Made by a program: the position numbers and the translations under genes. The notes beneath the pieces were generated by a model, which worked only from the letters and a program-made list of their open reading frames with translations, ran no database searches and had not been told where the DNA came from. DNA of 64,000 nucleotides from IMG/VR virus record IMGVR_UViG_3300021431_000096, positions 29,360-93,359 of that record; one strand, given 5' to 3'. Origin of the DNA: a virus (taxonomy: Duplodnaviria > Caudoviricetes). Shown here in pieces: positions 1 to 64,000 of the stretch; within the stretch, counting starts at the first letter, position 1, and every line of letters starts with the position of its first letter.

Positions 1-2
1 AT

Positions 3-407
3 CAAGACGGATTCCGCCTGAACGCCAGCAATGGTCTGCAGCGATACGACTCGCGTAACGGATGGGGTCCGATGTTTGCCGGGCGCCGCGTGGACAAGGT
101 AACTGCAGCAAAGACGCTCGACGATACCTATGACTTCATTATCGCCGACCCGTCGAACTATTCCGGCGGTTTCACCATCACCCTGCCATACAATCCGCCC
201 GACGGAAAAATCATCACTATACAGTGTACGAGTTATGATCGTTGGGTGGACGTACAGCGGAACACGATTGGCTACATCAAGGTGCTCGGACAGGCATCGG
301 GACTGCCAGCCAATACCTTCGTGAAGGTGAGGATATCCAACTTCGAGCGAGGCGAGTTCGTCGCTTTCGGCGGCAACTGGTATGCAACGAAGTCGGCTTG
401 GGATTAA
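3..407 (+). CDS. C-terminal fragment of a tail/baseplate-associated protein (truncated by window start)
   Basis: Frame of ORF 72..407 stays open back to position 3; beta-rich C-terminus (ITLP...GKIITI...GNWY) of the kind seen in phage tail proteins. Confidence 0.5.
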   Translation, partial: QDGFRLNASNGLQRYDSRNGWGPMFAGRRVDKVTAAKTLDDTYDFIIADPSNYSGGFTITLPYNPPDGKIITIQCTSYDRWVDVQRNTIGYIKVLGQASGLPANTFVKVRISNFERGEFVAFGGNWYATKSAWD

Positions 408-445
408 TAAAAATCGGTCTTGCGGGGCGGCCCTCGAGGCCCATT

Positions 446-479
446 GTCCCAAAATTTTTCGGGCACGACACTAAATTTG
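446..479 (+). promoter_or_regulatory. Phage-type promoter GTCCCA-N20-TAAATTTG
   Basis: GTCCCA 446-451, Bacteroidetes -7 box TAnnTTTG 472-479; one of 13 copies. Confidence 0.7.
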
Positions 480-515
480 TCGGTAGAAAACGCGGGCGGT
501 CGGCAGAGAGTCCCC

Positions 516-611
516 GCAGGTGGTACGACGTATCACATGGCGGCTGGCACGACGGAACACCTCGCAGGTGATACGACGTAGCACCCGGCAGGTGGCACGA
601 CGGACGCGCCG
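516..611 (+). repeat. 4 x 24-bp imperfect tandem repeat (GCAGGTGGYACGACG core)
   Basis: ACGACG at 525, 549, 573, 597. Confidence 0.85.
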
Positions 612-658
612 CAGACAGAAAAAAAAGAATATTCACCAACAACAAAAAAGTAACAATT

Positions 659-1237
659 ATGATTGACATTAACATTTACGTGAATCAGGGCGTCGAGGCA
701 TTCGGCACGACCGGACGGACGCTCACCGTGAACGAACTGCCCAAGGAAGTCTCGCTCGACTTCGTGGCCGAGGAGCTGCACCACAAGATGCGCCATCTGG
801 AGAAGGACGACATCACGATGGTGCTGTCGCGCTTCCTCGACGTGGCGGCACGCATGATGGCCGAGGGATTCGGCATCCAGTACACCAACACCAAGGAGGC
901 CGTGATGATGCGACTCTACACCGACGCCCGGCTCGACCTGCCGACGAAGAGCATCAACCTGCAGAAGGCGCAGGAGCTGATGCCCGACGTCGTTCACACC
1001 GAGCAGGACATGGTGGACCATGCCGTCGAACTCGTGGCGATGGTCGGCGTCAGGCTGCGCCCCTACGTCGAGGTGAAGCAGAAGTTCCATGAACTGCTGG
1101 CCGACTACAAGCCGAAGTATCAGGTGAAAGATACCGTTGAGCGGGCCTACGTGGAGAAGAAGGACGGCTCGGGCTCCGGCTCCGACGATAACGGCGGCTC
1201 TGATGACAACAACGGCGGCGACTCGCTGGAAGGATAA
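659..1237 (+). CDS. Bacteroidetes HU/IHF-related DNA-binding protein
   Basis: Size, HU-like helical N-half (LDFVAEEL...DITMVL...MAEGF) and G/D-rich tail ending LEG, as in 58190..58693. Confidence 0.55.
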   Translation: MIDINIYVNQGVEAFGTTGRTLTVNELPKEVSLDFVAEELHHKMRHLEKDDITMVLSRFLDVAARMMAEGFGIQYTNTKEAVMMRLYTDARLDLPTKSINLQKAQELMPDVVHTEQDMVDHAVELVAMVGVRLRPYVEVKQKFHELLADYKPKYQVKDTVERAYVEKKDGSGSGSDDNGGSDDNNGGDSLEG

Positions 1238-1362
1238 ACCAAAACACAGAGATACATAGACACAGAGATTAAAGAAAGAAAAGCTCTGTACCTCTGTACC
1301 TCTGTGTTGAAAAAAAGTAATCATAAAGCTCAAAGTTCAAAGTTCAAAGCTCAAAGTCCACT

Positions 1363-2880
1363 ATGGCAGTATCAGATGATTTCCGCAAGCAATGGCTCGA
1401 AATGGAGGAGCAGTACGGCAAGAACATCGAGCTGGGCGACATCCAGAAGATGGAGGTCGGCCAGGTCGACGAGACCGTCTCCATGCCCGCCGTGAAGTTC
1501 ACCGACCAGACGCTCACCGTCTTCCAGGAGTACCGTCACGTGCCGATGAACACGTTCATGAAGCCCATCACCGACAAGGTGGCCGAGGCCGAGACGCGAG
1601 TGACAAAACTGGAAAGCGACGTCAGCACCGCCGTCACCCAGGCCAATGCCGCCCGCGACAATGCCAACAACGCTGCCGGGCGCGTGGACACCAGTATTGC
1701 CAATGCCAATGCTGCCGCCGCCACCGCCAACGCCGCCGCGCAGAACGCCGACTCCTCCCGTCAGGCCATCGAGGCCAACGAATCGACGCGACAGACCAAC
1801 GAATCGACGCGCCAGTCGCAGGAATCTACACGCCAGAGTCAGGAGGCCACACGTCAGGCTCAGGAATCGACGCGGCAGTCGCAGGAATCCACCCGTCAGA
1901 GTCAGGAGTCCGCCCGTGAGACTCGTGCCACCAGCGACCACAACCGTGCCGAGACTGACCATACCACTGCCACCACGGATCACTCGACGGCTACCAGCGA
2001 CCACAGCCGCGCCGAGACCGACCACACCGCCAGCGTCAGCGCCACCAGCGAGGCGTCGAACGTCAATGCGCAGCTGGAGGGCATGACCGTGACCATCACC
2101 AACCGCAGCGGCGTGCAGACGAGCGTGAACATCGGCTTCGAGATTTACCGCACCTACACGTCCGTCGCAGCCATGCAGGCCGACGCCGCCAACGTGCCGC
2201 AGGCCAAGTTCGTGATAATTGCCACCACCGATGCCACCGACCCCGACAACGCGAAGCTCTACGCCAAGAACGCCGCAGGAGGCTTCACCTTCCTCAGCGA
2301 CCTCGACCAGGCATCGAGCGCAGCCTTCGCCGACTGGCTGGAGAACTACAAGCCCGTCATCGAGGCCGACCACACGCAGGCAGGACTCGACCATCAGCAG
2401 GCTGTCAGCGACCACTCGACTGCTGCCAGCGACCATACGCAGGCCGGCACCGACCATGCCCGCGCCGAGAGCGACCACACCACGTCGCAGACCGCCTCCG
2501 GCTATGCCAACGAGCAGGGCGACTATGCCAAGAACATGGCCGACCACCCCGCCTACCTCGCCGACGGCACCGCCGCCCATCCAGGCGATGCTGGCTATCT
2601 CTACACGTGGGACTACGCCCGGCAGCAGTATGTGAAGGGCGCACGCATTTCGCTCGACTTCGATTCGATGACGCCCGAGCAGAAGGAAGAGTTGGCTGAT
2701 GCCGTACTCGCCGCCATCGGATTCGACACCGTTCCGACGGAAAACTCCGACAAGGCCGTTACCAGCGGCGGGCTATATATCGCATTTCAGAATGTCAATA
2801 CCGCTCTCGCCGGCAAACAGGACACGCTGACGTTTGCCACCGACGCAACCTGCGAGGCCATCATCGACGAACTCGTCTAA
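1363..2880 (+). CDS. Coiled-coil fibre/tail-associated virion protein
   Basis: ESTRQSQ and DHxxAxx heptad repeats, PTENSDKAVTSGG and KQDTL fibre motifs, high GC3. Confidence 0.65.
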   Translation: MAVSDDFRKQWLEMEEQYGKNIELGDIQKMEVGQVDETVSMPAVKFTDQTLTVFQEYRHVPMNTFMKPITDKVAEAETRVTKLESDVSTAVTQANAARDNANNAAGRVDTSIANANAAAATANAAAQNADSSRQAIEANESTRQTNESTRQSQESTRQSQEATRQAQESTRQSQESTRQSQESARETRATSDHNRAETDHTTATTDHSTATSDHSRAETDHTASVSATSEASNVNAQLEGMTVTITNRSGVQTSVNIGFEIYRTYTSVAAMQADAANVPQAKFVIIATTDATDPDNAKLYAKNAAGGFTFLSDLDQASSAAFADWLENYKPVIEADHTQAGLDHQQAVSDHSTAASDHTQAGTDHARAESDHTTSQTASGYANEQGDYAKNMADHPAYLADGTAAHPGDAGYLYTWDYARQQYVKGARISLDFDSMTPEQKEELADAVLAAIGFDTVPTENSDKAVTSGGLYIAFQNVNTALAGKQDTLTFATDATCEAIIDELV

Positions 2881-2887
2881 CGTCGTT

Positions 2888-2920
2888 GTCCCATTTTCGC
2901 AGAAGCATTTTGTAACTTAG
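2888..2920 (+). promoter_or_regulatory. Phage-type promoter GTCCCA-N19-TAACTTAG (one mismatch in -7 box)
   Basis: Same spacing as the other copies, 24 nt before ATG 2944. Confidence 0.6.
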
Positions 2921-2943
2921 CATCAGCAAAAGTACAAAGGAAT

Positions 2944-3642
2944 ATGGTAACGACAATCAACATACCAGTGGTGCCGCCGGGGACGGATTTGAAGTTCCGC
3001 GTGACGGTGACAAAGGAAAACTTCGACCTGACACGCGACCCGTTCAACATCGTCATCAAGAACAGTTGGGGTCGCGTGGTGGCCCGCTTGCTGAAGAGTG
3101 ACTGCTATCAGGACTCTGAGGGCCGCTGCTATTTCAATATAGATAATGTAAAGGAGGGCGAGTACATGGCCGTGTTCGTCGGTGCCTATGCCGATGCCGA
3201 CTACGCCAAGCAGCATCGCATGTGGAACGACCGCCAGCCGCTCTACATCGGCAGCAACGACTGCGAGACCACGAAGCGGCACTGCTGCGACGGGCATCCC
3301 GTCGAGTATGAGCAGATATGGACGGTGAACGTCAGCGACGGCGAGTATCTGGCCGACAGCGACGGCAACTTTGTCTATACCTCCGACGGCCAGCGCATCT
3401 CGTTCAGCGACCGCTCGACTGCTGACGGTAAGGTGCGCCTCTCGATGACTGGCGACGAGTTTCTCAAGCTCATCGAGGGCCGCGAACCAAACAGCGAGGT
3501 GAACACCATTCCGGAGATGATGGACGTGATGCGCGGCATCACTGACGACGAGACCATCCCGCAAAAGATTCAGCAGGAAATCGACGGGAGTCAGGAGGAG
3601 AATGAGGCGAGCGACGCCGACATCGACAGCATTTTCGACTAA
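2944..3642 (+). CDS. Putative virion protein with C-terminal DIDxIF motif
   Basis: Long ORF with phage codon bias; ends ASDADIDSIFD. Confidence 0.6.
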   Translation: MVTTINIPVVPPGTDLKFRVTVTKENFDLTRDPFNIVIKNSWGRVVARLLKSDCYQDSEGRCYFNIDNVKEGEYMAVFVGAYADADYAKQHRMWNDRQPLYIGSNDCETTKRHCCDGHPVEYEQIWTVNVSDGEYLADSDGNFVYTSDGQRISFSDRSTADGKVRLSMTGDEFLKLIEGREPNSEVNTIPEMMDVMRGITDDETIPQKIQQEIDGSQEENEASDADIDSIFD

Positions 3643-3654
3643 AAAAATAACGAT

Positions 3655-3957
3655 ATGGCAACGACAGACAAATATCCAAGCTACCTGCCCGAGGACTTCA
3701 AGGGACTGGAGTCGATTCAGGAGGGCAACCAGCGGTACTACTATAAGACGGTGGACGGGCAGAATCTGCTCATCGGCGCTATCGTCGGCAAGCGGCATTT
3801 GGTGATCCGCTTTCCCGAGGGTTCGACTATCGACGTGATTCCGAAGGACTCGGTCGGCACGGACGAGATCAAGGACGGCGGCGTGCATCAGGAGGATCTT
3901 GACCCAAACATCGAGGCCGCCGATGACGACATCGACAATATTTTCAATAATCAATAA
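3655..3957 (+). CDS. Small putative virion protein with C-terminal DIDxIF motif
   Basis: Ends AADDDIDNIFNNQ. Confidence 0.6.
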   Translation: MATTDKYPSYLPEDFKGLESIQEGNQRYYYKTVDGQNLLIGAIVGKRHLVIRFPEGSTIDVIPKDSVGTDEIKDGGVHQEDLDPNIEAADDDIDNIFNNQ

Positions 3958-3963
3958 GGCGAT

Positions 3964-4263
3964 ATGAACAAGACAAAGGAATTGGAACTTTTCAAAATGT
4001 CCGACGGGTTCTGGGCAGGACACCAGACCGCAGACGGAAAACGCATGAAGGCGGGCGCTCACAAAATCACCGCCGAGGAAATCATGACGATGTTCACCGA
4101 GTTCTTTCAGGACTACTGCAAGGAAACTGGCGAGTCGAAGCTGCTGATGCAGGACGGAAGCGGCAGACTGTTCGTCACGATGCGGGTGCCAGACAAGCAG
4201 GCAGAAAAGCCGAAGAAGTCCGCACAAAAGCCAGCACACAAGAAGCGCAAGGCTAAGAAATAG
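3964..4263 (+). CDS. Hypothetical protein with Lys-rich C-terminus
   Basis: ORF in operon context. Confidence 0.55.
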   Translation: MNKTKELELFKMSDGFWAGHQTADGKRMKAGAHKITAEEIMTMFTEFFQDYCKETGESKLLMQDGSGRLFVTMRVPDKQAEKPKKSAQKPAHKKRKAKK

Positions 4264-4356
4264 CCCGCACACCAACCAACAATATCCAACACAAGATAGA
4301 ATGAGACTAAATCTCAGCATAGTTCACTGATTTATTAACTAAAATTTGTTTGCATT

Positions 4357-5328
4357 ATGGCAATTACAAATCCAACCAAGTACGTTTCCGTACAAAGACT
4401 GAGCCGCTTCGAGGCTAAGCTCGCTCAGAAGTATCAGACACAGGCCATCACCGCCATCACTGGTCTGAATGCAGAAACCGTAGAGGCCGCTCTGGCTGAG
4501 TTGCTCGGCAAGATCAACGCGCTCCCCAGCGCCATCATCCCCAAGGGCTCCAAGGCTTTCGCAAGCCTCGCTCCCTCGACCGACCTGGCTGCTGCCAACC
4601 TCGGCTTCATGTGGAACATCACGGACGCCTTCACCACCACAGCCGACTTCGCCGAGGGCGCTGGCCACAGCATCCCCGCTGGAGCCAACGTGTATGTGGC
4701 CAACGTAGGCACCGCCGCTGAGCCCGTCTACAAGTACGACATCTTCGCCGGCATGTACGACCTCTCAGGCTACGCCCTGAAGAGCGAGATGTCTATCACC
4801 GACGGTGAGGGTGCCGACGCCGACAAGACCACTATCCAGCTGAAGAGCGGTCTGTCGAAGCAGGTGCTCATCGCCCACCAGGACATCAGCGGCAAGGCCG
4901 ACAAGGTGGCTTCTGCTACCAGCGGCAACCTCGCCGGACTGGACGGCAACGGCAACCTGACCGACTCTGGCATCGCAGCTACTGACGTGGCTACTATCGA
5001 CGCCGACGCCGTGGAGGGCAACATCGCCGAGTTCGACGCCAACGGCAACCCCGTGGACAGCGGTCACGCACTCTCTGAGTACAAGACCAAGCAGACGGCT
5101 GTGGCTGATGCTGACGCCACCACCAGCGGCAACGACACGACCTTCGTGGACAGCGTGACACAGGACACCAACGGCGAGATCTCCGTCCACAAGAAGACCG
5201 TTCCCAACGTGTCTGCCTCTACCTCTGGCGCAGGCGGCACCAACGGCCTGATGCTCGCCACCGACAAGGAGAAGCTCGACCTGCTGCTGGAGTGCTCCGA
5301 CGACGACATCGACAGCATCTTCGCGTAA
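4357..5328 (+). CDS. Head/tail fibre-like protein
   Basis: HQDISGKADK, GNLAGLDGNGNLTDSG repeats and GLMLATDKEKLD, motifs common in phage fibres; ends DDIDSIFA. Confidence 0.7.
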   Translation: MAITNPTKYVSVQRLSRFEAKLAQKYQTQAITAITGLNAETVEAALAELLGKINALPSAIIPKGSKAFASLAPSTDLAAANLGFMWNITDAFTTTADFAEGAGHSIPAGANVYVANVGTAAEPVYKYDIFAGMYDLSGYALKSEMSITDGEGADADKTTIQLKSGLSKQVLIAHQDISGKADKVASATSGNLAGLDGNGNLTDSGIAATDVATIDADAVEGNIAEFDANGNPVDSGHALSEYKTKQTAVADADATTSGNDTTFVDSVTQDTNGEISVHKKTVPNVSASTSGAGGTNGLMLATDKEKLDLLLECSDDDIDSIFA

Positions 5329-5340
5329 TCTCTCTATCCC

Positions 5341-5375
5341 AGGTCAGCAGGGTTCGACTCCCTGCTGGCTTGCCA
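5341..5375 (+). ncRNA. tRNA-like minihelix (acceptor stem + T-arm + GCCA)
   Basis: AGGTCAG-CAGGG-TTCGACT-CCCTG-CTGGCTT-G-CCA; no D or anticodon arm. Confidence 0.5.
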
Positions 5376-5398
5376 AACATTTTAAAACATCAAGAGAT

Positions 5399-5536
5399 AT
5401 GGCACTAACAAACGAAACAAAGTACGTGACCGTGCGACGGCTCAATCGGTTCCGTAACAAACTGAGGGCAGAACTGCCGAGTACGACCGTTGCATCCGAC
5501 GCCACCTGCGAGGCCATCGTCGACGAACTCGTCTGA
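5399..5536 (+). CDS. 45-aa motif-only adaptor peptide (not in ORF track)
   Basis: MALTNETKYVTVRRLNRFRNKLRAELPSTTVASDATCEAIVDELV*; N-half matches the N-terminus of 4357..5328, C-half matches the C-terminus of 1363..2880. Confidence 0.75.
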   Translation: MALTNETKYVTVRRLNRFRNKLRAELPSTTVASDATCEAIVDELV

Positions 5537-5574
5537 CGCCGTGACATTTGTATAACCAATAAAAAGAAAAGAAT

Positions 5575-6480
5575 ATGGCAGATGAATTAGAGAACAACGG
5601 CCAGCAGGTGCAGGGCACCAGTGGCCATGAGAGCGAGACCGTCAGCGTCGGCGGCCTGAAAGCCTCGCTGCAGAAACTGAAGACCGACCACATCGACACG
5701 AAGTACACGAAGCCGTCAGGCGGCATTCCGTCCACGGATATGACCTCGGCGGTGCAGTCGTCCCTTGGCAAGGCCGACGCCGCCAAGGCACTCCTCGACG
5801 ACATCGTGCCCGCACAGGCGTCGGATCAGAACCAGCTTGCCGACAAGAGCTTTGTCAACTCGTCGGTTTCGACGGCAACGGCCACCCATCGCGGCACGTT
5901 CAACCTCGTCAGCGACCTCTCGCTGACCGTTTCGGCCACGCAGTCGCAGATTGCCACCGCACTCGGCACCGCCATCCAGACGGCAGACAACAACGACTAC
6001 GCCTTCGTACAGGTGCCGACGGCCGACGACAATCCGACGGAGATTGCCCGCGTGGACCGCTACAAGCATAACGGCACGGCATGGGCGTTCGAGTACAGTC
6101 TGAACAACTCTGGCTACACCGCCGCGCAGTGGGCAGCCATCAACTCGGCCATCACCAGCGCGAAGGTGAGCGGATATGACTCGCACGTTGGCAACTCCGA
6201 TATTCACGTGACCACGCAGAACAAGACGGCGTGGAACGCCAAGTACGACAAGCCCAGTGGCGGCATACCAAAGACAGACCTTTCCAGCGGCGTGCAGTCA
6301 TCCCTGGATAAGGCCGACGCTGCCGCCCCGCAAAGCACCACCTACTCGAAGACCGAGGTCGACCAGAAGTTCGACGAGTTCGCTGGTCCGACCTACGATC
6401 CCGCCACGCGGGCCATCATCTTCCCCGCCACGGCGAAGGTGTCATACGACGCCGCCAACCGCGCCGTCGTCTTCGGATAA
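5575..6480 (+). CDS. Fibre-like virion protein
   Basis: Two KYxKPSGGIPxTDxxSxVQSSLxKAD repeats, YSKTEVD motif, C-terminal YDxAxRAxxF repeats. Confidence 0.65.
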   Translation: MADELENNGQQVQGTSGHESETVSVGGLKASLQKLKTDHIDTKYTKPSGGIPSTDMTSAVQSSLGKADAAKALLDDIVPAQASDQNQLADKSFVNSSVSTATATHRGTFNLVSDLSLTVSATQSQIATALGTAIQTADNNDYAFVQVPTADDNPTEIARVDRYKHNGTAWAFEYSLNNSGYTAAQWAAINSAITSAKVSGYDSHVGNSDIHVTTQNKTAWNAKYDKPSGGIPKTDLSSGVQSSLDKADAAAPQSTTYSKTEVDQKFDEFAGPTYDPATRAIIFPATAKVSYDAANRAVVFG

Positions 6481-6516
6481 GCAGTACAAGTATTCACTCA
6501 TTAATTTATAAGCATT

Positions 6517-7926
6517 ATGGCACAGGAATTTGACATTTTGAAAATCGGAGGCGTTCCCATCAACGCCTGCGACGTCGTGGCACGCCAGCGCATCGACGAG
6601 CTGGCAGCAGCCAGCGGCGTGACCTACTTCGGCCGCGTGTGGAACCTCCAGAACTCCACGCCCGTGGCCGACCACTACATCGGCAACCTCGCCTTCGGAC
6701 AGCAGCTGCCCGAATGGCTCGGACTGGGCTGCTACATCGTGAAGAACGACCACAGCCGTAAGAAGCTGATGGCCGACAACCATTATAAGTACGAGAACGG
6801 TGCTCCCGCCAAACTGGATGGTACAGAAGGCCATTACCAGTGGGGATGGGGCAAGAAGTTCTATATCGTGGTGAAACAGCAGGGCGACGAGCTGGCGCTG
6901 ATTATTGCCAAGGGCAAGATTCCCGGCGAGGTGAACTACACCATTCCCGTGGCCTCTGAGTCTGCGGCTGGATGGGCTACGATGGAACGCAGCACTGGTA
7001 AGCTGGTAAGCTACATCAATATGGGTGCCGACTACCGTGGTGGTAACAACGACAGCAGTCGTGACGGACAGTATAACACTATGCTCGGACGCCCTGCATC
7101 TTCTATGACTACCAACGCATTCCTGACTGCCGCCCGCCTGAATGGCGACGGATGGCTGGGTGCAAGTATGCGCTTTGACTGCGTGAAGGCCATACTCTTC
7201 TACGTCATCTTCGGTAACCTGAACGTACAGGCCGCCTATAATGCCAATAAGGACGCCAATGGACTGTATCAGGGCGGACTTGGTACTGGTCCTACCAATG
7301 CAGGCGGTTGGTGGGGAGCCAACTGGGACTATTATCCCGTGTTCCCACTGAGTGCAGGTATAGAGTTGGGCGACCGTTGTGGCGTGTTCAACTATGTAGT
7401 GAAGGACGGTGAGGACAATACGTTGCAGACCATGCAGGGTACCTGTTTCTTCGGATTGAAGAACGGCATGGGCGGTATCATGTGGAAGATGATGACCGAC
7501 GAGTTGCTGCAGTGTAATGAGGATAAGAGTCAGACGCACCTGATAGCCGAGAAGATTTGTAAGGTGGACGGCAATTACACCTACAGCATCGGCAACAGCG
7601 CTACGGGCTTTAAGGTTGGTGGTACCACACCTGCTTATGAGAGTGCTGCATGGAACAGTATCAGCCGCGTGCTCTTCAAGAATCTTGAGCTGCTGCCTAT
7701 CGGTGTCGGTCAGACCAATCGCTTCAGCGATGATTATTACAATCCTGCTATAACCTCCGGGTTCCGTCTTGTGCTCCGTTCCGGCTCTCTGGACCATGGT
7801 GGTCGGTGTGGCCTTTCGTTTGTCCTTGGTTACATTGGTGTCGGGAATGCCTATGCGTACGGCGGGTCGTCGCTCTGCGAAGTGACCGAGGAGTGGAGCG
7901 TGGACGGAGAGTACGTCGAGGTCTAA
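6517..7926 (+). CDS. DGR target protein, probable receptor-binding protein with C-terminal CLec-like variable region
   Basis: VR lies in the last ~57 codons (GFRLVLRSG...GSSLC); last gene of the fibre module. Confidence 0.85.
   Translation: MAQEFDILKIGGVPINACDVVARQRIDELAAASGVTYFGRVWNLQNSTPVADHYIGNLAFGQQLPEWLGLGCYIVKNDHSRKKLMADNHYKYENGAPAKLDGTEGHYQWGWGKKFYIVVKQQGDELALIIAKGKIPGEVNYTIPVASESAAGWATMERSTGKLVSYINMGADYRGGNNDSSRDGQYNTMLGRPASSMTTNAFLTAARLNGDGWLGASMRFDCVKAILFYVIFGNLNVQAAYNANKDANGLYQGGLGTGPTNAGGWWGANWDYYPVFPLSAGIELGDRCGVFNYVVKDGEDNTLQTMQGTCFFGLKNGMGGIMWKMMTDELLQCNEDKSQTHLIAEKICKVDGNYTYSIGNSATGFKVGGTTPAYESAAWNSISRVLFKNLELLPIGVGQTNRFSDDYYNPAITSGFRLVLRSGSLDHGGRCGLSFVLGYIGVGNAYAYGGSSLCEVTEEWSVDGEYVEV
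7755..7875 (+). repeat. DGR variable repeat (VR)
   Basis: 15 mismatches to TR over 121 bp, every one opposite an A in TR. Confidence 0.95.
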
Positions 7927-7983
7927 GGATTACGATGTGGTCAATGTGTTCAACAGGTGACAAAGGTTAACAAAAAGGGGGCA

Positions 7984-8013
7984 AGCACGCCCCGCCCCAA
8001 AGCGGGGCGTGCT
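7984..8013 (+). promoter_or_regulatory. GC-rich hairpin/cruciform downstream of VR
   Basis: AGCACGCCCCGC-cccaaa-GCGGGGCGTGCT, perfect 12-bp stem; DGR target-recognition hairpins lie downstream of VR. Confidence 0.65.
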
Positions 8014-8052
8014 CCCCTTCGCTCTAAAAAACATGGTAGCTCTCGTTAAAGA

Positions 8053-8173
8053 CTCCGGGTTCCGTCTTGTGATCCGTTCCGGCAATCTGAACAATGGTGG
8101 TCAGTGTGGCCTTTCGATTGTCAATGGTAACAATGGTGTCGGGAATGCCAATGCGAACAACGGGTCGTCGCTC
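8053..8173 (+). repeat. DGR template repeat (TR)
   Basis: 23 adenines, mostly in AAC/AAT codons; constant 298-bp offset from VR. Confidence 0.95.
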
Positions 8174-8328
8174 ATCTTTATTGGAATATTCAAAAATATA
8201 CATTGGACGACGAGAGTGCCACGCCTCATGGCGGAAAATAAACTGGGGGTGCAAGTGTTGGTAGGCTCACGCGGAAGGACCGTAACAGAGTGCGAAGACA
8301 GGAGCATCTAATGAATAAAGCAGAATAG

Positions 8329-9861
8329 ATGAAGACGATAAAACGACTATCGGACGACATAGCGACTGTCAATAATTTCATCGAAGCGCATGAGAACTAC
8401 ACAGAGACAAAGCCTTATAGGACTGATATCCGTGAGTTTGAAAGCAACTTCACTGCAAACATCAGAACACTTCTTAGAGCATATAACCTTGGCAACTGGG
8501 TGCCACCAGAATACGAAGAGCGTACTATCGTAGAACATAACAAGCTACGGAAACTTGGTGTTTATCCTGCGGCAGAGCACAATATAGAATGGGCAGCACT
8601 GAATTATCTGGAGAAACCGTTGACCGATACATACATCCGCAACTCTTGCGCCTGCGTCAGAGGACGAGGACAGAATGACTTTATTGATATCATATCCCGC
8701 GCCATGCGCAACAGTTATGATGACACACGCTACGGCGTGCAACTGGATGCGCACCACTACTTTCAACTGATAGATCACAATATCATAGAGTGTGTGCTTG
8801 AAAGGAAGATCAAGGACGAAAGGTTGATGCGGTTACTGCACAATATCCTGAGTTCTTTCATGAACGGATTGGTGCTCGGTACTAAACTCAGCCAGATAGA
8901 GGCGAACTTCCAACTGTCGCCCTTTGACCACGGAGCACAATCATTATGGGGTGTTCGCAACGATGTGGAGAAGATGTGTTACTGGCGCCGAAGATATGTT
9001 GACTGGTGCATAGCAACCGTGCGAACCAAGGAACAGGCCGAGGAGCTCGCCAAGGGCGTGCAGTACCTGAACGCGAAGTTCGACAGCCTTGTGGACAAGG
9101 GCGTGTTCTATGCCAGGTTTGCCGACAACATCATCATGCTCTCTGGAGACAAGGCATTCTTGCATATCGTCACCGAAATTGCCATTATGGTGCTGGCACG
9201 GGACTATCACTATCAAACTAACAAGTCGTGGAATGTCCGACCTGTTGAACCCGATGGCATAGACATCTGCGGTTATGTATTACATCATTATTATAGAAAA
9301 GTAAGAAAACGCATTAAACAAGATTTATGGAGAGAGGTCATACAGCTTCGCAAAAAAGGGAAATCGCCAGAGGAAATACGCCTGGCATGTGCCTCGCGTA
9401 TTGGGTGGCTAACGCATGGCGACTGTAGGAACCTTCTCAGGAAAATGAATGTCAATATGGAAGAACGGCTTGGCGATAAGATTAAGAAAAAGAGAATAAT
9501 GATTCCTTTTGAAGGTATGACGAAAGAACAGCGACGTTCTATCGAGGACTTTCTTTGTTATACTGACGAAGACGAAAATGATAAGATGATTCTCCTTTTG
9601 GAATATACTGTCGGCAAGTCGATATTTCCAGGAAAAGAAAACCGTGCTGCGTTAAGGTTCAAAACTTCAAACGGAATCATTCGTCATCCCGATGGTACCA
9701 CAGAGCATCAGTGGAGTGAAGAGGAACTTTACGCATGGACTGGTTCACAAATACTGATAGAACAGATGTTGCAGGAGTTCTCACCAGAAGATTTGCCTGC
9801 GCCGACGGCCATTCACGAAAACACGAACAAATACGGAAAGAAATATTATAAGTTCACTTAA
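8329..9861 (+). CDS. DGR reverse transcriptase with C-terminal extension
   Basis: SCACVRGRG, QLDAHHYF, LVLGTKLSQ, YARFADN, GIDICGY motifs. Confidence 0.92.
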   Translation: MKTIKRLSDDIATVNNFIEAHENYTETKPYRTDIREFESNFTANIRTLLRAYNLGNWVPPEYEERTIVEHNKLRKLGVYPAAEHNIEWAALNYLEKPLTDTYIRNSCACVRGRGQNDFIDIISRAMRNSYDDTRYGVQLDAHHYFQLIDHNIIECVLERKIKDERLMRLLHNILSSFMNGLVLGTKLSQIEANFQLSPFDHGAQSLWGVRNDVEKMCYWRRRYVDWCIATVRTKEQAEELAKGVQYLNAKFDSLVDKGVFYARFADNIIMLSGDKAFLHIVTEIAIMVLARDYHYQTNKSWNVRPVEPDGIDICGYVLHHYYRKVRKRIKQDLWREVIQLRKKGKSPEEIRLACASRIGWLTHGDCRNLLRKMNVNMEERLGDKIKKKRIMIPFEGMTKEQRRSIEDFLCYTDEDENDKMILLLEYTVGKSIFPGKENRAALRFKTSNGIIRHPDGTTEHQWSEEELYAWTGSQILIEQMLQEFSPEDLPAPTAIHENTNKYGKKYYKFT

Positions 9862-9888
9862 TATTCATCATTTTAAAATGTTTTGATT

Positions 9889-10542
9889 ATGAAAACAAGA
9901 AGTTATCAGTCAGGTTTGACTTACGAAAAGTATGATCGCGACCACATTGCAATCTACTTCAACGAGACAACAAAGGAAGTGCCTTCGGGTAATGATAGGG
10001 AATCGACACAGGTAGAGTATGAATACGATACTGTGCTTGTGGCTGCTGAGACTCCTTCAGTAGAGGCATTTGCAGCAGCCCTTGTGGCTAATGGCATAGC
10101 CTTGCTTGATGCACAGGCTATTGCTACGGGTATTATCTTTGCTTCAATCCAAAAGGGGCAGTTGGAGGGTGATGAGCTTGCTGCAGCCAAGGAGATGGTA
10201 CGAGCCAAGATTACTGCCTACGACTCGTCATCGGCAGTTAATGAGTTTACCTATCAGGGAACGCCGATGTGGCTTGACAAAGACACACGTGCAGGTTTGA
10301 TGCTGCGACTGAATGCCGAACAGGCTGGTGGTCACGAAAACACAACGTTATGGTATGGCACACAATCCTTCTCGTTGCCTGTAAGCAGTGCTATACAGAT
10401 GCTTACCGCATTGGAACTTTACGCATCGGCTTGCTTCGACATGACGGAAGAGCACAAAGCCGCTGTTGATGCCAAACACACGGTTAACACCGTATTGGCA
10501 TACGATTATACGCAAGGCTATCCCGAAAAGCTGGCTTTCTAA
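9889..10542 (+). CDS. Tail fibre assembly-like protein (DUF4376-like)
   Basis: KITAYDSSxAVNxF...MWLDKDTR...LELYA...YDYTQGYPEKL pattern typical of Bacteroidales phage genes after fibre/DGR loci. Confidence 0.6.
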   Translation: MKTRSYQSGLTYEKYDRDHIAIYFNETTKEVPSGNDRESTQVEYEYDTVLVAAETPSVEAFAAALVANGIALLDAQAIATGIIFASIQKGQLEGDELAAAKEMVRAKITAYDSSSAVNEFTYQGTPMWLDKDTRAGLMLRLNAEQAGGHENTTLWYGTQSFSLPVSSAIQMLTALELYASACFDMTEEHKAAVDAKHTVNTVLAYDYTQGYPEKLAF

Positions 10543-10577
10543 TCGTTTGTCCTGATTTTCAATAACGCAGAGTAACT

Positions 10578-11081
10578 ATGAGCGTTTCGATAATGCTTTC
10601 TATCCTCCTGGTGGTGTCCTTTGTGGGCACCACCATTTGGAAAGAGAAAGAACTGCCAGATAGCATCAGCGCAATGGTGTGGGTGCTTCCCGAAGGCGGC
10701 TTGCGGTGGCTGTGGTCAATATGGCTCGTTGCCGTGTCCATCCTTACCTTTGCTCCTGCCATCGGCATCCTCGACGCAAGGGGTCTTGGTGTGTTCGGAT
10801 TTCTGCCTATGGTATGCCTCGGCTTTGTTGCAGTGTGGCCTCTCTTCGACCAGGAACACGTCAAATGGCACTACGTGATGGCAGTGGTCGGCGGCATCCT
10901 CTCGCAGGTCACGGTGGCTTTTATCAATCCGTGGTGGCTATCCGTCTGGCTCTTGATGGCTGTAGCGCTATGGAAGCCCATCAGAAGCAAGGCTGTGATG
11001 ATATCGGAGTGTCTATGCTATGTGGCGATGGTTGGCGCACAAACAAGCACAGCTCTTTTCGTCCACACGCAAAATCCATAG
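10578..11081 (+). CDS. Multi-pass membrane protein
   Basis: Five or six hydrophobic segments. Confidence 0.65.
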   Translation: MSVSIMLSILLVVSFVGTTIWKEKELPDSISAMVWVLPEGGLRWLWSIWLVAVSILTFAPAIGILDARGLGVFGFLPMVCLGFVAVWPLFDQEHVKWHYVMAVVGGILSQVTVAFINPWWLSVWLLMAVALWKPIRSKAVMISECLCYVAMVGAQTSTALFVHTQNP

Positions 11082-11297
11082 CAATAAATCTTTTTTTCAT
11101 TATGACTAACGGCGAAGAACAGAAATCACGGAGTTACTTTTACCGCTTCGAGGCCAACACGCGGATATCAAGCCCGACAAGTTCGGTGGCGCACAGGTGG
11201 CCACGCCCGACATGCTGACCGCCGATATGTTGACGTGGGGCATCAAGGCCGAGATAGACCGCAAGTTCTCCAAGGTTTTCGCTATGAACAAGCAGAC

Positions 11298-11434
11298 CGC
11301 GCGTCCAGGACGGCACCTCATCCGAAGGCGGTGATAATGGCGACAACGGCGGCTTCGCTAAATTCAGCGGCACGCCCTCTCCGGCAAAGCGCCACCGTCT
11401 GGATGAATGTTTACAATGGTCCCAGACGCGTTGG
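11298..11434 (-). ncRNA. Candidate rod-like small RNA
   Basis: Begins just after the minus-strand promoter 11440-11470; 11300-11309 pairs with 11421-11430 through two G-U pairs only on the minus strand; inner CATCC/GGATG and CGGTG/CACCG stems. Confidence 0.4.
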
Positions 11435-11439
11435 AACGG

Positions 11440-11470
11440 CAAAGGTAGGGAATGTTTTCGGAACGGCAAG
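11440..11470 (-). promoter_or_regulatory. Host-type promoter CTTG-N19-TACCTTTG
   Basis: Plus strand CAAAGGTA 11440-11447 and CAAG 11467-11470. Confidence 0.6.
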
Positions 11471-11641
11471 CGTTCGTTAGCATTATTTAAGGAAAAGCAC
11501 AAGGGGAGTCCCCGCCGTCCGAGATGGATGGCAGGGATGACTTTGTGGTGTTCTGGCAGCTACCTGACGACGACCGTCAGCTCCGATCCGTCCGTGAAGA
11601 TGATGTCCTGATTGTGATACAGAGGTGGTTGCCGTTATTTA

Positions 11642-11675
11642 GTCCCAAACGAAAAAAGCACATATTGTAAATTTG
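11642..11675 (+). promoter_or_regulatory. Phage-type promoter GTCCCA-N20-TAAATTTG
   Basis: Exact motif and spacing. Confidence 0.7.
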
Positions 11676-11744
11676 CTGATAGAACGCCGCCCAGATGCGG
11701 TTAACAGCGCCAGCCGCAGACAGCGGCTTACTCTCGCGAAGGGA

Positions 11745-11884
11745 AAAGAAAAAAGTTCAGGACTTGCGGGCGAACCTGCTACAATTCTAACGGACATGAA
11801 CCGTCTGTACCCGCAAGGAACCTGAACTAAAAGGTCTCCTTTCTGATACGACGGTTCAATATTTTATTCCGTAAGAATTGTAGC
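11745..11884 (-). ncRNA. Candidate structured RNA with interleaved A-B-A'-B' pairing
   Basis: 11754-11770 complementary to 11810-11828; 11778-11805 complementary to 11850-11884; minus-strand TAATTTTG box at 11889-11896 and U-tract at the 3' end. Confidence 0.5.
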
Positions 11885-11885
11885 G

Positions 11886-12200
11886 ATGCAAAATTATAAC
11901 AAAAATTACAATCGAGAGAATATCCATCACATCAGTGGGTACAATTTAGTGAAACTTAACGCTTATAAACTGAAATTAATGCAGGCTCTCGGCATCAGGG
12001 TGGAGGACGTTAAAAACCTTGCTCCTTACGAGGCTTATCACAACATGATGGGCATGAATATCGACCGAAAGCGCATGTATGCTTTCATCCGGCAGGAGTA
12101 CGGCATCAGCAGGACGAATATGCAGAATATAGCGAAGCGTTTTGAGCAGACGGTTGACAATGATGCCGGTGATTTCGGGGAGGAAATCGGAGACGGATAG
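11886..12200 (+). CDS. Small HTH (Mor-like) DNA-binding protein; true start may be GTG 11949 or ATG 11979
   Basis: C-terminal AFIRQEYGISRTNMQNIAKRF helix-turn-helix pattern. Confidence 0.5.
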   Translation: MQNYNKNYNRENIHHISGYNLVKLNAYKLKLMQALGIRVEDVKNLAPYEAYHNMMGMNIDRKRMYAFIRQEYGISRTNMQNIAKRFEQTVDNDAGDFGEEIGDG

Positions 12201-12455
12201 TTAAGGTTTGTCAATAGAGTGACGCGGGTTTTGGCTGACGGTAGCCAAAACAGCGGTTTTCGGGCGGTATGGCTGTGGCTGTATCGCTCGAAAGCCTTTT
12301 ATACAGGCGGTTTCTGCGTAGCCAAGAACGGTGGCTGCGCATTAACGCTTTTCTTTGGCAGGTGTGGCTTCTTTTTCCGAAATTTGCTGTCGGAAACGAG
12401 GAAACTCAAATCCACTACAATTCACTTTATTTATTAACACAAAAACTTTAAGACT

Positions 12456-13025
12456 ATGGCATTAGAGATGAATGATTTGATGATGCTCCGTGGGATGGAC
12501 TCCAAGGAAGGTCTGTCGCCCTATGAGCAGGTGAAGCTCGACCACATGACTGCAAAGAATCACACTGGCGGTGTGGCAGTAGCAGGACTGGTGACTGGCG
12601 TGGCTGGTGTTACCATCGCCGCAACGGCATGGCTGTTCGGTGGTATGTACTCCAATGCGAAAGCGAAGGAGGCCAAGGAGACGGCTATTGCCGCCAAGGA
12701 GATTGCAACCCTGCAGAACGGCGCTACACAGCGTCAGCTCGATCAGTTGACCAACCTGTTTGCTGCTGAGCGTCAGGAGCGCATCGCTGGCGACGTGACG
12801 CTGAACCAGACCATCACGGACACCGTGAGCGGTCAGCAGGCCAGCACCCTTACTGCCCAGCAGCAGGCAGAACTCATGGCCTCGCAAGCTACGCAGCAGG
12901 TGATGACGAAGACCTATGAGGACTTCGTGACTGGTCGCGCTTCGCTGAACCCGACTCCCGTCAGCCTGTACTCGGCTCCACAGCCTTGTGCTTGTCCTGC
13001 CAGCGGTTGCGGTTGCGGCGCGTAA
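12456..13025 (+). CDS. Hypothetical: Gly/Ala hydrophobic segment, coiled coil, Cys-rich tail (PCACPASGCGCGA)
   Basis: ORF with A-rich leader and strong codon bias. Confidence 0.7.
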   Translation: MALEMNDLMMLRGMDSKEGLSPYEQVKLDHMTAKNHTGGVAVAGLVTGVAGVTIAATAWLFGGMYSNAKAKEAKETAIAAKEIATLQNGATQRQLDQLTNLFAAERQERIAGDVTLNQTITDTVSGQQASTLTAQQQAELMASQATQQVMTKTYEDFVTGRASLNPTPVSLYSAPQPCACPASGCGCGA

Positions 13026-13109
13026 GCGATTTGAGGGGCTGTGACTGTCCCGTATGCTGCGGCACTGCCGCAGCCTCTCATTTCCAAATTCAATTCACGG
13101 CAATATGAT

Positions 13110-13475
13110 ATGTTTGGATATGGTAAACGAAAACGACGTATGCAGATGGTACAACAGGGATTAAGGGCGACGAGCAAGAGCAGTCTGAAGCTGCAATGCC
13201 TCTTTTGTGCAAAGGGCGACCTGAAGGAGGCAAAGGAACTCTACGACTTCTTTGCGAGCGACATGCCCGACCTTCCGGACTACGACCCTGTGCCGCCGAC
13301 TTGGCAGCAGAACACGGCACAGACCATCAACGGCATCATGGACTGGGTGAAAGAGAACCAGGGGGCGTTGGCACAGGCTTACGACTTCATAGCAGGCATC
13401 GTCAGAAAGCGGGGCATACCGCCAACGGCTGCGCCCGAGCCGCCAGCCGCACCGCTGCCACCCATCAATCAGTAA
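13110..13475 (+). CDS. Hypothetical protein of the Cys-rich cassette
   Basis: ATG 13110 follows AATTCACGGCA leader shared with the next gene. Confidence 0.6.
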   Translation: MFGYGKRKRRMQMVQQGLRATSKSSLKLQCLFCAKGDLKEAKELYDFFASDMPDLPDYDPVPPTWQQNTAQTINGIMDWVKENQGALAQAYDFIAGIVRKRGIPPTAAPEPPAAPLPPINQ

Positions 13476-13493
13476 CAACTAATTCACGGCATT

Positions 13494-13715
13494 ATGAATG
13501 AGAAGAAAGAAATCAAGGTGTTCCCCATCACGTTCGAGGTGTATGCCTACGATGCGCAGGAGGTGGAGGAACTGCGCAGTGCGATAGTGGACTTTATCGC
13601 CACCAACGCCCAGCGGAAAGTGCCTATACTGGCTGGCAAGGCCGCACAGGGCATCAGGGCATGGGATAAGAACCCGTTCGTCAGGAACAGGATTATCCAA
13701 CACTTCCAAGTTTAG
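13494..13715 (+). CDS. Hypothetical protein of the Cys-rich cassette
   Basis: ORF in operon context. Confidence 0.6.
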   Translation: MNEKKEIKVFPITFEVYAYDAQEVEELRSAIVDFIATNAQRKVPILAGKAAQGIRAWDKNPFVRNRIIQHFQV

Positions 13716-13762
13716 AAAGAATCAGAAAGTTTTGCAAGAATTATCAAAAAATAGCAAGGATT

Positions 13763-14098
13763 ATGGATCAGACAAATCAGAATCAGAATCAGCAGAGCGG
13801 GCAGTTCAAGTGTCCAGGCAACTGTCTGCAGTGCCTGCCCGCACAGCGTCAGTATTGTGCCTCGCAGCACGCCTACTCGAACATGAAGGTGCTCGACAAA
13901 ATCATGGAGACGCTACTCGGTATGAAGAACCAGATGGACGCGATGCAAGGCACGGTCGCGGAGCTCTCGGCGAAGATCGAGGCCATCCAGAACGGCGAGG
14001 CTGCCGTGTTCGACCCCAATGGCGAGGGCGAGCTCTTCCCGAAGGAGTTTGCCGTCGCGGAGCCCGCAACCGACGCACCTGCAGAGGCGGCGAAATAA
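13763..14098 (+). CDS. Hypothetical: CPGNCLQC...C motif plus coiled coil
   Basis: Four Cys followed by a heptad pattern. Confidence 0.65.
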   Translation: MDQTNQNQNQQSGQFKCPGNCLQCLPAQRQYCASQHAYSNMKVLDKIMETLLGMKNQMDAMQGTVAELSAKIEAIQNGEAAVFDPNGEGELFPKEFAVAEPATDAPAEAAK

Positions 14099-14115
14099 GC
14101 CCCTGAAAATGCCGA

Positions 14116-14190
14116 TGGACTTTTACTACCAACAAAAGTCCACTTTTACTACCAATAAAAGTCCACTTACGCTCCAACAAAAGTCCACCT
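14116..14190 (+). repeat. 3 x 22-23-bp tandem repeat (AAAAGTCCAC core)
   Basis: Cores at 14134, 14157, 14179. Confidence 0.85.
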
Positions 14191-14268
14191 GCACAAAAAT
14201 ACAGCGCAAGACGGGTAGCGGCGCACCAAAAGGCTCCCAAGATAATCAACACAAAAAACTAAAGTATT

Positions 14269-14748
14269 ATGGCAAACTGTAATTGTAATTGTCGTAACGG
14301 ACAGGATGCACTCGACTTCCTGACTTCCGTACCAGGCGGCACCGCTGCCAACGCAACGTATCAACTGGGACTGACCCACTACACTTGTGGAAACCGCAAG
14401 ATGCTCGTGGCTGACCCGACGCATCCCGTCATCGCACAGCTGACGGCTACGCCCGTCGGTACGCCCATCGACCTCGGCAACGACACCTTCTGTCAGGAGT
14501 GCCAGATTGCGGGCACCGTCACCTACAAGCCCTGTAACTCCTGCTCGCCGCAGACCGAGTATGTCAGCCAGCGCGTCTGCCTGCCGTGCTCGTCGGCTGT
14601 GTCGCCCACGCTCACCATCGGCACCGTGGCTGCTTCGCCGAAGCCTATCACGTACTACGCAAACAATGGCTGCGGATGCTGCCAGGGCACTTACCCATGC
14701 ACCAACCGCATCGCCATCACCACGTCGATTAACGTGACAACGGCATGA
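14269..14748 (+). CDS. Cys-rich beta-strand protein (14 Cys in 159 aa)
   Basis: CNCNC, three CxxC, CGCC. Confidence 0.7.
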   Translation: MANCNCNCRNGQDALDFLTSVPGGTAANATYQLGLTHYTCGNRKMLVADPTHPVIAQLTATPVGTPIDLGNDTFCQECQIAGTVTYKPCNSCSPQTEYVSQRVCLPCSSAVSPTLTIGTVAASPKPITYYANNGCGCCQGTYPCTNRIAITTSINVTTA

Positions 14749-15125
14749 ACTGGCCCGATGTACTGATGATTGTCTTCTCCGCGACAGCCGCCAACCACCT
14801 CGGTCTGGCGGCTGCCGCAGAGAGCGTCGTCCGTCACCGCCTGCCAGTCCTGAACTGTCCCAAGTGTGCGGCATTCTGGAGTGTGATAGTGTACGGTGTG
14901 GCGGTAGCAAATTCTTCACTCTTCACTCTTCACTCTTCACTCCAAATCCTCGCCGCCGCCTTCCTCTCCGCATGGTCAGCCGTCTGGCTCGACCTCTTAA
15001 TGGGAATCATTGACCAATTATATATAAAGGTATATGACACGTTTTATCCAACAACAGATACCACCGACACCGACGCGCTCGATACCGCAGACCCCGTGTC
15101 CGATGTGTCCGACGGCCAAGGTTGA
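14745..15125 (+). CDS. Membrane protein with CxxC
   Basis: ATGA overlap with the previous gene; LNCPKCAAFW; three hydrophobic segments. Confidence 0.6.
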   Translation: MNWPDVLMIVFSATAANHLGLAAAAESVVRHRLPVLNCPKCAAFWSVIVYGVAVANSSLFTLHSSLQILAAAFLSAWSAVWLDLLMGIIDQLYIKVYDTFYPTTDTTDTDALDTADPVSDVSDGQG

Positions 15126-15307
15126 GTCTGTCGCTGTGCCACAGCGACCGCAGCCCAAATCCGAAACAATATCGGAAAAGGCACCGAAACCGATGCCTAA
15201 ACGACAAAATAAGAAATAAAAATCGCCGATTTCCGCTTGTTTCCGCAGAAATCCTGCAAATAAGCAGGTTTAAGTCGGCTTAAAGTCTAATTTAAACAGA
15301 AAATAAG

Positions 15308-15808
15308 ATGAACTCAACAGAATTGAAAGACCGCTACATGGGTCTTTATGACTACATGGCGCAGAGCCGCGACCCGAAGAATATGAAAGCCTTCGGTTGC
15401 GTGATGACAGAGATGATGGACTACCTCGTGGCCAACAAGCCCGACGTAGCCGAAGAGATGATAGACAAACTGGAGGCTATCAAATGGCGTCAGTACCTCA
15501 CGCCAAAAGAGGCCGAGAAGATTGTCGCCGGTATGGAACCGAAAGCACCGTGGAGTCGCGAGGTGTGGAAGAACGCTATGGAGTCGTTCGGACTGCCACT
15601 GGAGGAGATGCCAGCCTACAACCGCTGTGCGCTCTGGGTGGAGATGAACAAGATTTACTCCGACTTCGGCGAAGAGATAGCCGCCTTGCTCGGCAAACCG
15701 CTGTCAGCATCCGACAAGGATATCATCTCAGCCTGCTACAAGATGGCGCTGAAGAACCTGAAGGATAAGGACGGCGTGTACGACATCCGCAAGTATTTCC
15801 TCTGGTAG
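15308..15808 (+). CDS. All-helical hypothetical protein
   Basis: YLTPKEAEKIV...PWS...LWVEMNKIYSD...KMA..LKDKD pattern that I recognise from gut-phage cassettes. Confidence 0.65.
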   Translation: MNSTELKDRYMGLYDYMAQSRDPKNMKAFGCVMTEMMDYLVANKPDVAEEMIDKLEAIKWRQYLTPKEAEKIVAGMEPKAPWSREVWKNAMESFGLPLEEMPAYNRCALWVEMNKIYSDFGEEIAALLGKPLSASDKDIISACYKMALKNLKDKDGVYDIRKYFLW

Positions 15809-15850
15809 GTCAAAGTAGGTCAGAGAAGGTCAAAGTAGGTCAAGTTTTGT

Positions 15851-16138
15851 ATGGACTATGCCGCCGCTGCTGATGCACTCATGCGCCGCAAACTCTTAGA
15901 GCAGATGTACGACCGCATGACCGACGAAGAGAAGCGACTCTTCGCCATGATGACAATGCAGAACAAGAGCAGCGACGAGATCCTGCAGGCTATTCAGAAG
16001 AACCAGCAACACTTGCAGCACCTCGTGGAGCACGCCGACCGCGACCAGTGGTACAAAGCCTTCGGCTCCGACGTAGCCGCCAACGTGCTCACCACCTCTG
16101 CCTTCTGGCTCCTCGGCAAGCTCTTCGCCAAGCGATAA
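15851..16138 (+). CDS. Hypothetical protein with amphipathic C-terminus
   Basis: ORF in operon context. Confidence 0.6.
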   Translation: MDYAAAADALMRRKLLEQMYDRMTDEEKRLFAMMTMQNKSSDEILQAIQKNQQHLQHLVEHADRDQWYKAFGSDVAANVLTTSAFWLLGKLFAKR

Positions 16139-16241
16139 AACTATCCATTCGATATCGCCGTGAATGGTCGCGGGCGCATCGGTTTCACAGCCCTTGCGCC
16201 CGCCTTTTTTGCCTGCAAATGCGCCCTTTCCGCAGCCTTAT

Positions 16242-16275
16242 ATCCCAAAAAGTTCACCGCCCGTCTATATCTTTG
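16242..16275 (+). promoter_or_regulatory. Phage-type promoter ATCCCA-N20-TATCTTTG
   Basis: One mismatch to GTCCCA; 23 nt before ATG 16298. Confidence 0.6.
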
Positions 16276-16297
16276 CAGAAAAGAAATCAGACAAGAC

Positions 16298-16663
16298 ATG
16301 ACAACATTTATTAATGACATCCAACCCATCCTGTTGACCGCCCTCGTTGGCGTACTCATCGCCTATGCTCGCTACGTGAACACCCTGAAAACCCGCGTGG
16401 CAGTGTTAGAGCGAACCATCGAAGATTTGCTGAAGACCATCGACAGCATGCAGAAGCGGCTCGACTCGCACTCGAAGAAACAGGACGAGATTCACGACAC
16501 GCTCAACGACGTGAAGAGCGACATGAAGGACATGAAGGTGGAAATCGTGAAGGAGATGGGACAGATGGCCTCGAACCTGAGCGGACTGGCCTCCGACCTG
16601 AAAGGACTCAACAACCTGCTCGCAATCTCTGACTACGGCATCCGTGCCAACAAACCGCAATAA
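16298..16663 (+). CDS. Single-TM coiled-coil protein (holin/hemolysin-like lysis accessory)
   Basis: N-terminal TM (ILLTALVGVLIAYA) followed by heptads. Confidence 0.5.
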   Translation: MTTFINDIQPILLTALVGVLIAYARYVNTLKTRVAVLERTIEDLLKTIDSMQKRLDSHSKKQDEIHDTLNDVKSDMKDMKVEIVKEMGQMASNLSGLASDLKGLNNLLAISDYGIRANKPQ

Positions 16664-16666
16664 AAT

Positions 16667-17107
16667 ATGATTCATCACGACCGATATCCCAATCACTCCG
16701 TGCCTCCGGCTCGCCACAAAGTCGGAAATCGCCGCACTTGGGCTGACCGCTTCGGGCTAAACGTCTTGCGCCAGCGGTGGTCAAACGCCATGCCAAAGTT
16801 CTTCAAGCGTGTATGCTGGCTGTCGGCTCTCGTCGGCGGAACCGCCCTCGCCGTCAATACCGCAATAACATCTGGCGGCGGAACGACGCACGAATGGTGG
16901 AACGACATCTATCCATATTTATTGGGTGTTCCTGCTGGAGCCGCTTTCGTGGCCAAGTTCACTCAGAACTATGATCGAGACGGCAAGCCCATCAAAAAGG
17001 AACTTCCAGAGGGCGACAATCCGTCAGCCGTAAACTACTCCGATATTGAGACCGTTTCGCCTGCTGAGCATGAGAAAATCGACATCGACCCGTACAATGG
17101 CGATTGA
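16667..17107 (+). CDS. Putative holin
   Basis: Basic N-terminus, RW...PKFFK motif, two hydrophobic segments, acidic tail. Confidence 0.5.
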   Translation: MIHHDRYPNHSVPPARHKVGNRRTWADRFGLNVLRQRWSNAMPKFFKRVCWLSALVGGTALAVNTAITSGGGTTHEWWNDIYPYLLGVPAGAAFVAKFTQNYDRDGKPIKKELPEGDNPSAVNYSDIETVSPAEHEKIDIDPYNGD

Positions 17108-17314
17108 CATATATCATTGCTAAAAGATGCGCTTCTCGATATACCCAACAAACAAACGTTAAACAGAAGCTTAAAATATCTTAAACTATTGTCTAAGAAC
17201 ACCCCAAAAACGGACATCAAAGAAAGAGTATCAAATTTTGGTTGATTTCTGAACAAAAAGCGGAAGAAAAGACAGAGACATTCTATAATATATAAGGTAT
17301 AAAAGGACAACGAT

Positions 17315-17857
17315 ATGACACAGAATTGGGAGTGCGAAGAATTATTTCTTAACGAGGTGGTGCGTGTAGAACTGGTACCGGCGAGCAAGGCTGAATTGCT
17401 CGTGCCGTTCAATGTCGGCGAGGTGACGGCAACGGCAGGATGGAAAGAGATTGACGACCCTGATAAGCCAGGCAAAAAGAAAAACGTGTCGCGGGTCGGC
17501 ACGGCGGTGATGGTGATTGACGCGACGGCGACAGACGCGACGGGAAGGCTGGTGTCGCCGCCGACGCTGAAGACCACGGAGAAGCCCGACAGGGCGGGAT
17601 ATATCCGCCAGCACGACCTGCAGATACCCACGGAGGGCGGCTACGAGGACATCCGCAAGAAGCGTGGAGAGCTGGCAGGCGTGGACTTCAACGTGGTGCT
17701 GGAGATGCGCAGCGGCTCGCGGTTTCTGATCTATGCGCTGCCGAACTCATCGACGGTGGCCGTGGAGGATCAGTTCAGCGGCGAGGGCAAGCAGACGGTG
17801 AAGGTCTCTCTTCAGTCGATGTCGAACATGATCCGTCTGACCGATTCAACGACATAG
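17315..17857 (+). CDS. Hypothetical, probable virion protein
   Basis: Beta-rich ORF just upstream of the head genes. Confidence 0.55.
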   Translation: MTQNWECEELFLNEVVRVELVPASKAELLVPFNVGEVTATAGWKEIDDPDKPGKKKNVSRVGTAVMVIDATATDATGRLVSPPTLKTTEKPDRAGYIRQHDLQIPTEGGYEDIRKKRGELAGVDFNVVLEMRSGSRFLIYALPNSSTVAVEDQFSGEGKQTVKVSLQSMSNMIRLTDSTT

Positions 17858-18101
17858 CGGGCGACCGCTCCATATCTTCATATAGCTGACAGACACACAA
17901 TCTTTAAAGTCTAATTTAGTTTATAAATTGTCCCGACGGCGTGGTGCGTGAGCATCGCGCCGTCTTTCGTTTATCCCTTAAAAACGCCTTTTGACCTGCG
18001 GTCGAAATTGCTCACGCTCGGAAATGCTGATGCGGGGCATCGCATTTCGCTCGCTTACTCGCAATTTTGCCCTAAAAACGGCTTTTGCGGGCGAAAAAGC
18101 A

Positions 18102-18133
18102 GTCCCAAAGAAATCGCACGTGCTATACCTTTG
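18102..18133 (+). promoter_or_regulatory. Phage-type promoter GTCCCA-N18-TACCTTTG (head operon)
   Basis: Motif upstream of ATG 18190. Confidence 0.65.
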
Positions 18134-18189
18134 CCGATGTGGACGCGACGAGCCACGACAGCAAAATTGAAAATCGAAAAATCAGATTT

Positions 18190-19938
18190 ATGAACGGACT
18201 ATTTGAAATACTCAGCAACAAGGAGTGGATGATTCAGCAGGAGTTCCTGCACAGCATCCTGCCTACGCTGCAGTACAACATCACAAACCATGCCTCTCTC
18301 GGCATCGAGCGCGAGAAGAAGTCGCCAATGGCCATCGGTCAGCATGGACAGGACTTCATTCGTGAGTATCAGGTGACACAGGACGGAAAGACGCACGGTC
18401 GTTATGGCTGGCGCGGCGACAGCCTGTCAGAGTTGAATGAACCTTTCGTCAATGTTATGCCTATTGACGGACCTATCACCCGCAATGGCGGCGCTTGCAG
18501 CTACGGGTCGATGGAAATCCGCGACTGGATGATGGAGGCTGCTAACAATCCTGCTTGTCAGGGTCACGTATTGAACATCAACACCCCCGGCGGCAGCGCT
18601 TGGGCAAAGAACGACTTCCAGCAGGGTATCGACTATGCTCACGCCCGTGGTCAGCGCGTCATTGCCTTCATCGACGGACTTTGCGCTTCGGCTGGCATGT
18701 ATCTCGCTTCGCTCTGCGACGAGGTGTATGTAATGAACCCGAAAGACCAGTTGGGCTGCGTCGGTGTAATGGCTGCTTTCTGCACCATGAAGAACGGAGA
18801 AAAGTATCAGTGGGGCGAGACCTACCACGAATACTACGCTACCAAGAGTATCAACAAGAATAAGGAAATGCGCGACATTGCCGAGAACGACGACGCCAAG
18901 CTGCTCATTGAAGAGCTCGACAAGCTGGAGGCTGAGTTCCGTGCCGACATGAAGGCTGCTTTCCCCAATGCCAAGGACGAGCACCTGGACGGCAAGGTAT
19001 TCGACGCTAAAGATGTGATGGGCATCCTGTGCGACGGTGAGATGATGCTCGGCGACGTGATCTGCCGCGTGTTCAACCTCGCCAACGGCACCGAACAACC
19101 CATCGCCCGCACCGCAGGCCGAAAGGTCGCTAAGCGTCAGCAGACGGCAGGTCGCGGCACGTCGGCTGGTCAGCAGGCATCCGTCGGCAACTGTGCATCC
19201 GCATCCGTCCGCATGACCGCCGCGCAGGCTAAGGAAAACATTTTATCACCAACAAATAACAGTATCAACATGAAAGAGAATTATCCCGCAGTGTTTGCGC
19301 TTCTCGGAGTCGAGGAGATGCAACTTTCAGAGGAGGGCACTTTCTTCAACAAGGATCTGCTCGCCACGCTGAACAGCGCCATTGAGGCGAAGAACAAGGA
19401 GACGGCTGACGCCAAGGCTCTGGCCGAGCAGCTGACCTCAGAGAAGAACGAGCTGACCGCTCAGATTGAGACGCTGAACGCCGACCACCAGAAGGCCATC
19501 GACGACCTGAAGGCTGAGCACGCCACGGCCATCGAGGAGAAGGACAACCAGATTTCTGCCCTGGAGCAGGAGAAGGCCGACCTCACCGCCGCCGCCACGA
19601 CGAAGGACGAGGAAATCGCCACGCTGAAGACCGACGCAGAGGGCAAGGCTTCACAGATTGAGCAGCTGACCACCGACCTGAACGGTGCGAAGGAGAGTCT
19701 GACCACCGCCGAGGGCACGATTGCCGAGCGCGACCAGACCATCAGCGACCTGAACGCCCAGATTGCCGAACTCCAGAACAACCCCGGCGCAGAGCCCGCA
19801 GCAGGCGCAGCCCCGAAGAACAACGGCGGCGGTGCGGAAGCCCCAGGCGTAGCCGTCAACCAGTATGTCTATGACCCCTCACTCTCCTACGAGAAGAACA
19901 TGGAGGCCAAGGAAAAGTGGGAGGCCGAGCACAAGTAA
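18190..19938 (+). CDS. S49 (SppA/ClpP-like) prohead protease fused to a coiled-coil scaffold
   Basis: INTPGG, DGLCASAGMYLAS, GCVGV motifs; long C-terminal coiled coil; precedes the capsid gene. Confidence 0.85.
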   Translation: MNGLFEILSNKEWMIQQEFLHSILPTLQYNITNHASLGIEREKKSPMAIGQHGQDFIREYQVTQDGKTHGRYGWRGDSLSELNEPFVNVMPIDGPITRNGGACSYGSMEIRDWMMEAANNPACQGHVLNINTPGGSAWAKNDFQQGIDYAHARGQRVIAFIDGLCASAGMYLASLCDEVYVMNPKDQLGCVGVMAAFCTMKNGEKYQWGETYHEYYATKSINKNKEMRDIAENDDAKLLIEELDKLEAEFRADMKAAFPNAKDEHLDGKVFDAKDVMGILCDGEMMLGDVICRVFNLANGTEQPIARTAGRKVAKRQQTAGRGTSAGQQASVGNCASASVRMTAAQAKENILSPTNNSINMKENYPAVFALLGVEEMQLSEEGTFFNKDLLATLNSAIEAKNKETADAKALAEQLTSEKNELTAQIETLNADHQKAIDDLKAEHATAIEEKDNQISALEQEKADLTAAATTKDEEIATLKTDAEGKASQIEQLTTDLNGAKESLTTAEGTIAERDQTISDLNAQIAELQNNPGAEPAAGAAPKNNGGGAEAPGVAVNQYVYDPSLSYEKNMEAKEKWEAEHK

Positions 19939-20000
19939 ACCCCAACCAACACAAGACTCATAAATAACAAAAATTATTCACCAACACATTTTTTTCAACT

Positions 20001-21266
20001 ATGGCAAACGAAAAATTCATCGGATTGGAGAATGTGCAGTCGGTAGCCGACAAGCTCTCTCCGAACATCGTGATCGGTCCCGCATACTACATGCGTGACG
20101 AACTGGACCGCCTTGGCATCAAGGTCGAGACAGGTGTGCAGTACCAGCTGACGAAGACCGTCTTCGCAGGCAAGGGTGGTCAGACCCGCCGCAAGGAGGT
20201 TGGCAACGTCGAGGAGAAGAAGCTGGGATATCTCTTCACCCGCAAATTACAGGCGAATATCTGCGTACACCGCATTCGCTGTAATGAGGACGACTTCCAG
20301 GAGAAGCCCGGCAACATCGCCATCAACGGCTCTGCCGAGATGCACTTCGAGAAGACCGAGCTGTTCATGACCGAGCAGGCCAAGCTCTTCGCTCAGGACA
20401 TCTGGAACAACATCATCGGCGGCGACGCAGCCAGCGACGACGAGGAGATGAACCTCTTCGACGGTCTGCTCACCGTGATGGCCACCGATCTGAACGACGG
20501 CACCGTCAACAAGGCAGCCAAGAATCTCATCCCCAGCGGCGTGTTCGACAAGCCACAGAGCGAGGGCGACAGCCAGGCTTACGACGAGTTCGTGGAGTGG
20601 CACAACCAGTGGTCTCCACAGCTGAAGAAGCAGAAGGCCAACGTCTATATGCCTACCGACGTGGCTCAGGCCATCGCCGATGCCTACGAGCAGAAGCACC
20701 GCTCACACAAGAGCGTCATCGAGCTGGAGAACGGCAACTACCGCATCAACAGCGACGGCCTGTCTAAGCTGACCTTCGTTCCCGTGGACGACATCAAGGG
20801 CAACCTCGTGTTCGCCACCATCGAGGGCAACCTCCTGCTGGGCGTGAACAATGAGAGCGACTCTTCATTCGTGAAGGTTCTCCCAGAGCCCTCGCATGAT
20901 GTAAAAGACCTCGTGATGCAGATTCAGGGAATCTTCGGATTCATGCTGGTTGACCCCTCTGCCCGCGCATTCGTCACCAACGGTGGTGCTGCCGAGATGG
21001 AGTTCAACAGCGGCGACTATACCAAGGATGCCGTCTATGTAACCTCTAACAACGAGGAACTGGGTACCGTAGCCATCACCAACGGCACCGCCCCCGTAGA
21101 GAGCGGCACTGAGGTAGCCAAGGGCACAACCCTGACGCTGACCGCCACCGCCAAGAAGACTGGTGCTAAGTTCGTGAAGTGGAGCAACGGCTCGACCGAC
21201 AATCCTGCCACCATCGTCGCCAACGGCAACCCGATGGCCATCGTCGGTATCTTCTCGGGGGAATAG
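20001..21266 (+). CDS. Major capsid protein with C-terminal Ig-like (InlB B-repeat-like) domain
   Basis: Position after protease, 421 aa, FDGLL motif, C-terminal GTTLTLTATA...FVKWSNGSTDNP. Confidence 0.75.
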   Translation: MANEKFIGLENVQSVADKLSPNIVIGPAYYMRDELDRLGIKVETGVQYQLTKTVFAGKGGQTRRKEVGNVEEKKLGYLFTRKLQANICVHRIRCNEDDFQEKPGNIAINGSAEMHFEKTELFMTEQAKLFAQDIWNNIIGGDAASDDEEMNLFDGLLTVMATDLNDGTVNKAAKNLIPSGVFDKPQSEGDSQAYDEFVEWHNQWSPQLKKQKANVYMPTDVAQAIADAYEQKHRSHKSVIELENGNYRINSDGLSKLTFVPVDDIKGNLVFATIEGNLLLGVNNESDSSFVKVLPEPSHDVKDLVMQIQGIFGFMLVDPSARAFVTNGGAAEMEFNSGDYTKDAVYVTSNNEELGTVAITNGTAPVESGTEVAKGTTLTLTATAKKTGAKFVKWSNGSTDNPATIVANGNPMAIVGIFSGE

Positions 21267-21568
21267 GAGCCGGGGATGAGCCGGCTGAACAAGCATCGGA
21301 TAAGGTAAGTTACAACTTCACTTCGTACAGCGCGGACGGCGAGACCGAGTACGGCAACGGAACGGTCGAGACCACAGGCGAGAAGAAGACCTTCAACGGT
21401 GTCGAGTACACCGAGGCCGAGGTGAAGACGAACACCGAGCCCGAGTGGGTGGGACGTAAGTTCTACATCATCTCGACGGCGACCGCAGACGGAACGACCA
21501 AGTACCCGCTCTACGACGCCGAGGGCCAGGAGGCCGGAGTTCTGGTAACTATCACGCCGACGGCGTAA
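21257..21568 (+). CDS. -1 frameshift extension of the capsid protein (~100 aa)
   Basis: G GGG GAA slippery site at 21257-21263 just before TAG, hairpin 21268-21286, -1 frame open to 21568 with strong codon bias. Confidence 0.7.
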   Translation, partial: GGIGAGDEPAEQASDKVSYNFTSYSADGETEYGNGTVETTGEKKTFNGVEYTEAEVKTNTEPEWVGRKFYIISTATADGTTKYPLYDAEGQEAGVLVTITPTA

Positions 21569-21578
21569 ATCTCTCAAA

Positions 21579-21634
21579 GGGGGTACGGGAGCCCCAGGCG
21601 CTTATATCGCCCGCCGACGGGCTCCCTCCCTTTT
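21579..21634 (+). terminator. Hairpin/attenuator after the capsid gene
   Basis: GGGAGCCC 21587-21594 / GGGCTCCC 21619-21626 followed by pyrimidines. Confidence 0.5.
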
Positions 21635-21675
21635 CTCAAACAAAAGTAGTAACCAACACAAAAACATTTATTGAT

Positions 21676-22236
21676 ATGGCAGACATCACATGTCCAACAT
21701 TGCAAGACATCCTCAAGAGCAATGAGTGCCTTGAGAATCTGGCAGGTATCAGCTCCGACGTCTATGTCGGTGTTAAGAGCGACCTTGCTGCGCCTCTGAC
21801 CGCAAACGAGAACTTGTATGGCACGCCCACATTCTCGTCGTCCGACGGCAAGAAAGGTCTCTACAAGATTCAGGGCAAGAACGAGGCCCAGAAGATTGCT
21901 TTCTCCAGCCTTGGCCCGCGTAAGGGTTACGAGTTGACCATCACGGTGGTCATCGAGTCTCTCAACCAGGCGTTCAGTAAGGTCGGCAGAGCTTTGAACA
22001 ACCTCGATCTGTTTTTCATAGTAGAGGATGGAGAGGACTCTCTGATCATGTACGACCCGCAGCGCCGCTGTGAGGCCGAGTCGGGTGGCATCGCTGGTGA
22101 CACTGGCGACACCGCAGACAGCGACCGTCAGGCCACCTGCGAGTTCAAGCTGAAGCCCGTTAAGTACCCCTTGCTGTATGTCACCAAGCCCTCAGATCCC
22201 AAAGGCTGGGACTCTCTGCTCGCAAGTGCACAGTAA
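21676..22236 (+). CDS. Probable major tail tube protein
   Basis: 186 aa, beta-rich, C..NLAGI N-terminal pattern, late-gene context. Confidence 0.55.
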   Translation: MADITCPTLQDILKSNECLENLAGISSDVYVGVKSDLAAPLTANENLYGTPTFSSSDGKKGLYKIQGKNEAQKIAFSSLGPRKGYELTITVVIESLNQAFSKVGRALNNLDLFFIVEDGEDSLIMYDPQRRCEAESGGIAGDTGDTADSDRQATCEFKLKPVKYPLLYVTKPSDPKGWDSLLASAQ

Positions 22237-22306
22237 AACTCTCGCTCACCGAAAGTCATAATTGATTGGTTTCATAAGTTAGTATTGATTTTAGGTTAGT
22301 AATGTG

Positions 22307-22342
22307 AGCCCCGCGTCACGAGTTGGCGCGGGGCTTCTTTTT
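22307..22342 (+). terminator. Rho-independent terminator between convergent genes
   Basis: AGCCCCGCGTCA/TGGCGCGGGGCT followed by a T-tract. Confidence 0.75.
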
Positions 22343-22988
22343 ATTCCGTCGGCAGCTCGGCGGTCGGCTGTCCGTCGGATTCCTCCGCCTTCGGCTCGTC
22401 CTTCTTCTTCGCCGCCTTCTTCTTCGGCTCGGCAGGCTGCCCGGCGGCCTCGGCCTTCTTCTGCTGCACGCGGAACAGCGACTGCAGGATGCCCACCAGC
22501 GAGCCGACGATGCCCTCGCTGCCCATCATGCGGTTGACCGACCCAGAAAGGACGGAATAGTTGGCGATGCTTGACTTCGGCGACGCCTGCAACAGCATGG
22601 GGCCGCTGACGACCACCGTCTCCGTGTCGCCGACGACGCAGAACAGCTCCATCTGCTGGCCCTCGCGCCAGCCGTACTCCGTCTGCTTCATCCACGCCTC
22701 GCCAAGTTCCGACGCCACCAGCTCCGACTGGTCGCCGTCGGTCAGCAGGTGCAGGCGGCGGATCCACCCACGGTCGTACCACCGCTTCAGGAAGCGCATC
22801 AGCGTGATGTCAACCTCCTTCACGCAAATCCAATACTCGCCGAAGCCCGCATTGGCCACACAGCACAACGCGCCCATCAGCCCTTTCATCGTCACGTCGC
22901 CCTGCGTCTGGAACAGGGCGGCACCGCCGGAACTTCTAAGCATTCGCGGCAAAACGTTCTCTACGCAACATGGTTCTACAAATGCCAT
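22341..22988 (-). CDS. Hypothetical protein, possibly a degenerate PLD-like alpha/beta fold
   Basis: Own GTCCCA promoter; alternating alpha/beta pattern ending VVVSGPML; no HKD motif. Confidence 0.5.
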   Translation of the reverse strand: MAFVEPCCVENVLPRMLRSSGGAALFQTQGDVTMKGLMGALCCVANAGFGEYWICVKEVDITLMRFLKRWYDRGWIRRLHLLTDGDQSELVASELGEAWMKQTEYGWREGQQMELFCVVGDTETVVVSGPMLLQASPKSSIANYSVLSGSVNRMMGSEGIVGSLVGILQSLFRVQQKKAEAAGQPAEPKKKAAKKKDEPKAEESDGQPTAELPTE

Positions 22989-23018
22989 AGTCTTAATTAT
23001 TTGATGATTACTACGACA

Positions 23019-23090
23019 CAAAGATACGGCTTTTGTCGTCTGTTTTGGGACAAGATAGTCCCATTATATATATATAAGGTATTACCTTTG
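23019..23090. promoter_or_regulatory. Back-to-back divergent phage-type promoters
   Basis: CAAAGATA 23019-23026 -N19- TGGGAC 23046-23051; GTCCCA 23058-23063 -N19- TACCTTTG 23083-23090. Confidence 0.75.
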
Positions 23091-23123
23091 CCATTGAAAT
23101 CAAACAAAAAGGCGATATAGATT

Positions 23124-24728
23124 ATGACACAGAGACTTTACACCGAAATGAATGCCGACGAGCAGTTGCAGTGGGTGACTGAGTTCGGCGAAATCATGGA
23201 GCAGCACGGCGAACGGCTCGCGCTGCTGACGAAAGGCAAGGCCACGGCAACCACCGATGATGCTGCCGCCATCCGACGCATTTTTTCTCTTCTCGCAGCT
23301 TGGCCATTCGCACAGGACTTCTGCGACAAGGCCCAGCGCTACGGCGACTACATGGCCCGCACCCCCCGACTGCCTATATATATAGAAAAGGTGAAGGAAA
23401 AGCTGGCCGACGGACTGACCATGACCGACGCGCAGGGTAGGATAGTAGCTTACGTGAATCCTTCCACACCGCTTCGCCGCCGTGGACGTCCGACGAAAGA
23501 AGAAGTGGCAGCCCGTCTGCGCGGTGAAACAATCACCATGCAGGACGGAGACGACCCCGAAGCCCGCAAGCGCCGTACCATCGCCAAGATGCTCGGCCTG
23601 GAAGTGGTGATCCACGGCGATGCACCGCGAGAAAAAAACAATGCCGAGATTGCCGCCGAGAAAGCCGCGAAGCAGCGGGAATATGAAAGAATGAATCCGA
23701 GCCTTTTCGCCGCGCAGCCCGGCGGATCATCGGGGACTGGCTCCATGCGTGCTGTCGAAGATGGCACACTGGTGCCTGTCCCCAGTGATTCGCCCGCTCC
23801 CCAGAGCGGAAACACCGCCGCCTCTTCTGTCTCCGGCGTCCCGTCTGTTGCCGTACCACAGCAACCCCAGTGCCCCACCATGTCCGAGGTCTATCAGGAC
23901 CGCATCGAACAGGACCGCCTGCGCCTCTCCGACCTCGCCTGGCTCTGCTCCGGCGACCTCCGCAAGCGCATCGAGACCGTCCGCGCCCTCCGTGTCACCG
24001 CCGAGTCAGCCTCCGAACGCGCCAAGACGATGGCCGACCTCGGCCAGCCCGCCGACGCCATCGCCCCCTATGCCCAGCAGGCCAAGGAAGCCGTCGATGG
24101 CTACATGGCCATCTATCAGGCCGTCGACGAGGAACTCGCCATCCAGTTCAAGCGCCTCAGTATCGACCTGCCATATCAGGAAAGATTCAAGCGTCGCTTC
24201 AAAGGTGTCGATCTGGAGAAAGTCCTCCATATCACCCGTCCGTATTATGAAAAGGTGAAGAAGGACAATCCTGCCATTGACGTCCGCATCAAGCAGGCCA
24301 TCGAGACCGACAATCCCGAGTACGCCGCCAAGCTGAAAGCCGAGGAGGAGAAGAAGCAGGAACTCCAAGCCCTCCACCGCTACATCATGCGTAAGGACAA
24401 GGAGGCCAGTGACGAGCGTGTTCGCACTATGACAGAACGAATCGCCCGCATCCGCGAACTCGCCGGCGACGCCGTGGCCGACACCTATCTTCCCGTCCTC
24501 GAAAAGACCAGGGCCGACAACCTCGCCTGGCGTGCCGCCAAGGGTAAACCCGCGTCGGACAAACCAGCTGACACCGTGGGGACTGTCCCTGCTGTGGGCA
24601 GCGACGCTCAGGAGCGAACTACAGATGGACTGTCCCCATCCGTGTCAGTCGCTCCCAAAGAGCGAAAGAAGCCTTCGGCCAAGCCTGCCGACAAGAAACC
24701 CTCTCCGAAGAAGCCCGCCAAGAAATAA
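23124..24728 (+). CDS. Large helical hypothetical protein (RRRGRP AT-hook-like motif, Lys-rich tail)
   Basis: 534-aa ORF after a phage-type promoter. Confidence 0.7.
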   Translation: MTQRLYTEMNADEQLQWVTEFGEIMEQHGERLALLTKGKATATTDDAAAIRRIFSLLAAWPFAQDFCDKAQRYGDYMARTPRLPIYIEKVKEKLADGLTMTDAQGRIVAYVNPSTPLRRRGRPTKEEVAARLRGETITMQDGDDPEARKRRTIAKMLGLEVVIHGDAPREKNNAEIAAEKAAKQREYERMNPSLFAAQPGGSSGTGSMRAVEDGTLVPVPSDSPAPQSGNTAASSVSGVPSVAVPQQPQCPTMSEVYQDRIEQDRLRLSDLAWLCSGDLRKRIETVRALRVTAESASERAKTMADLGQPADAIAPYAQQAKEAVDGYMAIYQAVDEELAIQFKRLSIDLPYQERFKRRFKGVDLEKVLHITRPYYEKVKKDNPAIDVRIKQAIETDNPEYAAKLKAEEEKKQELQALHRYIMRKDKEASDERVRTMTERIARIRELAGDAVADTYLPVLEKTRADNLAWRAAKGKPASDKPADTVGTVPAVGSDAQERTTDGLSPSVSVAPKERKKPSAKPADKKPSPKKPAKK

Positions 24729-24798
24729 CTTCTTTTCATTTAGCTATAATTGTCCCCGCCCGCATGTCTCCCTCCGAGACCCCTGCGGGCGGTTTCCG

Positions 24799-25119
24799 TC
24801 ACCACTCGTCATGAGCCTTGATCGCACCGTCTATACTTGCGTATTGTATATTACAAGCATCAACGTCTTCTGTTGGCTCTTCTACAAGTTCGTAGTCTTT
24901 TTCCGCACTTATTGGGAATCCCCATCCTTTTCCATGATAACAACCGCCAGATATGCTCGTTATCGTATATTCTGCCTTGCTTCCTTTTGGACGGATTGTA
25001 TCACCTATATCAAACTTTGGCTTAGGATCCTCTAAATAATCCAGCACATCCTTTAGCAGATAATAAAAATCATCTGCCATTTCTTTTATAGTCTCTTGTA
25101 AAAACATCCCAAGGCTCAT
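24799..25119 (-). CDS. Hypothetical with PKFxxGD SH3/KOW-like segment; may be frameshifted from ATG 25189
   Basis: Shares PKF..GD...ELV with 28755..29417. Confidence 0.45.
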   Translation of the reverse strand: MSLGMFLQETIKEMADDFYYLLKDVLDYLEDPKPKFDIGDTIRPKGSKAEYTITSISGGCYHGKGWGFPISAEKDYELVEEPTEDVDACNIQYASIDGAIKAHDEW

Positions 25120-25192
25120 AATACTCTGATGATCTCAAGTCAAAACTTCTATTATTGCGTATGCTGTCTATTAACTCTTCCTTTGTCATACG

Positions 25193-25618
25193 TTAGTCCT
25201 CTTGCTTGTAATTACTATACCACTCGTCGATGGGTCTCATACCAGCCACCGTGAGACGGTGCTCCAGCAGTTTGAGCCAGTCCTCTGACTTCTTCAACTG
25301 TTCTGCCAGCGCATCCTGACCGCTCTCTACGGCCTTACGCATTGCCCCGTTGATTTGCATTGCTACCGCACCGAGAGCATAGTCATCATCACGGCTCCAC
25401 GTCAATTCCGGCATCACATTCTGCTGCACCCCTTCATCCTCCTTCGGCAGTTTGTCGAGGTCGAACATGTCGAGGTAATACCCGTCCCTTACGATGCAGT
25501 GTTCTGGCACCATCGGTGTACCGTCCACATACGCCTTGATAGCCTTCCACGTCGGAAGGTGTTTCATCATAATTCTTGTTTCTTTGTTCATAATCGTATT
25601 TATATTTTTACCATTCAC
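25193..25618 (-). CDS. Hypothetical early protein
   Basis: Ends in the junction motif (KQED*). Confidence 0.55.
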   Translation of the reverse strand: MNGKNINTIMNKETRIMMKHLPTWKAIKAYVDGTPMVPEHCIVRDGYYLDMFDLDKLPKEDEGVQQNVMPELTWSRDDDYALGAVAMQINGAMRKAVESGQDALAEQLKKSEDWLKLLEHRLTVAGMRPIDEWYSNYKQED

Positions 25619-26385
25619 ACCAGCTCCTTTACCATTTTCCTGATATTCTTCACATACCCCCGCGTCATTTCGATGAAGTTGACCTCCGGGTTCTTCGAGA
25701 GGGCGCAGATGAGCAGCGGGTTATGCACCACGGCGATGATCTGCGTGTGCGGCTTGTGGAAGTCGAGCACGGACTTGATATGCCCGATGTTCTCGATGTC
25801 GAGGTTTCTGTCGGGCTCGTCCATCAGGATGGTCCACTCGTCGCCCTCGACGATGTGGTCGGCAACGTAATCCGTATAGGGCTTGTAGTTGTCCTTGAAC
25901 CGCGTGTAGTCGAACATCAGGTTCGCGCCCTTGCTGAACATCCTGGCGAAGAGCGCGTTCAGTGCCACGATGACACCCTCGCCCGTTGACGACTCCCGCT
26001 GCCCGAGGAACTCGCTGATGGAGTGGTCGTTCTCGAATATCTCGTCGTTGTGCTGCCTCTCCCCCGCATGGCACAGGCGGAACGTGTTGCGCCTATAGTC
26101 GGCATACACGTCGGCACCGGCATACATGTGCTTGTCGTCGCCAAGGCCGAAGCAGATGGCATTGATGTTGCTGTTGAACATACCCGCCGAGCACTCCGAC
26201 AGGTCCACCAGCAGATACTTCCTTATCAGGTTCATCAGCGTGGTCTTGCCGCAGCCGTTCTTGCCGACGATGATGTTCACGCCAGGCTTGAACTCATACG
26301 TCTTGCCGTTCTTGAACGCCCCGAGTCCGCTCAGGTACTCGATGGGCGTGTCCCCGTTGTTGTTGATTACCACCTTTGTTATCAT
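25615..26385 (-). CDS. ABC/AAA-type ATPase
   Basis: Walker A GKNGCGKT, STGE signature, Walker B ILMDEPD, H-switch VVHNP. Confidence 0.85.
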   Translation of the reverse strand: MITKVVINNNGDTPIEYLSGLGAFKNGKTYEFKPGVNIIVGKNGCGKTTLMNLIRKYLLVDLSECSAGMFNSNINAICFGLGDDKHMYAGADVYADYRRNTFRLCHAGERQHNDEIFENDHSISEFLGQRESSTGEGVIVALNALFARMFSKGANLMFDYTRFKDNYKPYTDYVADHIVEGDEWTILMDEPDRNLDIENIGHIKSVLDFHKPHTQIIAVVHNPLLICALSKNPEVNFIEMTRGYVKNIRKMVKELV

Positions 26386-26568
26386 AATTTCTTATTCCTT
26401 TTTTTTATTTCGCCGTGCTCCGTCGGCAGACGTGCGATAATTCATACTGCCGTGGGCTTCCTGCTGTCTCCCTGCGTGGGGCTTTCTGTTCTCGCCCGAC
26501 AAACCTTATTAGTCCTCCTTGCGGTTGGGACCGTCTGCCCGACGGTGAGCGCGTCGATGTATTACCTT

Positions 26569-26877
26569 TTATATATTACGCGAGTGTTGCCAGTGATAGC
26601 CTGATTTGCACCATCCTCGCAGGTCGCGGTCTCGTCGCGGTGTGAATGCAAACCTGCTTGTGTCGCCACACATGACCGATTCGTCGTAGTCCTGCTTATA
26701 CACCCACCTACATCCCTTGTAGGGCTTGCCCGTGCGGATGCTCCTGAGTATGCTTGTGCGGTCGAGGTGGTAGAGTTTCATTGCGTCCATGATGCCCTCA
26801 AACCATCCGTTCAACGTTCCGTCTGGAAAGACTGCCACTACAGGCTTCGGCTTACGTCCTCGCTTTGTCATCGTCAT
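26569..26877 (-). CDS. NUMOD1/IENR1-like small HTH DNA-binding protein
   Basis: KPVVA...WFEGIMDAMK...SILRSIR.GKPYKGCRWVY. Confidence 0.6.
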   Translation of the reverse strand: MTMTKRGRKPKPVVAVFPDGTLNGWFEGIMDAMKLYHLDRTSILRSIRTGKPYKGCRWVYKQDYDESVMCGDTSRFAFTPRRDRDLRGWCKSGYHWQHSRNI

Positions 26878-27332
26878 TCGTCGTCATCTTCCGCAAGCTG
26901 CGGTTTGTTCGTCAGATACCATTTCAGCATCTCAAAGGCCGCGTCGCGCAGGGTCGGCTGGGTGTTGTGGGCATAGCCCTTACCCTCACCCTTGCACTCG
27001 TAGAGGATATTCCACGAAGCGTACTGGTCGCGGTAGATGTAGATGTGGCACACGTTGCCGTCGATGCAGACGTGGGCTGGCAGCAGTCTCAGCATTCTGT
27101 CTGTTGACCATGCCGGAGTGCCCGTTGGGTCTTGGCTCGTTGTTGCGCCAGGGTAGCAGAACGGTCTATACTGCTCCTCGCCGTAGATTCTCTTCGGTGT
27201 AAAGATGTCGCTTATCCACGTCATGTCGCTGGTATCGGCACCCAGTCCGAGGTCTCGCAGTGTGCGCGACTGTTCAAGCGTCGTGCAGATGGTCTGCGGT
27301 TCTTTCTCTCTGTCAATGTCAAGTACGTTCAT
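26874..27332 (-). CDS. Hypothetical early protein
   Basis: TTLEQS..L..LG...T.DM.W and PAWS...L..LLP...DAAFEM pattern of Bacteroidales phage ORFs. Confidence 0.6.
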   Translation of the reverse strand: MNVLDIDREKEPQTICTTLEQSRTLRDLGLGADTSDMTWISDIFTPKRIYGEEQYRPFCYPGATTSQDPTGTPAWSTDRMLRLLPAHVCIDGNVCHIYIYRDQYASWNILYECKGEGKGYAHNTQPTLRDAAFEMLKWYLTNKPQLAEDDDE

Positions 27333-27366
27333 ATTCGTTTCGTTCTATTCGTTCAATTCGTGCTCG

Positions 27367-27852
27367 TTAAAAAGACTCGTCGTTCAAGTCCAGCGGATAG
27401 CGGTCGTCGTCGAAGTCATCGTCGTCATCCTTGACACCCTTCTGGCGATTGCGGCTGCGCTGCACCCAGTCGAGCGTGCAACCTACGTCATAGAACGCCC
27501 GCTTGGTCTTCTTCGACGGTTCCCAGGAGAGGAAGCCGCTCGTGCCGTGCAGGTTCATGTCCTCCTCGCGCTTCACCCAGCCCGCGTCCTTGATCTTCGG
27601 GTGCAGGTAGCCCAGCACGCCCATGTCGATGCTGAAGCCCATCTGTATGCGGTCGATTATTTCACGCGCCAGCTGGTCGAATATCAGTGCCGCCATGCGC
27701 GGCTCCACCAGCAGCCGCCTGCCGATTTTCTCGGCCACTTCCTCCACGCTCTCCGTACCCGACGACTGCACGCGGAACGTCCATCCCAACTCCTTTGTCT
27801 GCGGATGGATTATCTTCACCTTGTGAACTGGTATGTAATTCCTTCTTGCCAT
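27367..27852 (-). CDS. HU/IHF-related DNA-binding protein
   Basis: VEEVAEKI...GFSIDMGVLGYLHPKI; acidic tail. Confidence 0.65.
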   Translation of the reverse strand: MARRNYIPVHKVKIIHPQTKELGWTFRVQSSGTESVEEVAEKIGRRLLVEPRMAALIFDQLAREIIDRIQMGFSIDMGVLGYLHPKIKDAGWVKREEDMNLHGTSGFLSWEPSKKTKRAFYDVGCTLDWVQRSRNRQKGVKDDDDDFDDDRYPLDLNDESF

Positions 27853-28105
27853 ATACCTTTTCTTGTTGTTTCCTATACCTCTTGCGGTTGGTCCCAGTAT
27901 CGTTCCTGTTGCGTTCCCGTACCTGCCATTGAGGTTTCCTATACCGTTTGTGTCACATTCCCTATACCTTTTGTGTCTCACCCCTATAAGGTTCTCTGAT
28001 ACAGCTAAGGATTTTGCTGTCGGAACATTGCCCGTCAAGCATCGAACCCTTGCGCGTCAAACGTCCGTCACTCGCACGTCAAGCTCCGAGACCTTGCGCG
28101 TCAAA
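27850..28105. repeat. Two arrays of 22-bp-period imperfect repeats upstream of the HU-like gene
   Basis: TACC-type cores at 27854, 27876, 27898, 27920, 27942, 27965, 27987; CGTCAA at 28033, 28055, 28077, 28099. Confidence 0.75.
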
Positions 28106-28182
28106 TTCAAGGGATAAATAGTGTCAGGCATCTTTTCTTTCGTCTTTCTATCTACTATCTTCATCGTTCAGTCCTCCTTGAT

Positions 28183-28737
28183 CTAAACAATATCTTTCTT
28201 CTCTGCATCCCACTCGAAGCCCATAGCCTTCAGTTTAGCAAACAACTGTTCGCACTCGTCTTTGTAAGCCTTGCGGTAGGTTCTGCTTCCAAAACTGCCG
28301 ACACCTATGCTCGGCCCAATGGAGGTGTGTCCGTCCTCGATGTTCGTGCAAGCATGGTAGATAATGGCTGTGTTCGTGCCTCCGAACTTACCCTCCGTGT
28401 CGATACCTTTATAGATAAATATGCACTCGCCCGCCATCAGGATGTCGCCGTCCTGAGCCGTGCCGTCGGCAGCATTCACACGCTCAATGACTGGTTCGTG
28501 AGTGTTGCCGTTGTACTTGCGCCCGTCACCGCACACGATGTTGTCGTCATCGTCATAATGCCAGCAGTCGGGGCAGTATTGCCGTCCGTCAATATCAAGC
28601 CAACCGCTCGATGTAGCCTCCGACAGCATATTGCCGCCGTCGGGATCATCCGTGTAATATGTAAATCCGTCGTCGTTGACGAAATGCTCACCGCAGCTAT
28701 CGCATACGATGATAATGGTTTCTACTTTCTTCTTCAT
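28183..28737 (-). CDS. Zn-finger-containing hypothetical (CDSC...CPDC)
   Basis: Start MKKKV after an AAAGGAAT leader. Confidence 0.6.
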   Translation of the reverse strand: MKKKVETIIIVCDSCGEHFVNDDGFTYYTDDPDGGNMLSEATSSGWLDIDGRQYCPDCWHYDDDDNIVCGDGRKYNGNTHEPVIERVNAADGTAQDGDILMAGECIFIYKGIDTEGKFGGTNTAIIYHACTNIEDGHTSIGPSIGVGSFGSRTYRKAYKDECEQLFAKLKAMGFEWDAEKKDIV

Positions 28738-28754
28738 AATCCCAATTCCTTTTA

Positions 28755-29417
28755 TTACATTGCAAACGAGATAAAGTGGCTTGCGCCGTAGATGGCTCCG
28801 ATGGCGATGATGATCATCTTCAGCCAATAAAACACCCATGCACCGAAACCTACCCAGTCGGGATAGTCGCTGAGCACGATGCCCGTGCGCTTGATGCGGC
28901 ACTTGACAAGCCAGATAGTCACCGACTGCCATACATACTGCATGGTTGACAGCAACAGATAGAGCAATGCCGCACCGCCCAGCACATAGAACTCCGCATA
29001 CTTCGAGCCGCCAATGAGCTGACCAGCCAGCAGGACTATCATCGCCCATGCCAGCTGCTCGGCACGGTCGCCCGACGTCTTGCTGCGGTTCTGATACTCG
29101 TCGTAGGCAGCCTGCTCGGTAAGTGGCTGGTCGGCATCGTCCTCGCGCTCAAAGACAGGCTGACGTACTTCCTCCGTCGCTGGGTCAACCAGTTCGAGGT
29201 CATCCTCTAAGATCTCCCACAACTCTGTTCCGAACTTCACGTCATATACCATGCGATAGGTGTCAACATCCATCACATAGCCTGTGCGCCCTGCCAACTC
29301 TTTCGTCTGCTTGGCCCACACATGGTCGCCCTTCTTAAACTTTGGCTCTACTGCGCCCCCCGATAAAGATGCAGGTACCGCATCAGGACGCTGGTTCTTT
29401 TTGTTTTGTTCTGTCAT
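28755..29417 (-). CDS. KOW/SH3-like N-terminus fused to a membrane domain
   Basis: PKFKKGDHV...DLELV followed by three TM segments. Confidence 0.55.
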   Translation of the reverse strand: MTEQNKKNQRPDAVPASLSGGAVEPKFKKGDHVWAKQTKELAGRTGYVMDVDTYRMVYDVKFGTELWEILEDDLELVDPATEEVRQPVFEREDDADQPLTEQAAYDEYQNRSKTSGDRAEQLAWAMIVLLAGQLIGGSKYAEFYVLGGAALLYLLLSTMQYVWQSVTIWLVKCRIKRTGIVLSDYPDWVGFGAWVFYWLKMIIIAIGAIYGASHFISFAM

Positions 29418-29489
29418 AATCGTATTCCTTTTAATAATTCGTGTCAATTAGTGATAATTCGTGTTCAAAAGAAAGTGAAGAGTGAAGAA

Positions 29490-29936
29490 TTAGAGGTCTT
29501 TCACCTTATCATAGCAGATGCCGATGTCTATCTGGCAGCATCGGAGTATGTGCTGGAACAGATGCAAGTAGTCGGCAAAACCCTCGAAGTATTGGAAATT
29601 GTCGGTCTGCTTGCTGTGCCCGTGACGCACGCACACCCACCAGTGGTCGAGTTGCGTGTGGTCAACGCAGATGTCAATGCGCTTCTCGCTGTCCTCGTAT
29701 ATCCACTCGTTAGGTGCGACGCTCGAAGTAAATCCGAGAGCCATCAGCAACTTCTCCGACATCCGCATGGGGGCAATGCCTCGCATGGTGTGCGATTCAA
29801 GTCCGTTGCCCTTGCCTTGATAGATGGTGATGTCCTGCTGCCCGAATGAATACTCGATGCCGCTTGTGCTGACTATCTCAACGGGCTTTCCCTTGCGTAG
29901 AACGATGTCGCCTACCATTAGTTCGTCTGATTTCAT
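29490..29936 (-). CDS. Hypothetical, paralog of 30694..31155
   Basis: ELMVGD...P....LL..LGF...HLFQH. Confidence 0.6.
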   Translation of the reverse strand: MKSDELMVGDIVLRKGKPVEIVSTSGIEYSFGQQDITIYQGKGNGLESHTMRGIAPMRMSEKLLMALGFTSSVAPNEWIYEDSEKRIDICVDHTQLDHWWVCVRHGHSKQTDNFQYFEGFADYLHLFQHILRCCQIDIGICYDKVKDL

Positions 29937-29939
29937 ACG

Positions 29940-30416
29940 TCAGTCCTCCTTAATCTCTTTCCTGAAAGCGCTGACAATCGTATTGATGTTGGCTTTCGAT
30001 GTTTCGTACTGTGCCATCACCCTTTCGAGGGCGGCGATACACTCGCGCTTGGTGTCACGAATGGCATCCTTGCGGTAGTAGTCGAGCGCACCGCAGGGCA
30101 TTTCCTCCGTGATGTCGCGCTTCTTCACCAGCCCGTTCTGGAACTCCAGCCCGTTGTCGTGCAGCGCCTTGATGTAGCCGTTCATAAACGACAGGCTGAC
30201 CTCGCAGAACTCGTCGCCTACATAATTGCCTATGATGTCTCGCCAGCCGTGCATCATGCAGACGTACTTGGCATAGACGTCGGTCACTTCCCTCAGTGCC
30301 ATCTTCTCGTCGATGCAGGTCATGCGGTCTTGCAACTCCCTTTCCAACTTGACCACGGCCTTCTCCCGCTTCCGCAGAGCCATCCACTGCCTGATGTAAT
30401 TGATCATTCGTTTCAT
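29940..30416 (-). CDS. Hypothetical early protein
   Basis: Bounded by junction motifs. Confidence 0.55.
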   Translation of the reverse strand: MKRMINYIRQWMALRKREKAVVKLERELQDRMTCIDEKMALREVTDVYAKYVCMMHGWRDIIGNYVGDEFCEVSLSFMNGYIKALHDNGLEFQNGLVKKRDITEEMPCGALDYYRKDAIRDTKRECIAALERVMAQYETSKANINTIVSAFRKEIKED

Positions 30417-30448
30417 CGTATTCCTTTTAAGTTATTTATTCCTGCGTT

Positions 30449-30643
30449 TTAATGGCATCGCTGCACGGCGGCACTCGACTGAATACGATACTCCTCCTCG
30501 CTCTTGTAGAAGTTGCCGTCGGCACCACGATAACCATACTCTCCCGTGACATTGTTCAGCGTGTAGCCCTCCAGGAAGGCTCCGCAACGGCTGCAAGTTC
30601 TCTTTGCATCGCCGTTCTCTTCTCCGCATTGTTTACATTTCAT
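30449..30643 (-). CDS. Small zinc-ribbon protein
   Basis: MKCKQCG...CSRCG. Confidence 0.6.
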   Translation of the reverse strand: MKCKQCGEENGDAKRTCSRCGAFLEGYTLNNVTGEYGYRGADGNFYKSEEEYRIQSSAAVQRCH

Positions 30644-30693
30644 TGTCGTATTCCTTTTAATTATATTTTGGCTGAAAGAAAAAGAGGAGTCAT

Positions 30694-31155
30694 TTACGGT
30701 TCATCTTTTCTTATGTCATCAATATCAATATACTTGTGAATCCCTGCCATCCTCATGGCATTCTGTAGTTCGTGAACAAAACGTATCTTAATCAGACCGC
30801 CAACCATCCACAATCCTATTCCGCTTTCGTTTGGCCATTCAATCATTTCAAGTTGGAATGGACTCTCGCGGTCTAACGCTGCGAAGTTCTTGTGGTAATA
30901 CTCGAAGCCAATCCTTTTCAATATGGCATCCGTCAGCGGAATGGGCGCAACGACCATCTGATAATCATCGTTGCATATCTGTAAGAACACCCTGCGGATA
31001 GTCTCATAGTCCACTTTGTGATAGTGGTTGAATCTGCCTTCACCTACGCAGATTGCAACAACCAAGTCGCCAATCATCAAGTCCTCGGCATCGACCCTGA
31101 AACCACAATCAAGCCAGTGGTTTTCCATGTTTGCTTCGTTGTATGGTTTACTCAT
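30694..31155 (-). CDS. Hypothetical, paralog of 29490..29936
   Basis: DLMIGD...PIPLT..IL..IGF...VHELQN. Confidence 0.6.
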   Translation of the reverse strand: MSKPYNEANMENHWLDCGFRVDAEDLMIGDLVVAICVGEGRFNHYHKVDYETIRRVFLQICNDDYQMVVAPIPLTDAILKRIGFEYYHKNFAALDRESPFQLEMIEWPNESGIGLWMVGGLIKIRFVHELQNAMRMAGIHKYIDIDDIRKDEP

Positions 31156-31157
31156 CG

Positions 31158-31775
31158 TCAGTCCTCCGTAAATTTATCCTTGTTCCTATGATACACTACC
31201 AGCCAGCCGATGTTGTCGATGGCGCAGCACAGGCCCCAGATGAACATAGCCACTTTTAGCGAGGGCATGAACAGCAGAGCGCAGACGTAGCCGGCGATGC
31301 AGTAGATGCCGCACACAACGTCGTTGTTGTTGTCATAGACCTCGCGTTCGTGCTCGTTCCACAGCTTCGGGCGAAATGTCATCAGACACTTGCCGATGAA
31401 CTCCGACACCAGTGTGCCGTAGAGCAAGCAGGCGATGGCGAGTACCCACACGTTGTACTCCACGAAACAGAGCCACATGCCGACGCAGAAGCCCGCTGCC
31501 GACTCGATGATGCAGAGCGCCGTGAACCATTGGATAGCCTTGCGGCGCACCCAGCCTTTCCATATCATGCCGATAAACAGTCCGACCACGGAATAGACGA
31601 GCGACTGGAACGCGAGCCATTCGGCAGGCAGCTCCGTCACCCACGCCTTCGAGATAGCTGGTCCGACGTAGGCATCCAGCAGCCCGACGATGAACAGCGT
31701 AGATAGCGTCCACCGCTGGTTCTCGTCGGGGTGGATGTTCAGAAGATCGAGTAATCGCTTGAATAGTTTCTGCAT
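31158..31775 (-). CDS. Six-TM membrane protein (half-MFS-like)
   Basis: Six hydrophobic segments in 205 aa. Confidence 0.6.
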   Translation of the reverse strand: MQKLFKRLLDLLNIHPDENQRWTLSTLFIVGLLDAYVGPAISKAWVTELPAEWLAFQSLVYSVVGLFIGMIWKGWVRRKAIQWFTALCIIESAAGFCVGMWLCFVEYNVWVLAIACLLYGTLVSEFIGKCLMTFRPKLWNEHEREVYDNNNDVVCGIYCIAGYVCALLFMPSLKVAMFIWGLCCAIDNIGWLVVYHRNKDKFTED

Positions 31776-31779
31776 CGTG

Positions 31780-32136
31780 TCAGTCCTCCTTGATGTTCAG
31801 TTGCATCTTCAGCCACGCCATAAAGTCCGTCACGCTGCTTTCGACGCTGATAAGCCCGCCCTTGCAAGGCTTGTCGGCACGGCTGGCAAAGTCAATCAGG
31901 TTGTTGGCCTGTTCGTACTCCTCACGCATCTTCTTGATGATACGCTGCTCGATGTCAGCGTTCCACCGTGGCTGCTGCACGAAGTTGCGGTTCTTGATTT
32001 TCCTCTCGTGGTTGGCACCGCCGATAAAGCCTGACGTGAACGCCCGCTTTTCTGCCTCAGTGTACTCCTTGTGGCTCTCGTCCATATCGGCACGAGCCGC
32101 CTTTGTCAATTCTGACAGTCTGCTAAAATCTACCAT
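31780..32136 (-). CDS. Hypothetical early protein
   Basis: Bounded by junction motifs. Confidence 0.55.
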   Translation of the reverse strand: MVDFSRLSELTKAARADMDESHKEYTEAEKRAFTSGFIGGANHERKIKNRNFVQQPRWNADIEQRIIKKMREEYEQANNLIDFASRADKPCKGGLISVESSVTDFMAWLKMQLNIKED

Positions 32137-32151
32137 ATCGCCTTATTCCTT

Positions 32152-32505
32152 TTAATAATTCGTTTTGAATCTATCCCAGTCCGACGGACACAGACCGCCC
32201 AGCATCTGATTGCGCCATTCTTCGTATGTCGGCATGGTTGAATCTCTCTTCCACTCCATCGCCTCGCGCTTGACGAGCACCACCTGCCCTGGCTTGTAGA
32301 GCTTGGCTATCGGCAGTTCGTCGATGTGGACGTACTTCACAATCTTCCACCCGCCTCGCTGGGCTATCTGCTCGATGGTGTCGCGGCTGTCGGTAGAACG
32401 GCAGTAGCACACTATTTCCGTTCCCGCAGGCCAGTCGGGTAGTTGGAACGCCCTCTTTACGTCTTCCTCGCTGAAGAAGCGTGAAATTTCGTCGGTGGTC
32501 ATCAT
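32152..32505 (-). CDS. Hypothetical early protein
   Basis: ORF in array. Confidence 0.5.
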   Translation of the reverse strand: MMTTDEISRFFSEEDVKRAFQLPDWPAGTEIVCYCRSTDSRDTIEQIAQRGGWKIVKYVHIDELPIAKLYKPGQVVLVKREAMEWKRDSTMPTYEEWRNQMLGGLCPSDWDRFKTNY

Positions 32506-32508
32506 GAG

Positions 32509-32898
32509 TCAGTTCTCCTGCTTTTTGACTTTAGGAATTGTCTTGTTCATATCCTCTGCATAGCACCAGCGGTCGATGCAGTGCCACATGCGGCAGCTCT
32601 GCCCGTTGCTTATCCACGGCTCACTATCGTTGATGAACGTGCCAGTCATATACTCATACTGACCGTCGCCGAGGTCTTCGGCGGCAATGATGTATGAGTC
32701 TGGTTCTGGTTTCTCCAGTCGGTTGCGCCACTTGAACTTCTGCCACTTCTTGCGCTCATGTTGCAGTCCTCGCTTGAAAGCCTCGATGAAGATTTTCTTT
32801 TCGAGGTCTATCACCGCACAATTCTGTTCTTCCTCCCACTCGCGGCAAGCCTTGCCTGCAGCGTAGCCGTCATCTGTATTTTGCTTGAAGTCTATCAT
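32509..32898 (-). CDS. Hypothetical early protein (DUF551-like W...P...W pattern)
   Basis: KWRNRLEKP...RWCY. Confidence 0.5.
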   Translation of the reverse strand: MIDFKQNTDDGYAAGKACREWEEEQNCAVIDLEKKIFIEAFKRGLQHERKKWQKFKWRNRLEKPEPDSYIIAAEDLGDGQYEYMTGTFINDSEPWISNGQSCRMWHCIDRWCYAEDMNKTIPKVKKQEN

Positions 32899-32944
32899 AT
32901 TCCCAATTCCTTTTTAATCCATTCAATATGTGCCATATTCCTTT

Positions 32945-33208
32945 TTATTTACTCTTTGCTATTTCTGCCTCGCCGCCATAGACCACCTTCATCTTAGGCT
33001 TGCGGCGCGGCTTGTCAACGAACTTGTAGTGTACCCAGTATTCCCTGTCCTCATACCACTCCTGGTCGATCGGCACAAGGTGGAACATCTCGCCATCAAA
33101 GTCCACACCGATGAGCATACACTCCACGTCGCAGTCGGGGTGTTTCGTGTGCCACAACATCACCTCAGAGTGACGGTAGTGGTAGTTGGCGAACTGGTTC
33201 TGGGTCAT
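32945..33208 (-). CDS. Hypothetical early protein
   Basis: ORF in array. Confidence 0.5.
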   Translation of the reverse strand: MTQNQFANYHYRHSEVMLWHTKHPDCDVECMLIGVDFDGEMFHLVPIDQEWYEDREYWVHYKFVDKPRRKPKMKVVYGGEAEIAKSK

Positions 33209-33405
33209 ATCATCTTGTATTTCTCCATTACCTGTTTCATTTTCCGAACCATGTGGTAATAGCCCTCGTTGATCAGGTAGGTGTTAGGCTTACTGCGTAA
33301 CGTACTCATAACAAGTTGCCACTGCTCGTCTATTTCCTCTGCCACATCCAGTGCTTTCGCCTGCCAGAAACGGCTTTCCGTCGATTGGTCAAATTCCTTT
33401 GGCAT
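33205..33405 (-). CDS. Hypothetical early protein
   Basis: AAAAGGAATACG leader. Confidence 0.5.
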   Translation of the reverse strand: MPKEFDQSTESRFWQAKALDVAEEIDEQWQLVMSTLRSKPNTYLINEGYYHMVRKMKQVMEKYKMI

Positions 33406-33551
33406 TATCGTATTCCTTTTAATTATTTCCGATTGTTAATGATGTGTTAAAAACCGTTCAAAGCTTTCGCACACCCCCTTTGAAAGCTTTCAGCCTTTCT
33501 CTCGATGCGTTTCAGCCTTGCTCGGTCTCTTTCCATTTCGCTTTCATCTGG

Positions 33552-34133
33552 TCAGTCCTCCTGCTTGTTTTCTTCCTTGTCGGGCCACCACGCCCACGCT
33601 GCACTCTCGGCGCGGCTGATCATCCAAGGTTCGATACCTTTGATAATCTCGTCGTAGTATGCCCACGCCACGGGCAACTGCTTACGCCCCTCGCTGTCGT
33701 GAAATTCGCACTCGGCTGGCAGCACATTGGGAGAGAGGAACCGCACGGATTCAAACACGTACTGACCTTCTTTCAAGTCTTTTCTCGTAAGCGCCATCAG
33801 CACCCGTCGCTTTCCGGGGCTCTCCGTGGCAGGCTGCCATGTGAATGAGGTCGGCTTCATGTCTGGGTATTTGTTTTCGACCATCGTAAAAGGTCTCTCC
33901 AGTCCGTGCTTCTTATCCCACGCTCTCAGTCGTGGGCATGACACGTCTGGTGTGCAGCCCAACAATACGCCACCGCCAACGTGACACTCGTAGCCTTTAT
34001 TGCAGAGCGTGCCCAACTTGTTGTGCTTGCACTTCTCGCGGAACTTGATGCGCTCCTTGGGCTCCAATATCCATCTGTGCCCGTGCTGGTTTTTCTTCAG
34101 AACCTTGAACTCTATTTGTTTCTTTTCTGCCAT
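33552..34133 (-). CDS. Hypothetical with Cys-rich N-terminal half
   Basis: Ends KQED* in the junction motif. Confidence 0.55.
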   Translation of the reverse strand: MAEKKQIEFKVLKKNQHGHRWILEPKERIKFREKCKHNKLGTLCNKGYECHVGGGVLLGCTPDVSCPRLRAWDKKHGLERPFTMVENKYPDMKPTSFTWQPATESPGKRRVLMALTRKDLKEGQYVFESVRFLSPNVLPAECEFHDSEGRKQLPVAWAYYDEIIKGIEPWMISRAESAAWAWWPDKEENKQED

Positions 34134-34330
34134 AATTCCTTTATTTTATTTATTCCTGCGTCGCGACTGCTTCTGCTGGCGGCGCTTGGCTTTCTTTACT
34201 TTCCTCGTTTTCGGTCCTATGCCATGACGGTAGTCGTGGTGGGGCATGATGGCATTTGCGCCAAGCATCATCATGGCCATAGCCTCCATTGTCTGCTCTC
34301 TGAGTGGTTTGTGCATACGTCAGTCCTCCT

Positions 34331-35125
34331 TCATAATGATTTCACAAACTCGTTGATGTGGTTGATCTCGTCCTCGGCGAGCTTGCAGACGAGGGCATTG
34401 AAGGTGTCCTCGCTGATAACCGCCTCTTTTACTTTGTCGCCTTCCGCGTATGGCAGTTTAACCGTGACCTTGATCTCGGCTGTCGTCGGATAACTACTCA
34501 GCAGGTCGAACACCTCCTGCAGCTTGCGGCGCTTCTTGGCCATGCGCTCCGCTGTCTCTAATTTCTCTGGGTCCATAATCTTTGCTCTTAATTCTAATAT
34601 TTCGATACTCTCTTCTATTTTCTTGCGCAGATAGTCCACCATGCCTTTGCCATAGTATCTATCGCGGAAATGCTTTGCAGACAAATCAGTGCTCATGCCG
34701 TAGAAGGTGAAGCGTCCGTGCACGACTGGCCTGTAGAACAGCATCAGGATCGTCCTGTCTGTCATCCTGCACGCCAGTCCTCTTGGCTTCTCCTCTATCG
34801 GCAGTCCTTTCAGCATCGCAAACTTCCGCAGCAGCTCGTGGAGCGTGGGTTTCTGTCTGACCATCGGGCGATGTTGCCTGTCGTATTCTCGTAGGAATCT
34901 CTTCAGTGCCTTTTTCACCTTGCGCACAGAGCGGTTGGCATTGGTGCGCCACAGCGAACAGATGGTTCCTTCACCCTTGATGCGCAGACCGATGGTCTTG
35001 GGGCAGTACGAGCAATCGGCTGCTTCCAATATCAGTCCGTGCTTCTCGACGAGCCTGTGGATTTCCGTCTTCGGCGCAGGGTTGCGAAACGACAGGTGTT
35101 CCAGTAGTTTGATGAGATTCGGCAT
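34331..35125 (-). CDS. Hypothetical early protein
   Basis: Starts after the junction motif. Confidence 0.55.
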   Translation of the reverse strand: MPNLIKLLEHLSFRNPAPKTEIHRLVEKHGLILEAADCSYCPKTIGLRIKGEGTICSLWRTNANRSVRKVKKALKRFLREYDRQHRPMVRQKPTLHELLRKFAMLKGLPIEEKPRGLACRMTDRTILMLFYRPVVHGRFTFYGMSTDLSAKHFRDRYYGKGMVDYLRKKIEESIEILELRAKIMDPEKLETAERMAKKRRKLQEVFDLLSSYPTTAEIKVTVKLPYAEGDKVKEAVISEDTFNALVCKLAEDEINHINEFVKSL

Positions 35126-35129
35126 ACGC

Positions 35130-35465
35130 TCAGTCCTCCTTCTTTACAACACATTTTAGGTAATATCCGAACTCGCCGGTCTCTGCCTTGCCTTTCAGCT
35201 CGGGATATATCTCCTCCATGATGATGTAGAAGAACACCTTCGGCAGCGGGCGGCGCAGGTAGGCGATGTACTCGTTGAAGAGGATGTGCTGCGGTGTGCA
35301 GGTGTCGCTCTTCTCGAAACATTCACGGATGGGCTTGTAGTCGCAGCCCTCGCATTCCTCCGGGTGCTCAACGAACTTGCTGAACAGCGCTACCGTCTGA
35401 GGTGTCAGCGGAATGCTCTGCATCATTTCTTCTTTTGTCGGTTGTGTACTCATAATCGTGTTCAC
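35130..35465 (-). CDS. Hypothetical (CxxC)
   Basis: Ends KKED*. Confidence 0.55.
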   Translation of the reverse strand: MNTIMSTQPTKEEMMQSIPLTPQTVALFSKFVEHPEECEGCDYKPIRECFEKSDTCTPQHILFNEYIAYLRRPLPKVFFYIIMEEIYPELKGKAETGEFGYYLKCVVKKED

Positions 35466-35785
35466 TTTAACAGTTCCTTAATTTTATCAGCCACCGATAC
35501 GGTGTGTTCTTGGTCGAGCAGGTCCTTTGCCGCAGCAGTCAGCCACAGGCTATGCACCTGAATCTTCTGCGTGTCGCTATACTCGCCGCCGTTGGCATCC
35601 ACCACGGCCTGTAGTGCATGGGTCAGCGCCACCAGCACCTTGTCGGTGGGTATGTCGGCCATCATCCGTCGCAGCAGCTGGCGGCACGGCTCGGCCCGCT
35701 CTTCGTAGTCGGGAAACAGCTTGCGCAGGCTCCTTTGAGCGTCGCGCAGCATCACCGCCATATCTAAAACATCGTAGTCCGCCAT
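35462..35785 (-). CDS. Hypothetical early protein
   Basis: Starts after the junction motif. Confidence 0.55.
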   Translation of the reverse strand: MADYDVLDMAVMLRDAQRSLRKLFPDYEERAEPCRQLLRRMMADIPTDKVLVALTHALQAVVDANGGEYSDTQKIQVHSLWLTAAAKDLLDQEHTVSVADKIKELLK

Positions 35786-35788
35786 CGC

Positions 35789-36529
35789 TCAGTCCTCCTC
35801 CAGATGATACTCGTGATAGTTCTTGACAGTGACCAGCGTATTGCATAGCAGCAGGCCAGCGACGTAGCGCATGAACTCGTCGCGCAGCACGTCGGGAGTG
35901 AACGGCATTTCGAGCGTGGCACCCTCGCCAAGCCGGATGCGCATCTGACGCTCACGGGGCGGGTAGTCGGCGCGGTACTGGCTGCAACCAGGCAGCGCGG
36001 TAATCATGTAGAGTGTGTTGCCGTGCTCGTCTTTGTCCGGGTCGCGGTTATCTATCAGGCTCAGTTCAAACTTCGTGTCGCCGTCGTAGATGAAATGCAG
36101 GTACAGGTGCTCGCAGAACGAGCTAGGGCTCCCCTTAATCTCCAATTCCATCAGTTCGGGGTCAAACTCGTCATAGAGTTCTTCCTTCATCGCGTCGCCG
36201 AAGTGCTCGTAGAGGTCTTGCGTCGTGACCACCGTCTTGCGCTCCTGCGAGAACATACGGTTGAGCATCGGCAGGAATGTGTTCGCCACCACCGTGTTCG
36301 CCATATCCGACACCTTGTCGTTCATCGCCTTGTTAATCGCCGCCGTCATCTGCGACAACTCGAAGAAGAGGTTCGTCTCCATCTTCTCCTTTAACTCTCG
36401 CTGTACTTCCTTCATAAACGGGCTGTCGTAGCCAGTGTAGAAGTCCCTGATGGCTTTCTCTGCGCCTTGCATGGCGTACTGCTGGGCCATCTCCTGCAGT
36501 TTCTGTTCGTCTAACTTAATCTGTTCCAT
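35789..36529 (-). CDS. Hypothetical early protein
   Basis: 246-aa ORF ending LEED*. Confidence 0.6.
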   Translation of the reverse strand: MEQIKLDEQKLQEMAQQYAMQGAEKAIRDFYTGYDSPFMKEVQRELKEKMETNLFFELSQMTAAINKAMNDKVSDMANTVVANTFLPMLNRMFSQERKTVVTTQDLYEHFGDAMKEELYDEFDPELMELEIKGSPSSFCEHLYLHFIYDGDTKFELSLIDNRDPDKDEHGNTLYMITALPGCSQYRADYPPRERQMRIRLGEGATLEMPFTPDVLRDEFMRYVAGLLLCNTLVTVKNYHEYHLEED

Positions 36530-36555
36530 ATTTCCTTAATTCTATTTGTGAATGT

Positions 36556-37326
36556 TTACTGTTTAAGTCTCAAATCCTCGCCCTCGAAATAGACGCGGAC
36601 GGTGTTGCCGAAGAGGCGCGAGAAGATGCGCTGGTCGTAGCGCTGCGGGAACGTCTGCCCGTAGGTGGGCGAGTCCGTGTCGTCGTCGATTCCGCCGAAG
36701 AGCTCGATGCGCCGCAGGTTGGTGGAGCAGATGAGCAGTTTGTCGCGGTCGTTGCAGAGGTCGACGAGTTCGCTGAAGTAGTTGTGCGTCTCGCCGTAGA
36801 CCTTCGCGATGGCCTCGGTGCCAACGTCGTCGATGCAGACGATTTTCGACCGTTCTATCTCCGTCCAGCGGCTCTTCATCTCCTTGGCGAGGAAATAGTT
36901 GTAGACGGGATGCCCCACGGTGCCGTCTCCGAAACTGACGCGGATGGTGCGCTCGAACAGCAGCGGCAGGATGTCGCGGGTGATGACCGTCTTGCCGCGC
37001 CCGCAGTCGCCGATGCACATCAGCCCTTTGCCCTGGTTGTCGGCCAGCCACGCCGCCACGTCGTCGTACTCCGGCAGCCACTGCACCGTCGGCCCGATGA
37101 CATACGCCAGTCCGCGCATCAGCAGGTCGGCAGCCATGTCGCGGGCGGTCTCTGCGTCGCTGTCGAGCTGCCAGCGTATCTTCCTGTCACCACGGAAGCC
37201 TCTCTTCCGCTGCGCCTTGATCACGTCAGCCAGCAGCGCCGTGCGGTCTTTCCTTTTCGCCGCCTTCGCCTCGTTCTCCGCCGCCGCCTCCCGCAGCATC
37301 CGTTCCTGTTCCTCCGTCAGGTCCAT
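36556..37326 (-). CDS. DnaC/IstB-like replication ATPase (helicase loader)
   Basis: GDCGRGKT, VCIDDVG, STNL, RIFSRL, FEGEDLR. Confidence 0.8.
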   Translation of the reverse strand: MDLTEEQERMLREAAAENEAKAAKRKDRTALLADVIKAQRKRGFRGDRKIRWQLDSDAETARDMAADLLMRGLAYVIGPTVQWLPEYDDVAAWLADNQGKGLMCIGDCGRGKTVITRDILPLLFERTIRVSFGDGTVGHPVYNYFLAKEMKSRWTEIERSKIVCIDDVGTEAIAKVYGETHNYFSELVDLCNDRDKLLICSTNLRRIELFGGIDDDTDSPTYGQTFPQRYDQRIFSRLFGNTVRVYFEGEDLRLKQ

Positions 37327-37329
37327 AGT

Positions 37330-37953
37330 CTATTCTTTTACCAGTTCAGGATGTTTCGCTTCGATGCGGTCGATTTTGCGGACATACACGGCGGTGCGCT
37401 CCTTTAGGTGCTCCCACAGACGGTCGCTCTCGGCCACGTACTCCGTGCGCTTGTACTCTGGCATCTTCTCCTGTTCCATGTCGGCCAAGTCGCTGAGCAT
37501 CTTCCTTGCTGCCGCCACCTCGGGGAACTGGAACATCTGCACGCCGATGCCGTTGCGGTAGAGCAGGCCGTTGATGTCGGTGAACGTATAATCAAGCAGG
37601 TCCACGGCCATCGCCAGACCAGCCATCAGTTCCTGATAGCGTCGGTGGTCGTCGGGGTTCAGCCCCCGCAGCATCTCGGCGATATTGTTCACGTCCATCT
37701 GCCGTTTCTCTTCGAGCGCGATGAGCCGGTGCATTTCGTCCTCCTCAATCTTTCGCATCTGCGTCTGCACGAGGTTGCGCTTCACGAAGTCCCGCCTCGG
37801 GTCGAGCCGCCGGTACTGCTCATACAACTTCTGGTACGGCTTGTGCTGCTTCAGGTTCTGCCTCACCCGCTCCGATATTTCCTCCTCGTCGTAGTGATAA
37901 TCCTTTGGATTGATTGGGTTGATTTGTTCAGCCCTCCTGTCTTCTATCTTCAT
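37330..37953 (-). CDS. Helical hypothetical protein
   Basis: ORF upstream of the loader gene. Confidence 0.55.
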   Translation of the reverse strand: MKIEDRRAEQINPINPKDYHYDEEEISERVRQNLKQHKPYQKLYEQYRRLDPRRDFVKRNLVQTQMRKIEEDEMHRLIALEEKRQMDVNNIAEMLRGLNPDDHRRYQELMAGLAMAVDLLDYTFTDINGLLYRNGIGVQMFQFPEVAAARKMLSDLADMEQEKMPEYKRTEYVAESDRLWEHLKERTAVYVRKIDRIEAKHPELVKE

Positions 37954-38255
37954 AATTCTTTGTTGTTCAAATTATTCTCTTTCTCCTTTATCATCCCGTC
38001 GAACTGGATCCACGTACCCTTGACGAAGATGTAATGCTTGCCGTCGCGAGGCCATATCGTGCCTTCTGGCGCAACGGGCGGCATTTCCATAGGGTCGCGC
38101 TCCGGCAGTTTCTTTGTCCGCACGACGGAGGCCATGATGATACGGAAAATGTTCACGAAGATACCATCCACGATGACCACGAGGAATATCAGCCCGCCGA
38201 GCCAGTGCCAGAAATCCGTGAAAAAGAACTCACACAGATATTTTACTATTTCCAT
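37950..38255 (-). CDS. Single-TM hypothetical
   Basis: EFFFTDFWHWLGGLIFLVVI. Confidence 0.55.
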   Translation of the reverse strand: MEIVKYLCEFFFTDFWHWLGGLIFLVVIVDGIFVNIFRIIMASVVRTKKLPERDPMEMPPVAPEGTIWPRDGKHYIFVKGTWIQFDGMIKEKENNLNNKEL

Positions 38256-38266
38256 ATTCGCTATTA

Positions 38267-38998
38267 TTATCTCAATTCCTTCATTTCCATAATCCCGAGC
38301 ATCGTGTAGATGATGCCATCAATCTCGGCATTCCATGAGTGGTGGAAGTGACCGTAGAACCAGCGGCGCAGTGGGTGTCCGTCGTGACGCAGACAATCCT
38401 GTAGCCCGTCCATCACGCGCCGTTCCTCCTGCATGTCGGCAAGAAGCTCCTCGCTGTCAACGACTCCGGGTGGCATGGTAAACTCGCAGAACGACGGGGC
38501 TGTGTGTGTTACCACGGTGTCGATGCGATATCCATCGCCGAGTATAGCCGAAAGTCTCTCTGGTATGAACACGGGCTTCTCATCCTCCCACCAGTCCTTG
38601 CCAGCCGTGCGCTGGTCGCGGTCGACGCTCACCGCTCCGCCCACGCAGAGAATCTGATGCCCGCAGGCCGTCAGTACCGAGTAGTCTGGCACAAGCCTCC
38701 AACGTCCCATACCAGCCAGATGTTCTCCATTGAAATAAGCTGGATCATCGTGGTTGCCGCGAACGAACACCAACCAGTTGTTAGTAATCACAAGTCTCCT
38801 TATCAATGCCGTCAGCCCCTCTAATGTAGAAAATCGCATATCAAATCCGAAGCCGCAGTCGCCCGCCACGATGATCAGCGTGTCGCGCATCTTGTACCGC
38901 ACGCAGCACTGATACACCAGATTCTCAAACTCGCCGTGAATATCGCCGCAAATCACCACGCTCTTCGCGTTCGGATAGTCGTAATGTTGTATTGCCAT
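38267..38998 (-). CDS. Calcineurin-like metallophosphoesterase
   Basis: GDIHG, GDCG, RGNHD, THT, GHFH. Confidence 0.9.
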   Translation of the reverse strand: MAIQHYDYPNAKSVVICGDIHGEFENLVYQCCVRYKMRDTLIIVAGDCGFGFDMRFSTLEGLTALIRRLVITNNWLVFVRGNHDDPAYFNGEHLAGMGRWRLVPDYSVLTACGHQILCVGGAVSVDRDQRTAGKDWWEDEKPVFIPERLSAILGDGYRIDTVVTHTAPSFCEFTMPPGVVDSEELLADMQEERRVMDGLQDCLRHDGHPLRRWFYGHFHHSWNAEIDGIIYTMLGIMEMKELR

Positions 38999-39011
38999 AG
39001 CCTTTTGTTTC

Positions 39012-39320
39012 TTACAAAGGGTCAGACCCCGTGTGATGTTTGATTGCATTATTCAACTCTTCGTAGAGATACTGCACGTTACTCGCGTCGATATATGCGT
39101 CATCCTTTTTGCGCACCTTATAGCCGATAAAGCCGTAATAAACGTTTCCGTCCATATTCCAAGGCTCCGCATAGAGTGTGAGCGTGGTGTCAAGAGCCAT
39201 GTCGTAGGATATAGTATTATTCGGCAGCTCCTGTACTTCTCCGCCTTGTAACTCGACGAACCTGCGCAACAGGTCCTGCAAAACCTTGCAATCGCCATTG
39301 AATTTCTCGATCTTTGCCAT
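39012..39320 (-). CDS. Hypothetical early protein
   Basis: Starts after the junction motif. Confidence 0.5.
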   Translation of the reverse strand: MAKIEKFNGDCKVLQDLLRRFVELQGGEVQELPNNTISYDMALDTTLTLYAEPWNMDGNVYYGFIGYKVRKKDDAYIDASNVQYLYEELNNAIKHHTGSDPL

Positions 39321-39322
39321 CG

Positions 39323-39922
39323 TCAGTCCTCCCGTCTTTCGAGTTCCAAAATGAGTTCCTGCCTGGCGATGGCCAGCAGACTCAGTGCATCCGTCATCAG
39401 GCTGCGCGGATATTCGCTGGGGTCGTCGCCACTTTTCTGCCATTCCTTGATTTTCTTGCACAGGAACGCTTCAAAGTCCTCGTCACGAAAAGCGTCAAAG
39501 TAATGGAACTTCGCCTGCTGGAAGCCACGGGCGTAATCCTCGTTGCCGATTATGCCCTCGTCCTCTCCGAGTATTGACTTGCGGGCTACTTCCATCAGTC
39601 TTGCGCACGACTCTCTGACAGCCGTCTCGTCCTTCGGCGTCACGGCGCCGAAGATTTCTGCGGCTTCCTTGATGAAGAGCCGCTCGAACTCGGTCAGTTC
39701 CACCTTCTTCCTGACGATGCGCACCTTGCCGTCCTCGATGACGGCCTCGAAGCCGTCTGGGATGGGGATCTCCCGCTCCGCATTCTCCTGCGGTGTCGTG
39801 ATGATGGTTGTCGCAGGAATCAGCGGCTCTGGTTTGAAATCGACTGGCGGGCAGGCGTAAGCACAGACCTGTCCGAACGGCCCGTCGAAAGTGTTGTTTG
39901 CTGTCTTGTCTGAGTTATCCAT
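39323..39922 (-). CDS. Hypothetical early protein
   Basis: IPDGFEAVIEDGKV and ELTEFE segments; ends RRED*. Confidence 0.55.
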   Translation of the reverse strand: MDNSDKTANNTFDGPFGQVCAYACPPVDFKPEPLIPATTIITTPQENAEREIPIPDGFEAVIEDGKVRIVRKKVELTEFERLFIKEAAEIFGAVTPKDETAVRESCARLMEVARKSILGEDEGIIGNEDYARGFQQAKFHYFDAFRDEDFEAFLCKKIKEWQKSGDDPSEYPRSLMTDALSLLAIARQELILELERRED

Positions 39923-39962
39923 ATCCTTTTATTTAAGTATCAGTTTCAGTGCGAAGAGGGCA

Positions 39963-40217
39963 TTATTTACCCCCCCCCATTTTGAGAACTTCGTCATAGA
40001 CGCGCTCAAGGCTGCGGGGGTTGATGTCCTTGATGCGGTTCATTTCGGGCACCGTCAGCTTGTGTCCTGCCAACGTCGCAATCTTAAATACCATCGCCGT
40101 GCGGCTCAGTCCGTTGCCGAGGAAACCTCGGCGAACTTGCTCACGCTCGGCATGATCAATGCCAGCTTTGCCCTGCTCTCGCTTACTCGCAACCTTGCCT
40201 GCGAATTTCGTTGCCAT
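39963..40217 (-). CDS. Hypothetical protein
   Basis: ORF in array. Confidence 0.45.
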   Translation of the reverse strand: MATKFAGKVASKREQGKAGIDHAEREQVRRGFLGNGLSRTAMVFKIATLAGHKLTVPEMNRIKDINPRSLERVYDEVLKMGGGK

Positions 40218-40311
40218 AGCCGTATGTTATTTAATATCCACGAAATCTATCAGCAGGATGTCCTTCTTCGTGCCGGCGGCAGGTAGCTCCAGCTATTGTG
40301 ACTTCCTAAAA

Positions 40312-40635
40312 TCATATCTCCTGGATTTTTGTGATGACTTCGTTCAGTCGCGGCACGAGGTCCCTGATGCGCTGCAGGCGCCGTCCGTTCTCGTAGGACA
40401 GGAAGTAGGAGCACGTGAACATGATGTCCTCGCGCCTCATGCGGCAGTAGCCGACGCAGGTGAAGCCGAGTGCGGGGCCGAAGCAGTCATAGACGGAATC
40501 GTCCCACCTGACTGTGACGCGCATCAGGTCGCCGTCCCGCTTCGCACTCTCGACGCAGATGGGCGTGGTGTCCGTGAAGTGCCAGAACCACATCGCGTCG
40601 CCCTTCCTCAAATCTTTCAGTTTCTTGTTTGTCAT
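40312..40635 (-). CDS. Hypothetical protein
   Basis: MTNKKLKDLRKGD start. Confidence 0.5.
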   Translation of the reverse strand: MTNKKLKDLRKGDAMWFWHFTDTTPICVESAKRDGDLMRVTVRWDDSVYDCFGPALGFTCVGYCRMRREDIMFTCSYFLSYENGRRLQRIRDLVPRLNEVITKIQEI

Positions 40636-40645
40636 ATCGTTGTCG

Positions 40646-41599
40646 TTATTTGAACATGTTCCAGTGTTTATCCACCGAGTGCGGCCAGTCGAGCAGTTCG
40701 TCAACGGCTGCTGGTGAATAGACGGTGCCGAGCAGGTCGCGGACAGACTGTTTCCAGTACACCGTTGCCTTGCCACTGGTCACACGCATCACATCCTCGA
40801 TAAAGTGCATACAGTCAATCACATCGTATGCCTTAAACTGATGCTCGCCAAACTCGAAGTCCTTGCGCACCACACGAGTGTTGCTCGTCAGCAGTCCGAT
40901 TTTGAAGTGCTGACAGCCCGCGTTCAGTGCCTGATACACCATCGCCAGTGCCGACGGGAAGTCGATGACCGGCTCGGTGCTGGCCCAGACGTTGTAGCCT
41001 CGATCCGAGAGATAGTGCATCGCCTTGATACGTTCTTCGTTGGTCGAGGCGTTTGGTTCCAACTCGTCATGTCCAGTCAGTGTGAAGCCGATGGCAAGGC
41101 GGTCGCGTAGCAGGCTTGTGTTAAACAGTGCGATATGGGTAATCCATGCGTCTATGCGCTCCATCTTATCGGCACTATCAACGAGGTTAAAATCATATCC
41201 ACAGAAATCGGCGCATTTCGTCAGCAATGTGCATGGCACGACCTTTTCCTTCGGAGTCTGTCCATGTCCGATACAGTCGCCAACGATGCGGAAGAACAAT
41301 TTTCTCGTCTCTTTTGCACACGGATCTGACGTGAACGTCATAAACAATCCACCGTCGCGGATGATTTCTTCGCGGTGCTCGATAATCTCCGCCATCGCCA
41401 GGTGGTAGGCGTGCTCGTCGCTCACCACACCCTTCTTCAGCACGGGCTTGTCCTGTCCGAGATAAGCCCCCGACGGGCCTTTCTTCAGGTAGCAGTACAG
41501 GCAGCCGTGACTGCATCCGATGTACGGGTTCACACTCCACTTGCCATACTCCTCCGCATTCCCCTGCGGTCGGGACAGAATCTTCAAAGTCTTGCTCAT
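40646..41599 (-). CDS. Radical SAM protein (SplB-like / phage gp37-gp68-like)
   Basis: NPYIGCSHGCLYCY (CxxxCxxC), TSDP, LLTK, EPNAS...ERI, STEPV. Confidence 0.85.
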   Translation of the reverse strand: MSKTLKILSRPQGNAEEYGKWSVNPYIGCSHGCLYCYLKKGPSGAYLGQDKPVLKKGVVSDEHAYHLAMAEIIEHREEIIRDGGLFMTFTSDPCAKETRKLFFRIVGDCIGHGQTPKEKVVPCTLLTKCADFCGYDFNLVDSADKMERIDAWITHIALFNTSLLRDRLAIGFTLTGHDELEPNASTNEERIKAMHYLSDRGYNVWASTEPVIDFPSALAMVYQALNAGCQHFKIGLLTSNTRVVRKDFEFGEHQFKAYDVIDCMHFIEDVMRVTSGKATVYWKQSVRDLLGTVYSPAAVDELLDWPHSVDKHWNMFK

Positions 41600-41632
41600 A
41601 TCTCCTTGAATTAGTTTACTTACTTACGGCTG

Positions 41633-41664
41633 CAAAGGTAGTATATATTCTTCTAACCCGCAAA
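41633..41664 (-). promoter_or_regulatory. Canonical Bacteroidetes promoter TTTG-N20-TACCTTTG for the leftward early array
   Basis: Plus strand CAAAGGTA 41633-41640 and CAAA 41661-41664. Confidence 0.75.
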
Positions 41665-41827
41665 CAAATATAGCACTTATTATTCTAACTTTACGATTAA
41701 TTAACAATCAACGGGAACTGGCTCCCTGATGCGAGCGCAGCGTGTCCCCTTGATTGTCGATATAATATATATAAAAGGTATAGACCGCCCGTCGTGGCGG
41801 TCTTTTTTTGTGTCCGCGAGGGGGTAT

Positions 41828-41861
41828 GTCCCATTTCGGCATCGGCGCGGCTGTATCTTTG
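41828..41861 (+). promoter_or_regulatory. Phage-type promoter GTCCCA-N20-TATCTTTG
   Basis: Exact motif, 20 nt before ATG 41881. Confidence 0.75.
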
Positions 41862-41880
41862 CCGAAAAACAGATACGATT

Positions 41881-42453
41881 ATGTTTGAATTTGACAATGT
41901 TTTGGAGTATTGGGCGACGAAGTACAAGCGCATCAAGCACGACCCCGCCGCCAAGTCGAAGGACAAGCGCTTCTTCCGCATCCAGGAAATCGACCTGCAG
42001 AGCGAGTGGAGCCGCAATATGAACCTGATTGACAAGCCCTGCCTGCTGTTCCGCATGGCAGAAGATGGACAGGTGAACAGCGACAACGTGAACCGCCTCG
42101 ACCGCTTCTGGGGCATCTACCTCGCCGTGAAGCAGAAGGGAGCGCCCAACAACGTGGTCGATGAACTCGGGGCCGCCGACTGCAAGCGCGACCTGATGAA
42201 GATGACCGCCGCGCTGATAGCCTGGCTCGCCCGTCTGCAGTCGTGGGCCAACAACGGGCGCACCGACCTGTCGAACCCCTTCTTCTCACTCGCCGACCGC
42301 GAGACTCGCGAGGGACTGCGCGGACTGCGCATCAACAAGACCGCCTTCTGGACCACCCCCATGCACCTCAACGGCTGGTGGCTCATGGGCATCGAGTTCT
42401 ACGGCATCGACCCCCGCCCCCTCTGCGTCAACGACGAAGATTACGACGAATAA
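41881..42453 (+). CDS. Putative tail completion/terminator protein
   Basis: Size, phage-type promoter, NGWWLMGIEF...PLC..DEDY ending, proximity to the tape measure gene. Confidence 0.45.
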   Translation: MFEFDNVLEYWATKYKRIKHDPAAKSKDKRFFRIQEIDLQSEWSRNMNLIDKPCLLFRMAEDGQVNSDNVNRLDRFWGIYLAVKQKGAPNNVVDELGAADCKRDLMKMTAALIAWLARLQSWANNGRTDLSNPFFSLADRETREGLRGLRINKTAFWTTPMHLNGWWLMGIEFYGIDPRPLCVNDEDYDE

Positions 42454-42578
42454 CCACACAAGTGTATTAGCTTTGACATAAGCAAGTGTGCGACCAGCCG
42501 CGAGGCCCGCCGCACACGATTTTTCTTAATATATTATAAAAGGTGTGCCCGATGCTTGCAAGTTTCAGATATAATGCC

Positions 42579-42795
42579 TATCTTTGCAACGTCTAAATTC
42601 AAATGCGCGGCACAGAAGAAACAAACGAAGCCGCGACGAGCGGCATTTTTTGTGCCCTTAATGGAAGGAGTCGGGAGACTCATATATATAAACAGAACTG
42701 CACCGCGTCGGGTCACTGGATAACACCCCGAAGGCATCAGCGCATTTGAGCCTTGACAGCGCGTAGTGCAGTTTATTTTGTCTAAATTCAAATGC
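42579..42795 (+). ncRNA. CI/c4-like regulatory RNA leader 1
   Basis: TATCTTTG promoter; GTCTAAATTCAAATGC at 42591 and 42780; internal complement GCGCATTTGAG..TTGAC 42740-42757; closing stem 42696-42703/42766-42773. Confidence 0.65.
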
Positions 42796-42929
42796 AAACA
42801 ACAACTACCAACGTCCGCGCGACCTACCCTATCTTCATGGAGATAGCCCGTCGCCGCCAGTCCATCCGCAGGGTGCTCAGCCGCCTGACAGCCCCGCAAG
42901 TGATTAACCCTAACGACGCTGCCTTATGA
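42792..42929 (+). CDS. 45-aa leader-proximal ORF (Icd/Kil-like position)
   Basis: MQTTTTNVRATYPIFMEIARRRQSIRRVLSRLTAPQVINPNDAAL*; ATG lies inside the downstream repeat. Confidence 0.5.
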   Translation: MQTTTTNVRATYPIFMEIARRRQSIRRVLSRLTAPQVINPNDAAL

Positions 42930-43072
42930 ACCGCTCCGACATTGATCCCGAGATGCAGGAGCTGATGGCACTGCTCTCTAAGGCCGTCGTGCCGCGCCAC
43001 CGCCGCAAGGCCGCAGTGAGAACCAACTACCACGCGCCGTACTACTCACCGAGCAGATACAGCAGAATTTAA
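42926..43072 (+). CDS. 48-aa translationally coupled ORF
   Basis: ATGA overlap; MNRSDIDPEMQELMALLSKAVVPRHRRK... Confidence 0.45.
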   Translation: MNRSDIDPEMQELMALLSKAVVPRHRRKAAVRTNYHAPYYSPSRYSRI

Positions 43073-43085
43073 AACCGCAGAGATT

Positions 43086-45089
43086 ATGAAGTTCGTATCA
43101 GTCAAGGATAGTGCCATTGCCCAATATTGGGACTATGAGCATAACACCGCCGACCCCGCCACTGTGGCGAGCAAGAGCGGCAAGAAGTTCTGGTGGATAT
43201 GCCCTGAGTGCCATCAGCCGCATGAGAAAGTGGCGCAGAGTCAGCACAAGTCGCCTCTCTGCCGCAAGTGTGGCCAAAGGAAAGGTGTCTCTAATGGTTA
43301 TAAGTCGAGGATTGCAAAGACTCACAGTGTAGCCGATGATCCCGTTCTTATCAAATATTGGGATTACGAGCGGAATACCGTCAGCCCATCAGATATTACA
43401 TATAAAAGCACAAAGAAATATTGGTGGATATGCGCTCAGTGCGGTCGTCCCCATGAAAGGTCTGCCGGAAACGAGCAGAAGTCGCAGTTGTGCCGCAAAT
43501 GCGGATCTAAAAAAGGGATCGCAAATGGACAAAAGACTCACCTTTCAAAGACACTGACCGTAGCCGACGTGCCGCTGCTGCTGAACCAATGGGACTACGA
43601 TAAGAACCCCATGCCGCCATCCGAGGTGGCCAGCAAGTGCAATAAGAAATTCTGGTGGATATGCGCCGAATGCGGTGAGAGTTTTCAGCGCGGTGCTAAC
43701 CATGAGCACGAAACACAACTCTGTCGGACATGTGGTCTAAAACATCGCACAGAAAACAACAAGACCGCAAAACTTGCAAAATCGCACAGTATTGCTGATG
43801 ACCCTATCCAGTCTAAATGCTGGGATTACGAGCGCAATACGGAAGACCCAAAAACTATCTCTTATAGGAACAATGGTTATTACTGGTGGAAGTGTCCCGA
43901 ATGCGGTCAGTCTTACAGACGGACGGCCAGCAACCAATATGCAAGCACTCATGTTTGCGATGATTGTGCCATGAAAATCAGAATGACATCACGTGCCGCC
44001 ACCAGAATGGAAAAGAGTGAAAAGGTTTCAGACCGCCCTAACATGTTGGCTCAATGGGATTATGACAAGAACGACATTAGCCCTGATAAGGTATTGGCGT
44101 TTAGCAGCGATATGTATTGGTGGAAATGCCCTCGCTGCGGTAAGTCTGATTTTAATACGCCTAAGCATAAATACGAAGCAAAACTATGCAAGAAGTGCGC
44201 CTCCATAGAAGGCGGAAAAAAACATCGGGAAAGTGAAGTCAAGCGCAAAGGTTCTTTTGGCGACCAACATCCGCTCTTGGCAAAAGAGTGGCACCCAACA
44301 CTCAACGGTGACGTGACCCCTTATGACATCACCTCCGGTTGTGGAGACAATTTCTATTGGCAATGTAAGTACGGACATGTCTTTCAGACAAGCCCGAGTG
44401 AGCGTGTCAAGCGTCATGCAGGCTGTCCTACCTGCCGTACATCGCTCCGCACATCATTCACCGAGCAGGCTATCGCTTTCTACCTGTCGAAGGTGGTAGA
44501 AGTCAATCAGCACTTTAAGCAGGGTGGTTTTAATTTTGATATATTCATTGATCCATTCAAGACCGTTGTGGAGTACGACGGAATGTTCTGGCATGCAAAG
44601 GCTGACACCGCCAATCGCGACGCCCGCAAAGACAAATACTGCAAGAAGCGCGGATGGCGTATCATCAGGGTGAAGGAGTCTGAGAAGATAAACAAGGTCG
44701 AGGGTAATCATATCTACGCCCAGCGGCGCAACACCGACTATGTGTGGCTGATTAACCAGGTATGCAGCTTGCTCGGCGTGCTACCGCCTATCGACATCAA
44801 CATTGAGCGCGATACACCTGAAATCTACGCAAGGGTGAATCCCGTCGCCAAGGACGGCTCTTTGGCCGATAAGAAGCCCGAACTATTAAAGTATTGGGAT
44901 AAGGAAGCCAATCTGCCCGTAACGCCTGATATGGTGACGCCGTTCAGCCATCTTGCGTTCTCATGGCATTGTCCAGACTGCGGCCACGAATGGACGCAGC
45001 GGTTAATAGAAATATCCAACAGGAAGGTAAAATGTCCTCAGTGCCGTGAAAAGGCTTTTGCCAAGAAAGGACTAAAATCCAACGGATAA
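43086..45089 (+). CDS. Multi-zinc-ribbon (DUF4379-like) protein with DUF559/PD-(D/E)XK-like endonuclease domain
   Basis: Repeated WDYExN...WWxCxxC...CxxC units; FDIFI...VEYDGMFWH...D..KD.YC...GWRIIRVKE. Confidence 0.8.
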   Translation: MKFVSVKDSAIAQYWDYEHNTADPATVASKSGKKFWWICPECHQPHEKVAQSQHKSPLCRKCGQRKGVSNGYKSRIAKTHSVADDPVLIKYWDYERNTVSPSDITYKSTKKYWWICAQCGRPHERSAGNEQKSQLCRKCGSKKGIANGQKTHLSKTLTVADVPLLLNQWDYDKNPMPPSEVASKCNKKFWWICAECGESFQRGANHEHETQLCRTCGLKHRTENNKTAKLAKSHSIADDPIQSKCWDYERNTEDPKTISYRNNGYYWWKCPECGQSYRRTASNQYASTHVCDDCAMKIRMTSRAATRMEKSEKVSDRPNMLAQWDYDKNDISPDKVLAFSSDMYWWKCPRCGKSDFNTPKHKYEAKLCKKCASIEGGKKHRESEVKRKGSFGDQHPLLAKEWHPTLNGDVTPYDITSGCGDNFYWQCKYGHVFQTSPSERVKRHAGCPTCRTSLRTSFTEQAIAFYLSKVVEVNQHFKQGGFNFDIFIDPFKTVVEYDGMFWHAKADTANRDARKDKYCKKRGWRIIRVKESEKINKVEGNHIYAQRRNTDYVWLINQVCSLLGVLPPIDINIERDTPEIYARVNPVAKDGSLADKKPELLKYWDKEANLPVTPDMVTPFSHLAFSWHCPDCGHEWTQRLIEISNRKVKCPQCREKAFAKKGLKSNG

Positions 45090-45094
45090 TATAT

Positions 45095-45132
45095 AAAAAG
45101 GAGAGACCGCCGCAAGGTAGCCTCTCCTTTTT
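45095..45132. terminator. Bidirectional terminator
   Basis: AAAAAGGAGAG...CTCTCCTTTTT between convergent genes. Confidence 0.65.
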
Positions 45133-45165
45133 CGTGTATAGTAACCAATGAAAAAACTTTCTTTC

Positions 45166-45723
45166 CTATTTTCCTTCAAACATCCGCATAGCGTTCTGCA
45201 CGTCGAGGTCCACTGTCAGACCCTCTGTAACAGCCACCTTAATCTGTTCGCCGTAAGCCATACATAAATAATTGGAAATCCTACTGCAAAGGTGGTTAAC
45301 CTCTCTACGGATGAAAGGTCTGTGACTTCGCCCGGCTGAGCGATCCCAACTACTGATATACCGCTGGTCGAAGTGGGCATTCTTTGAACGCTCAACGGCT
45401 TCTGCAGTCACGCCGCTACCAACTCCTAATTCCGCAAACCGCATATATCGGTTAAAACTGTAAGTAAGATAGATATTATCAATCTCATCTGCAGCCTTGA
45501 TGAAACCCTTGAACGACCGCACACCGCGACCTGTGGAGTACCAGCCGCCCTGACGCTTGCGCATTGCATTTACTTTCTTATAGCCAGGGTACACCTCGAC
45601 GGGGAACACGTGCTGTGTGGCAGCGCCTATCTCCAGCATTTCGAGTGTGTCTTTATGAAACTGCGTGATGACGCGCCGTAATTCCATCGGCGGCGTGATT
45701 ACAGGGTCGATTTTCTTTGCCAT
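45166..45723 (-). CDS. Putative neck/tail component (HK97 gp10-like)
   Basis: STGRGVRS...YMRFAELGVG...HRPFIR pattern; own GTCCCA promoter. Confidence 0.55.
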   Translation of the reverse strand: MAKKIDPVITPPMELRRVITQFHKDTLEMLEIGAATQHVFPVEVYPGYKKVNAMRKRQGGWYSTGRGVRSFKGFIKAADEIDNIYLTYSFNRYMRFAELGVGSGVTAEAVERSKNAHFDQRYISSWDRSAGRSHRPFIRREVNHLCSRISNYLCMAYGEQIKVAVTEGLTVDLDVQNAMRMFEGK

Positions 45724-45750
45724 ATCCGTTTCGTTTAAATGTTCATAGCG

Positions 45751-45834
45751 CAAAGATAAAACCTTTTTTCTCCAAAATGGGACATGCGAAAACAACCTAT
45801 GTCCCAAATTAGTACAAACACTTCATTACCTTTG
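45751..45834. promoter_or_regulatory. Divergent phage-type promoter pair
   Basis: CAAAGATA 45751-45758 -N19- TGGGAC 45778-45783; GTCCCA 45801-45806 -N20- TACCTTTG 45827-45834. Confidence 0.75.
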
Positions 45835-45865
45835 ACGAAAGAAACAATAAAACAACGCAAGAACT

Positions 45866-48800
45866 ATGGCAAGAGGAGATACGGCACAAGCCAAAATCAA
45901 CGTGACTACCAACGCACAGGCGGCCAAGAACGACATTGAGGACATCAATAATCTGCTAAAGAAACTTCAGAAGACAAAACAGATGATGATGAAGGAAGGT
46001 CTGCACCTGACTGTCGACGGCAAGGAGACCGCGACCTTCAAGAAACTGAACCGCGACATCAAGGATGCCCAGCAGTCGCTCAAGCGTATGGTAGATTCGC
46101 AGACGCTGATGAACAAGACGATGGATAACCTGAAGGATATCCGTCTGAAAGAACTGAAGCGCCGCTACCGTGAACTGACCAAGGAACTCGGCAACTTCAC
46201 AGGTCGCGAGAAGCAGGCATCGAAGCAGTGGCGCGACAACCTTGAGAAGATCAAGGCGCAGATTTCTGCCATCGAGGGTGCGGGCAAAGGTGCGTCGAAG
46301 AGTTTTATGTCTTTTGGCGGCTCTTTAAAGACCACGATGAAGAACCTCGTGGCCTATGCGGGCGTGTTTGCCATGTTCAATCGAACCAAAGAAAAACTGT
46401 CGGAAATCGTAAAGCTCAACAAAGAATTTAGCGATCAACTTGCGAATATCCGTAAGGTCAGCAATTTGCCGATGGATTCCATCAACGCACTGGCCACAAA
46501 CCTTGCAAAGATTGATACCCGCTCCAGTGTGCAACAGCTGAACGAACTGGCCTATACAGGTGCAAAACTTGGCTTCGGAACTCTTGGAACCGATGCGCTT
46601 GAGGGATTTGTAAAAAGTGCCGTGGTCGTTCAAAATGCACTCTCAGAAGATATGGGGGCAGATGCCATGACCGCCCTGTCGAAGATGGTGGAGGTGATGG
46701 GACTGATACCGAAACTCGGTGTCGAGAAAGCCATGAACTCCGTCGGCTCGGCTATCTTCAAACTTGCATCCACCTCTACCGCCACGGGTACGAACATCGT
46801 GGAGTTCTCAAAACGACTGATGGGACTTGCTAATCAGGCGGGAATTACCGCTGACGAGCTGTTGGCCATTGGCTCCGCCGCCGACTCAATGGCTTTGATG
46901 CCCGAGGTGGCAGCTACAGCCTTCAATAAGTTGATTACCTCCGTACAGAAGCAGCCCAACCTGATAGAGAATGCACTCCATATTGAGCCAGGCACTATCA
47001 GTCAGATGTATCAGGCAGGCAAGATGACCGATGCGCTGGTGCTGATATTCGACAAGATGCGTGAGAAAGGCGGCATGAATGCTCTGATGCAGTCTGGTGT
47101 GTTCAAAGACCTCGGTTCCGACGGTGCCCGACTGGTGGCTGTGATGGCCACGATGTCAAACCGTGTGGATATGCTGAAAGAGCACCTTGAGACTGCCCGC
47201 GACGCTTTTGCCGAGGGAACAGCGGTAGGTCAGGAATACGCTATCCAGATGGAGACAGCCGAAGCCTACTCTGAGCGAGCCGCTAACATGTGGACCAAGG
47301 CGTTTGTCAACCCCGAGGGTGTCAATGTCGTCAAATCGCTTACAAAGGCGTGGTATGATATGACCGTACAGCTCACGCAGTCTGAGTCGGTGATGACCTC
47401 CGCCAAATTCCTGCTCGAAGGACTTGTTAGTGTCCTCAAGGTATTTATATCCATTCTGCCAGGACTGCTGACAAGCCTTGCAGCCTTCAGTGGTATCAAG
47501 GGACTGATGATGCTCTACAATTCGCTGTTCGCTGTCGAAGGAATGACTATCCGCACCATGCTGTCGCTCAGAGGTCTCGGACTGATGATGAAGACCAACT
47601 GGGTAGGTTGGGTGGTTACGGCCATCGGTGTACTGGGACAGTTCGTATTCTCCCTTGCAGCAGCCAAGGACAAGATGGACGAGGCGCGGGGGGCTATGCC
47701 TGGATTCAAGCGCGACCTCGGCGACCTGAATGTGGCCTTCGGTGCTGCGGCATCCGAAGCAGGCAGATTCCGTGATGCTATCCTCGCAGCTGAGAAAGGC
47801 ACTAAGGAGCGTGCAGCAGCCATCCGTAACTTTAAGCAGCAGTACGGTCAGTACCTCTCACAGATGATAACCGAGGAGAGCAGTGCCTATGCCATTGCCA
47901 AAGCCTATAACGAGGTGACGAAAGCCCTGCGTGCAAAGATTGCCCTCCAGATGAAGGAAGAGGACATCAGCAATCAGGTGGCACCCCGTGAGGGATGGGC
48001 AGCACAGCGCCGCGAGGAATACAACAAATACATGGGGCAGAGCCAATATAACGGCGCATGGCTGACGGGCGTTGTCAACGATGCACTTGCCAAGGGTACA
48101 TCTATCAAAGACCTCGCCAAGCAGCTTAACGCAAAAGCCTTCCACCTGTCCGACGAGATAGTGGAGAATGCCTTGAAACAGAGTGCCAGCGGCACCTATA
48201 AAGATATAAAAGGTGTAACCACAGAGAATGGTGATATCTTCCGTCAGCTTAACGGTCAGAATTTGTGGCGTGCTCTCCGCTATGCCACCCAGTCGTATTC
48301 TGCCAATACGGCTCTAAACCGCGTGAATGAAAAATGGAAGCCCGAGCAAGACTTGATTAATGAGACCCTCGCCAAGCAAGGTGAGAAAGAAGTGATGGAT
48401 CCGCTACTCGATGCTCCTGATAAAGCGGCTGAGCGTGCTGCACGCAAGGCGGCGCAAGATCACAAGCAGGCGATTCGCAAGGACTTGCAGGACGCGAAGC
48501 AGGAGTCGGATGCCATCATCGCGAAGATTGAGGAGTGGTACCGGCTGCAGGAGACGGTGGTGACGGGATTCGCCGCCGACGGGAAGTGGACGCAGCAGCA
48601 GGCGGAGATGGTGAACCGCGAACTGGAGGCCGCGAAGAACGAGGCGCTGGCCAACGCCCGACTGGCTATCAGTGGGCGCGACACCCAGACGTGGGAGCAG
48701 ACCAAGGAGAGCCTGCGCGTGATGATGTTCGACACGGGCGAGTGGTCGCAAGAGCTCTTCCAGCAGATATTGGACGTTTCGATGTCCGCCATCAGCAACA

Positions 48801-50830
48801 AACTCGCAAAGATCGACGCAGCTGGCGGCAAGTACGGCATCACCACCTCGTCGCTGAAGGACGGACTCGACAAGAACGCCGCCGGCAACCGCCGCAAGGT
48901 GCAGGAAATCCGCAACAAGACCGCCAAGGAGGTGGAGAAGATGCTGAAGCAGTACGACTTCTTGCAGCAGGCGATGGACGCTTTCGACAACCGCCTCGCC
49001 CAGTTGGGGCTGCTTACTGACAGTGCCGTGGCCGCTGCCAACCGCATCCGTCAGGCTACGGAGAACCCGGACGAGGCACTGAAGGCTGGCTATCAGGCAC
49101 CGCCAACCGCAGAGCAGGTACAGCAGCAGCGCCGACAGGGACTGGAGACCGCCGCCACCAGGTTTATCGCCGGAGGTGGCAAGTCGATGGCCGTGAACTA
49201 CAACGACAGCAAGGAACTCAACGACTGGCTGCGCGAACTGACCAATGCCACCGTCAGCATGGGTGCCAACGGCATGGAGTTTAAGTTTGAATCGTGGGCA
49301 GATGCCTTCAAAGAGGATTTCGACAAGTGGTTGCACAATACTGAGAAATACAAGTCGGAGATTCAGGCATTCTATCTCTCGCTCGTTCAGGCCAGCGACG
49401 ACTACACCGAGGCCACGAAGAAAGCCTATGAACGCGAAAAGAAACTGCAAGACCAGCGATTCCAGTTGGCTGGCTACCGTGATCAGGAAGAGCAGACCGA
49501 CAAGTCGTTGGAGCGTCAAGGTATCTTAAAGGATGCGGGTATCGGGCAGACTATTCCTGAACAACTCGGACTTGATAAGATTGCCGACGATCCTGAAATC
49601 CTGCGCATACAAAACCGCATCCATTGGCGAAAGGTGGAATACGATGATGCCAAACGTAATCTCGAAGCACAGATGGAACTCGACCGTCTGCGCATAGAGG
49701 AAATGCAGCGCAACGGAGCCACTGAGCAGGAGATAGAAGATGCCAAGATGACGCTGAAGCAACAGCGGTCAGGACTGGAGGAACTGATGAAAGAGCGCGA
49801 GACGGCGCTTATCAACGAGACCTACAATCTGACATCTCAGGTAGCCCAGCAGATGCAGAAGCGCGTAGATTCCATCAAGAACTTCGTCAAGCCCGTCACC
49901 GACTTCACGCAGGCCGCAGGTCGCAAGATTGGCGACATGATATTCAACATGAAGAGTGAAGAAGCCACTTGGGAAGAGTTGTGGAAGAATATGGCTCTGG
50001 CCGTGGGCGAGGCCATGATTGAGATGGGTGCGCAGTATCTGCAGAATCTGATTATGCAGCAGAGTATCAACCGTGCCAGCGAGGCTGAGGAAGCCGCACA
50101 TGTCGCTACGGAGATTCCAATGGGTATTGCCGCTGGTTCGGCCAAGACCATCGGACAGCTCGGTTGGTGGGGTATTCCGCTTGTGGCTGTTATCAGTGCC
50201 TTGCTCATGGGATTGCTCCAAGCGGCTCTATCCACAAATCGTAATAACAATTCTGCCACTGCTGCGAAACCGAAAGTGAAGCTGGCGAGCGGCATGCTGA
50301 CTTACGATGAAGGAAACGTGCAGACGGTCGTGGGCGATGACGGACGGGTGTATCGGGCTCGCGAGCAGCGGTCGTTGCCGGAGGGTGTGTCGATGGTGAC
50401 GGAGCCGATTGCGACGCGGGTGAACGGTCAGCAGGCGCTCGTCGGTGAGCGCGGGCCTGAGATTGTGATCGGGCGCAAGACGACAAGGGCCATTCAGATG
50501 AACCGTCCCGATTTGTTGCGAGACCTGGCGCTGATAGACCGTGGCATCACGACGCGCAAGGTGCGGACGTTCGACGAGGGTAACATCAGTGACATGGCGA
50601 CGGCCTTTGCGGGGCAGTTGCCTGCGCCGCAGCAAGGGCAGCAGGGCAGCGAGGACAGCCCCGAGATGCGCCAGACGCTCGACTCGCTGTCGCAGACCGT
50701 CGCCGCCCTCTCGGCCACCGTCCTGCAGTTGCAGAAGAACGGCATCCCCGCGAAGATTCAGAAGTACGGCACCGGCGGGCTCATCGACGAGGTGCAGTCG
50801 GGGCTGAAGTTCGTCAGCAAGTATAAGTAA
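45866..50830 (+). CDS. Tail tape measure protein (TP901-family core)
   Basis: 1654 aa, helical; FSDQLANIRKV...IDTRSS...GAKLG; C-terminal LVGERGPEIVI. Confidence 0.9.
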   Translation: MARGDTAQAKINVTTNAQAAKNDIEDINNLLKKLQKTKQMMMKEGLHLTVDGKETATFKKLNRDIKDAQQSLKRMVDSQTLMNKTMDNLKDIRLKELKRRYRELTKELGNFTGREKQASKQWRDNLEKIKAQISAIEGAGKGASKSFMSFGGSLKTTMKNLVAYAGVFAMFNRTKEKLSEIVKLNKEFSDQLANIRKVSNLPMDSINALATNLAKIDTRSSVQQLNELAYTGAKLGFGTLGTDALEGFVKSAVVVQNALSEDMGADAMTALSKMVEVMGLIPKLGVEKAMNSVGSAIFKLASTSTATGTNIVEFSKRLMGLANQAGITADELLAIGSAADSMALMPEVAATAFNKLITSVQKQPNLIENALHIEPGTISQMYQAGKMTDALVLIFDKMREKGGMNALMQSGVFKDLGSDGARLVAVMATMSNRVDMLKEHLETARDAFAEGTAVGQEYAIQMETAEAYSERAANMWTKAFVNPEGVNVVKSLTKAWYDMTVQLTQSESVMTSAKFLLEGLVSVLKVFISILPGLLTSLAAFSGIKGLMMLYNSLFAVEGMTIRTMLSLRGLGLMMKTNWVGWVVTAIGVLGQFVFSLAAAKDKMDEARGAMPGFKRDLGDLNVAFGAAASEAGRFRDAILAAEKGTKERAAAIRNFKQQYGQYLSQMITEESSAYAIAKAYNEVTKALRAKIALQMKEEDISNQVAPREGWAAQRREEYNKYMGQSQYNGAWLTGVVNDALAKGTSIKDLAKQLNAKAFHLSDEIVENALKQSASGTYKDIKGVTTENGDIFRQLNGQNLWRALRYATQSYSANTALNRVNEKWKPEQDLINETLAKQGEKEVMDPLLDAPDKAAERAARKAAQDHKQAIRKDLQDAKQESDAIIAKIEEWYRLQETVVTGFAADGKWTQQQAEMVNRELEAAKNEALANARLAISGRDTQTWEQTKESLRVMMFDTGEWSQELFQQILDVSMSAISNKLAKIDAAGGKYGITTSSLKDGLDKNAAGNRRKVQEIRNKTAKEVEKMLKQYDFLQQAMDAFDNRLAQLGLLTDSAVAAANRIRQATENPDEALKAGYQAPPTAEQVQQQRRQGLETAATRFIAGGGKSMAVNYNDSKELNDWLRELTNATVSMGANGMEFKFESWADAFKEDFDKWLHNTEKYKSEIQAFYLSLVQASDDYTEATKKAYEREKKLQDQRFQLAGYRDQEEQTDKSLERQGILKDAGIGQTIPEQLGLDKIADDPEILRIQNRIHWRKVEYDDAKRNLEAQMELDRLRIEEMQRNGATEQEIEDAKMTLKQQRSGLEELMKERETALINETYNLTSQVAQQMQKRVDSIKNFVKPVTDFTQAAGRKIGDMIFNMKSEEATWEELWKNMALAVGEAMIEMGAQYLQNLIMQQSINRASEAEEAAHVATEIPMGIAAGSAKTIGQLGWWGIPLVAVISALLMGLLQAALSTNRNNNSATAAKPKVKLASGMLTYDEGNVQTVVGDDGRVYRAREQRSLPEGVSMVTEPIATRVNGQQALVGERGPEIVIGRKTTRAIQMNRPDLLRDLALIDRGITTRKVRTFDEGNISDMATAFAGQLPAPQQGQQGSEDSPEMRQTLDSLSQTVAALSATVLQLQKNGIPAKIQKYGTGGLIDEVQSGLKFVSKYK

Positions 50831-50876
50831 GGCGGCTATATAATATATATAAAGGTATAAAGAGAAAGGGTGGCGA

Positions 50877-51467
50877 CTAATTGTCTCCACCCTTTTTCAG
50901 TAGCGGCTCCACCTCGCTCCAAGGCGCCAGTTCCATATCGTTGGTCTCGGGGTCGAACCACCCCACGGCGATGAGTTTGGCGGCGGCGTCGGTGGTGTCC
51001 TGGACGATGAAGAACTCGAAGGGTTCGACCTTCGGCGGTTCAATGTCGCTCTCGGCTACTTGTTGGCGGGCGGCAAGGCGGATGCGCTCGATGTCGGCTC
51101 TCGACAAATGCGCTTGTTCAGACCCCCTCTGGCTCCCCCTAACTTCGGGGGAGAAGCCTGCGGCGGCTTTGCGCACGGCGGCGAGTTCTTCTTTGAGAAA
51201 GTGGGCGTTCCATGCCTCCTGCGCCTGCTGGTAGTAGAGCCACTGATAGACGTTGGTGACGAAGTTGACCCAACTCTCGGCATCCTTCATCATCAGCACA
51301 GCCAACGACTGACTGATGAAAAGTCGGCGCTGTTTCTGGTCCCAGACGAGCAAGCCCGACTGTTCGAGGCGGTCGAGGGTGGAGAACGTGCTGCTGAACT
51401 GTTTCAGTTCCTTCAGCTTCTTGCGCTGCTCGCGGCGCTTCTTTGAAAAATACGTGAAAATGCTCAT
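50877..51467 (-). CDS. Hypothetical protein
   Basis: ORF; contains a short REP-like insertion (SPEVRGSQRGSE). Confidence 0.6.
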   Translation of the reverse strand: MSIFTYFSKKRREQRKKLKELKQFSSTFSTLDRLEQSGLLVWDQKQRRLFISQSLAVLMMKDAESWVNFVTNVYQWLYYQQAQEAWNAHFLKEELAAVRKAAAGFSPEVRGSQRGSEQAHLSRADIERIRLAARQQVAESDIEPPKVEPFEFFIVQDTTDAAAKLIAVGWFDPETNDMELAPWSEVEPLLKKGGDN

Positions 51468-51588
51468 AAATCTGTTGTTTTTAAGTGCCCTGTGGGCAAA
51501 AATTATTCTTAGAATTATGTTCTTATAATTATTCTGATGAATTTTAACTTTTTAATTTTAAGATAAATTTTTCGCGTCAGCGACTTCC

Positions 51589-52740
51589 TTACTTATGCTT
51601 CCTTCGGATCTTCTCCATCTCCTCCGCTTCTACCGCCATGTCGTTCAGGTGGCGCAGGATGGCGTGGGCGGTCTGGCTGTTGATCTCATCCTCGGTCAGT
51701 CCGCCGAGGTATTTCTGTAAAGTGGCCATCGAGCGAGTGTAGAGTTCGATGGGCAGCGGTGTCGATTTCGAGCGGCTGCGCGGCTTCTTGTCGGAGGACT
51801 TGAAGCACTTCGGATATTGTTCTTTCAGGTACTGCATCATGCTCGACCACCAGAACATGATGACCTGCCATTCAACCTCCGAGATGCGGGCGAGGCGGAT
51901 GCGCCACTTCGGACAGCCGAACACCAGCGACAGCACCGTCTGTCGGATATCGCGCTCCTGACTGGCAAGTGTCACAATGGGGTCTGGCATTTGCTGTGAT
52001 GTCGCAGATGTCACAGAAGTGCCTGACCCCAGTGTGATGAGCCGACCGCAGATGCGACCGAACCGCGACCGCTTTCCGACATTCGGTCGTGGTTTCTCCC
52101 GCTCCGCCACCAGCGCATTCGCCGTGTTCGTGTACGCCTCCATCCAGTCGTTGATCCAGCGGTAGGTCTGCCACGTCATGCCGTCCATCAGTTCGCCTGG
52201 CGCATAGTAGTCGCGCTTCCACAGCGGCCACCAGCGGCGCAGTCTCGTCGGGTACGGCCACATCAGTTTCGGCATCGGCAGCGCACGGCCCTTGCCGTCG
52301 GTCGCGTCGAGCCACGCCAGCTGCTCCATGAACGAATGCACCTGCCAGGTCTGCAACTCGAACGTCTCCTTGCCGAGCGACGGGTGGCGGCAGACGAAGG
52401 ACACTGTGGGGACTGTCCCCTCTGTGCTATCTGTGATGGCACTACGGGGACTGTCCCTATCTGTGTCCTTGTCGCTCGGCGACATCATCACACTGGGGTC
52501 AGACCCCGCTGATACCGTCGAAGATAGCACATCAGGGTCAGACCCCATTGTGACGATTTCCACTCCGCTGAAGCGGAAGAACAGCCGCGTCTTGATTTCG
52601 GTCCAGTCGAAGGGATGGAACCGCGACAGGCTGGCCATCATCTGACTGCGGATCATCTCCTCGGCAATCATCTCCAGCTCCCGTGTCGAGCACTGCGCCC
52701 AACCCTTCGGCACTTTCAAGTCTAAATGAATCAGTTTCAT
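51589..52740 (-). CDS. Hypothetical late protein (possible tail assembly chaperone)
   Basis: VPKGWAQC start, own GTCCCA promoter, palindromic in-frame insertions. Confidence 0.55.
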   Translation of the reverse strand: MKLIHLDLKVPKGWAQCSTRELEMIAEEMIRSQMMASLSRFHPFDWTEIKTRLFFRFSGVEIVTMGSDPDVLSSTVSAGSDPSVMMSPSDKDTDRDSPRSAITDSTEGTVPTVSFVCRHPSLGKETFELQTWQVHSFMEQLAWLDATDGKGRALPMPKLMWPYPTRLRRWWPLWKRDYYAPGELMDGMTWQTYRWINDWMEAYTNTANALVAEREKPRPNVGKRSRFGRICGRLITLGSGTSVTSATSQQMPDPIVTLASQERDIRQTVLSLVFGCPKWRIRLARISEVEWQVIMFWWSSMMQYLKEQYPKCFKSSDKKPRSRSKSTPLPIELYTRSMATLQKYLGGLTEDEINSQTAHAILRHLNDMAVEAEEMEKIRRKHK

Positions 52741-52757
52741 ATCGCCTTTGTTTTCCG

Positions 52758-52791
52758 CAAAGGTAATACCGACCTTTCGACGAAATGGGAC
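52758..52791 (-). promoter_or_regulatory. Phage-type promoter GTCCCA-N20-TACCTTTG
   Basis: CAAAGGTA 52758-52765, TGGGAC 52786-52791. Confidence 0.75.
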
Positions 52792-52861
52792 TATCTTGAC
52801 AGATAATCGTTAAATTTATAAAATAAAAAGCCACATCCTTGCACATCCAAAATATTCTTCT

Positions 52862-52992
52862 TATCTTTGCACCGTTCAAATAATTACATAATGTATAATC
52901 AGAAATACAAGACTGCACCGTGCGGGGTATGGGACAACCACCCCAAGGTTGTTGCATTATGCGACCTGAACAGCGCGTAGTGCAGTCTTTTG
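52862..52992 (+). ncRNA. CI/c4-like regulatory RNA leader 2
   Basis: TATCTTTG promoter; GTTCA..CATAATG 52874-52893 complementary to CATTATG..TGAAC 52955-52971; stem GACTGCAC/GTGCAGTC followed by a T-tract. Confidence 0.6.
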
Positions 52993-53002
52993 TTTTTGAA
53001 GT

Positions 53003-54337
53003 ATGGCAAAAAGAAAACTTTTCTCAGACGATGACCTTGCCAAGATTGCGTCAGGGTATGATGACTTGTGCGAGTTCCGCAAGAATGAGCCGTCGGCTTA
53101 CGTTGTAATTCATCGGCGCGGGCTATTTGATAAGCTCTGCGGACACATGACCCGTCGCGTCCGCAGGCTGTCTGACGACGAATTGGCAGAGATTGCAAGT
53201 GGCTACGATTATAAGAAGGATTTTCTTCATGGCGACATGGCCGCATATAACACGGCAAAGTCACGCGGCATATTTGAGAAGATTTGTGCCCACATGAAAG
53301 AATACCGAACTCCTTCAGGATATTGGATTAAGGAAAGATGTCACAAAGAAGCATTGAAATATGATAGTCGCATGGGGTTTTGTAATGGCAACCCTGGTGC
53401 ATACGGCGCAGCTCAGTCCCACGGATGGCTCGACGAGGTATGCAGCCACATGAAACCGCAGGGTAACTGGACGAAGCGTAAAATCTATGTGTTCACTTTC
53501 TCCGACGGCTATGCCTATGTCGGATTGACCAATAATATCAAGAGCCGTCTCTCGCAGCACCTCTCCAAGAAGAAACGGTCGCCAGTATGTAAGCACATTC
53601 AAGAGACGGGGGCATCGTTCGAGTTCAAAATCCTTACTGATGAATGGATTGACATGGATGTGGCAGGCAGAGTGGAAGATCAATACATCAGCCAATATGC
53701 AGACGACGGTTGGAAGATGCTCAATAAGAGAGGTGGCGGCCTTGGCAGTCCAAAGCACACCTACTACACCCCAAACCGTCTGCGACGCGAGGTGTCAAAA
53801 TATGAATACTTGCATGATTTCCGCGAGAAATCTCCACAATATTACAGTTACATGCTTGCTCACGGGCTAATTGATGAATATTGCTGTGGGTTGAAGCGCG
53901 ACTTGAAACCGCAAGGATTTTGGACGCTTGAACGTGCGATTGCCGTTGTGCCTGAGTGTAAGTCGCGCCGCGAGCTTGCGTCAAAATACTATCAGGCTTA
54001 TGTCTTAATCAAAGATGCTGGTCTGCTGACAAAGTATTATCCCAACAAGGTAGTATCGAAGAAAAAGATTTGGACCTTGGAGAAGAGCCTTGAAGTAATA
54101 CCTCTTTGTAAATCTCGCAAGGAGTTGCAGAAGAAGTATAGCAAGGCTTACGATACCCTACTGAAGGCTGGAAGGCTTGATGAGTTTTACCCTTTGAAAT
54201 GCAAAAAATACACCGACGAGGAGAAGGCAGCGGCTATTGCTGAGTGCAAGTCCCGCACGGAGTTACATGACCGCTATCCTGCCGTCTATAAGTGGCTGCT
54301 CCGTGAGGGACGTATGGACGAGTTCTTCCCTAAGTAA
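53003..54337 (+). CDS. Free-standing GIY-YIG homing-type endonuclease with helical repeats
   Basis: KIYVFTFSDGYAYVGLT..R..QH...E...LN; flanking W/Y-TxE...C.SR.EL repeats; abuts the terminase stop. Confidence 0.8.
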   Translation: MAKRKLFSDDDLAKIASGYDDLCEFRKNEPSAYVVIHRRGLFDKLCGHMTRRVRRLSDDELAEIASGYDYKKDFLHGDMAAYNTAKSRGIFEKICAHMKEYRTPSGYWIKERCHKEALKYDSRMGFCNGNPGAYGAAQSHGWLDEVCSHMKPQGNWTKRKIYVFTFSDGYAYVGLTNNIKSRLSQHLSKKKRSPVCKHIQETGASFEFKILTDEWIDMDVAGRVEDQYISQYADDGWKMLNKRGGGLGSPKHTYYTPNRLRREVSKYEYLHDFREKSPQYYSYMLAHGLIDEYCCGLKRDLKPQGFWTLERAIAVVPECKSRRELASKYYQAYVLIKDAGLLTKYYPNKVVSKKKIWTLEKSLEVIPLCKSRKELQKKYSKAYDTLLKAGRLDEFYPLKCKKYTDEEKAAAIAECKSRTELHDRYPAVYKWLLREGRMDEFFPK

Positions 54338-54338
54338 C

Positions 54339-56336
54339 CTACCGCCCGTTGGGCGTCATCAGCAACGAATAGCCCTGGCGGAAGTGCTTCACGCCCATGT
54401 AGAGCTCGTCGAAGGCGTCGGTTCCGTCGGTACGGAGTTCCTCTGGTGTCGCGTCCTGAGCATCTACTGAAAGTTTCTCACCCGACTTATCCTTCTTGAA
54501 CGTCGTGCCGTTGTGACCATACGACAGCTTCACGTCGCAGTTCTCGATGGCGGCGATCAACGGCTCACAATTCTGCTTGTTCAGTGCGATGGCAGGATAG
54601 CCGAAGCCCGCGAAAGCCTCGTTGATGTCCTTGTATTTCTGCATGTGGCTCGGCGCCTGCTGCATATCCACGGGGCGCACCTCGATGTGGTATTTCTGCA
54701 GTTCCTGAATCACCGTGTCCTTGATGTCGAGCATCGAGATACCGTGCAGTTTGAACTTTGCCGTGTGCGAATAGTAGTAGTTCACCTTGCGGTTCTTCTT
54801 GAAGTGCGGCTCGTAGTAGTGGTAGAAGTTGCGTATCAGGTCCTGAATCATCTCGCCGTTCTTCACGAACATCGCATTGATCACGTTCAAGGTCTCAACG
54901 CCGTTGCGCTTATACACCTGTCCAATGCAGACCCAGTTTATCAGGTTATTGTAGTCCAGCGCTATCTCCAGGTCGAGGTCGTCTCTCAGGTCGCCGTCGA
55001 GCGTGCAGTCCTTGATGCCGCTCAGATAGTCGAAGTCAGGCGACTCATATTCCGTCGGGTAGGCCGTGCCGCCCACCAGCTGCTTGCCCTGCTTAATTTT
55101 ATACGAGTCGTTGATGGCGGGGCAGTCGTCGTCGATGTAGGTATGCACGTCTGGGTCGAAGTTGCAGTAGAATCCCTCGCCTGTCTTCTTGAGTTTGATG
55201 TTGAGTACACTTGTGGCAAACACGAGCGGCGGCAGCGAGAGCTTCATCTGCTTGATGTACGACTCGCCAAGGATGTCGATATTGTCGAGCGACGATGCCC
55301 GCACGAAGTAGAACGAGTTGCAGCGCAGGTCGTTGATGTGCCTCTGGTATTTCTTCGACCCACGGATGGCCATCATCTCGAAGTGCTCATCCTGCGTGAT
55401 GAGATATTTATAGTCGAACAGCAGTTCCGCGTCCTGCTCGTCGATGAGCTTATAGGATATCAGCCGCTCGATGGTGCCCTTGGTATCTACGGAGTATTGT
55501 CGCGGTATGATTCTGAACCCTCCCTCGCGGGCTTCGACGGCGGCGGCGATGCTGCGGATGCGCTCCTTCGTGTCAGCCGACACCACCTGCACCCTGTGAC
55601 CGCCCCGCTTGGCGTCGCGCAACAGTTCGTTGAAGTACATCACGCGGTCGGCATACTGGTCGAGTTCCTGCTGCACCTGCCGGTACGACATGCCGTCGCA
55701 AGGCCCGTCTTCAATCACCGTGTCCATCAGGTCTTCTTCCTTGGCCAGCCAGTTGCCCTTATTGCTAAGACTCGCGTCGCTGCAGAAGAAAGTCGATTTG
55801 TAGAACGGATTGCTGTCGCCGAAGCCAGGATGCCCCATCGGATGCACGATACCTGAGAGTGCGGGCATTACTTCCTCGTCGATCTTCTTTTTCGGCAGGA
55901 ACTTGCACTCGTCGGCGATGATGTAGTTCAGCGTCATGCCGTTCACGGAGCCGAGCACTGCCAGCGAGGCCGACGCCATCAGCGCCCCATTGGCAAACCA
56001 CATATAGTTGTCGTAGCTCTTCGGACGGATGATGCACTTCGGGATGCTCTTTGGCGGCTTGCCCCATCCGAAATGCACGCCCTCCTGAAACTTGAAGAAT
56101 CGCTCCATTGCGGCAATCACGCCGGGGATGGTGCGCGAGAACAGCTGCTTGCGCGACGAACCGAGAAATACGCCCATGCCCTGCGGCATACTGTTGTTGG
56201 TGGACCAAACTCGCGGACCGATACCGCCGTCTGTCTTGCCCGTTCGACGTGCCCAGAGCAGGCGCATGTGGCGGGCCATCGCATAGAACACCCGCTGTTG
56301 CACCTTATGCAAATATACGTCTCTCGTCTCTGCCAT
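54339..56336 (-). CDS. terL: Terminase large subunit
   Basis: ARRTGKT Walker A, IIADECK Walker B, IALDYN nuclease strand, TDGTDAFD C-terminal acidic motif. Confidence 0.85.
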   Translation of the reverse strand: MAETRDVYLHKVQQRVFYAMARHMRLLWARRTGKTDGGIGPRVWSTNNSMPQGMGVFLGSSRKQLFSRTIPGVIAAMERFFKFQEGVHFGWGKPPKSIPKCIIRPKSYDNYMWFANGALMASASLAVLGSVNGMTLNYIIADECKFLPKKKIDEEVMPALSGIVHPMGHPGFGDSNPFYKSTFFCSDASLSNKGNWLAKEEDLMDTVIEDGPCDGMSYRQVQQELDQYADRVMYFNELLRDAKRGGHRVQVVSADTKERIRSIAAAVEAREGGFRIIPRQYSVDTKGTIERLISYKLIDEQDAELLFDYKYLITQDEHFEMMAIRGSKKYQRHINDLRCNSFYFVRASSLDNIDILGESYIKQMKLSLPPLVFATSVLNIKLKKTGEGFYCNFDPDVHTYIDDDCPAINDSYKIKQGKQLVGGTAYPTEYESPDFDYLSGIKDCTLDGDLRDDLDLEIALDYNNLINWVCIGQVYKRNGVETLNVINAMFVKNGEMIQDLIRNFYHYYEPHFKKNRKVNYYYSHTAKFKLHGISMLDIKDTVIQELQKYHIEVRPVDMQQAPSHMQKYKDINEAFAGFGYPAIALNKQNCEPLIAAIENCDVKLSYGHNGTTFKKDKSGEKLSVDAQDATPEELRTDGTDAFDELYMGVKHFRQGYSLLMTPNGR

Positions 56337-56380
56337 AATAATATGTTAGTCTGTTACTGTGTCTTTATCTGTTCTTCTGC

Positions 56381-56734
56381 CTAAGCCTTCCTGATGGCGA
56401 AGATGCAGGGCTTGCCCGTCACGCTGACCTGCATACGGAATCCTTTCATCTTCAGGTCGTCGATATACAGTTTCAGCGGGTCGCCCAGTCCGCACACGTA
56501 TGCCTTGAAGTAAGAGCGCAGCCGTGCGTCGTCGAACGTCTCCACATACTCGCTCGTATCGTCCATCCCCTGCGGTGCGGGAGCGTAGGTACTGATGAAA
56601 GCCGACACCTTCTCGTCGATCTTGAAGTCCGAGAGGCTCACCTTCGCCACCTCCACCTCCGGCTGCAGGTCGCTCACGTCGGGCGCATCCTCCCAGTCGT
56701 CCCAGTCCTGCTGTTTCTTTTTCTTTTTTGTCAT
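56381..56734 (-). CDS. Hypothetical protein
   Basis: ORF in the packaging operon. Confidence 0.6.
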   Translation of the reverse strand: MTKKKKKQQDWDDWEDAPDVSDLQPEVEVAKVSLSDFKIDEKVSAFISTYAPAPQGMDDTSEYVETFDDARLRSYFKAYVCGLGDPLKLYIDDLKMKGFRMQVSVTGKPCIFAIRKA

Positions 56735-56865
56735 AATATCCCTGCTTTATAGCCGCCCCTTATCAAGGGGCTCAAAATATTTTTCTTTTTTCTGCCCATA
56801 AGAAAATCCGTTTAATCCGTGAAATCCGTGTTCAAAAAAACTCTGTATCTCTGTGTCTCTGTGTT

Positions 56866-57597
56866 TCAAATATTCTCGTCGAAGATGTCGGGCTTCTCTT
56901 CATCGTCGTCCACGGACTGCCATACGCCGTTGATTTCCTCCATCTCCTGCGTCAACTCCCGCTCTGTTAATCCGTACTTTTTCCGCAGCCTTTCTTTTTC
57001 AGCATCCGGCAGGCTTTGTCTGTCGCTCTTCACGACTGACACGTCACCTGTGATGTTGATGTTCGTGTTCGGCATCTGCTCCTGCGGGTCGTCGTCGTCC
57101 TTGAAGTCGTTGTGCAGCTTGAACATCTCCTGGTTGGCCTCCTTCACCGCCTGCCACGTGCCCGTCTGTCGGCCATATTCGCTCAGCCACTCCACGTTTG
57201 CCTCTACCATCGCCAGGTGGATATGCTTCTTCGATGTGTTCAGCCGCGCTAATAATTGATTTACGAGCCAGATATCATTTGAGATGTTTGTTTCGCTTCT
57301 GAGCGATATCGCCCCCGTCTCGGGATGCCGATGCACCCCCAGCGCCTGTGCCATCTCAATGCTCGCCTGATTGCCCATGTCGGCACAGTCCATCAGCTGC
57401 TTGTAGTCCCGCGCAGCGATATTCTTCACGATGGTGCGTATCGGCGTCGCCGGATTGTTCATAAACACGCGGTAGCACTCCAGGCACATCTGCGCCCTGA
57501 ACTTCTGTTCCAGCGTCATATTCATCCGCTCGATGGCCACGCCGCCGTGCGTCCACGCCACCACCTTCTCCAGATAACTCTGTGACAGTTGACTCAT
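56866..57597 (-). CDS. Putative terminase small subunit
   Basis: First gene of the operon containing terL, ~243 aa, helical; assigned by synteny only. Confidence 0.5.
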   Translation of the reverse strand: MSQLSQSYLEKVVAWTHGGVAIERMNMTLEQKFRAQMCLECYRVFMNNPATPIRTIVKNIAARDYKQLMDCADMGNQASIEMAQALGVHRHPETGAISLRSETNISNDIWLVNQLLARLNTSKKHIHLAMVEANVEWLSEYGRQTGTWQAVKEANQEMFKLHNDFKDDDDPQEQMPNTNINITGDVSVVKSDRQSLPDAEKERLRKKYGLTERELTQEMEEINGVWQSVDDDEEKPDIFDENI

Positions 57598-57625
57598 AAT
57601 CTCGTTTCGTTTTTGATTTCTATTG

Positions 57626-57708
57626 CAAATATAGGCATCAGCCGATGGCAAAATGGGACTACTTTGGCCAACAAGTCCCATTTCGGCGAAGGACCGATAG
57701 TAATTTTG
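57626..57708. promoter_or_regulatory. Divergent phage-type promoter pair
   Basis: CAAATATA 57626-57633 -N20- TGGGAC 57654-57659; GTCCCA 57675-57680 -N20- TAATTTTG 57701-57708. Confidence 0.75.
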
Positions 57709-57712
57709 CAGT

Positions 57713-57988
57713 ATGGAAGATACAAGACTAAAGATGATGATGCTCGACATTGACGGCATCCTGACGCGCCACGAGGCCACGGCGACCGACGTGCTGGCGG
57801 CGGCGCAACAGCTGGCCGTGAGTGCCGTGGGCGACATCACTAATAAGTCCCTTGCGGCCACGGGCGGCGATGCGGAAGCGTCGAAAGACCAGACCGATGC
57901 CCTGCACCGCGCTGCCGATGCCATCGCCGAGCAGATCCGCGCCGCGCTGCACAAGCGCATAGACGAAGGCGAGCGCCCCGACTGGTAA
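57713..57988 (+). CDS. Small helical hypothetical protein (nearly leaderless if 57713 is the start)
   Basis: Starts directly after the -7 box. Confidence 0.5.
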   Translation: MEDTRLKMMMLDIDGILTRHEATATDVLAAAQQLAVSAVGDITNKSLAATGGDAEASKDQTDALHRAADAIAEQIRAALHKRIDEGERPDW

Positions 57989-58189
57989 AAAAGGCCGCAA
58001 GGTAAATTTTCCCGACAATCGGCGAATGTGTCAAGATTTAATCATTAGCAAACAATTCGCAAACTGTTTGTACCCAATCCCGAGATTGTTTGTACCCGAT
58101 GCGAAAACCGTCTGCTGACGATGACTACAAAAAAGGCAACGCGACGCCTCAGAAGTTCGCAAGTATTAACAAAATGGTTTTTCAACATT

Positions 58190-58693
58190 ATGTCAGATCT
58201 CAGACTGAAAATTAAGAAGACCGTCCTCAAGCGCAAGCTGGAGGGTGCGACCGTGACAGGCTACTACGGGCGCGTGATCACCAACGGCAAGAAGTCGTTC
58301 GACGAAATCGCCCGCTCATCGGCCAAGAACACGACTCTCCACCCGAAGGAAGCCTCACTGGCTGCCGAACTGCTGCTGGAGGGAGTAGCCGAAGAGCTGA
58401 AGCAGGGTTTCATCGTTGACCTCGGCCCACTCGGCACTATCTATCCCGCAGTCAACTCGCCCTGGAAGCAGGACCCCGAGGAACTTTCTCTCTCAGAGAT
58501 GAAGCCCAAGGTGAACTACTCCAGCAGCCGTGGCATCAGCGCCGCCATCAAGGGAGCCGACCTCGCCTGGGCCACCGCCAAAGACGAGGCAGAAGGCACC
58601 GAGACGCCCGATGACGAGGACAACAACGACGTCACCCCCGGCGACGGAGGCAACGGTGGCAACACCGACGGTGACGAGAATCTGGAGGGTTAA
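58190..58693 (+). CDS. HU/IHF-related DNA-binding protein
   Basis: YYGRV...SFDEIA...EELKQGFIVDLGPLGTIYP; G/D tail ending LEG; TGTTTGTACCC twice at 22-bp spacing upstream (58065, 58087). Confidence 0.75.
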   Translation: MSDLRLKIKKTVLKRKLEGATVTGYYGRVITNGKKSFDEIARSSAKNTTLHPKEASLAAELLLEGVAEELKQGFIVDLGPLGTIYPAVNSPWKQDPEELSLSEMKPKVNYSSSRGISAAIKGADLAWATAKDEAEGTETPDDEDNNDVTPGDGGNGGNTDGDENLEG

Positions 58694-58727
58694 TATCATT
58701 CCCTCTCTGTGGATCGTCAATCTAACC

Positions 58728-58769
58728 AAAGCCCGCTGCAAGACTTCGAGAGCCTGCGGCGGGCTTTTT
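58728..58769 (+). terminator. Rho-independent terminator
   Basis: AAAGCCCGCTGCA...TGCGGCGGGCTTTTT. Confidence 0.75.
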
Positions 58770-59037
58770 CTGTGCGCCAGCCGACAAAAAATCATGGCTC
58801 ACCCGTAAGGGCAAAGGCTCCGTGAGCCATACCAAAACTCTGAAAATCGGCGGTCTCTGCGATTTTCAGTTAAGTCCTTCCATATAGGGAAGGATTTAGG
58901 TTAGGTGGATGCTTCTTTCGTTCTTTCTTCGCGCCGAAGAAAGGACAGGGAAACCGTAGGGCTCGCAGCCCTACAAAAAAGGGCAGCACCCTTTCGGCTG
59001 CCACCCGACCTGAAGCCTCATGCTATGATTGCATGCC

Positions 59038-59766
59038 TTATTTCCTTTTATACCAGCAGAAGAGCGAGCTGCCCGTGTTCATGTCGAAGAAGAACATGCC
59101 GCCTCTATTGGTGAAGGCGTAGTAGAACGACTCCCGCTTGCCGTTCAGGAACTTCTCAAACGTGATTGTTCCCCTCGATGCCGTGTAGTTCGTTTTCACC
59201 TCCAGACCGCTGCCCTCTTCTCCGCTCAGCGTGGCAGTGCCGTCGCTTGCCAAGTCGGCGTAGTATTTAGGTTTCACGCTGATGCCTAACCCTTCTGGGT
59301 AGTAGTCCGTCCGCCAGCTGCCGCAGACGCCGTTGTCGTGGGTTCCGGCATTAGTCGGATCGGTGAATCCGAATACCGTATTGTAAATCACGGGCTCTCC
59401 CGTGGACACATTCCACAGAATGCCTTTGTCGTCGATTCTGATTTTCTCAGGCACGTTTCTCCGCGCAGCCGACTGACCGATATTGTTGGCCAGTAAGACG
59501 GTGGTGAGTTCGTCGCCTACGGCATTCCATGTCCCGACAGCCACAAAGTCGTCGAAGCCGCCCATCATGCCGCCCGACAGTTTTGCCTCGTCCATTTCAA
59601 ACAGGAACGATCCGTTTCTGTAGAAATACACATCCCCTTCCTTGGTGGAATACATGCTGCCGGTGAAGTAGCCTTCTGCGCTACCTGCCGAACTGCTGTC
59701 ATCACTGCTGCAGGCCGTCAGGCCGCAGATTAACACACTCATTAGTGCAAATAACATTTTCTTCAT
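59038..59766 (-). CDS. Lipoprotein (candidate superinfection-exclusion protein)
   Basis: MKK-hydrophobic-LTAC lipobox followed by SSDD, a Bacteroidetes surface-export-like signal. Confidence 0.7.
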   Translation of the reverse strand: MKKMLFALMSVLICGLTACSSDDSSSAGSAEGYFTGSMYSTKEGDVYFYRNGSFLFEMDEAKLSGGMMGGFDDFVAVGTWNAVGDELTTVLLANNIGQSAARRNVPEKIRIDDKGILWNVSTGEPVIYNTVFGFTDPTNAGTHDNGVCGSWRTDYYPEGLGISVKPKYYADLASDGTATLSGEEGSGLEVKTNYTASRGTITFEKFLNGKRESFYYAFTNRGGMFFFDMNTGSSLFCWYKRK

Positions 59767-59817
59767 ATCGCCAAAAAATTTATAAGGTTAAACAAATGCC
59801 TACCTTTATATTATATA

Positions 59818-60120
59818 TCACTCAGCCGACTTGAACGTGATTTCGGCCACGAGCGGCTTGCCGCAGTGAGGACAGACGGCCACTTTGTCGCCCTGCTGCT
59901 CCTGACGGACTGCGCCATTAGCCTTTTCCTCTTCCGTTGGCGGGTCGAACAACTCCGTGACGTGACAACCTATCCCCTCCGCTATCTTATAAAGCACCTG
60001 CACCGACGGATTGCCGTTGACGTGATATGATAATGTAATGGGACTAATGTTCATATTCTCTGCCACCTTTTTTGATGTAAGGTGGTATTTCTTGATTGCT
60101 GCTTTAATGTTTAATGCCAT
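59818..60120 (-). CDS. XRE/Cro-CI HTH regulator with C-terminal CPHCG zinc knuckle
   Basis: KKVAENMNISPITLS...NPS...L.KIA..IG...ELF; divergent promoter arrangement. Confidence 0.85.
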   Translation of the reverse strand: MALNIKAAIKKYHLTSKKVAENMNISPITLSYHVNGNPSVQVLYKIAEGIGCHVTELFDPPTEEEKANGAVRQEQQGDKVAVCPHCGKPLVAEITFKSAE

Positions 60121-60252
60121 AATACTAATATTTTTGTGCAAAGTTAAGCCATTTTTTTGAGAAAACCATAACTTTTCGGCAAAAAATAGTTAAAAACAAG
60201 GAAAATATTTCATTTTTGGCTTAATTTTCTTGTGGAATTCGGAAATTTGGCT

Positions 60253-60477
60253 TATCTTTGCAGCGTCAAATTCAATCAGCGGCGGAAATGTCGCAGTCAA
60301 AAGCGGCATTTTTCTATGCCATCATCATCTTGGGAGAGTGCTTTGGCACTCATAGAAGTAACTGACCGCACAGCGTGGGCGCTCTTAACTGAGCATGCGA
60401 AAGCACCCGGGCATTCGCTGATTGAAGCCTGACAGCGCTTAGTGCGGTCTTTTTATGTTTTGTCAAATTCAATCAGT
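60253..60477 (+). ncRNA. CI/c4-like regulatory RNA leader 3
   Basis: TATCTTTG promoter; GTCAAATTCAATCAG at 60265 and 60462; complement CGCTGATTGAA..TGAC 60416-60433; stem GACCGCAC/GTGCGGTC. Confidence 0.65.
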
Positions 60478-60478
60478 T

Positions 60479-60628
60479 ATGAAGCAATTCAGAGTGACCT
60501 ACACCTTAAACGGTGTGAAATCGGTGCCGATCGACACGTCAAGTCCCGTCGCCGTAGTCGAGAACCTTTCACGCATCGCCATGCTCTCCGGGCTGGTGAT
60601 TGCAAGTCTGACCACTAAACTGTTATGA
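60479..60628 (+). CDS. 49-aa leader-proximal ORF (not in ORF track)
   Basis: MKQFRVTYTLNGVKSVPIDTSSPVAVVENLSRIAMLSGLVIASLTTKLL*; ATGA-coupled to the next ORF. Confidence 0.5.
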   Translation: MKQFRVTYTLNGVKSVPIDTSSPVAVVENLSRIAMLSGLVIASLTTKLL

Positions 60629-60807
60629 GCATGAGCAGACGAAGAACTATCCGTATCGTCGGTAGCAACAACATCGTTGGCAACACCGACACCAGCGTCT
60701 GCAGCAGCGGCATCGTCAGTGCGCTCACGGCGCAGCTGGCCGCAAAGGACAGCCAGATTGCCCGCCTCATGCAGACCATCAGCGAATTAATGAACATGAT
60801 AAAGTGA
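60625..60807 (+). CDS. 60-aa coiled-coil peptide
   Basis: LAAKDSQIARLM heptads; coupled to the HNH gene. Confidence 0.5.
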   Translation: MSMSRRRTIRIVGSNNIVGNTDTSVCSSGIVSALTAQLAAKDSQIARLMQTISELMNMIK

Positions 60808-61298
60808 TGAACTGGCCAGGACTTTTGCGCGAATACCTGTACGTCTGTACCCAATTCGTATGGAAGTGCCTCATGCGGGCACTCCATACGGAGCACAGAT
60901 GGCTGGTGTGGCAGCTGAAGCTGTGGCGGTTCCGCCTTTACTTCACCAACGTTGACATGAGACCGACGGGACCGAAGCACAAATACAGGTCGCCGTACCG
61001 CCAGCAGAAGAAGGCCATCAGGAGGCAGGCGGTGAAGAAGCGCCACAGGCTCTACCGCGAGGCGGGCGGCAAGTGCCAGCTGTGCCACTGCAAGGTGTCG
61101 GGTCGCAAGGTGCAGATCCACCACGTGCTGCCCATCGACCACTTCCCCGAGCTGGGTGCCGACATGCGCAACCTCATGGTGGTCTGTCCCGCCTGCCACC
61201 AGGAGATCCACCAGAACCCCTTCCTCAACGCCCGCCTTATCAAGCAGCGTGCAAGAAAGATGGGCGTGAAATATAAGAAAGTATATAGTAGAATGTAA
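60804..61298 (+). CDS. HNH endonuclease
   Basis: CQLC...IHHVLP...NLMVVCPACHQEIH. Confidence 0.85.
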   Translation: MMNWPGLLREYLYVCTQFVWKCLMRALHTEHRWLVWQLKLWRFRLYFTNVDMRPTGPKHKYRSPYRQQKKAIRRQAVKKRHRLYREAGGKCQLCHCKVSGRKVQIHHVLPIDHFPELGADMRNLMVVCPACHQEIHQNPFLNARLIKQRARKMGVKYKKVYSRM

Positions 61299-61311
61299 AA
61301 ATCAGAAGACT

Positions 61312-61617
61312 ATGAGCAACAAGAAGATCGTAATGGACGAACAGCAGTTCAGAAATAAGGTATGGCTTATGCAGGGCGACGCGATAGACTTTTCGCCTTC
61401 GCAGTATAAAGGCGAAGACCAGCCTATCATTGTGGCATGTGCTCGCGACTCGTTGACATTTGCCGTTGAACGGGCGTCAGACCTGTACGACGATGTTCAC
61501 CCTGCTGAGTGCCCGCTTTGCAGGGAGCGCAGACTGCACCAGCAGCGCATGGATGCCATTCGCCGCAGAGAAGCTCTCAGAGTAGCAGATGCAAAGGAAT
61601 TGTTGAATCTCATATAA
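61312..61617 (+). CDS. Hypothetical (CPLC)
   Basis: ORF in the operon with HNH and TnpB. Confidence 0.55.
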   Translation: MSNKKIVMDEQQFRNKVWLMQGDAIDFSPSQYKGEDQPIIVACARDSLTFAVERASDLYDDVHPAECPLCRERRLHQQRMDAIRRREALRVADAKELLNLI

Positions 61618-61627
61618 TGAAAGGATT

Positions 61628-63679
61628 ATGGAATCATACTTTGACATTCTTGAAAAGCGGCTGTCTCATGGGCTGTCAATCACCAACATTGGCACACAAC
61701 TACAAAAAGAGCGGCTTGGGTTTGCGCTGGAGGTGCATAGACTCATGCCCTTGTGTCCTCTCGTCAAGGAACAGCATGTATTTAGAATTATCTACCTAAA
61801 GAAAAAACAGAAGCAGCCCAATAAGGTCGAGACAAAGCAGTTTATGGACTTCTACCGCAATCTGGTGGTGGTCATGGCCGAAAACAAATGGCCTGCATCA
61901 ACCATGTTTAACTTCACGCATGAGTATAATCGTAACTATGTAATAGAATTAAACGAGCTATGTCAGCGGGCTTTTGATGGCGGTCAGCTTCGAGACGACG
62001 AGATGAATAAGGTTAGAATAGCCGCGCAGGAAGAGGTGAAGGAAACCATCAAGAACAGAAAGAAAGAAGTCAAAGAAAAATCCAAAATCATTAAGTGCGA
62101 GCAGAAAACTGTTGCCAAGCAAGAACGTAAGCAGCGATGCGCCGAGCAAGTGAAGAAACAAAAGAATGGCGGACACCAGCAGGCACAAATAGATCATGCC
62201 TGTCGTCAGGACATGGCAAGGCAACTGCAACAGAAGGTGCATAAGATATACATTGAGCGACACGGCAATGATGTTGAAAGGATTGATGCCGACGAGTACC
62301 GCGAAATATTGTCTATCATCAGCCGTCAGACAACCGATAACCGAAACGCTAATCTGAGGGAAAAGACAGCCGATCGCGAACAGCTGAAGAAAGAAAAGCT
62401 GACCAACCGCGTGTGTCACAAAGTGCGCTTGTCGCTCAACAACAAACAGCGAACTTATATTGATAAATGTATCGGTATTTCACGTTTCACCTACAACTGG
62501 GCTGTTCGTCAATGGCTTGAAGCAAGGGGAAAAGGAAAAGTCGTCTATACCTCGGACTTGTCGTCGCAGTTCTCGGAACTTTCCAAAACCGAATACACCT
62601 TTTCTCGCAAGGTTACTCACAATGCCCGCAACTCAGGATTCAAAGCCTTTAGCGCAGCCATAGATAAGTTTGTAGAGCGAGGCTGGTTTCCTACAATCCA
62701 TAAGCGAAAAGGCATCGGCTCATTCTCATACGTCGCAACTTCTGACAGGAAACAACCTTTTCTCTCAGACTTTAATCCCGACATCCCTGACAGTAAGCCG
62801 AGCAAGAAACGCCAATACCTGCTGATTCCTACTTTCGGATATGTCAAGATGATGCAGAAACTGCGCTTCAATGGATTGCTTTCATACGTCACCATTAAAC
62901 GCGAGGCCGACGGCCACTACTACGCCTGTCTCTACGTTTATGTCAGCCGCGAGGAATGGCAAAACAAGCATCGCGGCTGTAACGATGACCGGACTAAAAT
63001 AGTTCAGCCTCTCGGGATTGACCTCGGTCTGTCTGCCTATGCAACCCTTTCAAACGGAATGTTGATAGAAAGCCGCGATGAGGACGCAAAAGTCATGCAA
63101 CGACAAAAGAAGCTGCAAGCCCGCATTCGCCGATGCGCCAAAGTTCACCCTAAACACACGTCGAATCGGCAAAAGCGGCTGTCGGTGCAACTTGGACGGG
63201 CAAAAGCCAAAATCAGGCACCAGCGCGAGGACTATCTTCACAAACTATCTTCAGCGCTTGCATATACATATAATAATATCGCCATTGAGGATTTGAATAT
63301 TAATGCAATGCTGAAAGAAAATCCAGACATGGCCTTCAAAATACGCGATGCAGCCTTCTACCGATTCCGAAAAATGCTGGAGCAGAAGATGAACATCATT
63401 GGTGGAAATCTGAAAGTGGCTGAAAAGTTTCATCCATCCACACGCATTTGCAGCGTCTGCGGAAACGTGAAGGAGGAAGCATTGCCACTGACACAAAGAA
63501 CATATCACTGCAAGGCTTGCGGAGTCACCATCGACCGAGACTTGAACTCCGCAATCAACCTTGCACGACTACTTGGGCTGGGAGATCCCAACTATCCTCC
63601 TGCCGATAAAGGCCCGCTGACCACAGCCTTGCAAGCCAGTGACATCAGCGTGCATCAGGCAAAGGACGAAAACAGGTAG
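61628..63679 (+). CDS. tnpB: TnpB-family RNA-guided endonuclease with ~260-aa N-terminal extension
   Basis: KVRL...GISRFTYNWA (OrfB HTH), GIDLG (RuvC-I), IAIEDLNI (RuvC-II), CSVC/CKAC zinc finger, DRDLNSAINL (RuvC-III). Confidence 0.9.
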   Translation: MESYFDILEKRLSHGLSITNIGTQLQKERLGFALEVHRLMPLCPLVKEQHVFRIIYLKKKQKQPNKVETKQFMDFYRNLVVVMAENKWPASTMFNFTHEYNRNYVIELNELCQRAFDGGQLRDDEMNKVRIAAQEEVKETIKNRKKEVKEKSKIIKCEQKTVAKQERKQRCAEQVKKQKNGGHQQAQIDHACRQDMARQLQQKVHKIYIERHGNDVERIDADEYREILSIISRQTTDNRNANLREKTADREQLKKEKLTNRVCHKVRLSLNNKQRTYIDKCIGISRFTYNWAVRQWLEARGKGKVVYTSDLSSQFSELSKTEYTFSRKVTHNARNSGFKAFSAAIDKFVERGWFPTIHKRKGIGSFSYVATSDRKQPFLSDFNPDIPDSKPSKKRQYLLIPTFGYVKMMQKLRFNGLLSYVTIKREADGHYYACLYVYVSREEWQNKHRGCNDDRTKIVQPLGIDLGLSAYATLSNGMLIESRDEDAKVMQRQKKLQARIRRCAKVHPKHTSNRQKRLSVQLGRAKAKIRHQREDYLHKLSSALAYTYNNIAIEDLNINAMLKENPDMAFKIRDAAFYRFRKMLEQKMNIIGGNLKVAEKFHPSTRICSVCGNVKEEALPLTQRTYHCKACGVTIDRDLNSAINLARLLGLGDPNYPPADKGPLTTALQASDISVHQAKDENR

Positions 63680-63762
63680 GGCTGCAGACCTAATTCCTGT
63701 GCTCCAAGACCGCCACATGGCGACAGCGATGCCCGTCTGCCTTTACTGGCAGATGGGCTTTT
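63580..63762 (+). ncRNA. Putative TnpB omegaRNA/reRNA region ending at a terminator
   Basis: Overlaps the tnpB 3' end (CCTG...GAAAACAGG pairing typical of these RNAs); terminator GCCCGTCTGCC/GGCAGATGGGC-TTTT at 63731-63762; guide boundary not determined. Confidence 0.4.
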
Positions 63763-64000
63763 GAAAGAATGATTATCTGTATTTATAATAAATCAAAAAA
63801 CAAACACATAGCATATCCCTGGTTTTTTGGATATTTATACTTGACATATATCAATTAATAGGCAATTTCTCCAAAAATGCCTTGCCCGTCAGCGTATGCC
63901 AAATCGGCTCAACTTGCTGACTTTTAAGTGTTTACAAAAATCGACAAACTGCCCGAAACAACTCAATTCCGCTGTAAGTCAAGAAAAATAGATCGGAAGA

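Follow-up and report, generated by a model that had tools for sequence, protein, structure and literature searches.

What is the role, in a phage of Bacteroidota, of a run of small co-oriented genes that follow an HTH gene and include several with conserved cysteines? In the 64,000-nucleotide stretch of viral DNA analysed here (the window), a sequence-only reading had described about nine such genes and had proposed that they build a self-assembling, crosslinked structure, either a protective coat recalling spore coats or a metal/redox sink. The open reading frames include all nine described genes, each on the plus strand (Table 1), although that count was incomplete, as a tenth gene, g07b, had been overlooked. 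The operon lies between tail-fibre/DGR genes and head genes.

Table 1. Coordinates of genes and transcription-related features of the module in the window
Feature	Position	Strand	Basis or context
Composite promoter-like site: GTCCCA, ~20 nt, TAAATTTGC	11640..11676	+	Upstream of HTH gene g01
g01, 104-aa HTH regulator, phrog_17790 (function unassigned)	11886..12200	+	ORF list, PHROG match
Terminator-like hairpin, 19-bp stem then T run	12255..12296	+	Between g01 and g02
Candidate host-type promoter: TTTG, ~20 nt, GAAATTTGC	12353..12387	+	Before g02; consensus only
g02, 189 aa	12456..13025	+	ORF, homologue comparison
Leader 11-mer AATTCACGGCA	13092..13102 (before g03) and 13481-13491 (before g04)	+	Repeat reading
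g03, 121 aa	13110..13475	+	Start chosen from homologues
g04, 73-aa small conserved protein	13494..13715	+	Homologue comparison
g05, 111 aa	13763..14098	+	ORF, homologue comparison
g06, 159 aa	14269..14748	+	ORF, AlphaFold model
g07, 126-aa integral membrane protein	14745..15125	+	Hydrophobicity, homologue comparison
g07b, 61 aa	15034..15219	+	Hidden gene in another frame, overlapping g07 3' end; conserved in 17/19 loci
g08, 166 aa, Pfam DUF7841 (PF25223)	15308..15808	+	Pfam match, AlphaFold model
g09, 95 aa, helical	15851..16138	+	Last gene of conserved unit

The genes of the module are genuine and are conserved as a unit. About 26 distinct phage contigs of Prevotellaceae/Bacteroidales keep the order of g02-g09, as does BS162P1, a cultured Bacteroides phage obtained from sewage on a lawn, with protein identities of 25-98% among homologues. 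Across rumen and gut phages of Bacteroidota, many genomes keep about ten small genes together as a block. The flanking head genes switch side and strand between contigs while the order of g02-g09 stays unchanged, and the module is conserved as well as or better than the capsid (in one example, g08 shows 82% identity against 25% for the capsid protein). Of eight phages with the same capsid family and a completeness of at least 90%, two lack the module.

Searches of PHROGs, Pfam, NCBIfam and PADLOC matched no module gene to an ordinary virion, lysis or defence family. None of the members has a virion family match in PHROGs, and the PADLOC models returned only two chance-level matches, both for g09 (E 0.003-0.006, ~14 bits). 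Pfam and NCBIfam revealed no enzyme or redox domain among the proteins, in agreement with the earlier statement that no enzyme motifs could be recognised. Thus, the genes co-occur as the sequence-only reading had supposed, and PHROGs, Pfam and NCBIfam place none of them in an ordinary virion family. Its description of the cassette as orphan does not hold for g08, which belongs to DUF7841, the only catalogued family in the module. The roughly ten-gene block of Bacteroidota phages corresponds to no described system.

The upstream region indicates how the block may be expressed. A Bacteroidetes-type -7 box, TAAATTTGC, lies at 11668, 20 nt after GTCCCA at 11642; the pairing recurs before g13 (18100/18126) and before the gene at 23124 (23056/23083), and the window has 21 occurrences of TAnnTTTGC where 6.0 would be expected. 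The promoter-like site is present, as had been noted, but it serves g01 rather than pointing into the whole cassette: g01 is followed by the terminator-like hairpin and then by a separate box before g02 (TTTG...GAAATTTGC at about 12353/12379), which has AAATTTGCTG in common with the g01 box. Judged by consensus only, the g02-g09 operon thus probably has its own host-type promoter, set off from g01 by the hairpin. Searched against Pfam with E up to 0.01, the regulator itself matches none of the families, Mor included, which leaves its labelling as Mor-like without Pfam support; its one match is phrog_17790. Homologues of g01 precede g02 in nine loci (L010, L012-L014, L021, L023, L026, L031 and L033), and among relatives the slot holds HTH genes of differing families, including a different HTH gene in BS162P1 and a related 75-aa HTH in L082.

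Autonomous promoter/terminator units within late regions are characteristic of lambdoid morons such as lambda bor and lom, and morons often sit at the end of the tail-fibre block or beside lysis genes (lambda bor/lom, T1/phi80 cor). We considered a moron-type module for host conversion or superinfection exclusion, whose membrane proteins, made from a host-type promoter, would alter the envelope or block phage DNA. Consistent with this are the candidate promoter, the dedicated regulator, the insulation by a terminator-like hairpin, the membrane anchors described below, the patchy distribution among phages with a common capsid family and a location fitting both of the moron sites just named. A related phage that forms a separate 82-kb contig in an isolate assembly also fits. 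We nevertheless think this explanation unlikely. Ten genes are many for exclusion, PADLOC provides no match, the proteins are conserved at least as well as the capsid, and the module is carried by the sewage phage BS162P1, itself obtained on a lawn. With respect to a promoter and terminator of its own, the module has a promoter-like box and hairpin before g02 and, within the window, no terminator directly 3' of g09.

The proteins themselves point to the membrane. In g02, a conserved N-terminus of 37 aa (PYEQ) precedes one strong, Gly/Ala-rich transmembrane segment (residues 40-58, present in 20/20 homologues), a coiled-coil region and the tail CACPASGCGCGA, with a conserved C-terminal cluster, CxCPxxGCGC(NG). 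This is the layout that had been read from the sequence; K/R residues are nearly equal on the two flanks of the segment, and g02 has no family match in PHROGs or Pfam. The second membrane protein, g07, has two or three hydrophobic segments, invariant residues N17, H18, C38 and C41 (N17-H18 in the first segment) and an acidic C-terminal tail. Its CxxC motif, already noted in the sequence-only reading and now seen to be invariant, lies in a K/R-rich loop (2-5 K/R versus 0 at the N-terminus) that is predicted to be cytoplasmic. The overlapping g07b, whose end in many relatives overlaps the start of g08 by 4 nt, has the conserved motif RFIQQQ..P.TRS.P..PCPxC, present in the window as CPMCP, and a Lys-rich tail.

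Homologues place the start of g03 at ATG 13110 rather than GTG 13041; the protein is soluble and has no family match, its N-terminus is basic, and a conserved LPPIN[EQ] motif lies at its C-terminus. The leader reported before the two small genes g03 and g04 is confirmed: AATTCACGGCA has exactly two exact copies in the window, each just upstream of an ATG, and because it is equally placed in loci from eight other contigs, it is conserved rather than a product of chance. The C-terminal helix of g09, amphipathic or hydrophobic, scores under the transmembrane cut-off in most homologues. Both g08 and g09 are helical, as had been proposed. The match of g08 to the DUF7841 HMM covers 109/114 profile positions (43.0 bits against a curated cut-off of 25.2, E 6.2e-11), and its AlphaFold model is all-helical (pLDDT 97.5), with no convincing match in a PDB structure search. 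The family (1501 proteins, 305 clusters, from phages and prophages, always stand-alone and ~165 aa long) has no assigned function or solved structure, and our literature search found no paper naming it.

Two members account for the cysteine-rich character of the cassette. The coiled-coil protein g05 has, as described earlier, an N-terminal C-x3-C-x2-C-x7-C motif ahead of its coiled coil, and all four Cys are invariant among homologues. The 14-Cys beta protein of the sequence-only reading is g06, with six invariant residues among the 14 Cys of its 159 aa and a confident all-beta sandwich model (pLDDT 88.9); its family of 849 proteins has no Pfam model. The label Cys-rich is thus apt for g06 (8.8%) and g05 (3.6%), and for short conserved motifs in g02, g07 and g07b, but not for the module as a whole (2.8% versus a genome mean of 1.9%).

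C-x3-C-x2-C spacing, as in g05, resembles Fe-S ligand motifs, and together with the conserved Cys clusters this could suggest a metal or redox sink, or another cytoplasmic metabolic role. We regard this as scarcely credible. The overall Cys content is low, enzyme and redox domains are absent, the g06 homologue in BS162P1 has 7 Cys rather than 14, and the positional analogue in L048 has none; membrane anchoring and coiled coils would also be left unexplained. As for crosslinking, the predicted cytoplasmic position of the g07 CxxC loop and the anaerobic life of the host make disulfides unlikely. What survives of the proposed crosslinked structure is that conserved Cys motifs in five proteins (g02, g05, g06, g07 and g07b) make a metal-stapled assembly plausible.

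A virion accessory, in essence the coat idea, would have a coiled-coil stalk (g02/g05) and the g06 beta-sandwich forming a Cys-cross-linked fibre, decoration or coat. Arguing for this are the location between tail-fibre/DGR and head genes, the compact g06 fold, weak language-model leads to Cys-rich spore-envelope families and the annotation of crAss-like positional analogues of g02 as 'outer capsid protein/viral fiber' or 'spike protein'. Counter to this, those labels were assigned automatically to coiled-coil proteins for which homology to g02 is not established, no structural PHROG is matched, and none of the fold matches reaches significance. In each of two structural searches the g06 model aligned best with alpha-crystallin/HSP20/CS-domain beta-sandwiches, and in one of them small heat-shock or alpha-crystallin-domain proteins fill the first 19 places, but the best (4rzk_B, 84 residues aligned, rmsd 3.8 A) reaches only Z 5.9 where 7-8 is typical for unrelated best matches; ~60 residues of g06 lie outside the match and there is no sequence similarity.

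The likeness to spore proteins fares no better. CsxA and CsxC of Clostridium are Cys-rich SPOCS/DUF3794 spore-envelope proteins, and CsxC combines 14 Cys with a two-sheet beta-barrel (bioRxiv 10.64898/2026.09.03.749163). Like them, g06 is small, Cys-rich and all-beta, with the same number of Cys as CsxC. The SPOCS fold is defined by a beta-barrel of two three-stranded sheets in a strand-swapped trimer, and PDB searches with g06 returned only the alpha-crystallin-like matches. The nearest language-model clusters, SipL (0.84) and CryBP1 (0.86), have sub-threshold scores, and PF12673 (SipL/DUF3794), searched with E up to 10, matches neither 20 members of the g06 family nor the genome in any of six frames. 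Moreover, the Cys count varies among homologues (about half in BS162P1) and the host does not sporulate. A spore-coat-like lattice is thus not supported. Given the two integral membrane proteins, the separate candidate host-type promoter with its terminator-like insulation, the absence from two of eight same-capsid phages and the distant lysis neighbours described next, the module is less likely to be a virion coat or fibre, or a protective coat of any kind, than an accessory membrane complex, and we consider the virion reading improbable.

Distant DUF7841 genes adjoin canonical lysis genes in three unrelated contexts. In one, the neighbours are Phage_holin_4_1 and DUF5675, the latter described as lysin-like (bioRxiv 10.64898/2026.04.11.717860). 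In another they are a holin-like protein, Peptidase_M15_3 and DUF6808. In the third, holin-like, PG_binding_1+Amidase_2 and u-spanin-like genes are followed by an HTH gene and an in-frame g02::DUF7841 fusion (P0139), which occurs in 5 contigs of 50-200 kb and physically links g02 and g08. For the partner proteins in these contexts, hhalign did not establish homology to g02 or g06 (probabilities 0.3-22%). The close sister phages G418, G419 and G420 encode a PG_binding_1+Amidase_2 endolysin 24-53 kb from the module; lysis adjacency is therefore confined to the distant DUF7841 contexts. Next to the module in the window, g10 is the only gene that matches an Rz-like PHROG.

Could the module be the lysis machinery itself? 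On that reading, g07 would serve as a class-I-like holin, the role of g02 would be that of an i-spanin-like or T4-T-like holin, and g08 would be a new muralytic enzyme. The holin-like size, two or three transmembrane segments and charged C-terminus of g07 are compatible with this, as are the bitopic, coiled-coil architecture of g02 and, in g08, an invariant Asn with Glu and Asp residues that at least 90% of 72 sequences retain. Furthermore, none of five endolysin/holin families sought in this genome, PF05105 among them, was found. Against it, a full canonical set (holin-like, endolysin, spanin-like) adjoins DUF7841 in L082 and L046, the sister phages have their ordinary endolysin elsewhere, and the adjacent g10 is a better spanin/holin candidate. 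Neither g07 nor g02 matches a holin in PHROGs or Pfam, g02 matches no Rz-like PHROG, and Pfam, NCBIfam and PHROGs show no muralytic domain in g08 or the other members; the g08 model also has no lysozyme-like or peptidase-like fold match. We thus hold this reading to be very improbable and, because DUF7841 genes adjoin canonical lysis genes in three contexts, consider the module not to be itself a holin, endolysin or spanin.

Our tentative preference is that g02-g09 and g07b specify an autonomously regulated accessory complex of the inner membrane, held together by coiled coils and by sites where Cys binds metal, and that this complex modulates either the timing of lysis or the state of the envelope. 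The products would assemble on the host inner membrane, anchored by the single-pass g02 with its long coiled coil and by the multi-pass g07, onto which soluble g03, g04, g05, g06, g07b and g08 would dock. The Cys motifs (the g02 tail, four Cys of g05, g06, the g07 CxxC and the g07b CPxC) may be shared Zn or Fe sites. What is observed directly is the set of genes and its conservation, the separate transcription signals, the membrane segments, the conserved cysteines and the lysis neighbours of distant DUF7841 genes; metal binding and a single complex are inferred only from the conserved cysteines, and the function is inferred too. Late in infection, such a complex would work at the cell envelope without being part of the virion or one of the lysis proteins proper, and its most likely effect would be to tune lysis timing or membrane integrity, or to exclude other phages. 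Its absence from two of eight same-capsid phages fits, because a replaceable accessory function is expected to be patchy. A bolder proposition, which we hold with considerable doubt, is that of a new phage machine, membrane-anchored, with at least two folds that have no solved relatives, shared Cys-metal staples and its own transcription factor, which controls cell opening or phage exclusion. If true, this would be a previously undescribed multi-protein machine in Bacteroidota phages.

It is useful to set this proposed accessory membrane complex beside known systems. Like i-spanins (lambda Rz/Rz1; compare the unimolecular T1 gp11), g02 is single-pass, with a coiled coil and terminal Cys. Its conserved 37-aa N-terminus and Cys cluster are atypical for spanins, however; the operon genes have no lipobox signal and include no lipoprotein partner for g02, and L082 has a separate u-spanin-like gene, with a lipobox and a C-terminal transmembrane segment, beside the module. 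Lambdoid morons share with the module a candidate host-type promoter, insulation, products predicted to be directed to the envelope and a patchy distribution, but the module is far larger and is strongly conserved as a block even where capsid identity is as low as 25%. Accessory lysis regulators lie beside or apart from holin genes, as in T4, where holin T acts with the antiholins RI and RIII, and in P2 (LysA/LysB/LysC). They are likewise small membrane-anchored and soluble proteins, non-essential and replaceable between related phages, and distant relatives of the module adjoin holin, endolysin and spanin genes; g02 also has a T-like layout, in which a single transmembrane segment separates a short N-terminal part from a large C-terminal domain. 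The module differs from the T4 and P2 regulators in having no sequence or fold similarity to them, in comprising ten genes rather than one to three, and in its conserved, putatively metal-binding Cys motifs and dedicated HTH gene.

Module organization is strongly conserved. In tblastn comparisons of each module protein with related loci, genes g02–g09 are collinear in 21 contigs from IMG/VR and another 5 from MAGs, with identities of 25–98%. The order is thus kept, which is the synteny that the sequence-only reading had proposed to look for; the open reading frames it described are all present in the window. In the cultured Bacteroides phage BS162P1 (OP172706.1), homologues of g02–g08 (E 1e-22 to 7e-3) are arranged as in the window, and every one of them is annotated as hypothetical. 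At 90% identity, the families of g08 and g06 comprise 1501 and 849 protein clusters, respectively. Of 401 Bacteroidota genomes sampled, just 2 contain DUF7841, the family of g08, and we therefore regard it as phage-borne. A DNA similarity search against 50,697 phage records returned no match.

The window corresponds to bases 29360–93359 of a 93,359-bp IMG/VR virus record with an estimated completeness of 95%. Relatives of the region occur in Prevotellaceae and Bacteroidales MAGs from the rumen and in the assembly of an isolate, Prevotella sp. tc2-28; the host guessed from sequence, a member of Bacteroidales, is therefore correct. In the tc2-28 assembly, a related phage (L019/L033) forms a separate contig (NZ_FNRE01000014.1, 82,463 bp). 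Its own IMG/VR record is equally long, which suggests that the phage genome exists free or in a carrier state in the cultured strain.

On its 5' side the module is bordered by tail proteins, a diversity-generating retroelement (DGR) reverse transcriptase, a DUF4376 fibre-like protein and a multi-pass membrane protein, and on its 3' side by the small unit g10–g12, an S49-like head protease/scaffold (g13) and a probable capsid protein (g14). The placement of g13 and g14 varies among contigs: downstream on the same strand, downstream but inverted, or upstream. The capsid protein is often less conserved than the module proteins (at locus L012, 25% identity for g14, 82% for g08 and 61% for g06). 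Eight records have a completeness of 90% or more and the capsid family in common; six of them carry the module and two are without both g08 and g02. The module thus appears replaceable within this capsid family. With this replaceability in view, a moron or exclusion module has to be weighed as an explanation, and we consider it unlikely.

Positions of selected features in the window
Feature	Position	Strand	Remarks
Tail protein gene	6517-7926		adjoins DGR reverse transcriptase, just upstream of module
DGR reverse transcriptase	8329-9861		upstream of module; phrog_1423, E 2e-57
Composite GTCCCA + TAnnTTTGC motif	11640-11676		promoter-like
Composite GTCCCA + TAnnTTTGC motif	18100-18134		promoter-like
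Composite GTCCCA + TAnnTTTGC motif	23056-23091		promoter-like
Composite GTCCCA + TAnnTTTGC motif	52757-52793	-	promoter-like
Composite GTCCCA + TAnnTTTGC motif	57625-57661	-	promoter-like
g07b	15034-15219	+	61 aa; overlaps 3' end of g07 in another frame; absent from the sequence-only reading
g10	16298-16663	+	N-terminal transmembrane segment and coiled coil; weak PHROG matches to Rz-like spanin and holin
g11	16667-17107	+	signal-anchor protein
HU-HIG protein	58121-58693
DDE transposase	61628-63679	+	683 aa; near record end; phrog_506, E 2e-72

The module appears to be transcribed from signals of its own. The window contains 21 copies of TAnnTTTGC, the Bacteroidetes -7 motif, where 6.0 are expected (a 3.5-fold enrichment), and GTCCCA stands about 20 nt upstream of this motif at 11640/11668, 18100/18126 and 23056/23083. 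We interpret this pairing as a phage-specific composite, promoter-like element. The GTCCCA site at 11642, which had been taken to point into the cassette, is indeed present, but it serves the HTH gene g01; g02 has its own candidate promoter box (TTTG...GAAATTTGC), and a terminator-like hairpin of 19 bp lies 3' of g01 (12255-12296). Beyond the other end of the module, g10 and g11 belong to another unit, which has a TATCTTTGC box of its own at 16268; a further hairpin lies 3' of g12 at 17935. Judged from sequence, these promoter-like boxes and hairpins delimit g02–g09 as a unit that coincides with the conserved block. Among the related loci compared, the g10/g11 unit is present only in the window and L008; the two genes are candidates for a spanin or holin pair. 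Within the module, the 11-mer AATTCACGGCA immediately precedes the ATG of g03 (13110) and of g04 (13494), and this common leader, which the earlier reading had picked out, has the same position in loci from 8 other contigs. A sigma-70 promoter scan gave hits at chance level only, as expected for a Bacteroidota host, and an Rfam search over 9500-18500 gave no credible match.

Two members are predicted membrane proteins. All g02 homologues have a single strong hydrophobic segment (residues 40-58), for which the positive-inside rule gives no decision on orientation. In g07 the loop holding the CxxC motif contains 2-5 Lys/Arg and the N-terminus none, and the loop is therefore predicted to face the cytoplasm. 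The Cys motifs described from sequence are all present. The g05 protein has four invariant Cys (C-x3-C-x2-C-x7-C), g06 has 14 Cys of which six are invariant, and the invariant residues of g07 are N17, H18, C38 and C41; the C-terminal cluster of g02 is CxCPxxGCGC. The small gene g07b encodes RFIQQQ..P.TRS.P..PCPxC followed by a Lys-rich tail, a motif kept in 17 of 19 loci; the end of the gene and the g08 start share 4 nt in many relatives. Calling the cassette Cys-rich is apt for g06 (8.8%) and g05 (3.6%) but not for the module overall, at 2.8% against a genome mean of 1.9%.

Conserved Cys motifs thus occur in five proteins, and we consider metal ligands more likely than disulfide cross-links, one of the two options proposed earlier, because the g07 loop is predicted to be cytoplasmic and the host is a strict anaerobe. 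Metal sites of this kind would bridge subunits of the module. A metal or redox role as the purpose of the module, which the same residues might call to mind, seems to us very improbable.

Database comparisons place few of these proteins in families. Across PHROGs, Pfam, NCBIfam and PADLOC, searches with all members gave nothing beyond DUF7841, which makes g08 the only member with a Pfam family, and phrog_17790, of unknown function, the sole match of g01. No PDB sequence matched the profiles of g02, g06 or g08, and we found no papers on DUF7841 or BS162P1. AlphaFold2 predicts an all-beta sandwich for g06 (pLDDT 88.9, pTM 0.81) and a helical fold for g08 (pLDDT 97.5). The structural comparison suggested earlier therefore had confident models to work with, but yielded no convincing match: Foldseek found none at E <=0.001 in PDB or BFVD. 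The best VIA-align results, alpha-crystallin/CS domains for g06 (Z <=5.9) and only a helical hairpin for g08 (Z <=5.4), fall under the tool's level for unrelated best matches. In the ESM Atlas, g06 and g02 gave only unnamed viral clusters and sub-threshold spore-protein leads (CryBP1 and SipL clusters, scores 0.84-0.86). Pfam SipL is absent from all g06 family members examined (SPOCS spore proteins are described in bioRxiv 10.64898/2026.09.03.749163). A weak CLIPPER/DUF11 label on the positional analogue of g06 at locus L048 recurs in no g06 family member.

More distant DUF7841 genes repeatedly lie near lysis genes. At L040, in the genome of a member of Bacteroidota, DUF7841 comes directly after a Phage_holin_4_1 gene and a truncated gene for DUF5675, which is reported to be a C82-like lysin domain (bioRxiv 10.64898/2026.04.11.717860). 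In L046, DUF7841 stands third, after a Cys-tailed and then another coiled-coil protein, and is followed by a four-pass holin-like protein, Peptidase_M15_3 and DUF6808. At L082, from a related phage, a compact lysis cassette (3963-5498) consists of a four-pass holin-like protein, a PG_binding_1+Amidase_2 endolysin and a 131-aa u-spanin-like protein, whose lipobox (LCGC) and C-terminal transmembrane segment give the layout of a unimolecular spanin. It is followed by a 75-aa HTH protein related to g01 and by an in-frame fusion (P0139) that joins the N-terminal part, transmembrane segment and coiled coil of g02 to DUF7841. This fusion occurs on 5 contigs of 50-200 kb. Other in-frame fusions link DUF7841 to a g05-like Cys motif or an HTH (P0227, on 3 contigs, and P0188; L083-L085). 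P0139, P0227 and P0188 look like internal deletions of the module; no fused forms of at least 332 aa were found.

A crAss-like locus (L045) encodes, in this order, a DUF4376 protein (50% identity to that of the window), a membrane protein, an HTH, a coiled-coil protein, DUF7841, a membrane protein and a ring protein. In crAss-like phages and elsewhere, DUF7841 is preceded by 'WNNPF' coiled-coil proteins (phrog_16490). Neither their homology to g02 nor that of g06 to its positional counterparts was demonstrable, so we call all of these analogues only. In the crAss-like phage cr124_1, gp36 (L078 4866-5669) bears the annotation 'outer capsid protein/viral fiber'. Read with table 11, it contains seven in-frame stops; if TAG encodes Gln, it aligns with its relatives, pointing to stop-codon recoding.

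Because holin, endolysin and spanin-like functions are separate genes beside DUF7841 in L046 and L082, the module is not itself a holin, endolysin or spanin, and that it constitutes the lysis machinery is improbable. In the window's genome, searches with five families (DUF5675, Phage_holin_4_1, Amidase_2, Peptidase_M15_4 and Phage_lysozyme) gave no endolysin or holin match, and an endolysin/holin motif scan gave nothing usable. The three close sister phages (G418, G419 and G420) each have a PG_binding_1+Amidase_2 endolysin gene, 24-53 kb from the module; in G419 it lies directly upstream of the terminase genes.

Tentatively, we read the module as an accessory, envelope-directed complex. Arguing for this possibility are its predicted membrane anchors, its own regulator and candidate promoter, its replaceability, and a recurrent, if not universal, position close to lysis genes. 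On these grounds it fits better than the protective coat suggested from sequence, and a virion fibre or coat is doubtful.

Prevotella and Bacteroides phages rank with the most abundant viruses of rumen and gut, and to our knowledge the timing and manner of their exit from host cells are barely known. The module is common, strongly conserved and present in a cultured phage, which makes genetics feasible. A lysis-timing or exclusion device would be a new kind of late-infection control; a particle structure would be unusual in its link to the membrane. In both cases the module supplies two folds that are predicted with confidence and lack solved relatives, and it could conceivably exemplify inter-subunit Cys-metal stapling. 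Its composition is that of no described system, and no kind of system against which it was tested could be shown to include it.

What the first reader, a model, noticed from the sequence alone, without database searches (positions are those of the whole stretch)
42579..60628. Three CI/c4-like antisense-switch RNA leaders with different specificities, each ahead of an endonuclease unit
Seen: the elements at 42579-42795, 52862-52992 and 60253-60477 share a host-type promoter and a closing stem with covariation (ACTGCAC/GTGCAGT versus ACCGCAC/GTGCGGT). They also share a TGA(A)CAGCGC.TAGTGC 3' motif and an internal segment complementary to the transcript's 5' end. The recognition sequence differs in each (TTCAAATGC, CATAATG, TTCAATCAG). 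In copies 1 and 3 the 15-16-nt 5' target is repeated exactly at or just before the start codon of the first small ORF. A second ATGA-coupled small ORF and then a nuclease (Zn-ribbon/DUF559-like, HNH) follow. Copy 2 precedes the GIY-YIG gene directly. Known: P4 CI RNA (seqA-seqB-seqC) and P1/P7 c4 RNA (targets a1b1/a2b2) use this upstream-target / internal-antisense / downstream-target layout to control kil/icd and ant. Inference: a Bacteroidales analogue, diversified into orthogonal versions that restrain toxic nucleases or give immunity specificity.
Basis: partly seen in the sequence, partly recalled or inferred. Interest (0 to 1): 0.78.

Follow-up and report, generated by a model that had tools for sequence, protein, structure and literature searches.

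The report
Three c4-2 antisense RNA switches
A 93-kb phage of Prevotella-type bacteria carries three copies of a catalogued small antisense RNA (Rfam c4-2, kin of the phage P1 c4 and P4 CI immunity RNAs), each with a different address and each in front of a homing-endonuclease-type gene: a real, neatly built switch of a known kind.

Summary
All three elements match Rfam c4-2 (RF02944, c4 antisense clan). Copy 2 scores above the gathering score; copies 1 and 3 score below it. A covariance model built without any window sequence still scores them 85.7, 83.4 and 48.7 bits, and nothing else in the 93-kb phage matches.

About 35 related loci from IMG/VR phages and Prevotellaceae genomes share one layout:
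- a Bacteroidota-type promoter;
- a 5' leader with a bipartite target (box A GUC(U)AA/GUUCA, box B variable);
- a leader hairpin plus U-run;
- the c4-2 three-way junction ending in a stem plus U-run;
- a second bipartite target at the start codon of a small ORF.

The hairpin-2 loop covaries with box B, and the junction strand covaries with box A, at both sites. This is the P4 seqA–CI–seqC and P1 a1b1–c4–a2b2 design.

I infer two effects of pairing. At the leader it favours the terminator over a competing helix, giving self-limiting attenuation. At the start codon it blocks translation of the small ORFs and the coupled nuclease gene.

Copy 2 is a stripped version with no attenuator and no downstream target.

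The record has no integrase or antirepressor, so "immunity" is unsupported here. Cargo is mostly homing-endonuclease-type genes.

The scan has found c4-2 switches before on other DNA. Verdict: new members of a known kind.

The parts
42556..42586 (+). Module 1 promoter: -33 TTG and -7 TATCTTTG, Bacteroidota type
   Evidence: The consensus is from established knowledge (TAnnTTTG/TTTG, Bayley et al. 2000).
42591..42608 (+). Module 1 leader target: box A GTCTAA, then box B TCAAATGCGC
   Evidence: (pair I3, 10 of 10 complementary)
42607..42651 (+). Module 1 leader switch. Region 1 GCGGCA overlaps box B. Region 2 is GCCGC. Region 3 is GCGGCA followed by a T-run, forming an intrinsic-terminator-like hairpin at 42630-42644.
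42696..42777 (+). c4-2 RNA copy 1. The hairpin-2 loop antisense segment is 42740-42749 and junction strand J is 42753-42757.
   Evidence: 31.3 bits to RF02944; 83.4 bits to the leave-out model
42780..42795 (+). Module 1 downstream target (box A plus box B). It contains the ORF1 start codon at 42792-42794.
42792..43072 (+). Two ATGA-coupled small ORFs of 45 and 48 aa, conserved in L023 and L064
   Evidence: No Pfam or PHROG match.
43086..45089 (+). Nuclease cargo, 667 aa: seven DUF4379 zinc fingers plus a REase_MTES_1575/DUF559-like domain
   Evidence: phrog_559, phrog_3339 homing endonuclease
52839..52869 (+). Module 2 promoter
52874..52893 (+). Module 2 short leader. Box A GTTCA is at 52874-52878 and the weak box B CATAATG at 52887-52893. 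The spacer is 8 nt rather than the usual 2-4 nt, and there is no terminator.
52911..52991 (+). c4-2 RNA copy 2
   Evidence: 45.4 bits, above gathering score 41; 85.7 bits
53003..54337 (+). GIY-YIG cargo, 444 aa. It starts 13 nt after the RNA and no antisense target precedes it.
   Evidence: 49% identical to the gene behind a complete module in L057
60230..60260 (+). Module 3 promoter
60265..60281 (+). Module 3 leader target: box A GTCA, then box B TTCAATCAGCG
   Evidence: pair I1, 11 of 11 complementary
60279..60313 (+). Module 3 leader switch: region 1 GCGGCG, region 2 TGTCGC, region 3 GCGGCA followed by T5
60364..60453 (+). c4-2 RNA copy 3, with an enlarged hairpin 1. The loop antisense segment is 60416-60426.
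   Evidence: 22.2 bits; 48.7 bits, E 1e-10
60462..60481 (+). Module 3 downstream target, followed by the ORF1 start codon at 60479-60481
60479..61298 (+). Coupled small ORFs (49 and 60 aa) and the HNH endonuclease (about 163 aa)
61312..63679 (+). Same-strand continuation of module 3: a 101-aa ORF and a 683-aa TnpB-like ORF. Whether they belong to the operon is inferred.

Best explanation
These are three paralogous c4-2 antisense-RNA modules built like the P4 seqA-CI-seqC and P1 a1b1-c4-a2b2 immunity units.

How each module is laid out (shown by sequence):
- A host-type promoter starts a transcript whose first ~20 nt form a bipartite target. Box A is conserved in type; box B is variable.
- In modules 1 and 3 the target runs into a short segment (region 1) that can pair with the 5' arm of an intrinsic-terminator hairpin.
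- Downstream lies the ~80-nt c4-2 RNA. It is a three-way junction whose outer stem plus U-run also looks like a terminator.
- A second copy of the target follows, abutting or containing the start codon of a small ORF. That ORF is translationally coupled to a second small ORF and a nuclease gene.

Pairing (shown by covariation): the RNA's junction strand pairs with box A, and its hairpin-2 loop pairs with box B.

Mechanism (inferred):
- Once c4-2 RNA has accumulated, pairing at the leader removes region 1 from the anti-terminator helix. The leader terminator then forms, giving negative feedback on the whole unit.
- Pairing at the downstream site occludes the start region of ORF1. Through coupling, this silences the nuclease.

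The three addresses differ, so the modules should act independently. Copy 2 has lost the attenuator, the small ORF and the downstream target.
For: Identity:
- RF02944 hits on all three copies.
- The leave-out covariance model R2 scores 85.7, 83.4 and 48.7 bits and finds no other hit in the window.
- The other model, R1, which includes the window's own copies, finds the same three places and no other hit in the whole genome.

Fold: compensatory changes in the outer stem and hairpin 1 across 34 sequences.

Loop with box B:
- Cognate exact complementarity averages 10.1 nt (minimum 8) at the leader and 7.6 nt downstream. Non-cognate pairs average 4.6 and 4.4 nt (27 loops).
- Duplex energies are -16.9 versus -7.7 kcal/mol at the leader and -10.7 versus -4.9 downstream. 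The cognate leader site is the best partner in 23 of 28 cases.

Junction with box A:
- Matched variants seen are UGAC/GUCA, UUGAC/GUCAA, UUAGAC/GUCUAA, UGAAC/GUUCA, UUGAAC/GUUCAA, UUAAC/GUUAA and UUGUC/GACAA.
- The match is exact at the leader in 25 of 29 loci. Permuted pairings give 10.8 on average and never more than 19.

Target uniqueness: in the 93-kb genome the only strong bipartite sites are each copy's own two sites.

Attenuator:
- A hairpin plus U-run is found in 26 of 27 distinct full-length leaders.
- Region 1 resembles region 3 in several different sequence versions: GCGGCA, UGCGGU, GGGGC.
- In transcripts cut before region 3, the minimum-energy fold pairs region 2 with region 1 in 20 of 26 loci by an automatic criterion, against 37% when the upstream part is shuffled.

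Precedent for such a leader: PMC4825925 describes IsrK/SeqA and P4 CI-dependent termination. PMC5320573 summarises the a'/b' loops of P1 c4 and its RNase P processing.
Against: - No expression data exist; every regulatory step is inferred.
- In most leaders the full-length minimum-energy fold already contains the terminator, whether or not the target is blocked. A clear thermodynamic switch appears only in L035, L092 and L093.
- The shuffled control for the anti-terminator helix is high, at 37%.
- The related loci are phylogenetically clustered, so permutation figures overstate independence.
- Copy 1's own box A (GUCUAA) does not match its junction strand (UUGAC) without a bulge.
- Copy 2 has only a 7-nt match and no downstream site.
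- Downstream sites are short (6-10 nt).
Confidence: 0.75

Rival explanations
1. The leader is not an attenuator but a source of a short decoy or activator RNA, like IsrK or SeqA. Most transcripts would stop at the leader terminator. The short RNA carrying boxes A and B would titrate c4-2 RNA, or mask it in cis on read-through transcripts. It would thereby permit, rather than prevent, expression of the small ORFs and the nuclease.
For: - The terminator is in the minimum-energy fold of most free leaders.
- The leader site binds the loop more strongly than the downstream site (-16.9 versus -10.7 kcal/mol), as a sponge would.
- PMC4825925 shows a dual short and long isoform logic for IsrK.
- Copy 1's leader gives a weak isrK hit (12 bits, E 4.9).
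Against: - The isrK hit is not significant.
- The conserved overlap of box B with region 1, and the likeness of region 1 to region 3, are what an antisense-controlled terminator needs and a simple sponge does not.
- The two roles are not mutually exclusive.
Confidence: 0.15
2. The RNAs act mainly in trans between genomes. They would be immunity or exclusion determinants that silence the matching module of a co-infecting or superinfecting relative. Diversification of addresses would then be driven by phage-phage conflict, as in P1/P7 heteroimmunity.
For: - Close relatives keep the scaffold and the small ORFs (82-96% identity by translated comparison) but differ in loop and both targets. The window's copy 1 and L023 are an example.
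- Copy 2 is a promoter-driven RNA without its own downstream target.
- One relative (L011) has c4-2 before an ANT antirepressor and an integrase.
Against: - This record has no integrase, resolvase or ANT domain, so there is no sign of lysogeny.
- Each RNA's best targets are in its own unit.
- No partner for copy 2's loop was found among the fetched loci beyond weak matches.
Confidence: 0.2
3. The complementarity carries no regulatory function. Either the 15-16-nt repeats are duplication scars of a mobile promoter-RNA-nuclease cassette, or the fold serves only as a terminator or processing signal.
For: - The repeats are exact in copies 1 and 3.
- Cassettes sit at synteny breakpoints, and the nuclease genes behind the same head are swapped between relatives.
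Against: - In most relatives the two sites are not identical to each other, yet both still match the loop.
- The loop, the junction strand and both sites change together in more than 25 specificities. A duplication scar cannot explain that.
Confidence: 0.04

Closest known systems
Rfam c4-2 RNA (RF02944, clan CL00128; Weinberg et al. 2017, PMC5737381)
   Same: - Same three-way-junction fold.
- Copy 2 scores over the curated cut-off, and copies 1 and 3 give sub-threshold hits over the full model length.
- The paper calls c4-2 a likely distant homologue of a previously described RNA.
   Different: - This Prevotellaceae-phage subgroup sits at the edge of the Rfam model. Five consensus positions are deleted and scores run 22-46 bits.
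- The Rfam model covers only the RNA, not the leader, the targets or the terminator.
- The paper's supplement could not be read here, so I cannot say what its authors noted about targets.
P1/P7 immI: a1b1 - c4 RNA - a2b2 - icd - ant
   Same: An RNA inside the operon has two antisense elements matching a repeated pair of boxes, one upstream and one downstream, and the downstream pair lies at the translation start of a small ORF. Address variation gives specificity (PMC5320573).
   Different: - Here one antisense element is a junction strand, not a hairpin loop.
- Bacteroidota lack a Shine-Dalgarno-dependent start, so the site covers the start region or codon.
- The cargo is nucleases, not icd-ant. 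No ANT domain is present in this genome.
- There are three units per genome.
Satellite phage P4 immunity (seqA - CI RNA - seqC) and Gifsy-1 IsrK/STnc1160
   Same: An upstream target in a leader that ends at a Rho-independent terminator, an RNA processed from or ending within the same transcript, and a downstream target. Antisense pairing causes premature termination (PMC4825925).
   Different: - No significant sequence or structure match to isrK (12 bits).
- The explicit competition of region 1:2 against region 2:3 is my inference.
- A different phylum and different cargo.
Antisense-RNA-driven transcription attenuation of plasmid rep genes (pT181, pIP501/pAMbeta1; from my own knowledge)
   Same: Binding of a small RNA to a nascent leader shifts folding from an anti-terminator (pre-emptor) to a terminator.
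   Different: Those RNAs are cis-encoded on the opposite strand. Here the RNA is encoded downstream on the same strand and also has a second, translational target.

Membership tests
Rfam c4-2 (RF02944) | Covariance-model score at or above the curated gathering score (41 bits) - copy 2 | tested here: met
   45.4 bits, E 1.3e-6, model positions 1-79
Rfam c4-2 (RF02944) | Covariance-model score at or above the gathering score - copies 1 and 3 | tested here: not met
   31.3 bits (E 1e-4 in 501 nt) and 22.2 bits (E 0.04). I file them as sub-threshold paralogues of copy 2. A model built without window sequences scores them 83.4 and 48.7 bits.
Rfam c4-2 (RF02944) | Three-way junction (outer stem, inner helix, two hairpins) kept by compensatory changes | tested here: met
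   7 of 19 predicted pairs have changes on both sides, and the outer stem shows 2-4 pair types at three positions. Single-sequence folds agree.
P1/P7 c4 immI system | Two antisense elements matching repeated boxes upstream and downstream of the RNA | tested here: met
   Loop with box B. Junction strand with box A. Copy 2 has only the upstream site, and weakly.
P1/P7 c4 immI system | Downstream box at the translation start of a small ORF, giving a translational block | tested here: inconclusive
   The position is right: the ATG lies inside the site (copy 1) or 2 nt after it (copy 3), and about 2-11 nt after it in about 28 relatives. The block itself cannot be tested here.
P1/P7 c4 immI system | Cargo icd plus antirepressor (ant) | tested here: not met
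   No ANT domain in the 93-kb record. The cargo is nucleases. The ANT arrangement is present in relative L011.
P1/P7 c4 and P4 CI | 5' end made by RNase P processing of a longer transcript | not testable with these tools
   Known for P1 c4 (PMC5320573). It needs RNA end mapping.
P4 immunity (seqA-CI-seqC) / IsrK | Leader carrying the upstream target and ending at a Rho-independent terminator | tested here: met
   Modules 1 and 3, and 26 of 27 distinct full-length leaders, have a hairpin plus U-run. Module 2 lacks it.
P4 immunity (seqA-CI-seqC) / IsrK | Match to the isrK/SeqA RNA family (RF01394) | tested here: inconclusive
   12 bits, E 4.9 for copy 1's leader, mostly from the terminator. Copy 3 gives no hit.
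P4 immunity (seqA-CI-seqC) / IsrK | Antisense-dependent premature transcription termination | not testable with these tools
   Only the alternative pairing is shown computationally.

The most novel reading that the evidence does not exclude
In these Prevotella phages the c4-2 switch may have been taken over as a portable governor for selfish nuclease cassettes. A conserved head (promoter, attenuating leader, RNA, one or two small ORFs) would be retained while different homing-endonuclease-type or TnpB genes are swapped in behind it. Up to three non-cross-pairing heads coexist in one apparently non-temperate genome. Addresses would diversify by coordinated change of four sites. Control would combine antisense-triggered leader termination with start-site occlusion, in a phylum without Hfq or Shine-Dalgarno-dependent initiation.
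Probability: 0.35. Interest if true: 0.6.

Novelty: new member of a known kind. Interest (0 to 1): 0.4.

Why it matters
c4-2 is catalogued only from comparative genomics. No work on it in Bacteroidota turned up in the literature searches made here.

The window and its relatives give a ready-made set of more than 25 natural address variants with matched targets. That set amounts to a design table for non-cross-reacting RNA repressors in Bacteroidota, where such tools are scarce.

They also offer a testable case of antisense-controlled attenuation plus translational block in a phylum with unusual translation initiation.

The link to homing-endonuclease cassettes suggests how such phages keep selfish nucleases quiet. 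None of this changes the picture of how c4/CI-type switches work.

Tried and rejected
- A fourth weak c4-2 hit at 58951-59008(-) (16 bits, E 2.3) lacks the outer stem. It is a pair of terminator-like hairpins after a minus-strand ORF. Rejected.
- Megablast of 42400-46000 against deposited phages found nothing.
- Trans targets elsewhere in the genome: 8-11-nt matches occur at chance frequency.
  - ATAATGCAA at the start codon of 38267-39049(-) and CATAATGCAA at 4350-4359(-) lack a proper box A.
  - A 13-of-15 look-alike of the copy-3 target near genome position 3520 lies antisense to a gene start.
  - All were judged chance.
- A MAFFT alignment of whole units (A3) was out of register in the variable parts. 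I therefore did not run the count of structure pairs on it and used register-free scripts instead.
- Pfam and PHROGs gave nothing for any first small ORF.
- The supplement of Weinberg 2017 is not held.
- The first literature search on 'c4-2' returned only prostate-cancer cell-line papers.
- A group I intron, tRNA or tmRNA origin was considered. There are no tRNA or tmRNA genes and no Rfam family other than c4-2 scores above threshold.
Full report
**What is there**

The window is bases 29360-93359 of a 93,359-bp IMG/VR virus record rated 95% complete. A gathering-threshold Rfam scan of the whole window gives one hit: c4-2 (RF02944, clan CL00128) at 52911-52989, 45.4 bits against a cut-off of 41. 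Permissive scans of the other two regions give the same family over the full model length: 31.3 bits at 42696-42775 and 22.2 bits at 60364-60451. There are no tRNA or tmRNA genes.

I built a covariance model from 30 related sequences, with none from the window and none from its near-identical relative L064. It scores the three copies 85.7, 83.4 and 48.7 bits (E 3e-20 to 1e-10) and finds nothing else in the window. The other model, R1, which includes the window's own copies, finds the same three places and nothing more in the whole genome. A weak fourth candidate at 58951-59008(-) lacks the outer stem and is a pair of terminator-like hairpins.

**The observation**

- The 3' motif occurs exactly three times; shuffles give 0.17 on average.
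- The promoter string TATCTTTGCAnCGT occurs three times without mismatch. A TTG lies 23 nt upstream in all three and in at least 70% of 27 distinct promoter regions, the window's three included. This fits the Bacteroidota -33/-7 consensus (my own knowledge).
- The 16-nt and 15-nt direct repeats and the 10-nt and 11-nt perfect inverted repeats between leader and hairpin-2 loop are confirmed.
- All three RNAs fold into the same three-way junction, better than any of 200 shuffles.

**Relatives**

Two pattern scans of IMG/VR and one of GTDB genomes, filtered for the 5' arm, gave 34 distinct sequences (the window's three included). Model searches added further copies. Hosts named in the genome records are Prevotellaceae MAGs from rumen-type samples, a Prevotella sp. 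and Hoylesella saccharolytica.

In an even sample of 151 genomes of that order, only 2 had an RF02944 match, so the element is sporadic, as expected for phage cargo. One to three copies per phage record is usual: G155 has 3, G156, G158 and G159 have 2, and G157 has 1. Tandem pairs occur in L070 and L117.

**Anatomy and covariation**

The RNA fold is supported by compensatory changes in the outer stem and hairpin 1. All units with a complete leader share the same order:
1. promoter;
2. box A (GUCA, GUCAA, GUCUAA, GUUCA, GUUCAA or GUUAA);
3. a 2-4-nt A/U spacer;
4. box B, which is variable;
5. a GC-rich segment;
6. a hairpin plus U-run;
7. the c4-2 RNA;
8. a U-run;
9. box A and box B again;
10. 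an ATG about 2-11 nt later.

The hairpin-2 loop is complementary to box B.
- Across 27 different loops, the cognate exact match averages 10.1 nt (minimum 8) at the leader and 7.6 nt downstream. Non-cognate pairs average 4.6 and 4.4 nt.
- Predicted duplex energies are -16.9 versus -7.7 kcal/mol at the leader and -10.7 versus -4.9 downstream. The cognate leader is the best partner in 23 of 28 cases.

The single-stranded junction between hairpin 2 and the inner helix is the reverse complement of box A, and the two change together, including an inserted or deleted base. In G155 there is an A/U swap at a position I had first taken as invariant. The match is exact at the leader in 25 of 29 loci and downstream in 17 of 29. 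Permuted pairings give means of 10.8 and 6.6.

The loci are related to one another, so these permutation figures overstate independence. At least five distinct compensatory types are nevertheless seen. Recognition is therefore bipartite, like a'/b' of P1 c4 (PMC5320573). In the 93-kb genome, the only strong bipartite sites for each RNA are its own two.

**Leader**

In modules 1 and 3, and in 26 of 27 distinct full-length leaders, box B runs directly into a short segment (region 1) that resembles the 3' arm (region 3) of a following hairpin plus U-run. Both can pair with the 5' arm (region 2). This holds in several different sequence versions: GCGGCA/GCCGC, UGCGGU/ACCGCA, CAGUGG/CCGCUGG and GGGGC/GCCCC.

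When the transcript is cut before region 3, the minimum-energy fold pairs region 2 with region 1 in 20 of 26 loci by an automatic criterion. Most of the misses are cases where my script mis-set the arms. With the upstream part shuffled the figure is 37%. The last 2-6 nt of the loop:box B duplex overlap region 1.

I infer that bound c4-2 RNA prevents the 1:2 helix, so the 2:3 terminator forms. The evidence is moderate. In full-length leaders the terminator is already the minimum-energy fold in most loci, and an outright switch on blocking the target appears only in L035, L092 and L093.

The design matches what is described for P4 and proposed for Gifsy-1. In P4, CI RNA pairs with seqA and seqC and causes premature termination. 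For Gifsy-1 IsrK/STnc1160 a comparable role is suggested (PMC4825925). An isrK hit on copy 1's leader is not significant (12 bits, E 4.9).

**Cargo**

In the window:
- Module 1 carries 45-aa and 48-aa ORFs and a 667-aa protein with seven DUF4379 fingers plus an REase_MTES_1575/DUF559-like domain.
- Module 2 carries a GIY-YIG protein.
- Module 3 carries 49-aa and 60-aa ORFs, an HNH endonuclease, a 101-aa ORF and a 683-aa TnpB-like protein.

Among relatives:
- 13 loci have a small ORF, then a NUMOD4/HNH_3/NUMOD1 endonuclease, then a ~200-aa ORF and the tape-measure gene.
- L057 has a 100-aa ORF, then a homologue of the window's GIY-YIG gene (49% identity).
- L035 has a TnpB-like gene.
- L011 has an ANT antirepressor followed by an integrase, the classical arrangement.
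- L155 and L070 have no recognisable nuclease.

The nuclease link is therefore frequent and involves at least four unrelated nuclease families, but it is not universal.

Between the window and G156, the head (RNA plus small ORFs) is 93-96% identical in translated comparison. The flanks are 44-91% identical, and the nuclease gene is replaced by an unrelated one directly after ORF2. Between the window and L023, the small ORFs are kept while the loop and both targets differ.

No Phage_integrase, Resolvase or ANT domain is found in the record. Lysogenic immunity is therefore not supported for this phage.

**Copy 2**

This copy has a 39-nt leader with box A but no terminator. Its loop match is only 7 nt after an 8-nt spacer, and there is no target before the GIY-YIG start codon, which lies 13 nt after the RNA. 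The homologous position in G155 and the homologous cargo in L057 both carry complete modules. Copy 2 is therefore best read as a trimmed derivative.

Its loop has a 7-nt perfect match over the start codon of module 1's ORF1. That could be cross-talk or chance.

**Comparison and verdict**

It is not new as a kind, and the scan has met c4-2 switches on other DNA several times.

What this window adds:
- three non-cross-pairing modules in one apparently non-temperate phage;
- nuclease rather than antirepressor cargo;
- clear comparative support for bipartite recognition;
- a specific, testable attenuator model.

Noticed in passing
window 61628-63679 (+): A TnpB-like ORF of 683 aa (Cas12f1-like_TNB, OrfB_IS605 and HTH_OrfB_IS605 domains over residues 260-647) has an unexplained ~260-aa N-terminal extension. 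It lies at the end of module 3. A 43%-identical homologue lies behind another c4-2 in L035/G155.
   Followed up: partly
window 45166-45807 (-): A conserved ORF (its start is probably at the internal Met, giving about 185 aa) lies between the module 1 nuclease and the tape-measure gene. It is on the opposite strand to the tape-measure gene here and in G156, but co-directional with it in G155. This points to a local inversion.
   Followed up: partly
window 50877-52991 compared with L187 6761-8681: The block of two minus-strand genes plus the copy-2-position c4-2 is inverted relative to the tape-measure gene in the related phage G155. c4-2 modules sit at synteny breakpoints, so the ~80-nt repeats could be recombination substrates.
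   Followed up: partly
L187 8600-8681 with leader 8490-8515: In G155 the junction strand reads UUGUC and box A reads GACAA. This is a compensatory A/U swap at a position that is invariant in the pattern-selected set.
   Followed up: yes
window 60383-60392 and 60473-60482: Copy 3's enlarged hairpin 1 is 9 of 10 complementary to the stretch spanning the ORF1 start codon. It may be a third contact or chance.
   Followed up: no
window 52945-52957 and 42789-42805: Copy 2's loop has 7 perfect pairs (AAUGCAA), plus 4 more after a bulge, over the start codon of module 1's ORF1. The predicted duplex is -12.2 kcal/mol, stronger than with its own leader (-9.6).
   Followed up: partly
L070 3804-3883 and 4245-4324; L117 5467-5546 and 5908-5987: Tandem pairs of c4-2 RNAs lie about 440 nt apart in a phage contig and in a Prevotellaceae genome.
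   Followed up: no
G000 genome about 13.7-14.5 kb (outside the window): A NUMOD4/HNH_3 homing-endonuclease homologue of the cargo seen in 13 relatives is present in this phage with no c4-2 beside it.
   Followed up: no
window 53003-54337: The GIY-YIG protein carries many copies of a ~50-aa repeat (SGYD...F...Y......G......C.HM) on both sides of the catalytic domain. Its best family match is PHROG 20046, of unknown function.
   Followed up: no

Follow-up and report, generated by a model that had tools for sequence, protein, structure and literature searches.

A long TnpB with intact nuclease residues and a conserved N-terminal addition near the apparent genome end of a ruminant-gut tailed phage

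What does a tailed phage do with a TnpB of 683 residues that has no transposase gene beside it? Cas12 descends from TnpB, which is also a compact genome editor. In the TnpB domestications known to us, the nuclease has been lost (TldR, dCas12f-sigmaE) or a CRISPR array has been acquired. The protein considered here is encoded in a 64,000-nucleotide stretch, the window, which covers positions 29,360 to 93,359 of the phage record IMGVR_UViG_3300021431_000096.

The gene, its core and its N-terminal addition

The gene divides into an N-terminal module, a linker and a TnpB core.

61628..63679, + strand: long TnpB gene (open reading frame, Pfam and PHROG domains, alignment to solved TnpB)
61628..62023, + strand: N-terminal module, residues 1-132, a predicted six-helix domain (AF2 model, family HMM)
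62024..62413, + strand: charged helical linker, residues 133-262 (AF2 model, composition, family conservation)
62414..63679, + strand: TnpB core, residues 263-683, with WED/REC, RuvC and zinc-ribbon TNB parts

The 683-aa product matches three Pfam domains, all above cut-off: HTH_OrfB_IS605 (residues 264-303, E 8.6e-10), OrfB_IS605, which is the RuvC part (456-563, E 4.5e-15), and Cas12f1-like_TNB (577-645, E 2e-16). Residues 260-647 correspond to PHROG 506, "transposase", and the solved ISDra2 TnpB (8h1j/8exa) aligns across core residues 264-647 (E 1e-26). The RuvC triad consists of D465 (GIDLG), E554 (IEDLN) and D638 (DRDLN), and the zinc ribbon (CxxC...CxxC) of C608/C611/C628/C631; both are unchanged in 12 of 12 family members compared. 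The first-pass annotation had described 683 residues with all three RuvC acidic residues and a zinc finger, and about 260 residues ahead of the core; each of these points holds, the Pfam core starting at residue 264 and PHROG 506 at 260. By its intact core and triad, the protein is, as judged from sequence, a nuclease-competent TnpB. Two other identities were rejected: a TldR-type nuclease-dead TnpB, since the triad and zinc ribbon are complete, and a type V CRISPR-Cas12, since a repeat array is absent from 63680-63989. Direct repeats were not seen in the aligned loci of relatives either.

The N-terminal module, about 130 residues long, is modeled by AF2 with a pLDDT of about 90-96 over residues 1-132. 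Its HMM matches 39 of 41 long family members, and two carry it as a tandem double copy. The linker that follows is modeled as a long helix (135-212) and a further helix (221-259), and K, R, E and D make up 41% of its residues. A motif directly before the TnpB core, KVxxIYxxRHGxD...EYREI, is conserved across the family. Measured against the relative L001, the module has a dN/dS of 0.054; the linker stands at 0.14 and the core at 0.086. The module has no match in Pfam and no sequence match in the PDB, and its model gave no usable match by Foldseek against the PDB and BFVD. The ESM Atlas yielded none. The VIA-wide search also returned nothing usable; its list was filled by the helix 133-262, so that it barely probed residues 1-132.

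Is this N-terminal region an accident of one genome? A phmmer search with it recovers nine representatives (E down to 5e-38), and the fusion, which the first-pass annotation had proposed to look for in other phages, is present in about 40 protein clusters. These have 555-808 residues, a common architecture of N-terminal region plus TnpB core, and core identities of 37-99%. Beyond them identity falls to ~33%, with TnpBs of 375-460 residues. A search of IMG/VR with the N-terminal protein and family alignments finds one other record only, G001. GenBank holds 384 phage records with TnpB-like genes; none covers >60% of the 683-aa protein, and thus none has the N-terminal region. A literature search found no description of a phage-resident long TnpB clade. 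The chance in-frame insertion of an IS, entertained in the first-pass annotation, is rejected because the fusion is conserved across these clusters, with N-terminal identity down to 28-39%, and is under purifying selection (dN/dS 0.05-0.14). On the sequence comparisons, the N-terminal 260 residues are a conserved addition, not a one-off fusion.

A fixed locus without a transposase

Three neighboring genes bear on how the locus has been kept.

59818..60141, - strand: HTH_3 (Cro/CI-type) regulator, divergent from the tnpB operon (Pfam HTH_3, 2.2e-7)
60804..61298, + strand: HNH endonuclease gene, a variable cassette (Pfam HNH, 8.5e-8)
61312..61617, + strand: 101-aa open reading frame immediately upstream of tnpB, co-conserved with it in part of the family

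Neither a Y1 TnpA (PF01797) nor a serine recombinase (PF00239) matches anywhere in the entire 93,359-bp phage contig, so the gene is solo, as first described. It also lies, again as described, in an operon after an HNH gene on the same strand and ends at a terminator, a hairpin and T-run at 63731-63762. The 101-aa frame is contiguous with tnpB in four independent runs and 59% identical to the frame upstream of tnpB in L006 and L007, whose TnpBs are 49% identical to the 683-aa protein in the core and ~32% in the N-terminal region. The HNH gene is absent in L005 and L017, and in runs X6 and X7 other sequence takes its place. The HTH_3 regulator is 78% identical to its L005 homologue and sits in the same place in L006, L017 and L020.

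Diverged ruminant-gut phages keep one order: HU-HIG, HTH_3, small open reading frames, tnpB, an AT-rich stretch of ~300 nt, then the contig end. This neighborhood is retained even where identity in the TnpB core has fallen to ~48%. In the L001 relative (78% identical), similarity begins at the tnpB ATG. An IS200/IS605 or IS607 mobile element was rejected for the missing TnpA and serine recombinase, the syntenic locus and this L001 homology from the ATG. The first-pass view of a domesticated gene rather than a mobile IS agrees with the lack of a recombinase in 93 kb, the conserved synteny and the purifying selection. With a probability of about one in two, we read the long TnpB clade as a fixed, vertically inherited gene of a ruminant-gut tailed-phage lineage, nuclease-competent and outside any transposon.

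Known systems resemble parts of this arrangement. The likeness to ISDra2 TnpB lies in the full core, the DED triad, the zinc ribbon, and a structured RNA over the gene 3' end followed by a guide position. The phage protein differs in its 260 extra N-terminal residues and an identity of only ~30%; its locus lacks TnpA and a left end, is fixed and syntenic, and has a terminator hairpin as guide position. The tnpB-only modules of other phages likewise pair an intact tnpB with an RNA scaffold, without transposase or left end, but their proteins have ~400 residues and lack the N-terminal region. TldRs are phage-borne domesticated TnpB derivatives (10.1101/2023.11.30.569447) that repress host genes and no longer have the RuvC residues or the C-terminal zinc-finger/RuvC part (10.1101/2023.11.30.569447; PMC13418256). 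The parallel is that of a TnpB derivative as a core phage gene with an adjacent fixed guide RNA, domesticated and non-mobile (10.1101/2023.11.30.569447; PMC13418256), whereas the long phage TnpB keeps its nuclease residues and has gained an N-terminal domain. In the dCas12f-sigmaE system of Bacteroidetes, the same broad host group, a TnpB/Cas12f-type protein works with an extra helical DNA/RNAP-binding partner; there, however, a sigma factor acts as the separate partner of a nuclease-dead Cas12f, while the long TnpB has no detectable sigma domain (PMC13472631).

New here would be a nuclease-intact TnpB long kept as a resident phage gene, with a conserved and sometimes duplicated N-terminal domain. 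The clade is an example of accessory-domain gain by TnpB and a testable case for the use of an RNA-guided nuclease by a virus, be it for homing, rival exclusion or genome-end work. The protein, its RNA and the terminus-proximal locus are defined well enough for bench tests.

A putative RNA partner and a hairpin at the guide position

Two features span the end of the gene.

63575..63728, + strand: putative omega-RNA-like structured scaffold (RNAalifold covariation)
63729..63762, + strand: expected guide start, occupied by a hairpin and TTTT (nine-locus comparison)

An RNA overlapping the tnpB 3' end had been expected in the first-pass annotation, and a covarying scaffold is predicted at that place. 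It overlaps the last ~105 nt of the open reading frame and runs 49 nt past the stop. Across nine loci RNAalifold places 36 pairs in it. Scaffold cells are paired in 96.3% of cases against 28-47% with slid partners, and compensatory changes occur in 13 of the 36 pairs, a count equalled by 0 of 500 shuffles. The fold z-score is -2.8, and dS drops to 0.52 in codons overlapping the scaffold. No Rfam family matches in 61000-64000, and a scaffold-motif search of IMG/VR gave three matches, two of them chance matches in coding DNA. The covariation suggests that 63575-63728 is an omega-RNA-like scaffold and a putative partner of TnpB. Directly after it, an 11-bp terminator hairpin (63731-63741 with 63748-63758) is followed by TTTT. 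A hairpin occupies the guide position in nine of nine loci with differing sequences, and it covaries.

Homing by TnpB has been described, with the RNA-guided nuclease cleaving vacant sites (10.1101/2023.11.20.567912). In the phage, TnpB would bind scaffold RNA derived from its own 3' region and, once loaded, would cut DNA matching the ~16-20 nt after the scaffold, so that the 5' arm and loop of the operon terminator would provide the guide bases. Its most likely role would be that of a selfish or competitive nuclease in co-infection. The targets would be related phage genomes that have the terminator and a TAM and lack the tnpB module, with homing or exclusion as the outcome; the N-terminal module may add a contact to DNA or to a partner.

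Some observations count against this reading. The guide position is locked in the 11-bp hairpin, which is expected to compete with DNA pairing. A guide target in phages or the host, as envisaged at first, did not emerge: none was found in the 93-kb genome, IMG/VR, the JGI contigs or the GTDB genomes, four collections in all. Guide 18- to 22-mers gave in IMG/VR, JGI and GTDB either nothing or seven matches, a number below chance expectation, whose flanks are unrelated, and relatives' own loci contain no guide match. The assembled contigs of four runs hold no tnpB-less empty site and no joint that skips tnpB. The guide start does recur at 63883-63893, 153 nt downstream, in 10 of 11 nt; with ~0.4 such matches expected by chance and none kept in relatives, this repeat was rejected as a guide target.

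Could the complex bind rather than cut? It might mainly bind DNA and control transcription or replication near the genome end, in the manner of TldR and dCas12f-sigmaE, the available precedents (10.1101/2023.11.30.569447; PMC13472631). Short or partial matches, or a hairpin that blocks cleavage, are ways in which binding could come about. The fixed locus beside an HTH_3 regulator and an AT-rich non-coding region, the sequestered guide and the 10/11 match downstream fit such a role, as do faint sigma-like rows in the BFVD structure search for the models of both the module and a 243-aa protein of the terminase neighborhood (E 0.3-1.2). Against it, the clade shows no change in the RuvC triad or the zinc ribbon, in contrast to TldR and dCas12f. 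The downstream match is no better than chance, and no sigma Pfam domain was found. We consider a regulator unlikely.

The genome end and the terminase neighborhood

Beyond the terminator the window soon reaches what looks like the physical end of the genome, and two further genes raise the matter of packaging.

63763..63989, no strand assigned: AT-rich non-coding end region, in which diverged relatives share conserved blocks (alignment of relatives)
63990..64000, no strand assigned: Illumina adapter read-through, AGATCGGAAGA, non-phage
54339..56336, - strand: terminase large subunit, TerL (homology to Microcystis phage TerL)
56866..57597, - strand: 243-aa protein, "TerS" by position only, two genes upstream of TerL

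In three data sets contigs terminate exactly at 63989, ~310 nt past tnpB, where the window runs into the adapter, and the L002 contig ends one base ahead of the adapter. The distance from tnpB to a contig end is 275-320 nt in seven assemblies. No terminal repeat joins the two contig ends; the left one is a fragment, which makes the missing repeat uninformative on direct terminal repeats. A tRNA scan of the window found none, hence no tRNA-type att site at the end, and an end-region 22-mer has no match in IMG/VR and JGI.

The first-pass annotation saw in the TnpB N-terminus a likeness to a small terminase subunit. TerL aligns across 86% of its length with the annotated TerL of Microcystis phages, at 29% identity, and weakly matches PHROG 2. 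The 243-aa protein owes the name TerS solely to its place two genes upstream of TerL, a neighborhood that tnpB does not share. None of its 321 homologues is named, and it matches no terminase family in Pfam or PHROG and no solved TerS fold. The module, too, matches no terminase family in Pfam or PHROG. Weak leads on the 243-aa family point elsewhere: Sigma54_CBD matches 17 of 55 members, and language-model features suggest DUF2280. The likeness to phage TerS goes no further than a helical N-terminal domain and a 243-aa gene that sits close to TerL, and the TerS-like label is tentative.

The alignment itself fared better in part. The strings quoted in the first-pass annotation give 12 identities in 43 columns, and its register by eye is recovered by profile methods (hhalign three times, hmmsearch; 4-114 versus 8-118) with P of 7e-4 to 1.4e-3. 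Among 330 genome open reading frames, the 243-aa protein is the best non-self match of an 11-sequence HMM (E 0.0028). The first helices of the two models agree in order and length (4-13/24-42/48-60 in the module, 6-16/29-47/53-73 in the 243-aa protein). On the other side, the Smith-Waterman score of 32 is equalled by 10.6% of shuffles, BLASTP of the two N-termini against each other finds nothing, the HH probability is 17-26%, and with a 41-sequence profile a spurious antisense frame reaches P 0.0014, as good as the 243-aa protein at about its best, which here attains only P 0.022. Given the shuffle rate, the low HH probability and the spurious frame, the resemblance is borderline and not clearly beyond chance. 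We give about even odds that the module is a paralogue of this packaging-operon protein.

A module that is a TerS DNA-binding-domain paralogue could bring the nuclease to the packaging site and tie cutting to genome-end formation or packaging. The shared register (P~1e-3), the matching helices, the nearness of tnpB to the contig end, the common stop at 63989 and the G001 phage, which has the long TnpB as well as the 243-aa family, speak for this. That nearness is circumstantial, a matter of position and not of mechanism. The 243-aa protein, however, has no match to a terminase family or fold, and the guide matches the end region with a chance-level 10/11-mer at best. TnpB, in the case of ISDra2, typically cuts 15-21 nt from the TAM. 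From the guide position at 63729 to the end it is ~260 nt, and from the conserved block 35 nt; neither distance fits that spacing. Moreover, another gene lies between tnpB and the end in L014, and genes follow tnpB directly in L008. We regard a packaging role as very improbable. Equally slim are the chances that RNA-loaded TnpB, held by a paralogous module at the AT-rich end region, makes, marks or defends genome termini; if paralogy and end tethering were both true, an RNA-guided nuclease would share in that work.

Solo tnpB copies are common, so tnpB could instead be inert and useless to the phage, left behind by an IS200/IS605 or IS607 element and extended at its N-terminus by accidental read-through; the 384 GenBank records and the lack of a guide target would fit, but this reading is disfavoured, and we hold it barely credible, in view of a dN/dS of 0.05-0.14 in every part, a triad intact in all members compared, a covarying scaffold RNA, synteny that persists to ~48% core identity, and an N-terminal module that is duplicated in some members.

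The tnpB gene, its nuclease core and its extension

The window is the final 64 kb of a linear 93,359-bp IMG/VR contig, which lacks its left end and is 95% complete by CheckV estimate. The first-pass annotation had described an intact, solo TnpB that follows an HNH gene and ends at a terminator, and this description is confirmed.

Features of the window
54339-56336: TerL, 29% identical to annotated TerL
56866-57597, minus strand: 243-aa protein, two genes upstream of TerL
58121-58693: HU-HIG protein, part of the shared neighbourhood
59818-60141, divergent: HTH_3 regulator, part of the shared neighbourhood
60804-61298, plus strand (as tnpB): HNH gene upstream of tnpB
61312-61617, plus strand (as tnpB): 101-aa ORF between the HNH gene and tnpB
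61628-63679, plus strand: long TnpB ORF, 683 aa
63731-63762: terminator downstream of tnpB, an 11-bp hairpin with TTTT

Three Pfam domains match the TnpB above curated cut-offs: HTH_OrfB_IS605 (residues 264-303), OrfB_IS605 (456-563) and Cas12f1-like_TNB (577-645). A PHROG 506 match spans residues 260-647, and the solved ISDra2 TnpBs (8h1j/8exa) align over 264-647 (E 1e-26). The RuvC triad, D465 (GIDLG), E554 (IEDLN) and D638 (DRDLN), and the zinc ribbon, C608/C611/C628/C631, do not vary across a family alignment of 12 members. No Y1 transposase or serine recombinase was found in the entire 93,359-bp contig by a search that was positive in control genomes. At the sequence level, the identification as TnpB is solid. 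The protein belongs to the TnpB family but is no part of a mobile IS, and it is neither a TldR nor a Cas12. With a probability of about 50%, we read it as a domesticated phage TnpB, RNA-guided and predicted to be nuclease-active, that carries an accessory domain at its N-terminus and most likely serves as a selfish or competitive nuclease.

The core (residues 263-683) is preceded by an N-terminal module (1-132) and a linker (133-262). A word-index search with residues 1-262 returned two close relatives, equal in length and 98% and 70% identical. Exhaustive phmmer against 1.84 billion representatives yielded nine proteins; of these, six are long TnpBs of 555-791 aa with 28-39% identity in the N-terminal region. 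Searching with the core instead gave about 40 clusters of 555-808 aa (core identity 37-99%), below which there is an abrupt fall to ordinary TnpBs of 375-460 aa at about 33% identity. An HMM of residues 1-125 matches 39 of the 41 long members. In the longest (P0012, P0135, P0138, P0153, P0157, P0159 and P0160; 784-808 aa) the match starts about 150-165 residues in; P0157 and P0159 have a further, weaker copy in front of it and so carry two ~130-aa modules in tandem ahead of the core. Comparison with L001, a relative at 78% identity, gives dN/dS values of 0.054 (module), 0.14 (linker) and 0.086 (core). AlphaFold2 models the N-terminal part confidently as all-helical (mean pLDDT 88): residues 1-132 form a domain of six helices, 135-212 one long charged helix, and 221-259 an extra helix ahead of the core. 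The N-terminal 260 residues are thus, on these comparisons, a conserved architecture and no accident. A chance in-frame IS insertion into a terS paralogue, the alternative raised earlier, is ruled out as a recent event because relatives share the fusion and dN/dS is low.

A Foldseek search with the module lists the pilotin 3sol far down the table. The nearest short TnpBs (P0175, P0183, P0184, P0189, P0192, P0203 and P0219) are about 33% identical, 412-440 aa long and encoded on 97-113 kb contigs; one relative is titled 'MAG TPA: endonuclease [Caudoviricetes sp.]'. Large gut phages may also frequently carry TnpBs of ordinary length. TnpB-like genes occur in 384 GenBank phage records, none of which covers the N-terminal region, and the literature searched holds no account of a phage-resident clade of long TnpBs with an N-terminal extension.

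Predicted RNA scaffold and guide position

An RNA overlapping the 3' end of tnpB had been anticipated, and covariation supports one. A multi-stem structure at 63575-63728, comprising the last ~105 nt of tnpB and 49 nt past its stop, is conserved in nine loci. Its 36 pairs are paired in 96.3% of cells, against 28-47% with partners slid; 13 pairs carry compensatory changes, and none of 500 shuffles attains the observed values. In codons overlapping the scaffold dS is 0.52, against 1.3-3.0 elsewhere. Rfam has no match for this predicted scaffold, which has the place and form expected of a TnpB omega-RNA. In L005 (4060-4080), a TAG within the scaffold region closes the ORF about 11 codons earlier than elsewhere; there the C-terminal tail seems dispensable as protein, yet kept as RNA.

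The guide position, from about 63729, is unusual: in every locus it is a hairpin with a U-run, its sequence differing while pairing is kept. No target for this segment was found in the phage's 93 kb, the relatives' loci, IMG/VR, JGI contigs or 185,579 GTDB genomes. The first 11 would-be guide nucleotides (TGCCCGTCTGC, 63730-63740) recur with one mismatch 153 nt downstream, at 63883-63893; chance alone would give about 0.4 pairs of this kind. The repeat sits in a block conserved among relatives, in which the match itself is not preserved. Most simply, the tnpB module would lie between an operon and its terminator, and the copied 'flank' guide would be that terminator. The natural target would then be the genome of a relative that has this terminator plus a TAM and lacks the module, in keeping with the homing role already known for TnpB (10.1101/2023.11.20.567912).

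That the protein acts as a binder or regulator is unlikely: the guide is sequestered, and TldR and dCas12f-sigmaE are precedents, but the nuclease site is invariant.

Resemblance to the 243-aa protein

The 243-aa protein is a TerS by position only. None of its 321 homologues is named, and neither Pfam nor PHROG has a family for it. Pfam Sigma54_CBD matches weakly in 17 of 55 family members (best E 5.6e-4), and language-model features give DUF2280 (0.90), a weak lead; the protein could be a transcription factor instead. In BFVD, faint 'RpoE sigma24 homolog' rows appear for the AlphaFold2 models of both this protein and the module.

The N-terminal resemblance between the two proteins noted at first pass was reproduced in its exact register by hhalign (4-114 against 8-118), but it is not significant pairwise: the Smith-Waterman score of 32 is attained by 10.6% of shuffles, and BLASTP of the two N-termini finds nothing. 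In the hhalign alignment the best-conserved motifs of both families coincide (G-[LV]-[SA]-I, LE-x-[HY]-R-[LV] and R-x-I-[FV]-[RK]-x-I), with P values from 7e-4 to 1.4e-3 and probabilities of 17-26% whether the profile holds 8, 11 or 41 sequences. In a null check with the 41-sequence profile, a spurious antisense ORF reaches P 0.0014 and the 243-aa protein, taken as one sequence without its family, P 0.022. The module HMM ranks the 243-aa protein first among the genome's 330 ORFs (E 0.0028); the reverse search does not recover tnpB. Between the two models, the first helices agree in order and are of similar length. We put true homology at about even odds.

Neighbourhood and probable genome end

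Similarity to L001 starts at the tnpB ATG and stops past the terminator, and no left end was found at tnpB in this comparison. Phages whose TnpB cores are only ~48% identical share the order HU-HIG, divergent HTH_3, small ORFs, tnpB, ~300 nt of AT-rich non-coding DNA and contig end. Cassettes immediately upstream of tnpB vary, the directly adjoining small ORF being of two types. The phage occurs in 12 metagenome studies of the bovine and sheep gut. Gene order and sequence identify tnpB as a resident phage gene.

Phage sequence closes with ...GAAAAAT at 63989 and is followed by AGATCGGAAGA (63990-64000), which we take to be the beginning of the Illumina (TruSeq) adapter. Adapter read-through is typical of many fragments stopping at one base. 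The final 11 bases are adapter, not phage DNA, and the true end is 63989, also the exact contig end in two other data sets, L002 (sequencing run X6) and run X13. Contigs of the diverged relatives L001, L006/L007, L019 and L020 stop 275-320 nt past tnpB; that of L014 stops ~560 nt past it, with one additional gene between. Three independent ends each fall 35 nt past a conserved TGCCC[AG] block. L017 and L018, whose TnpB is identical to that of L019, read on into GC-rich DNA and more genes. An abrupt switch to very GC-rich DNA directly past the AT-rich end region is seen in L017 (12340-12700) and L004 (2960-3200). The presumed terminus is a sharp compositional boundary in these read-through contigs. 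Judging from assembled contigs, the genome likely has a defined physical end, or a packaging site, ~300 nt from tnpB.

A role in packaging or at the terminus through a TerS-like domain draws on this position and on the borderline similarity to the 243-aa protein; it is nonetheless highly improbable, since the guide has no match in the end region beyond the chance-level 11-nt repeat and the geometry is unfitting. Least probable is an inert remnant, which selection, covariation and synteny all contradict.

The HNH region (60621-61311) is a swap site with collinear flanks retained: run X6 has 710 other letters in place of 60622-60804, and run X7 has 1164 in place of 60622-61310. Adjoining TerL, a 444-aa ORF (53003-54337, plus strand) matches PHROG 20046, whose function is unknown, at 5e-61 and shows weak similarity to a family of GIY-YIG homing endonucleases. 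Together with the HNH gene, it suggests that the phage carries several homing-type nucleases.
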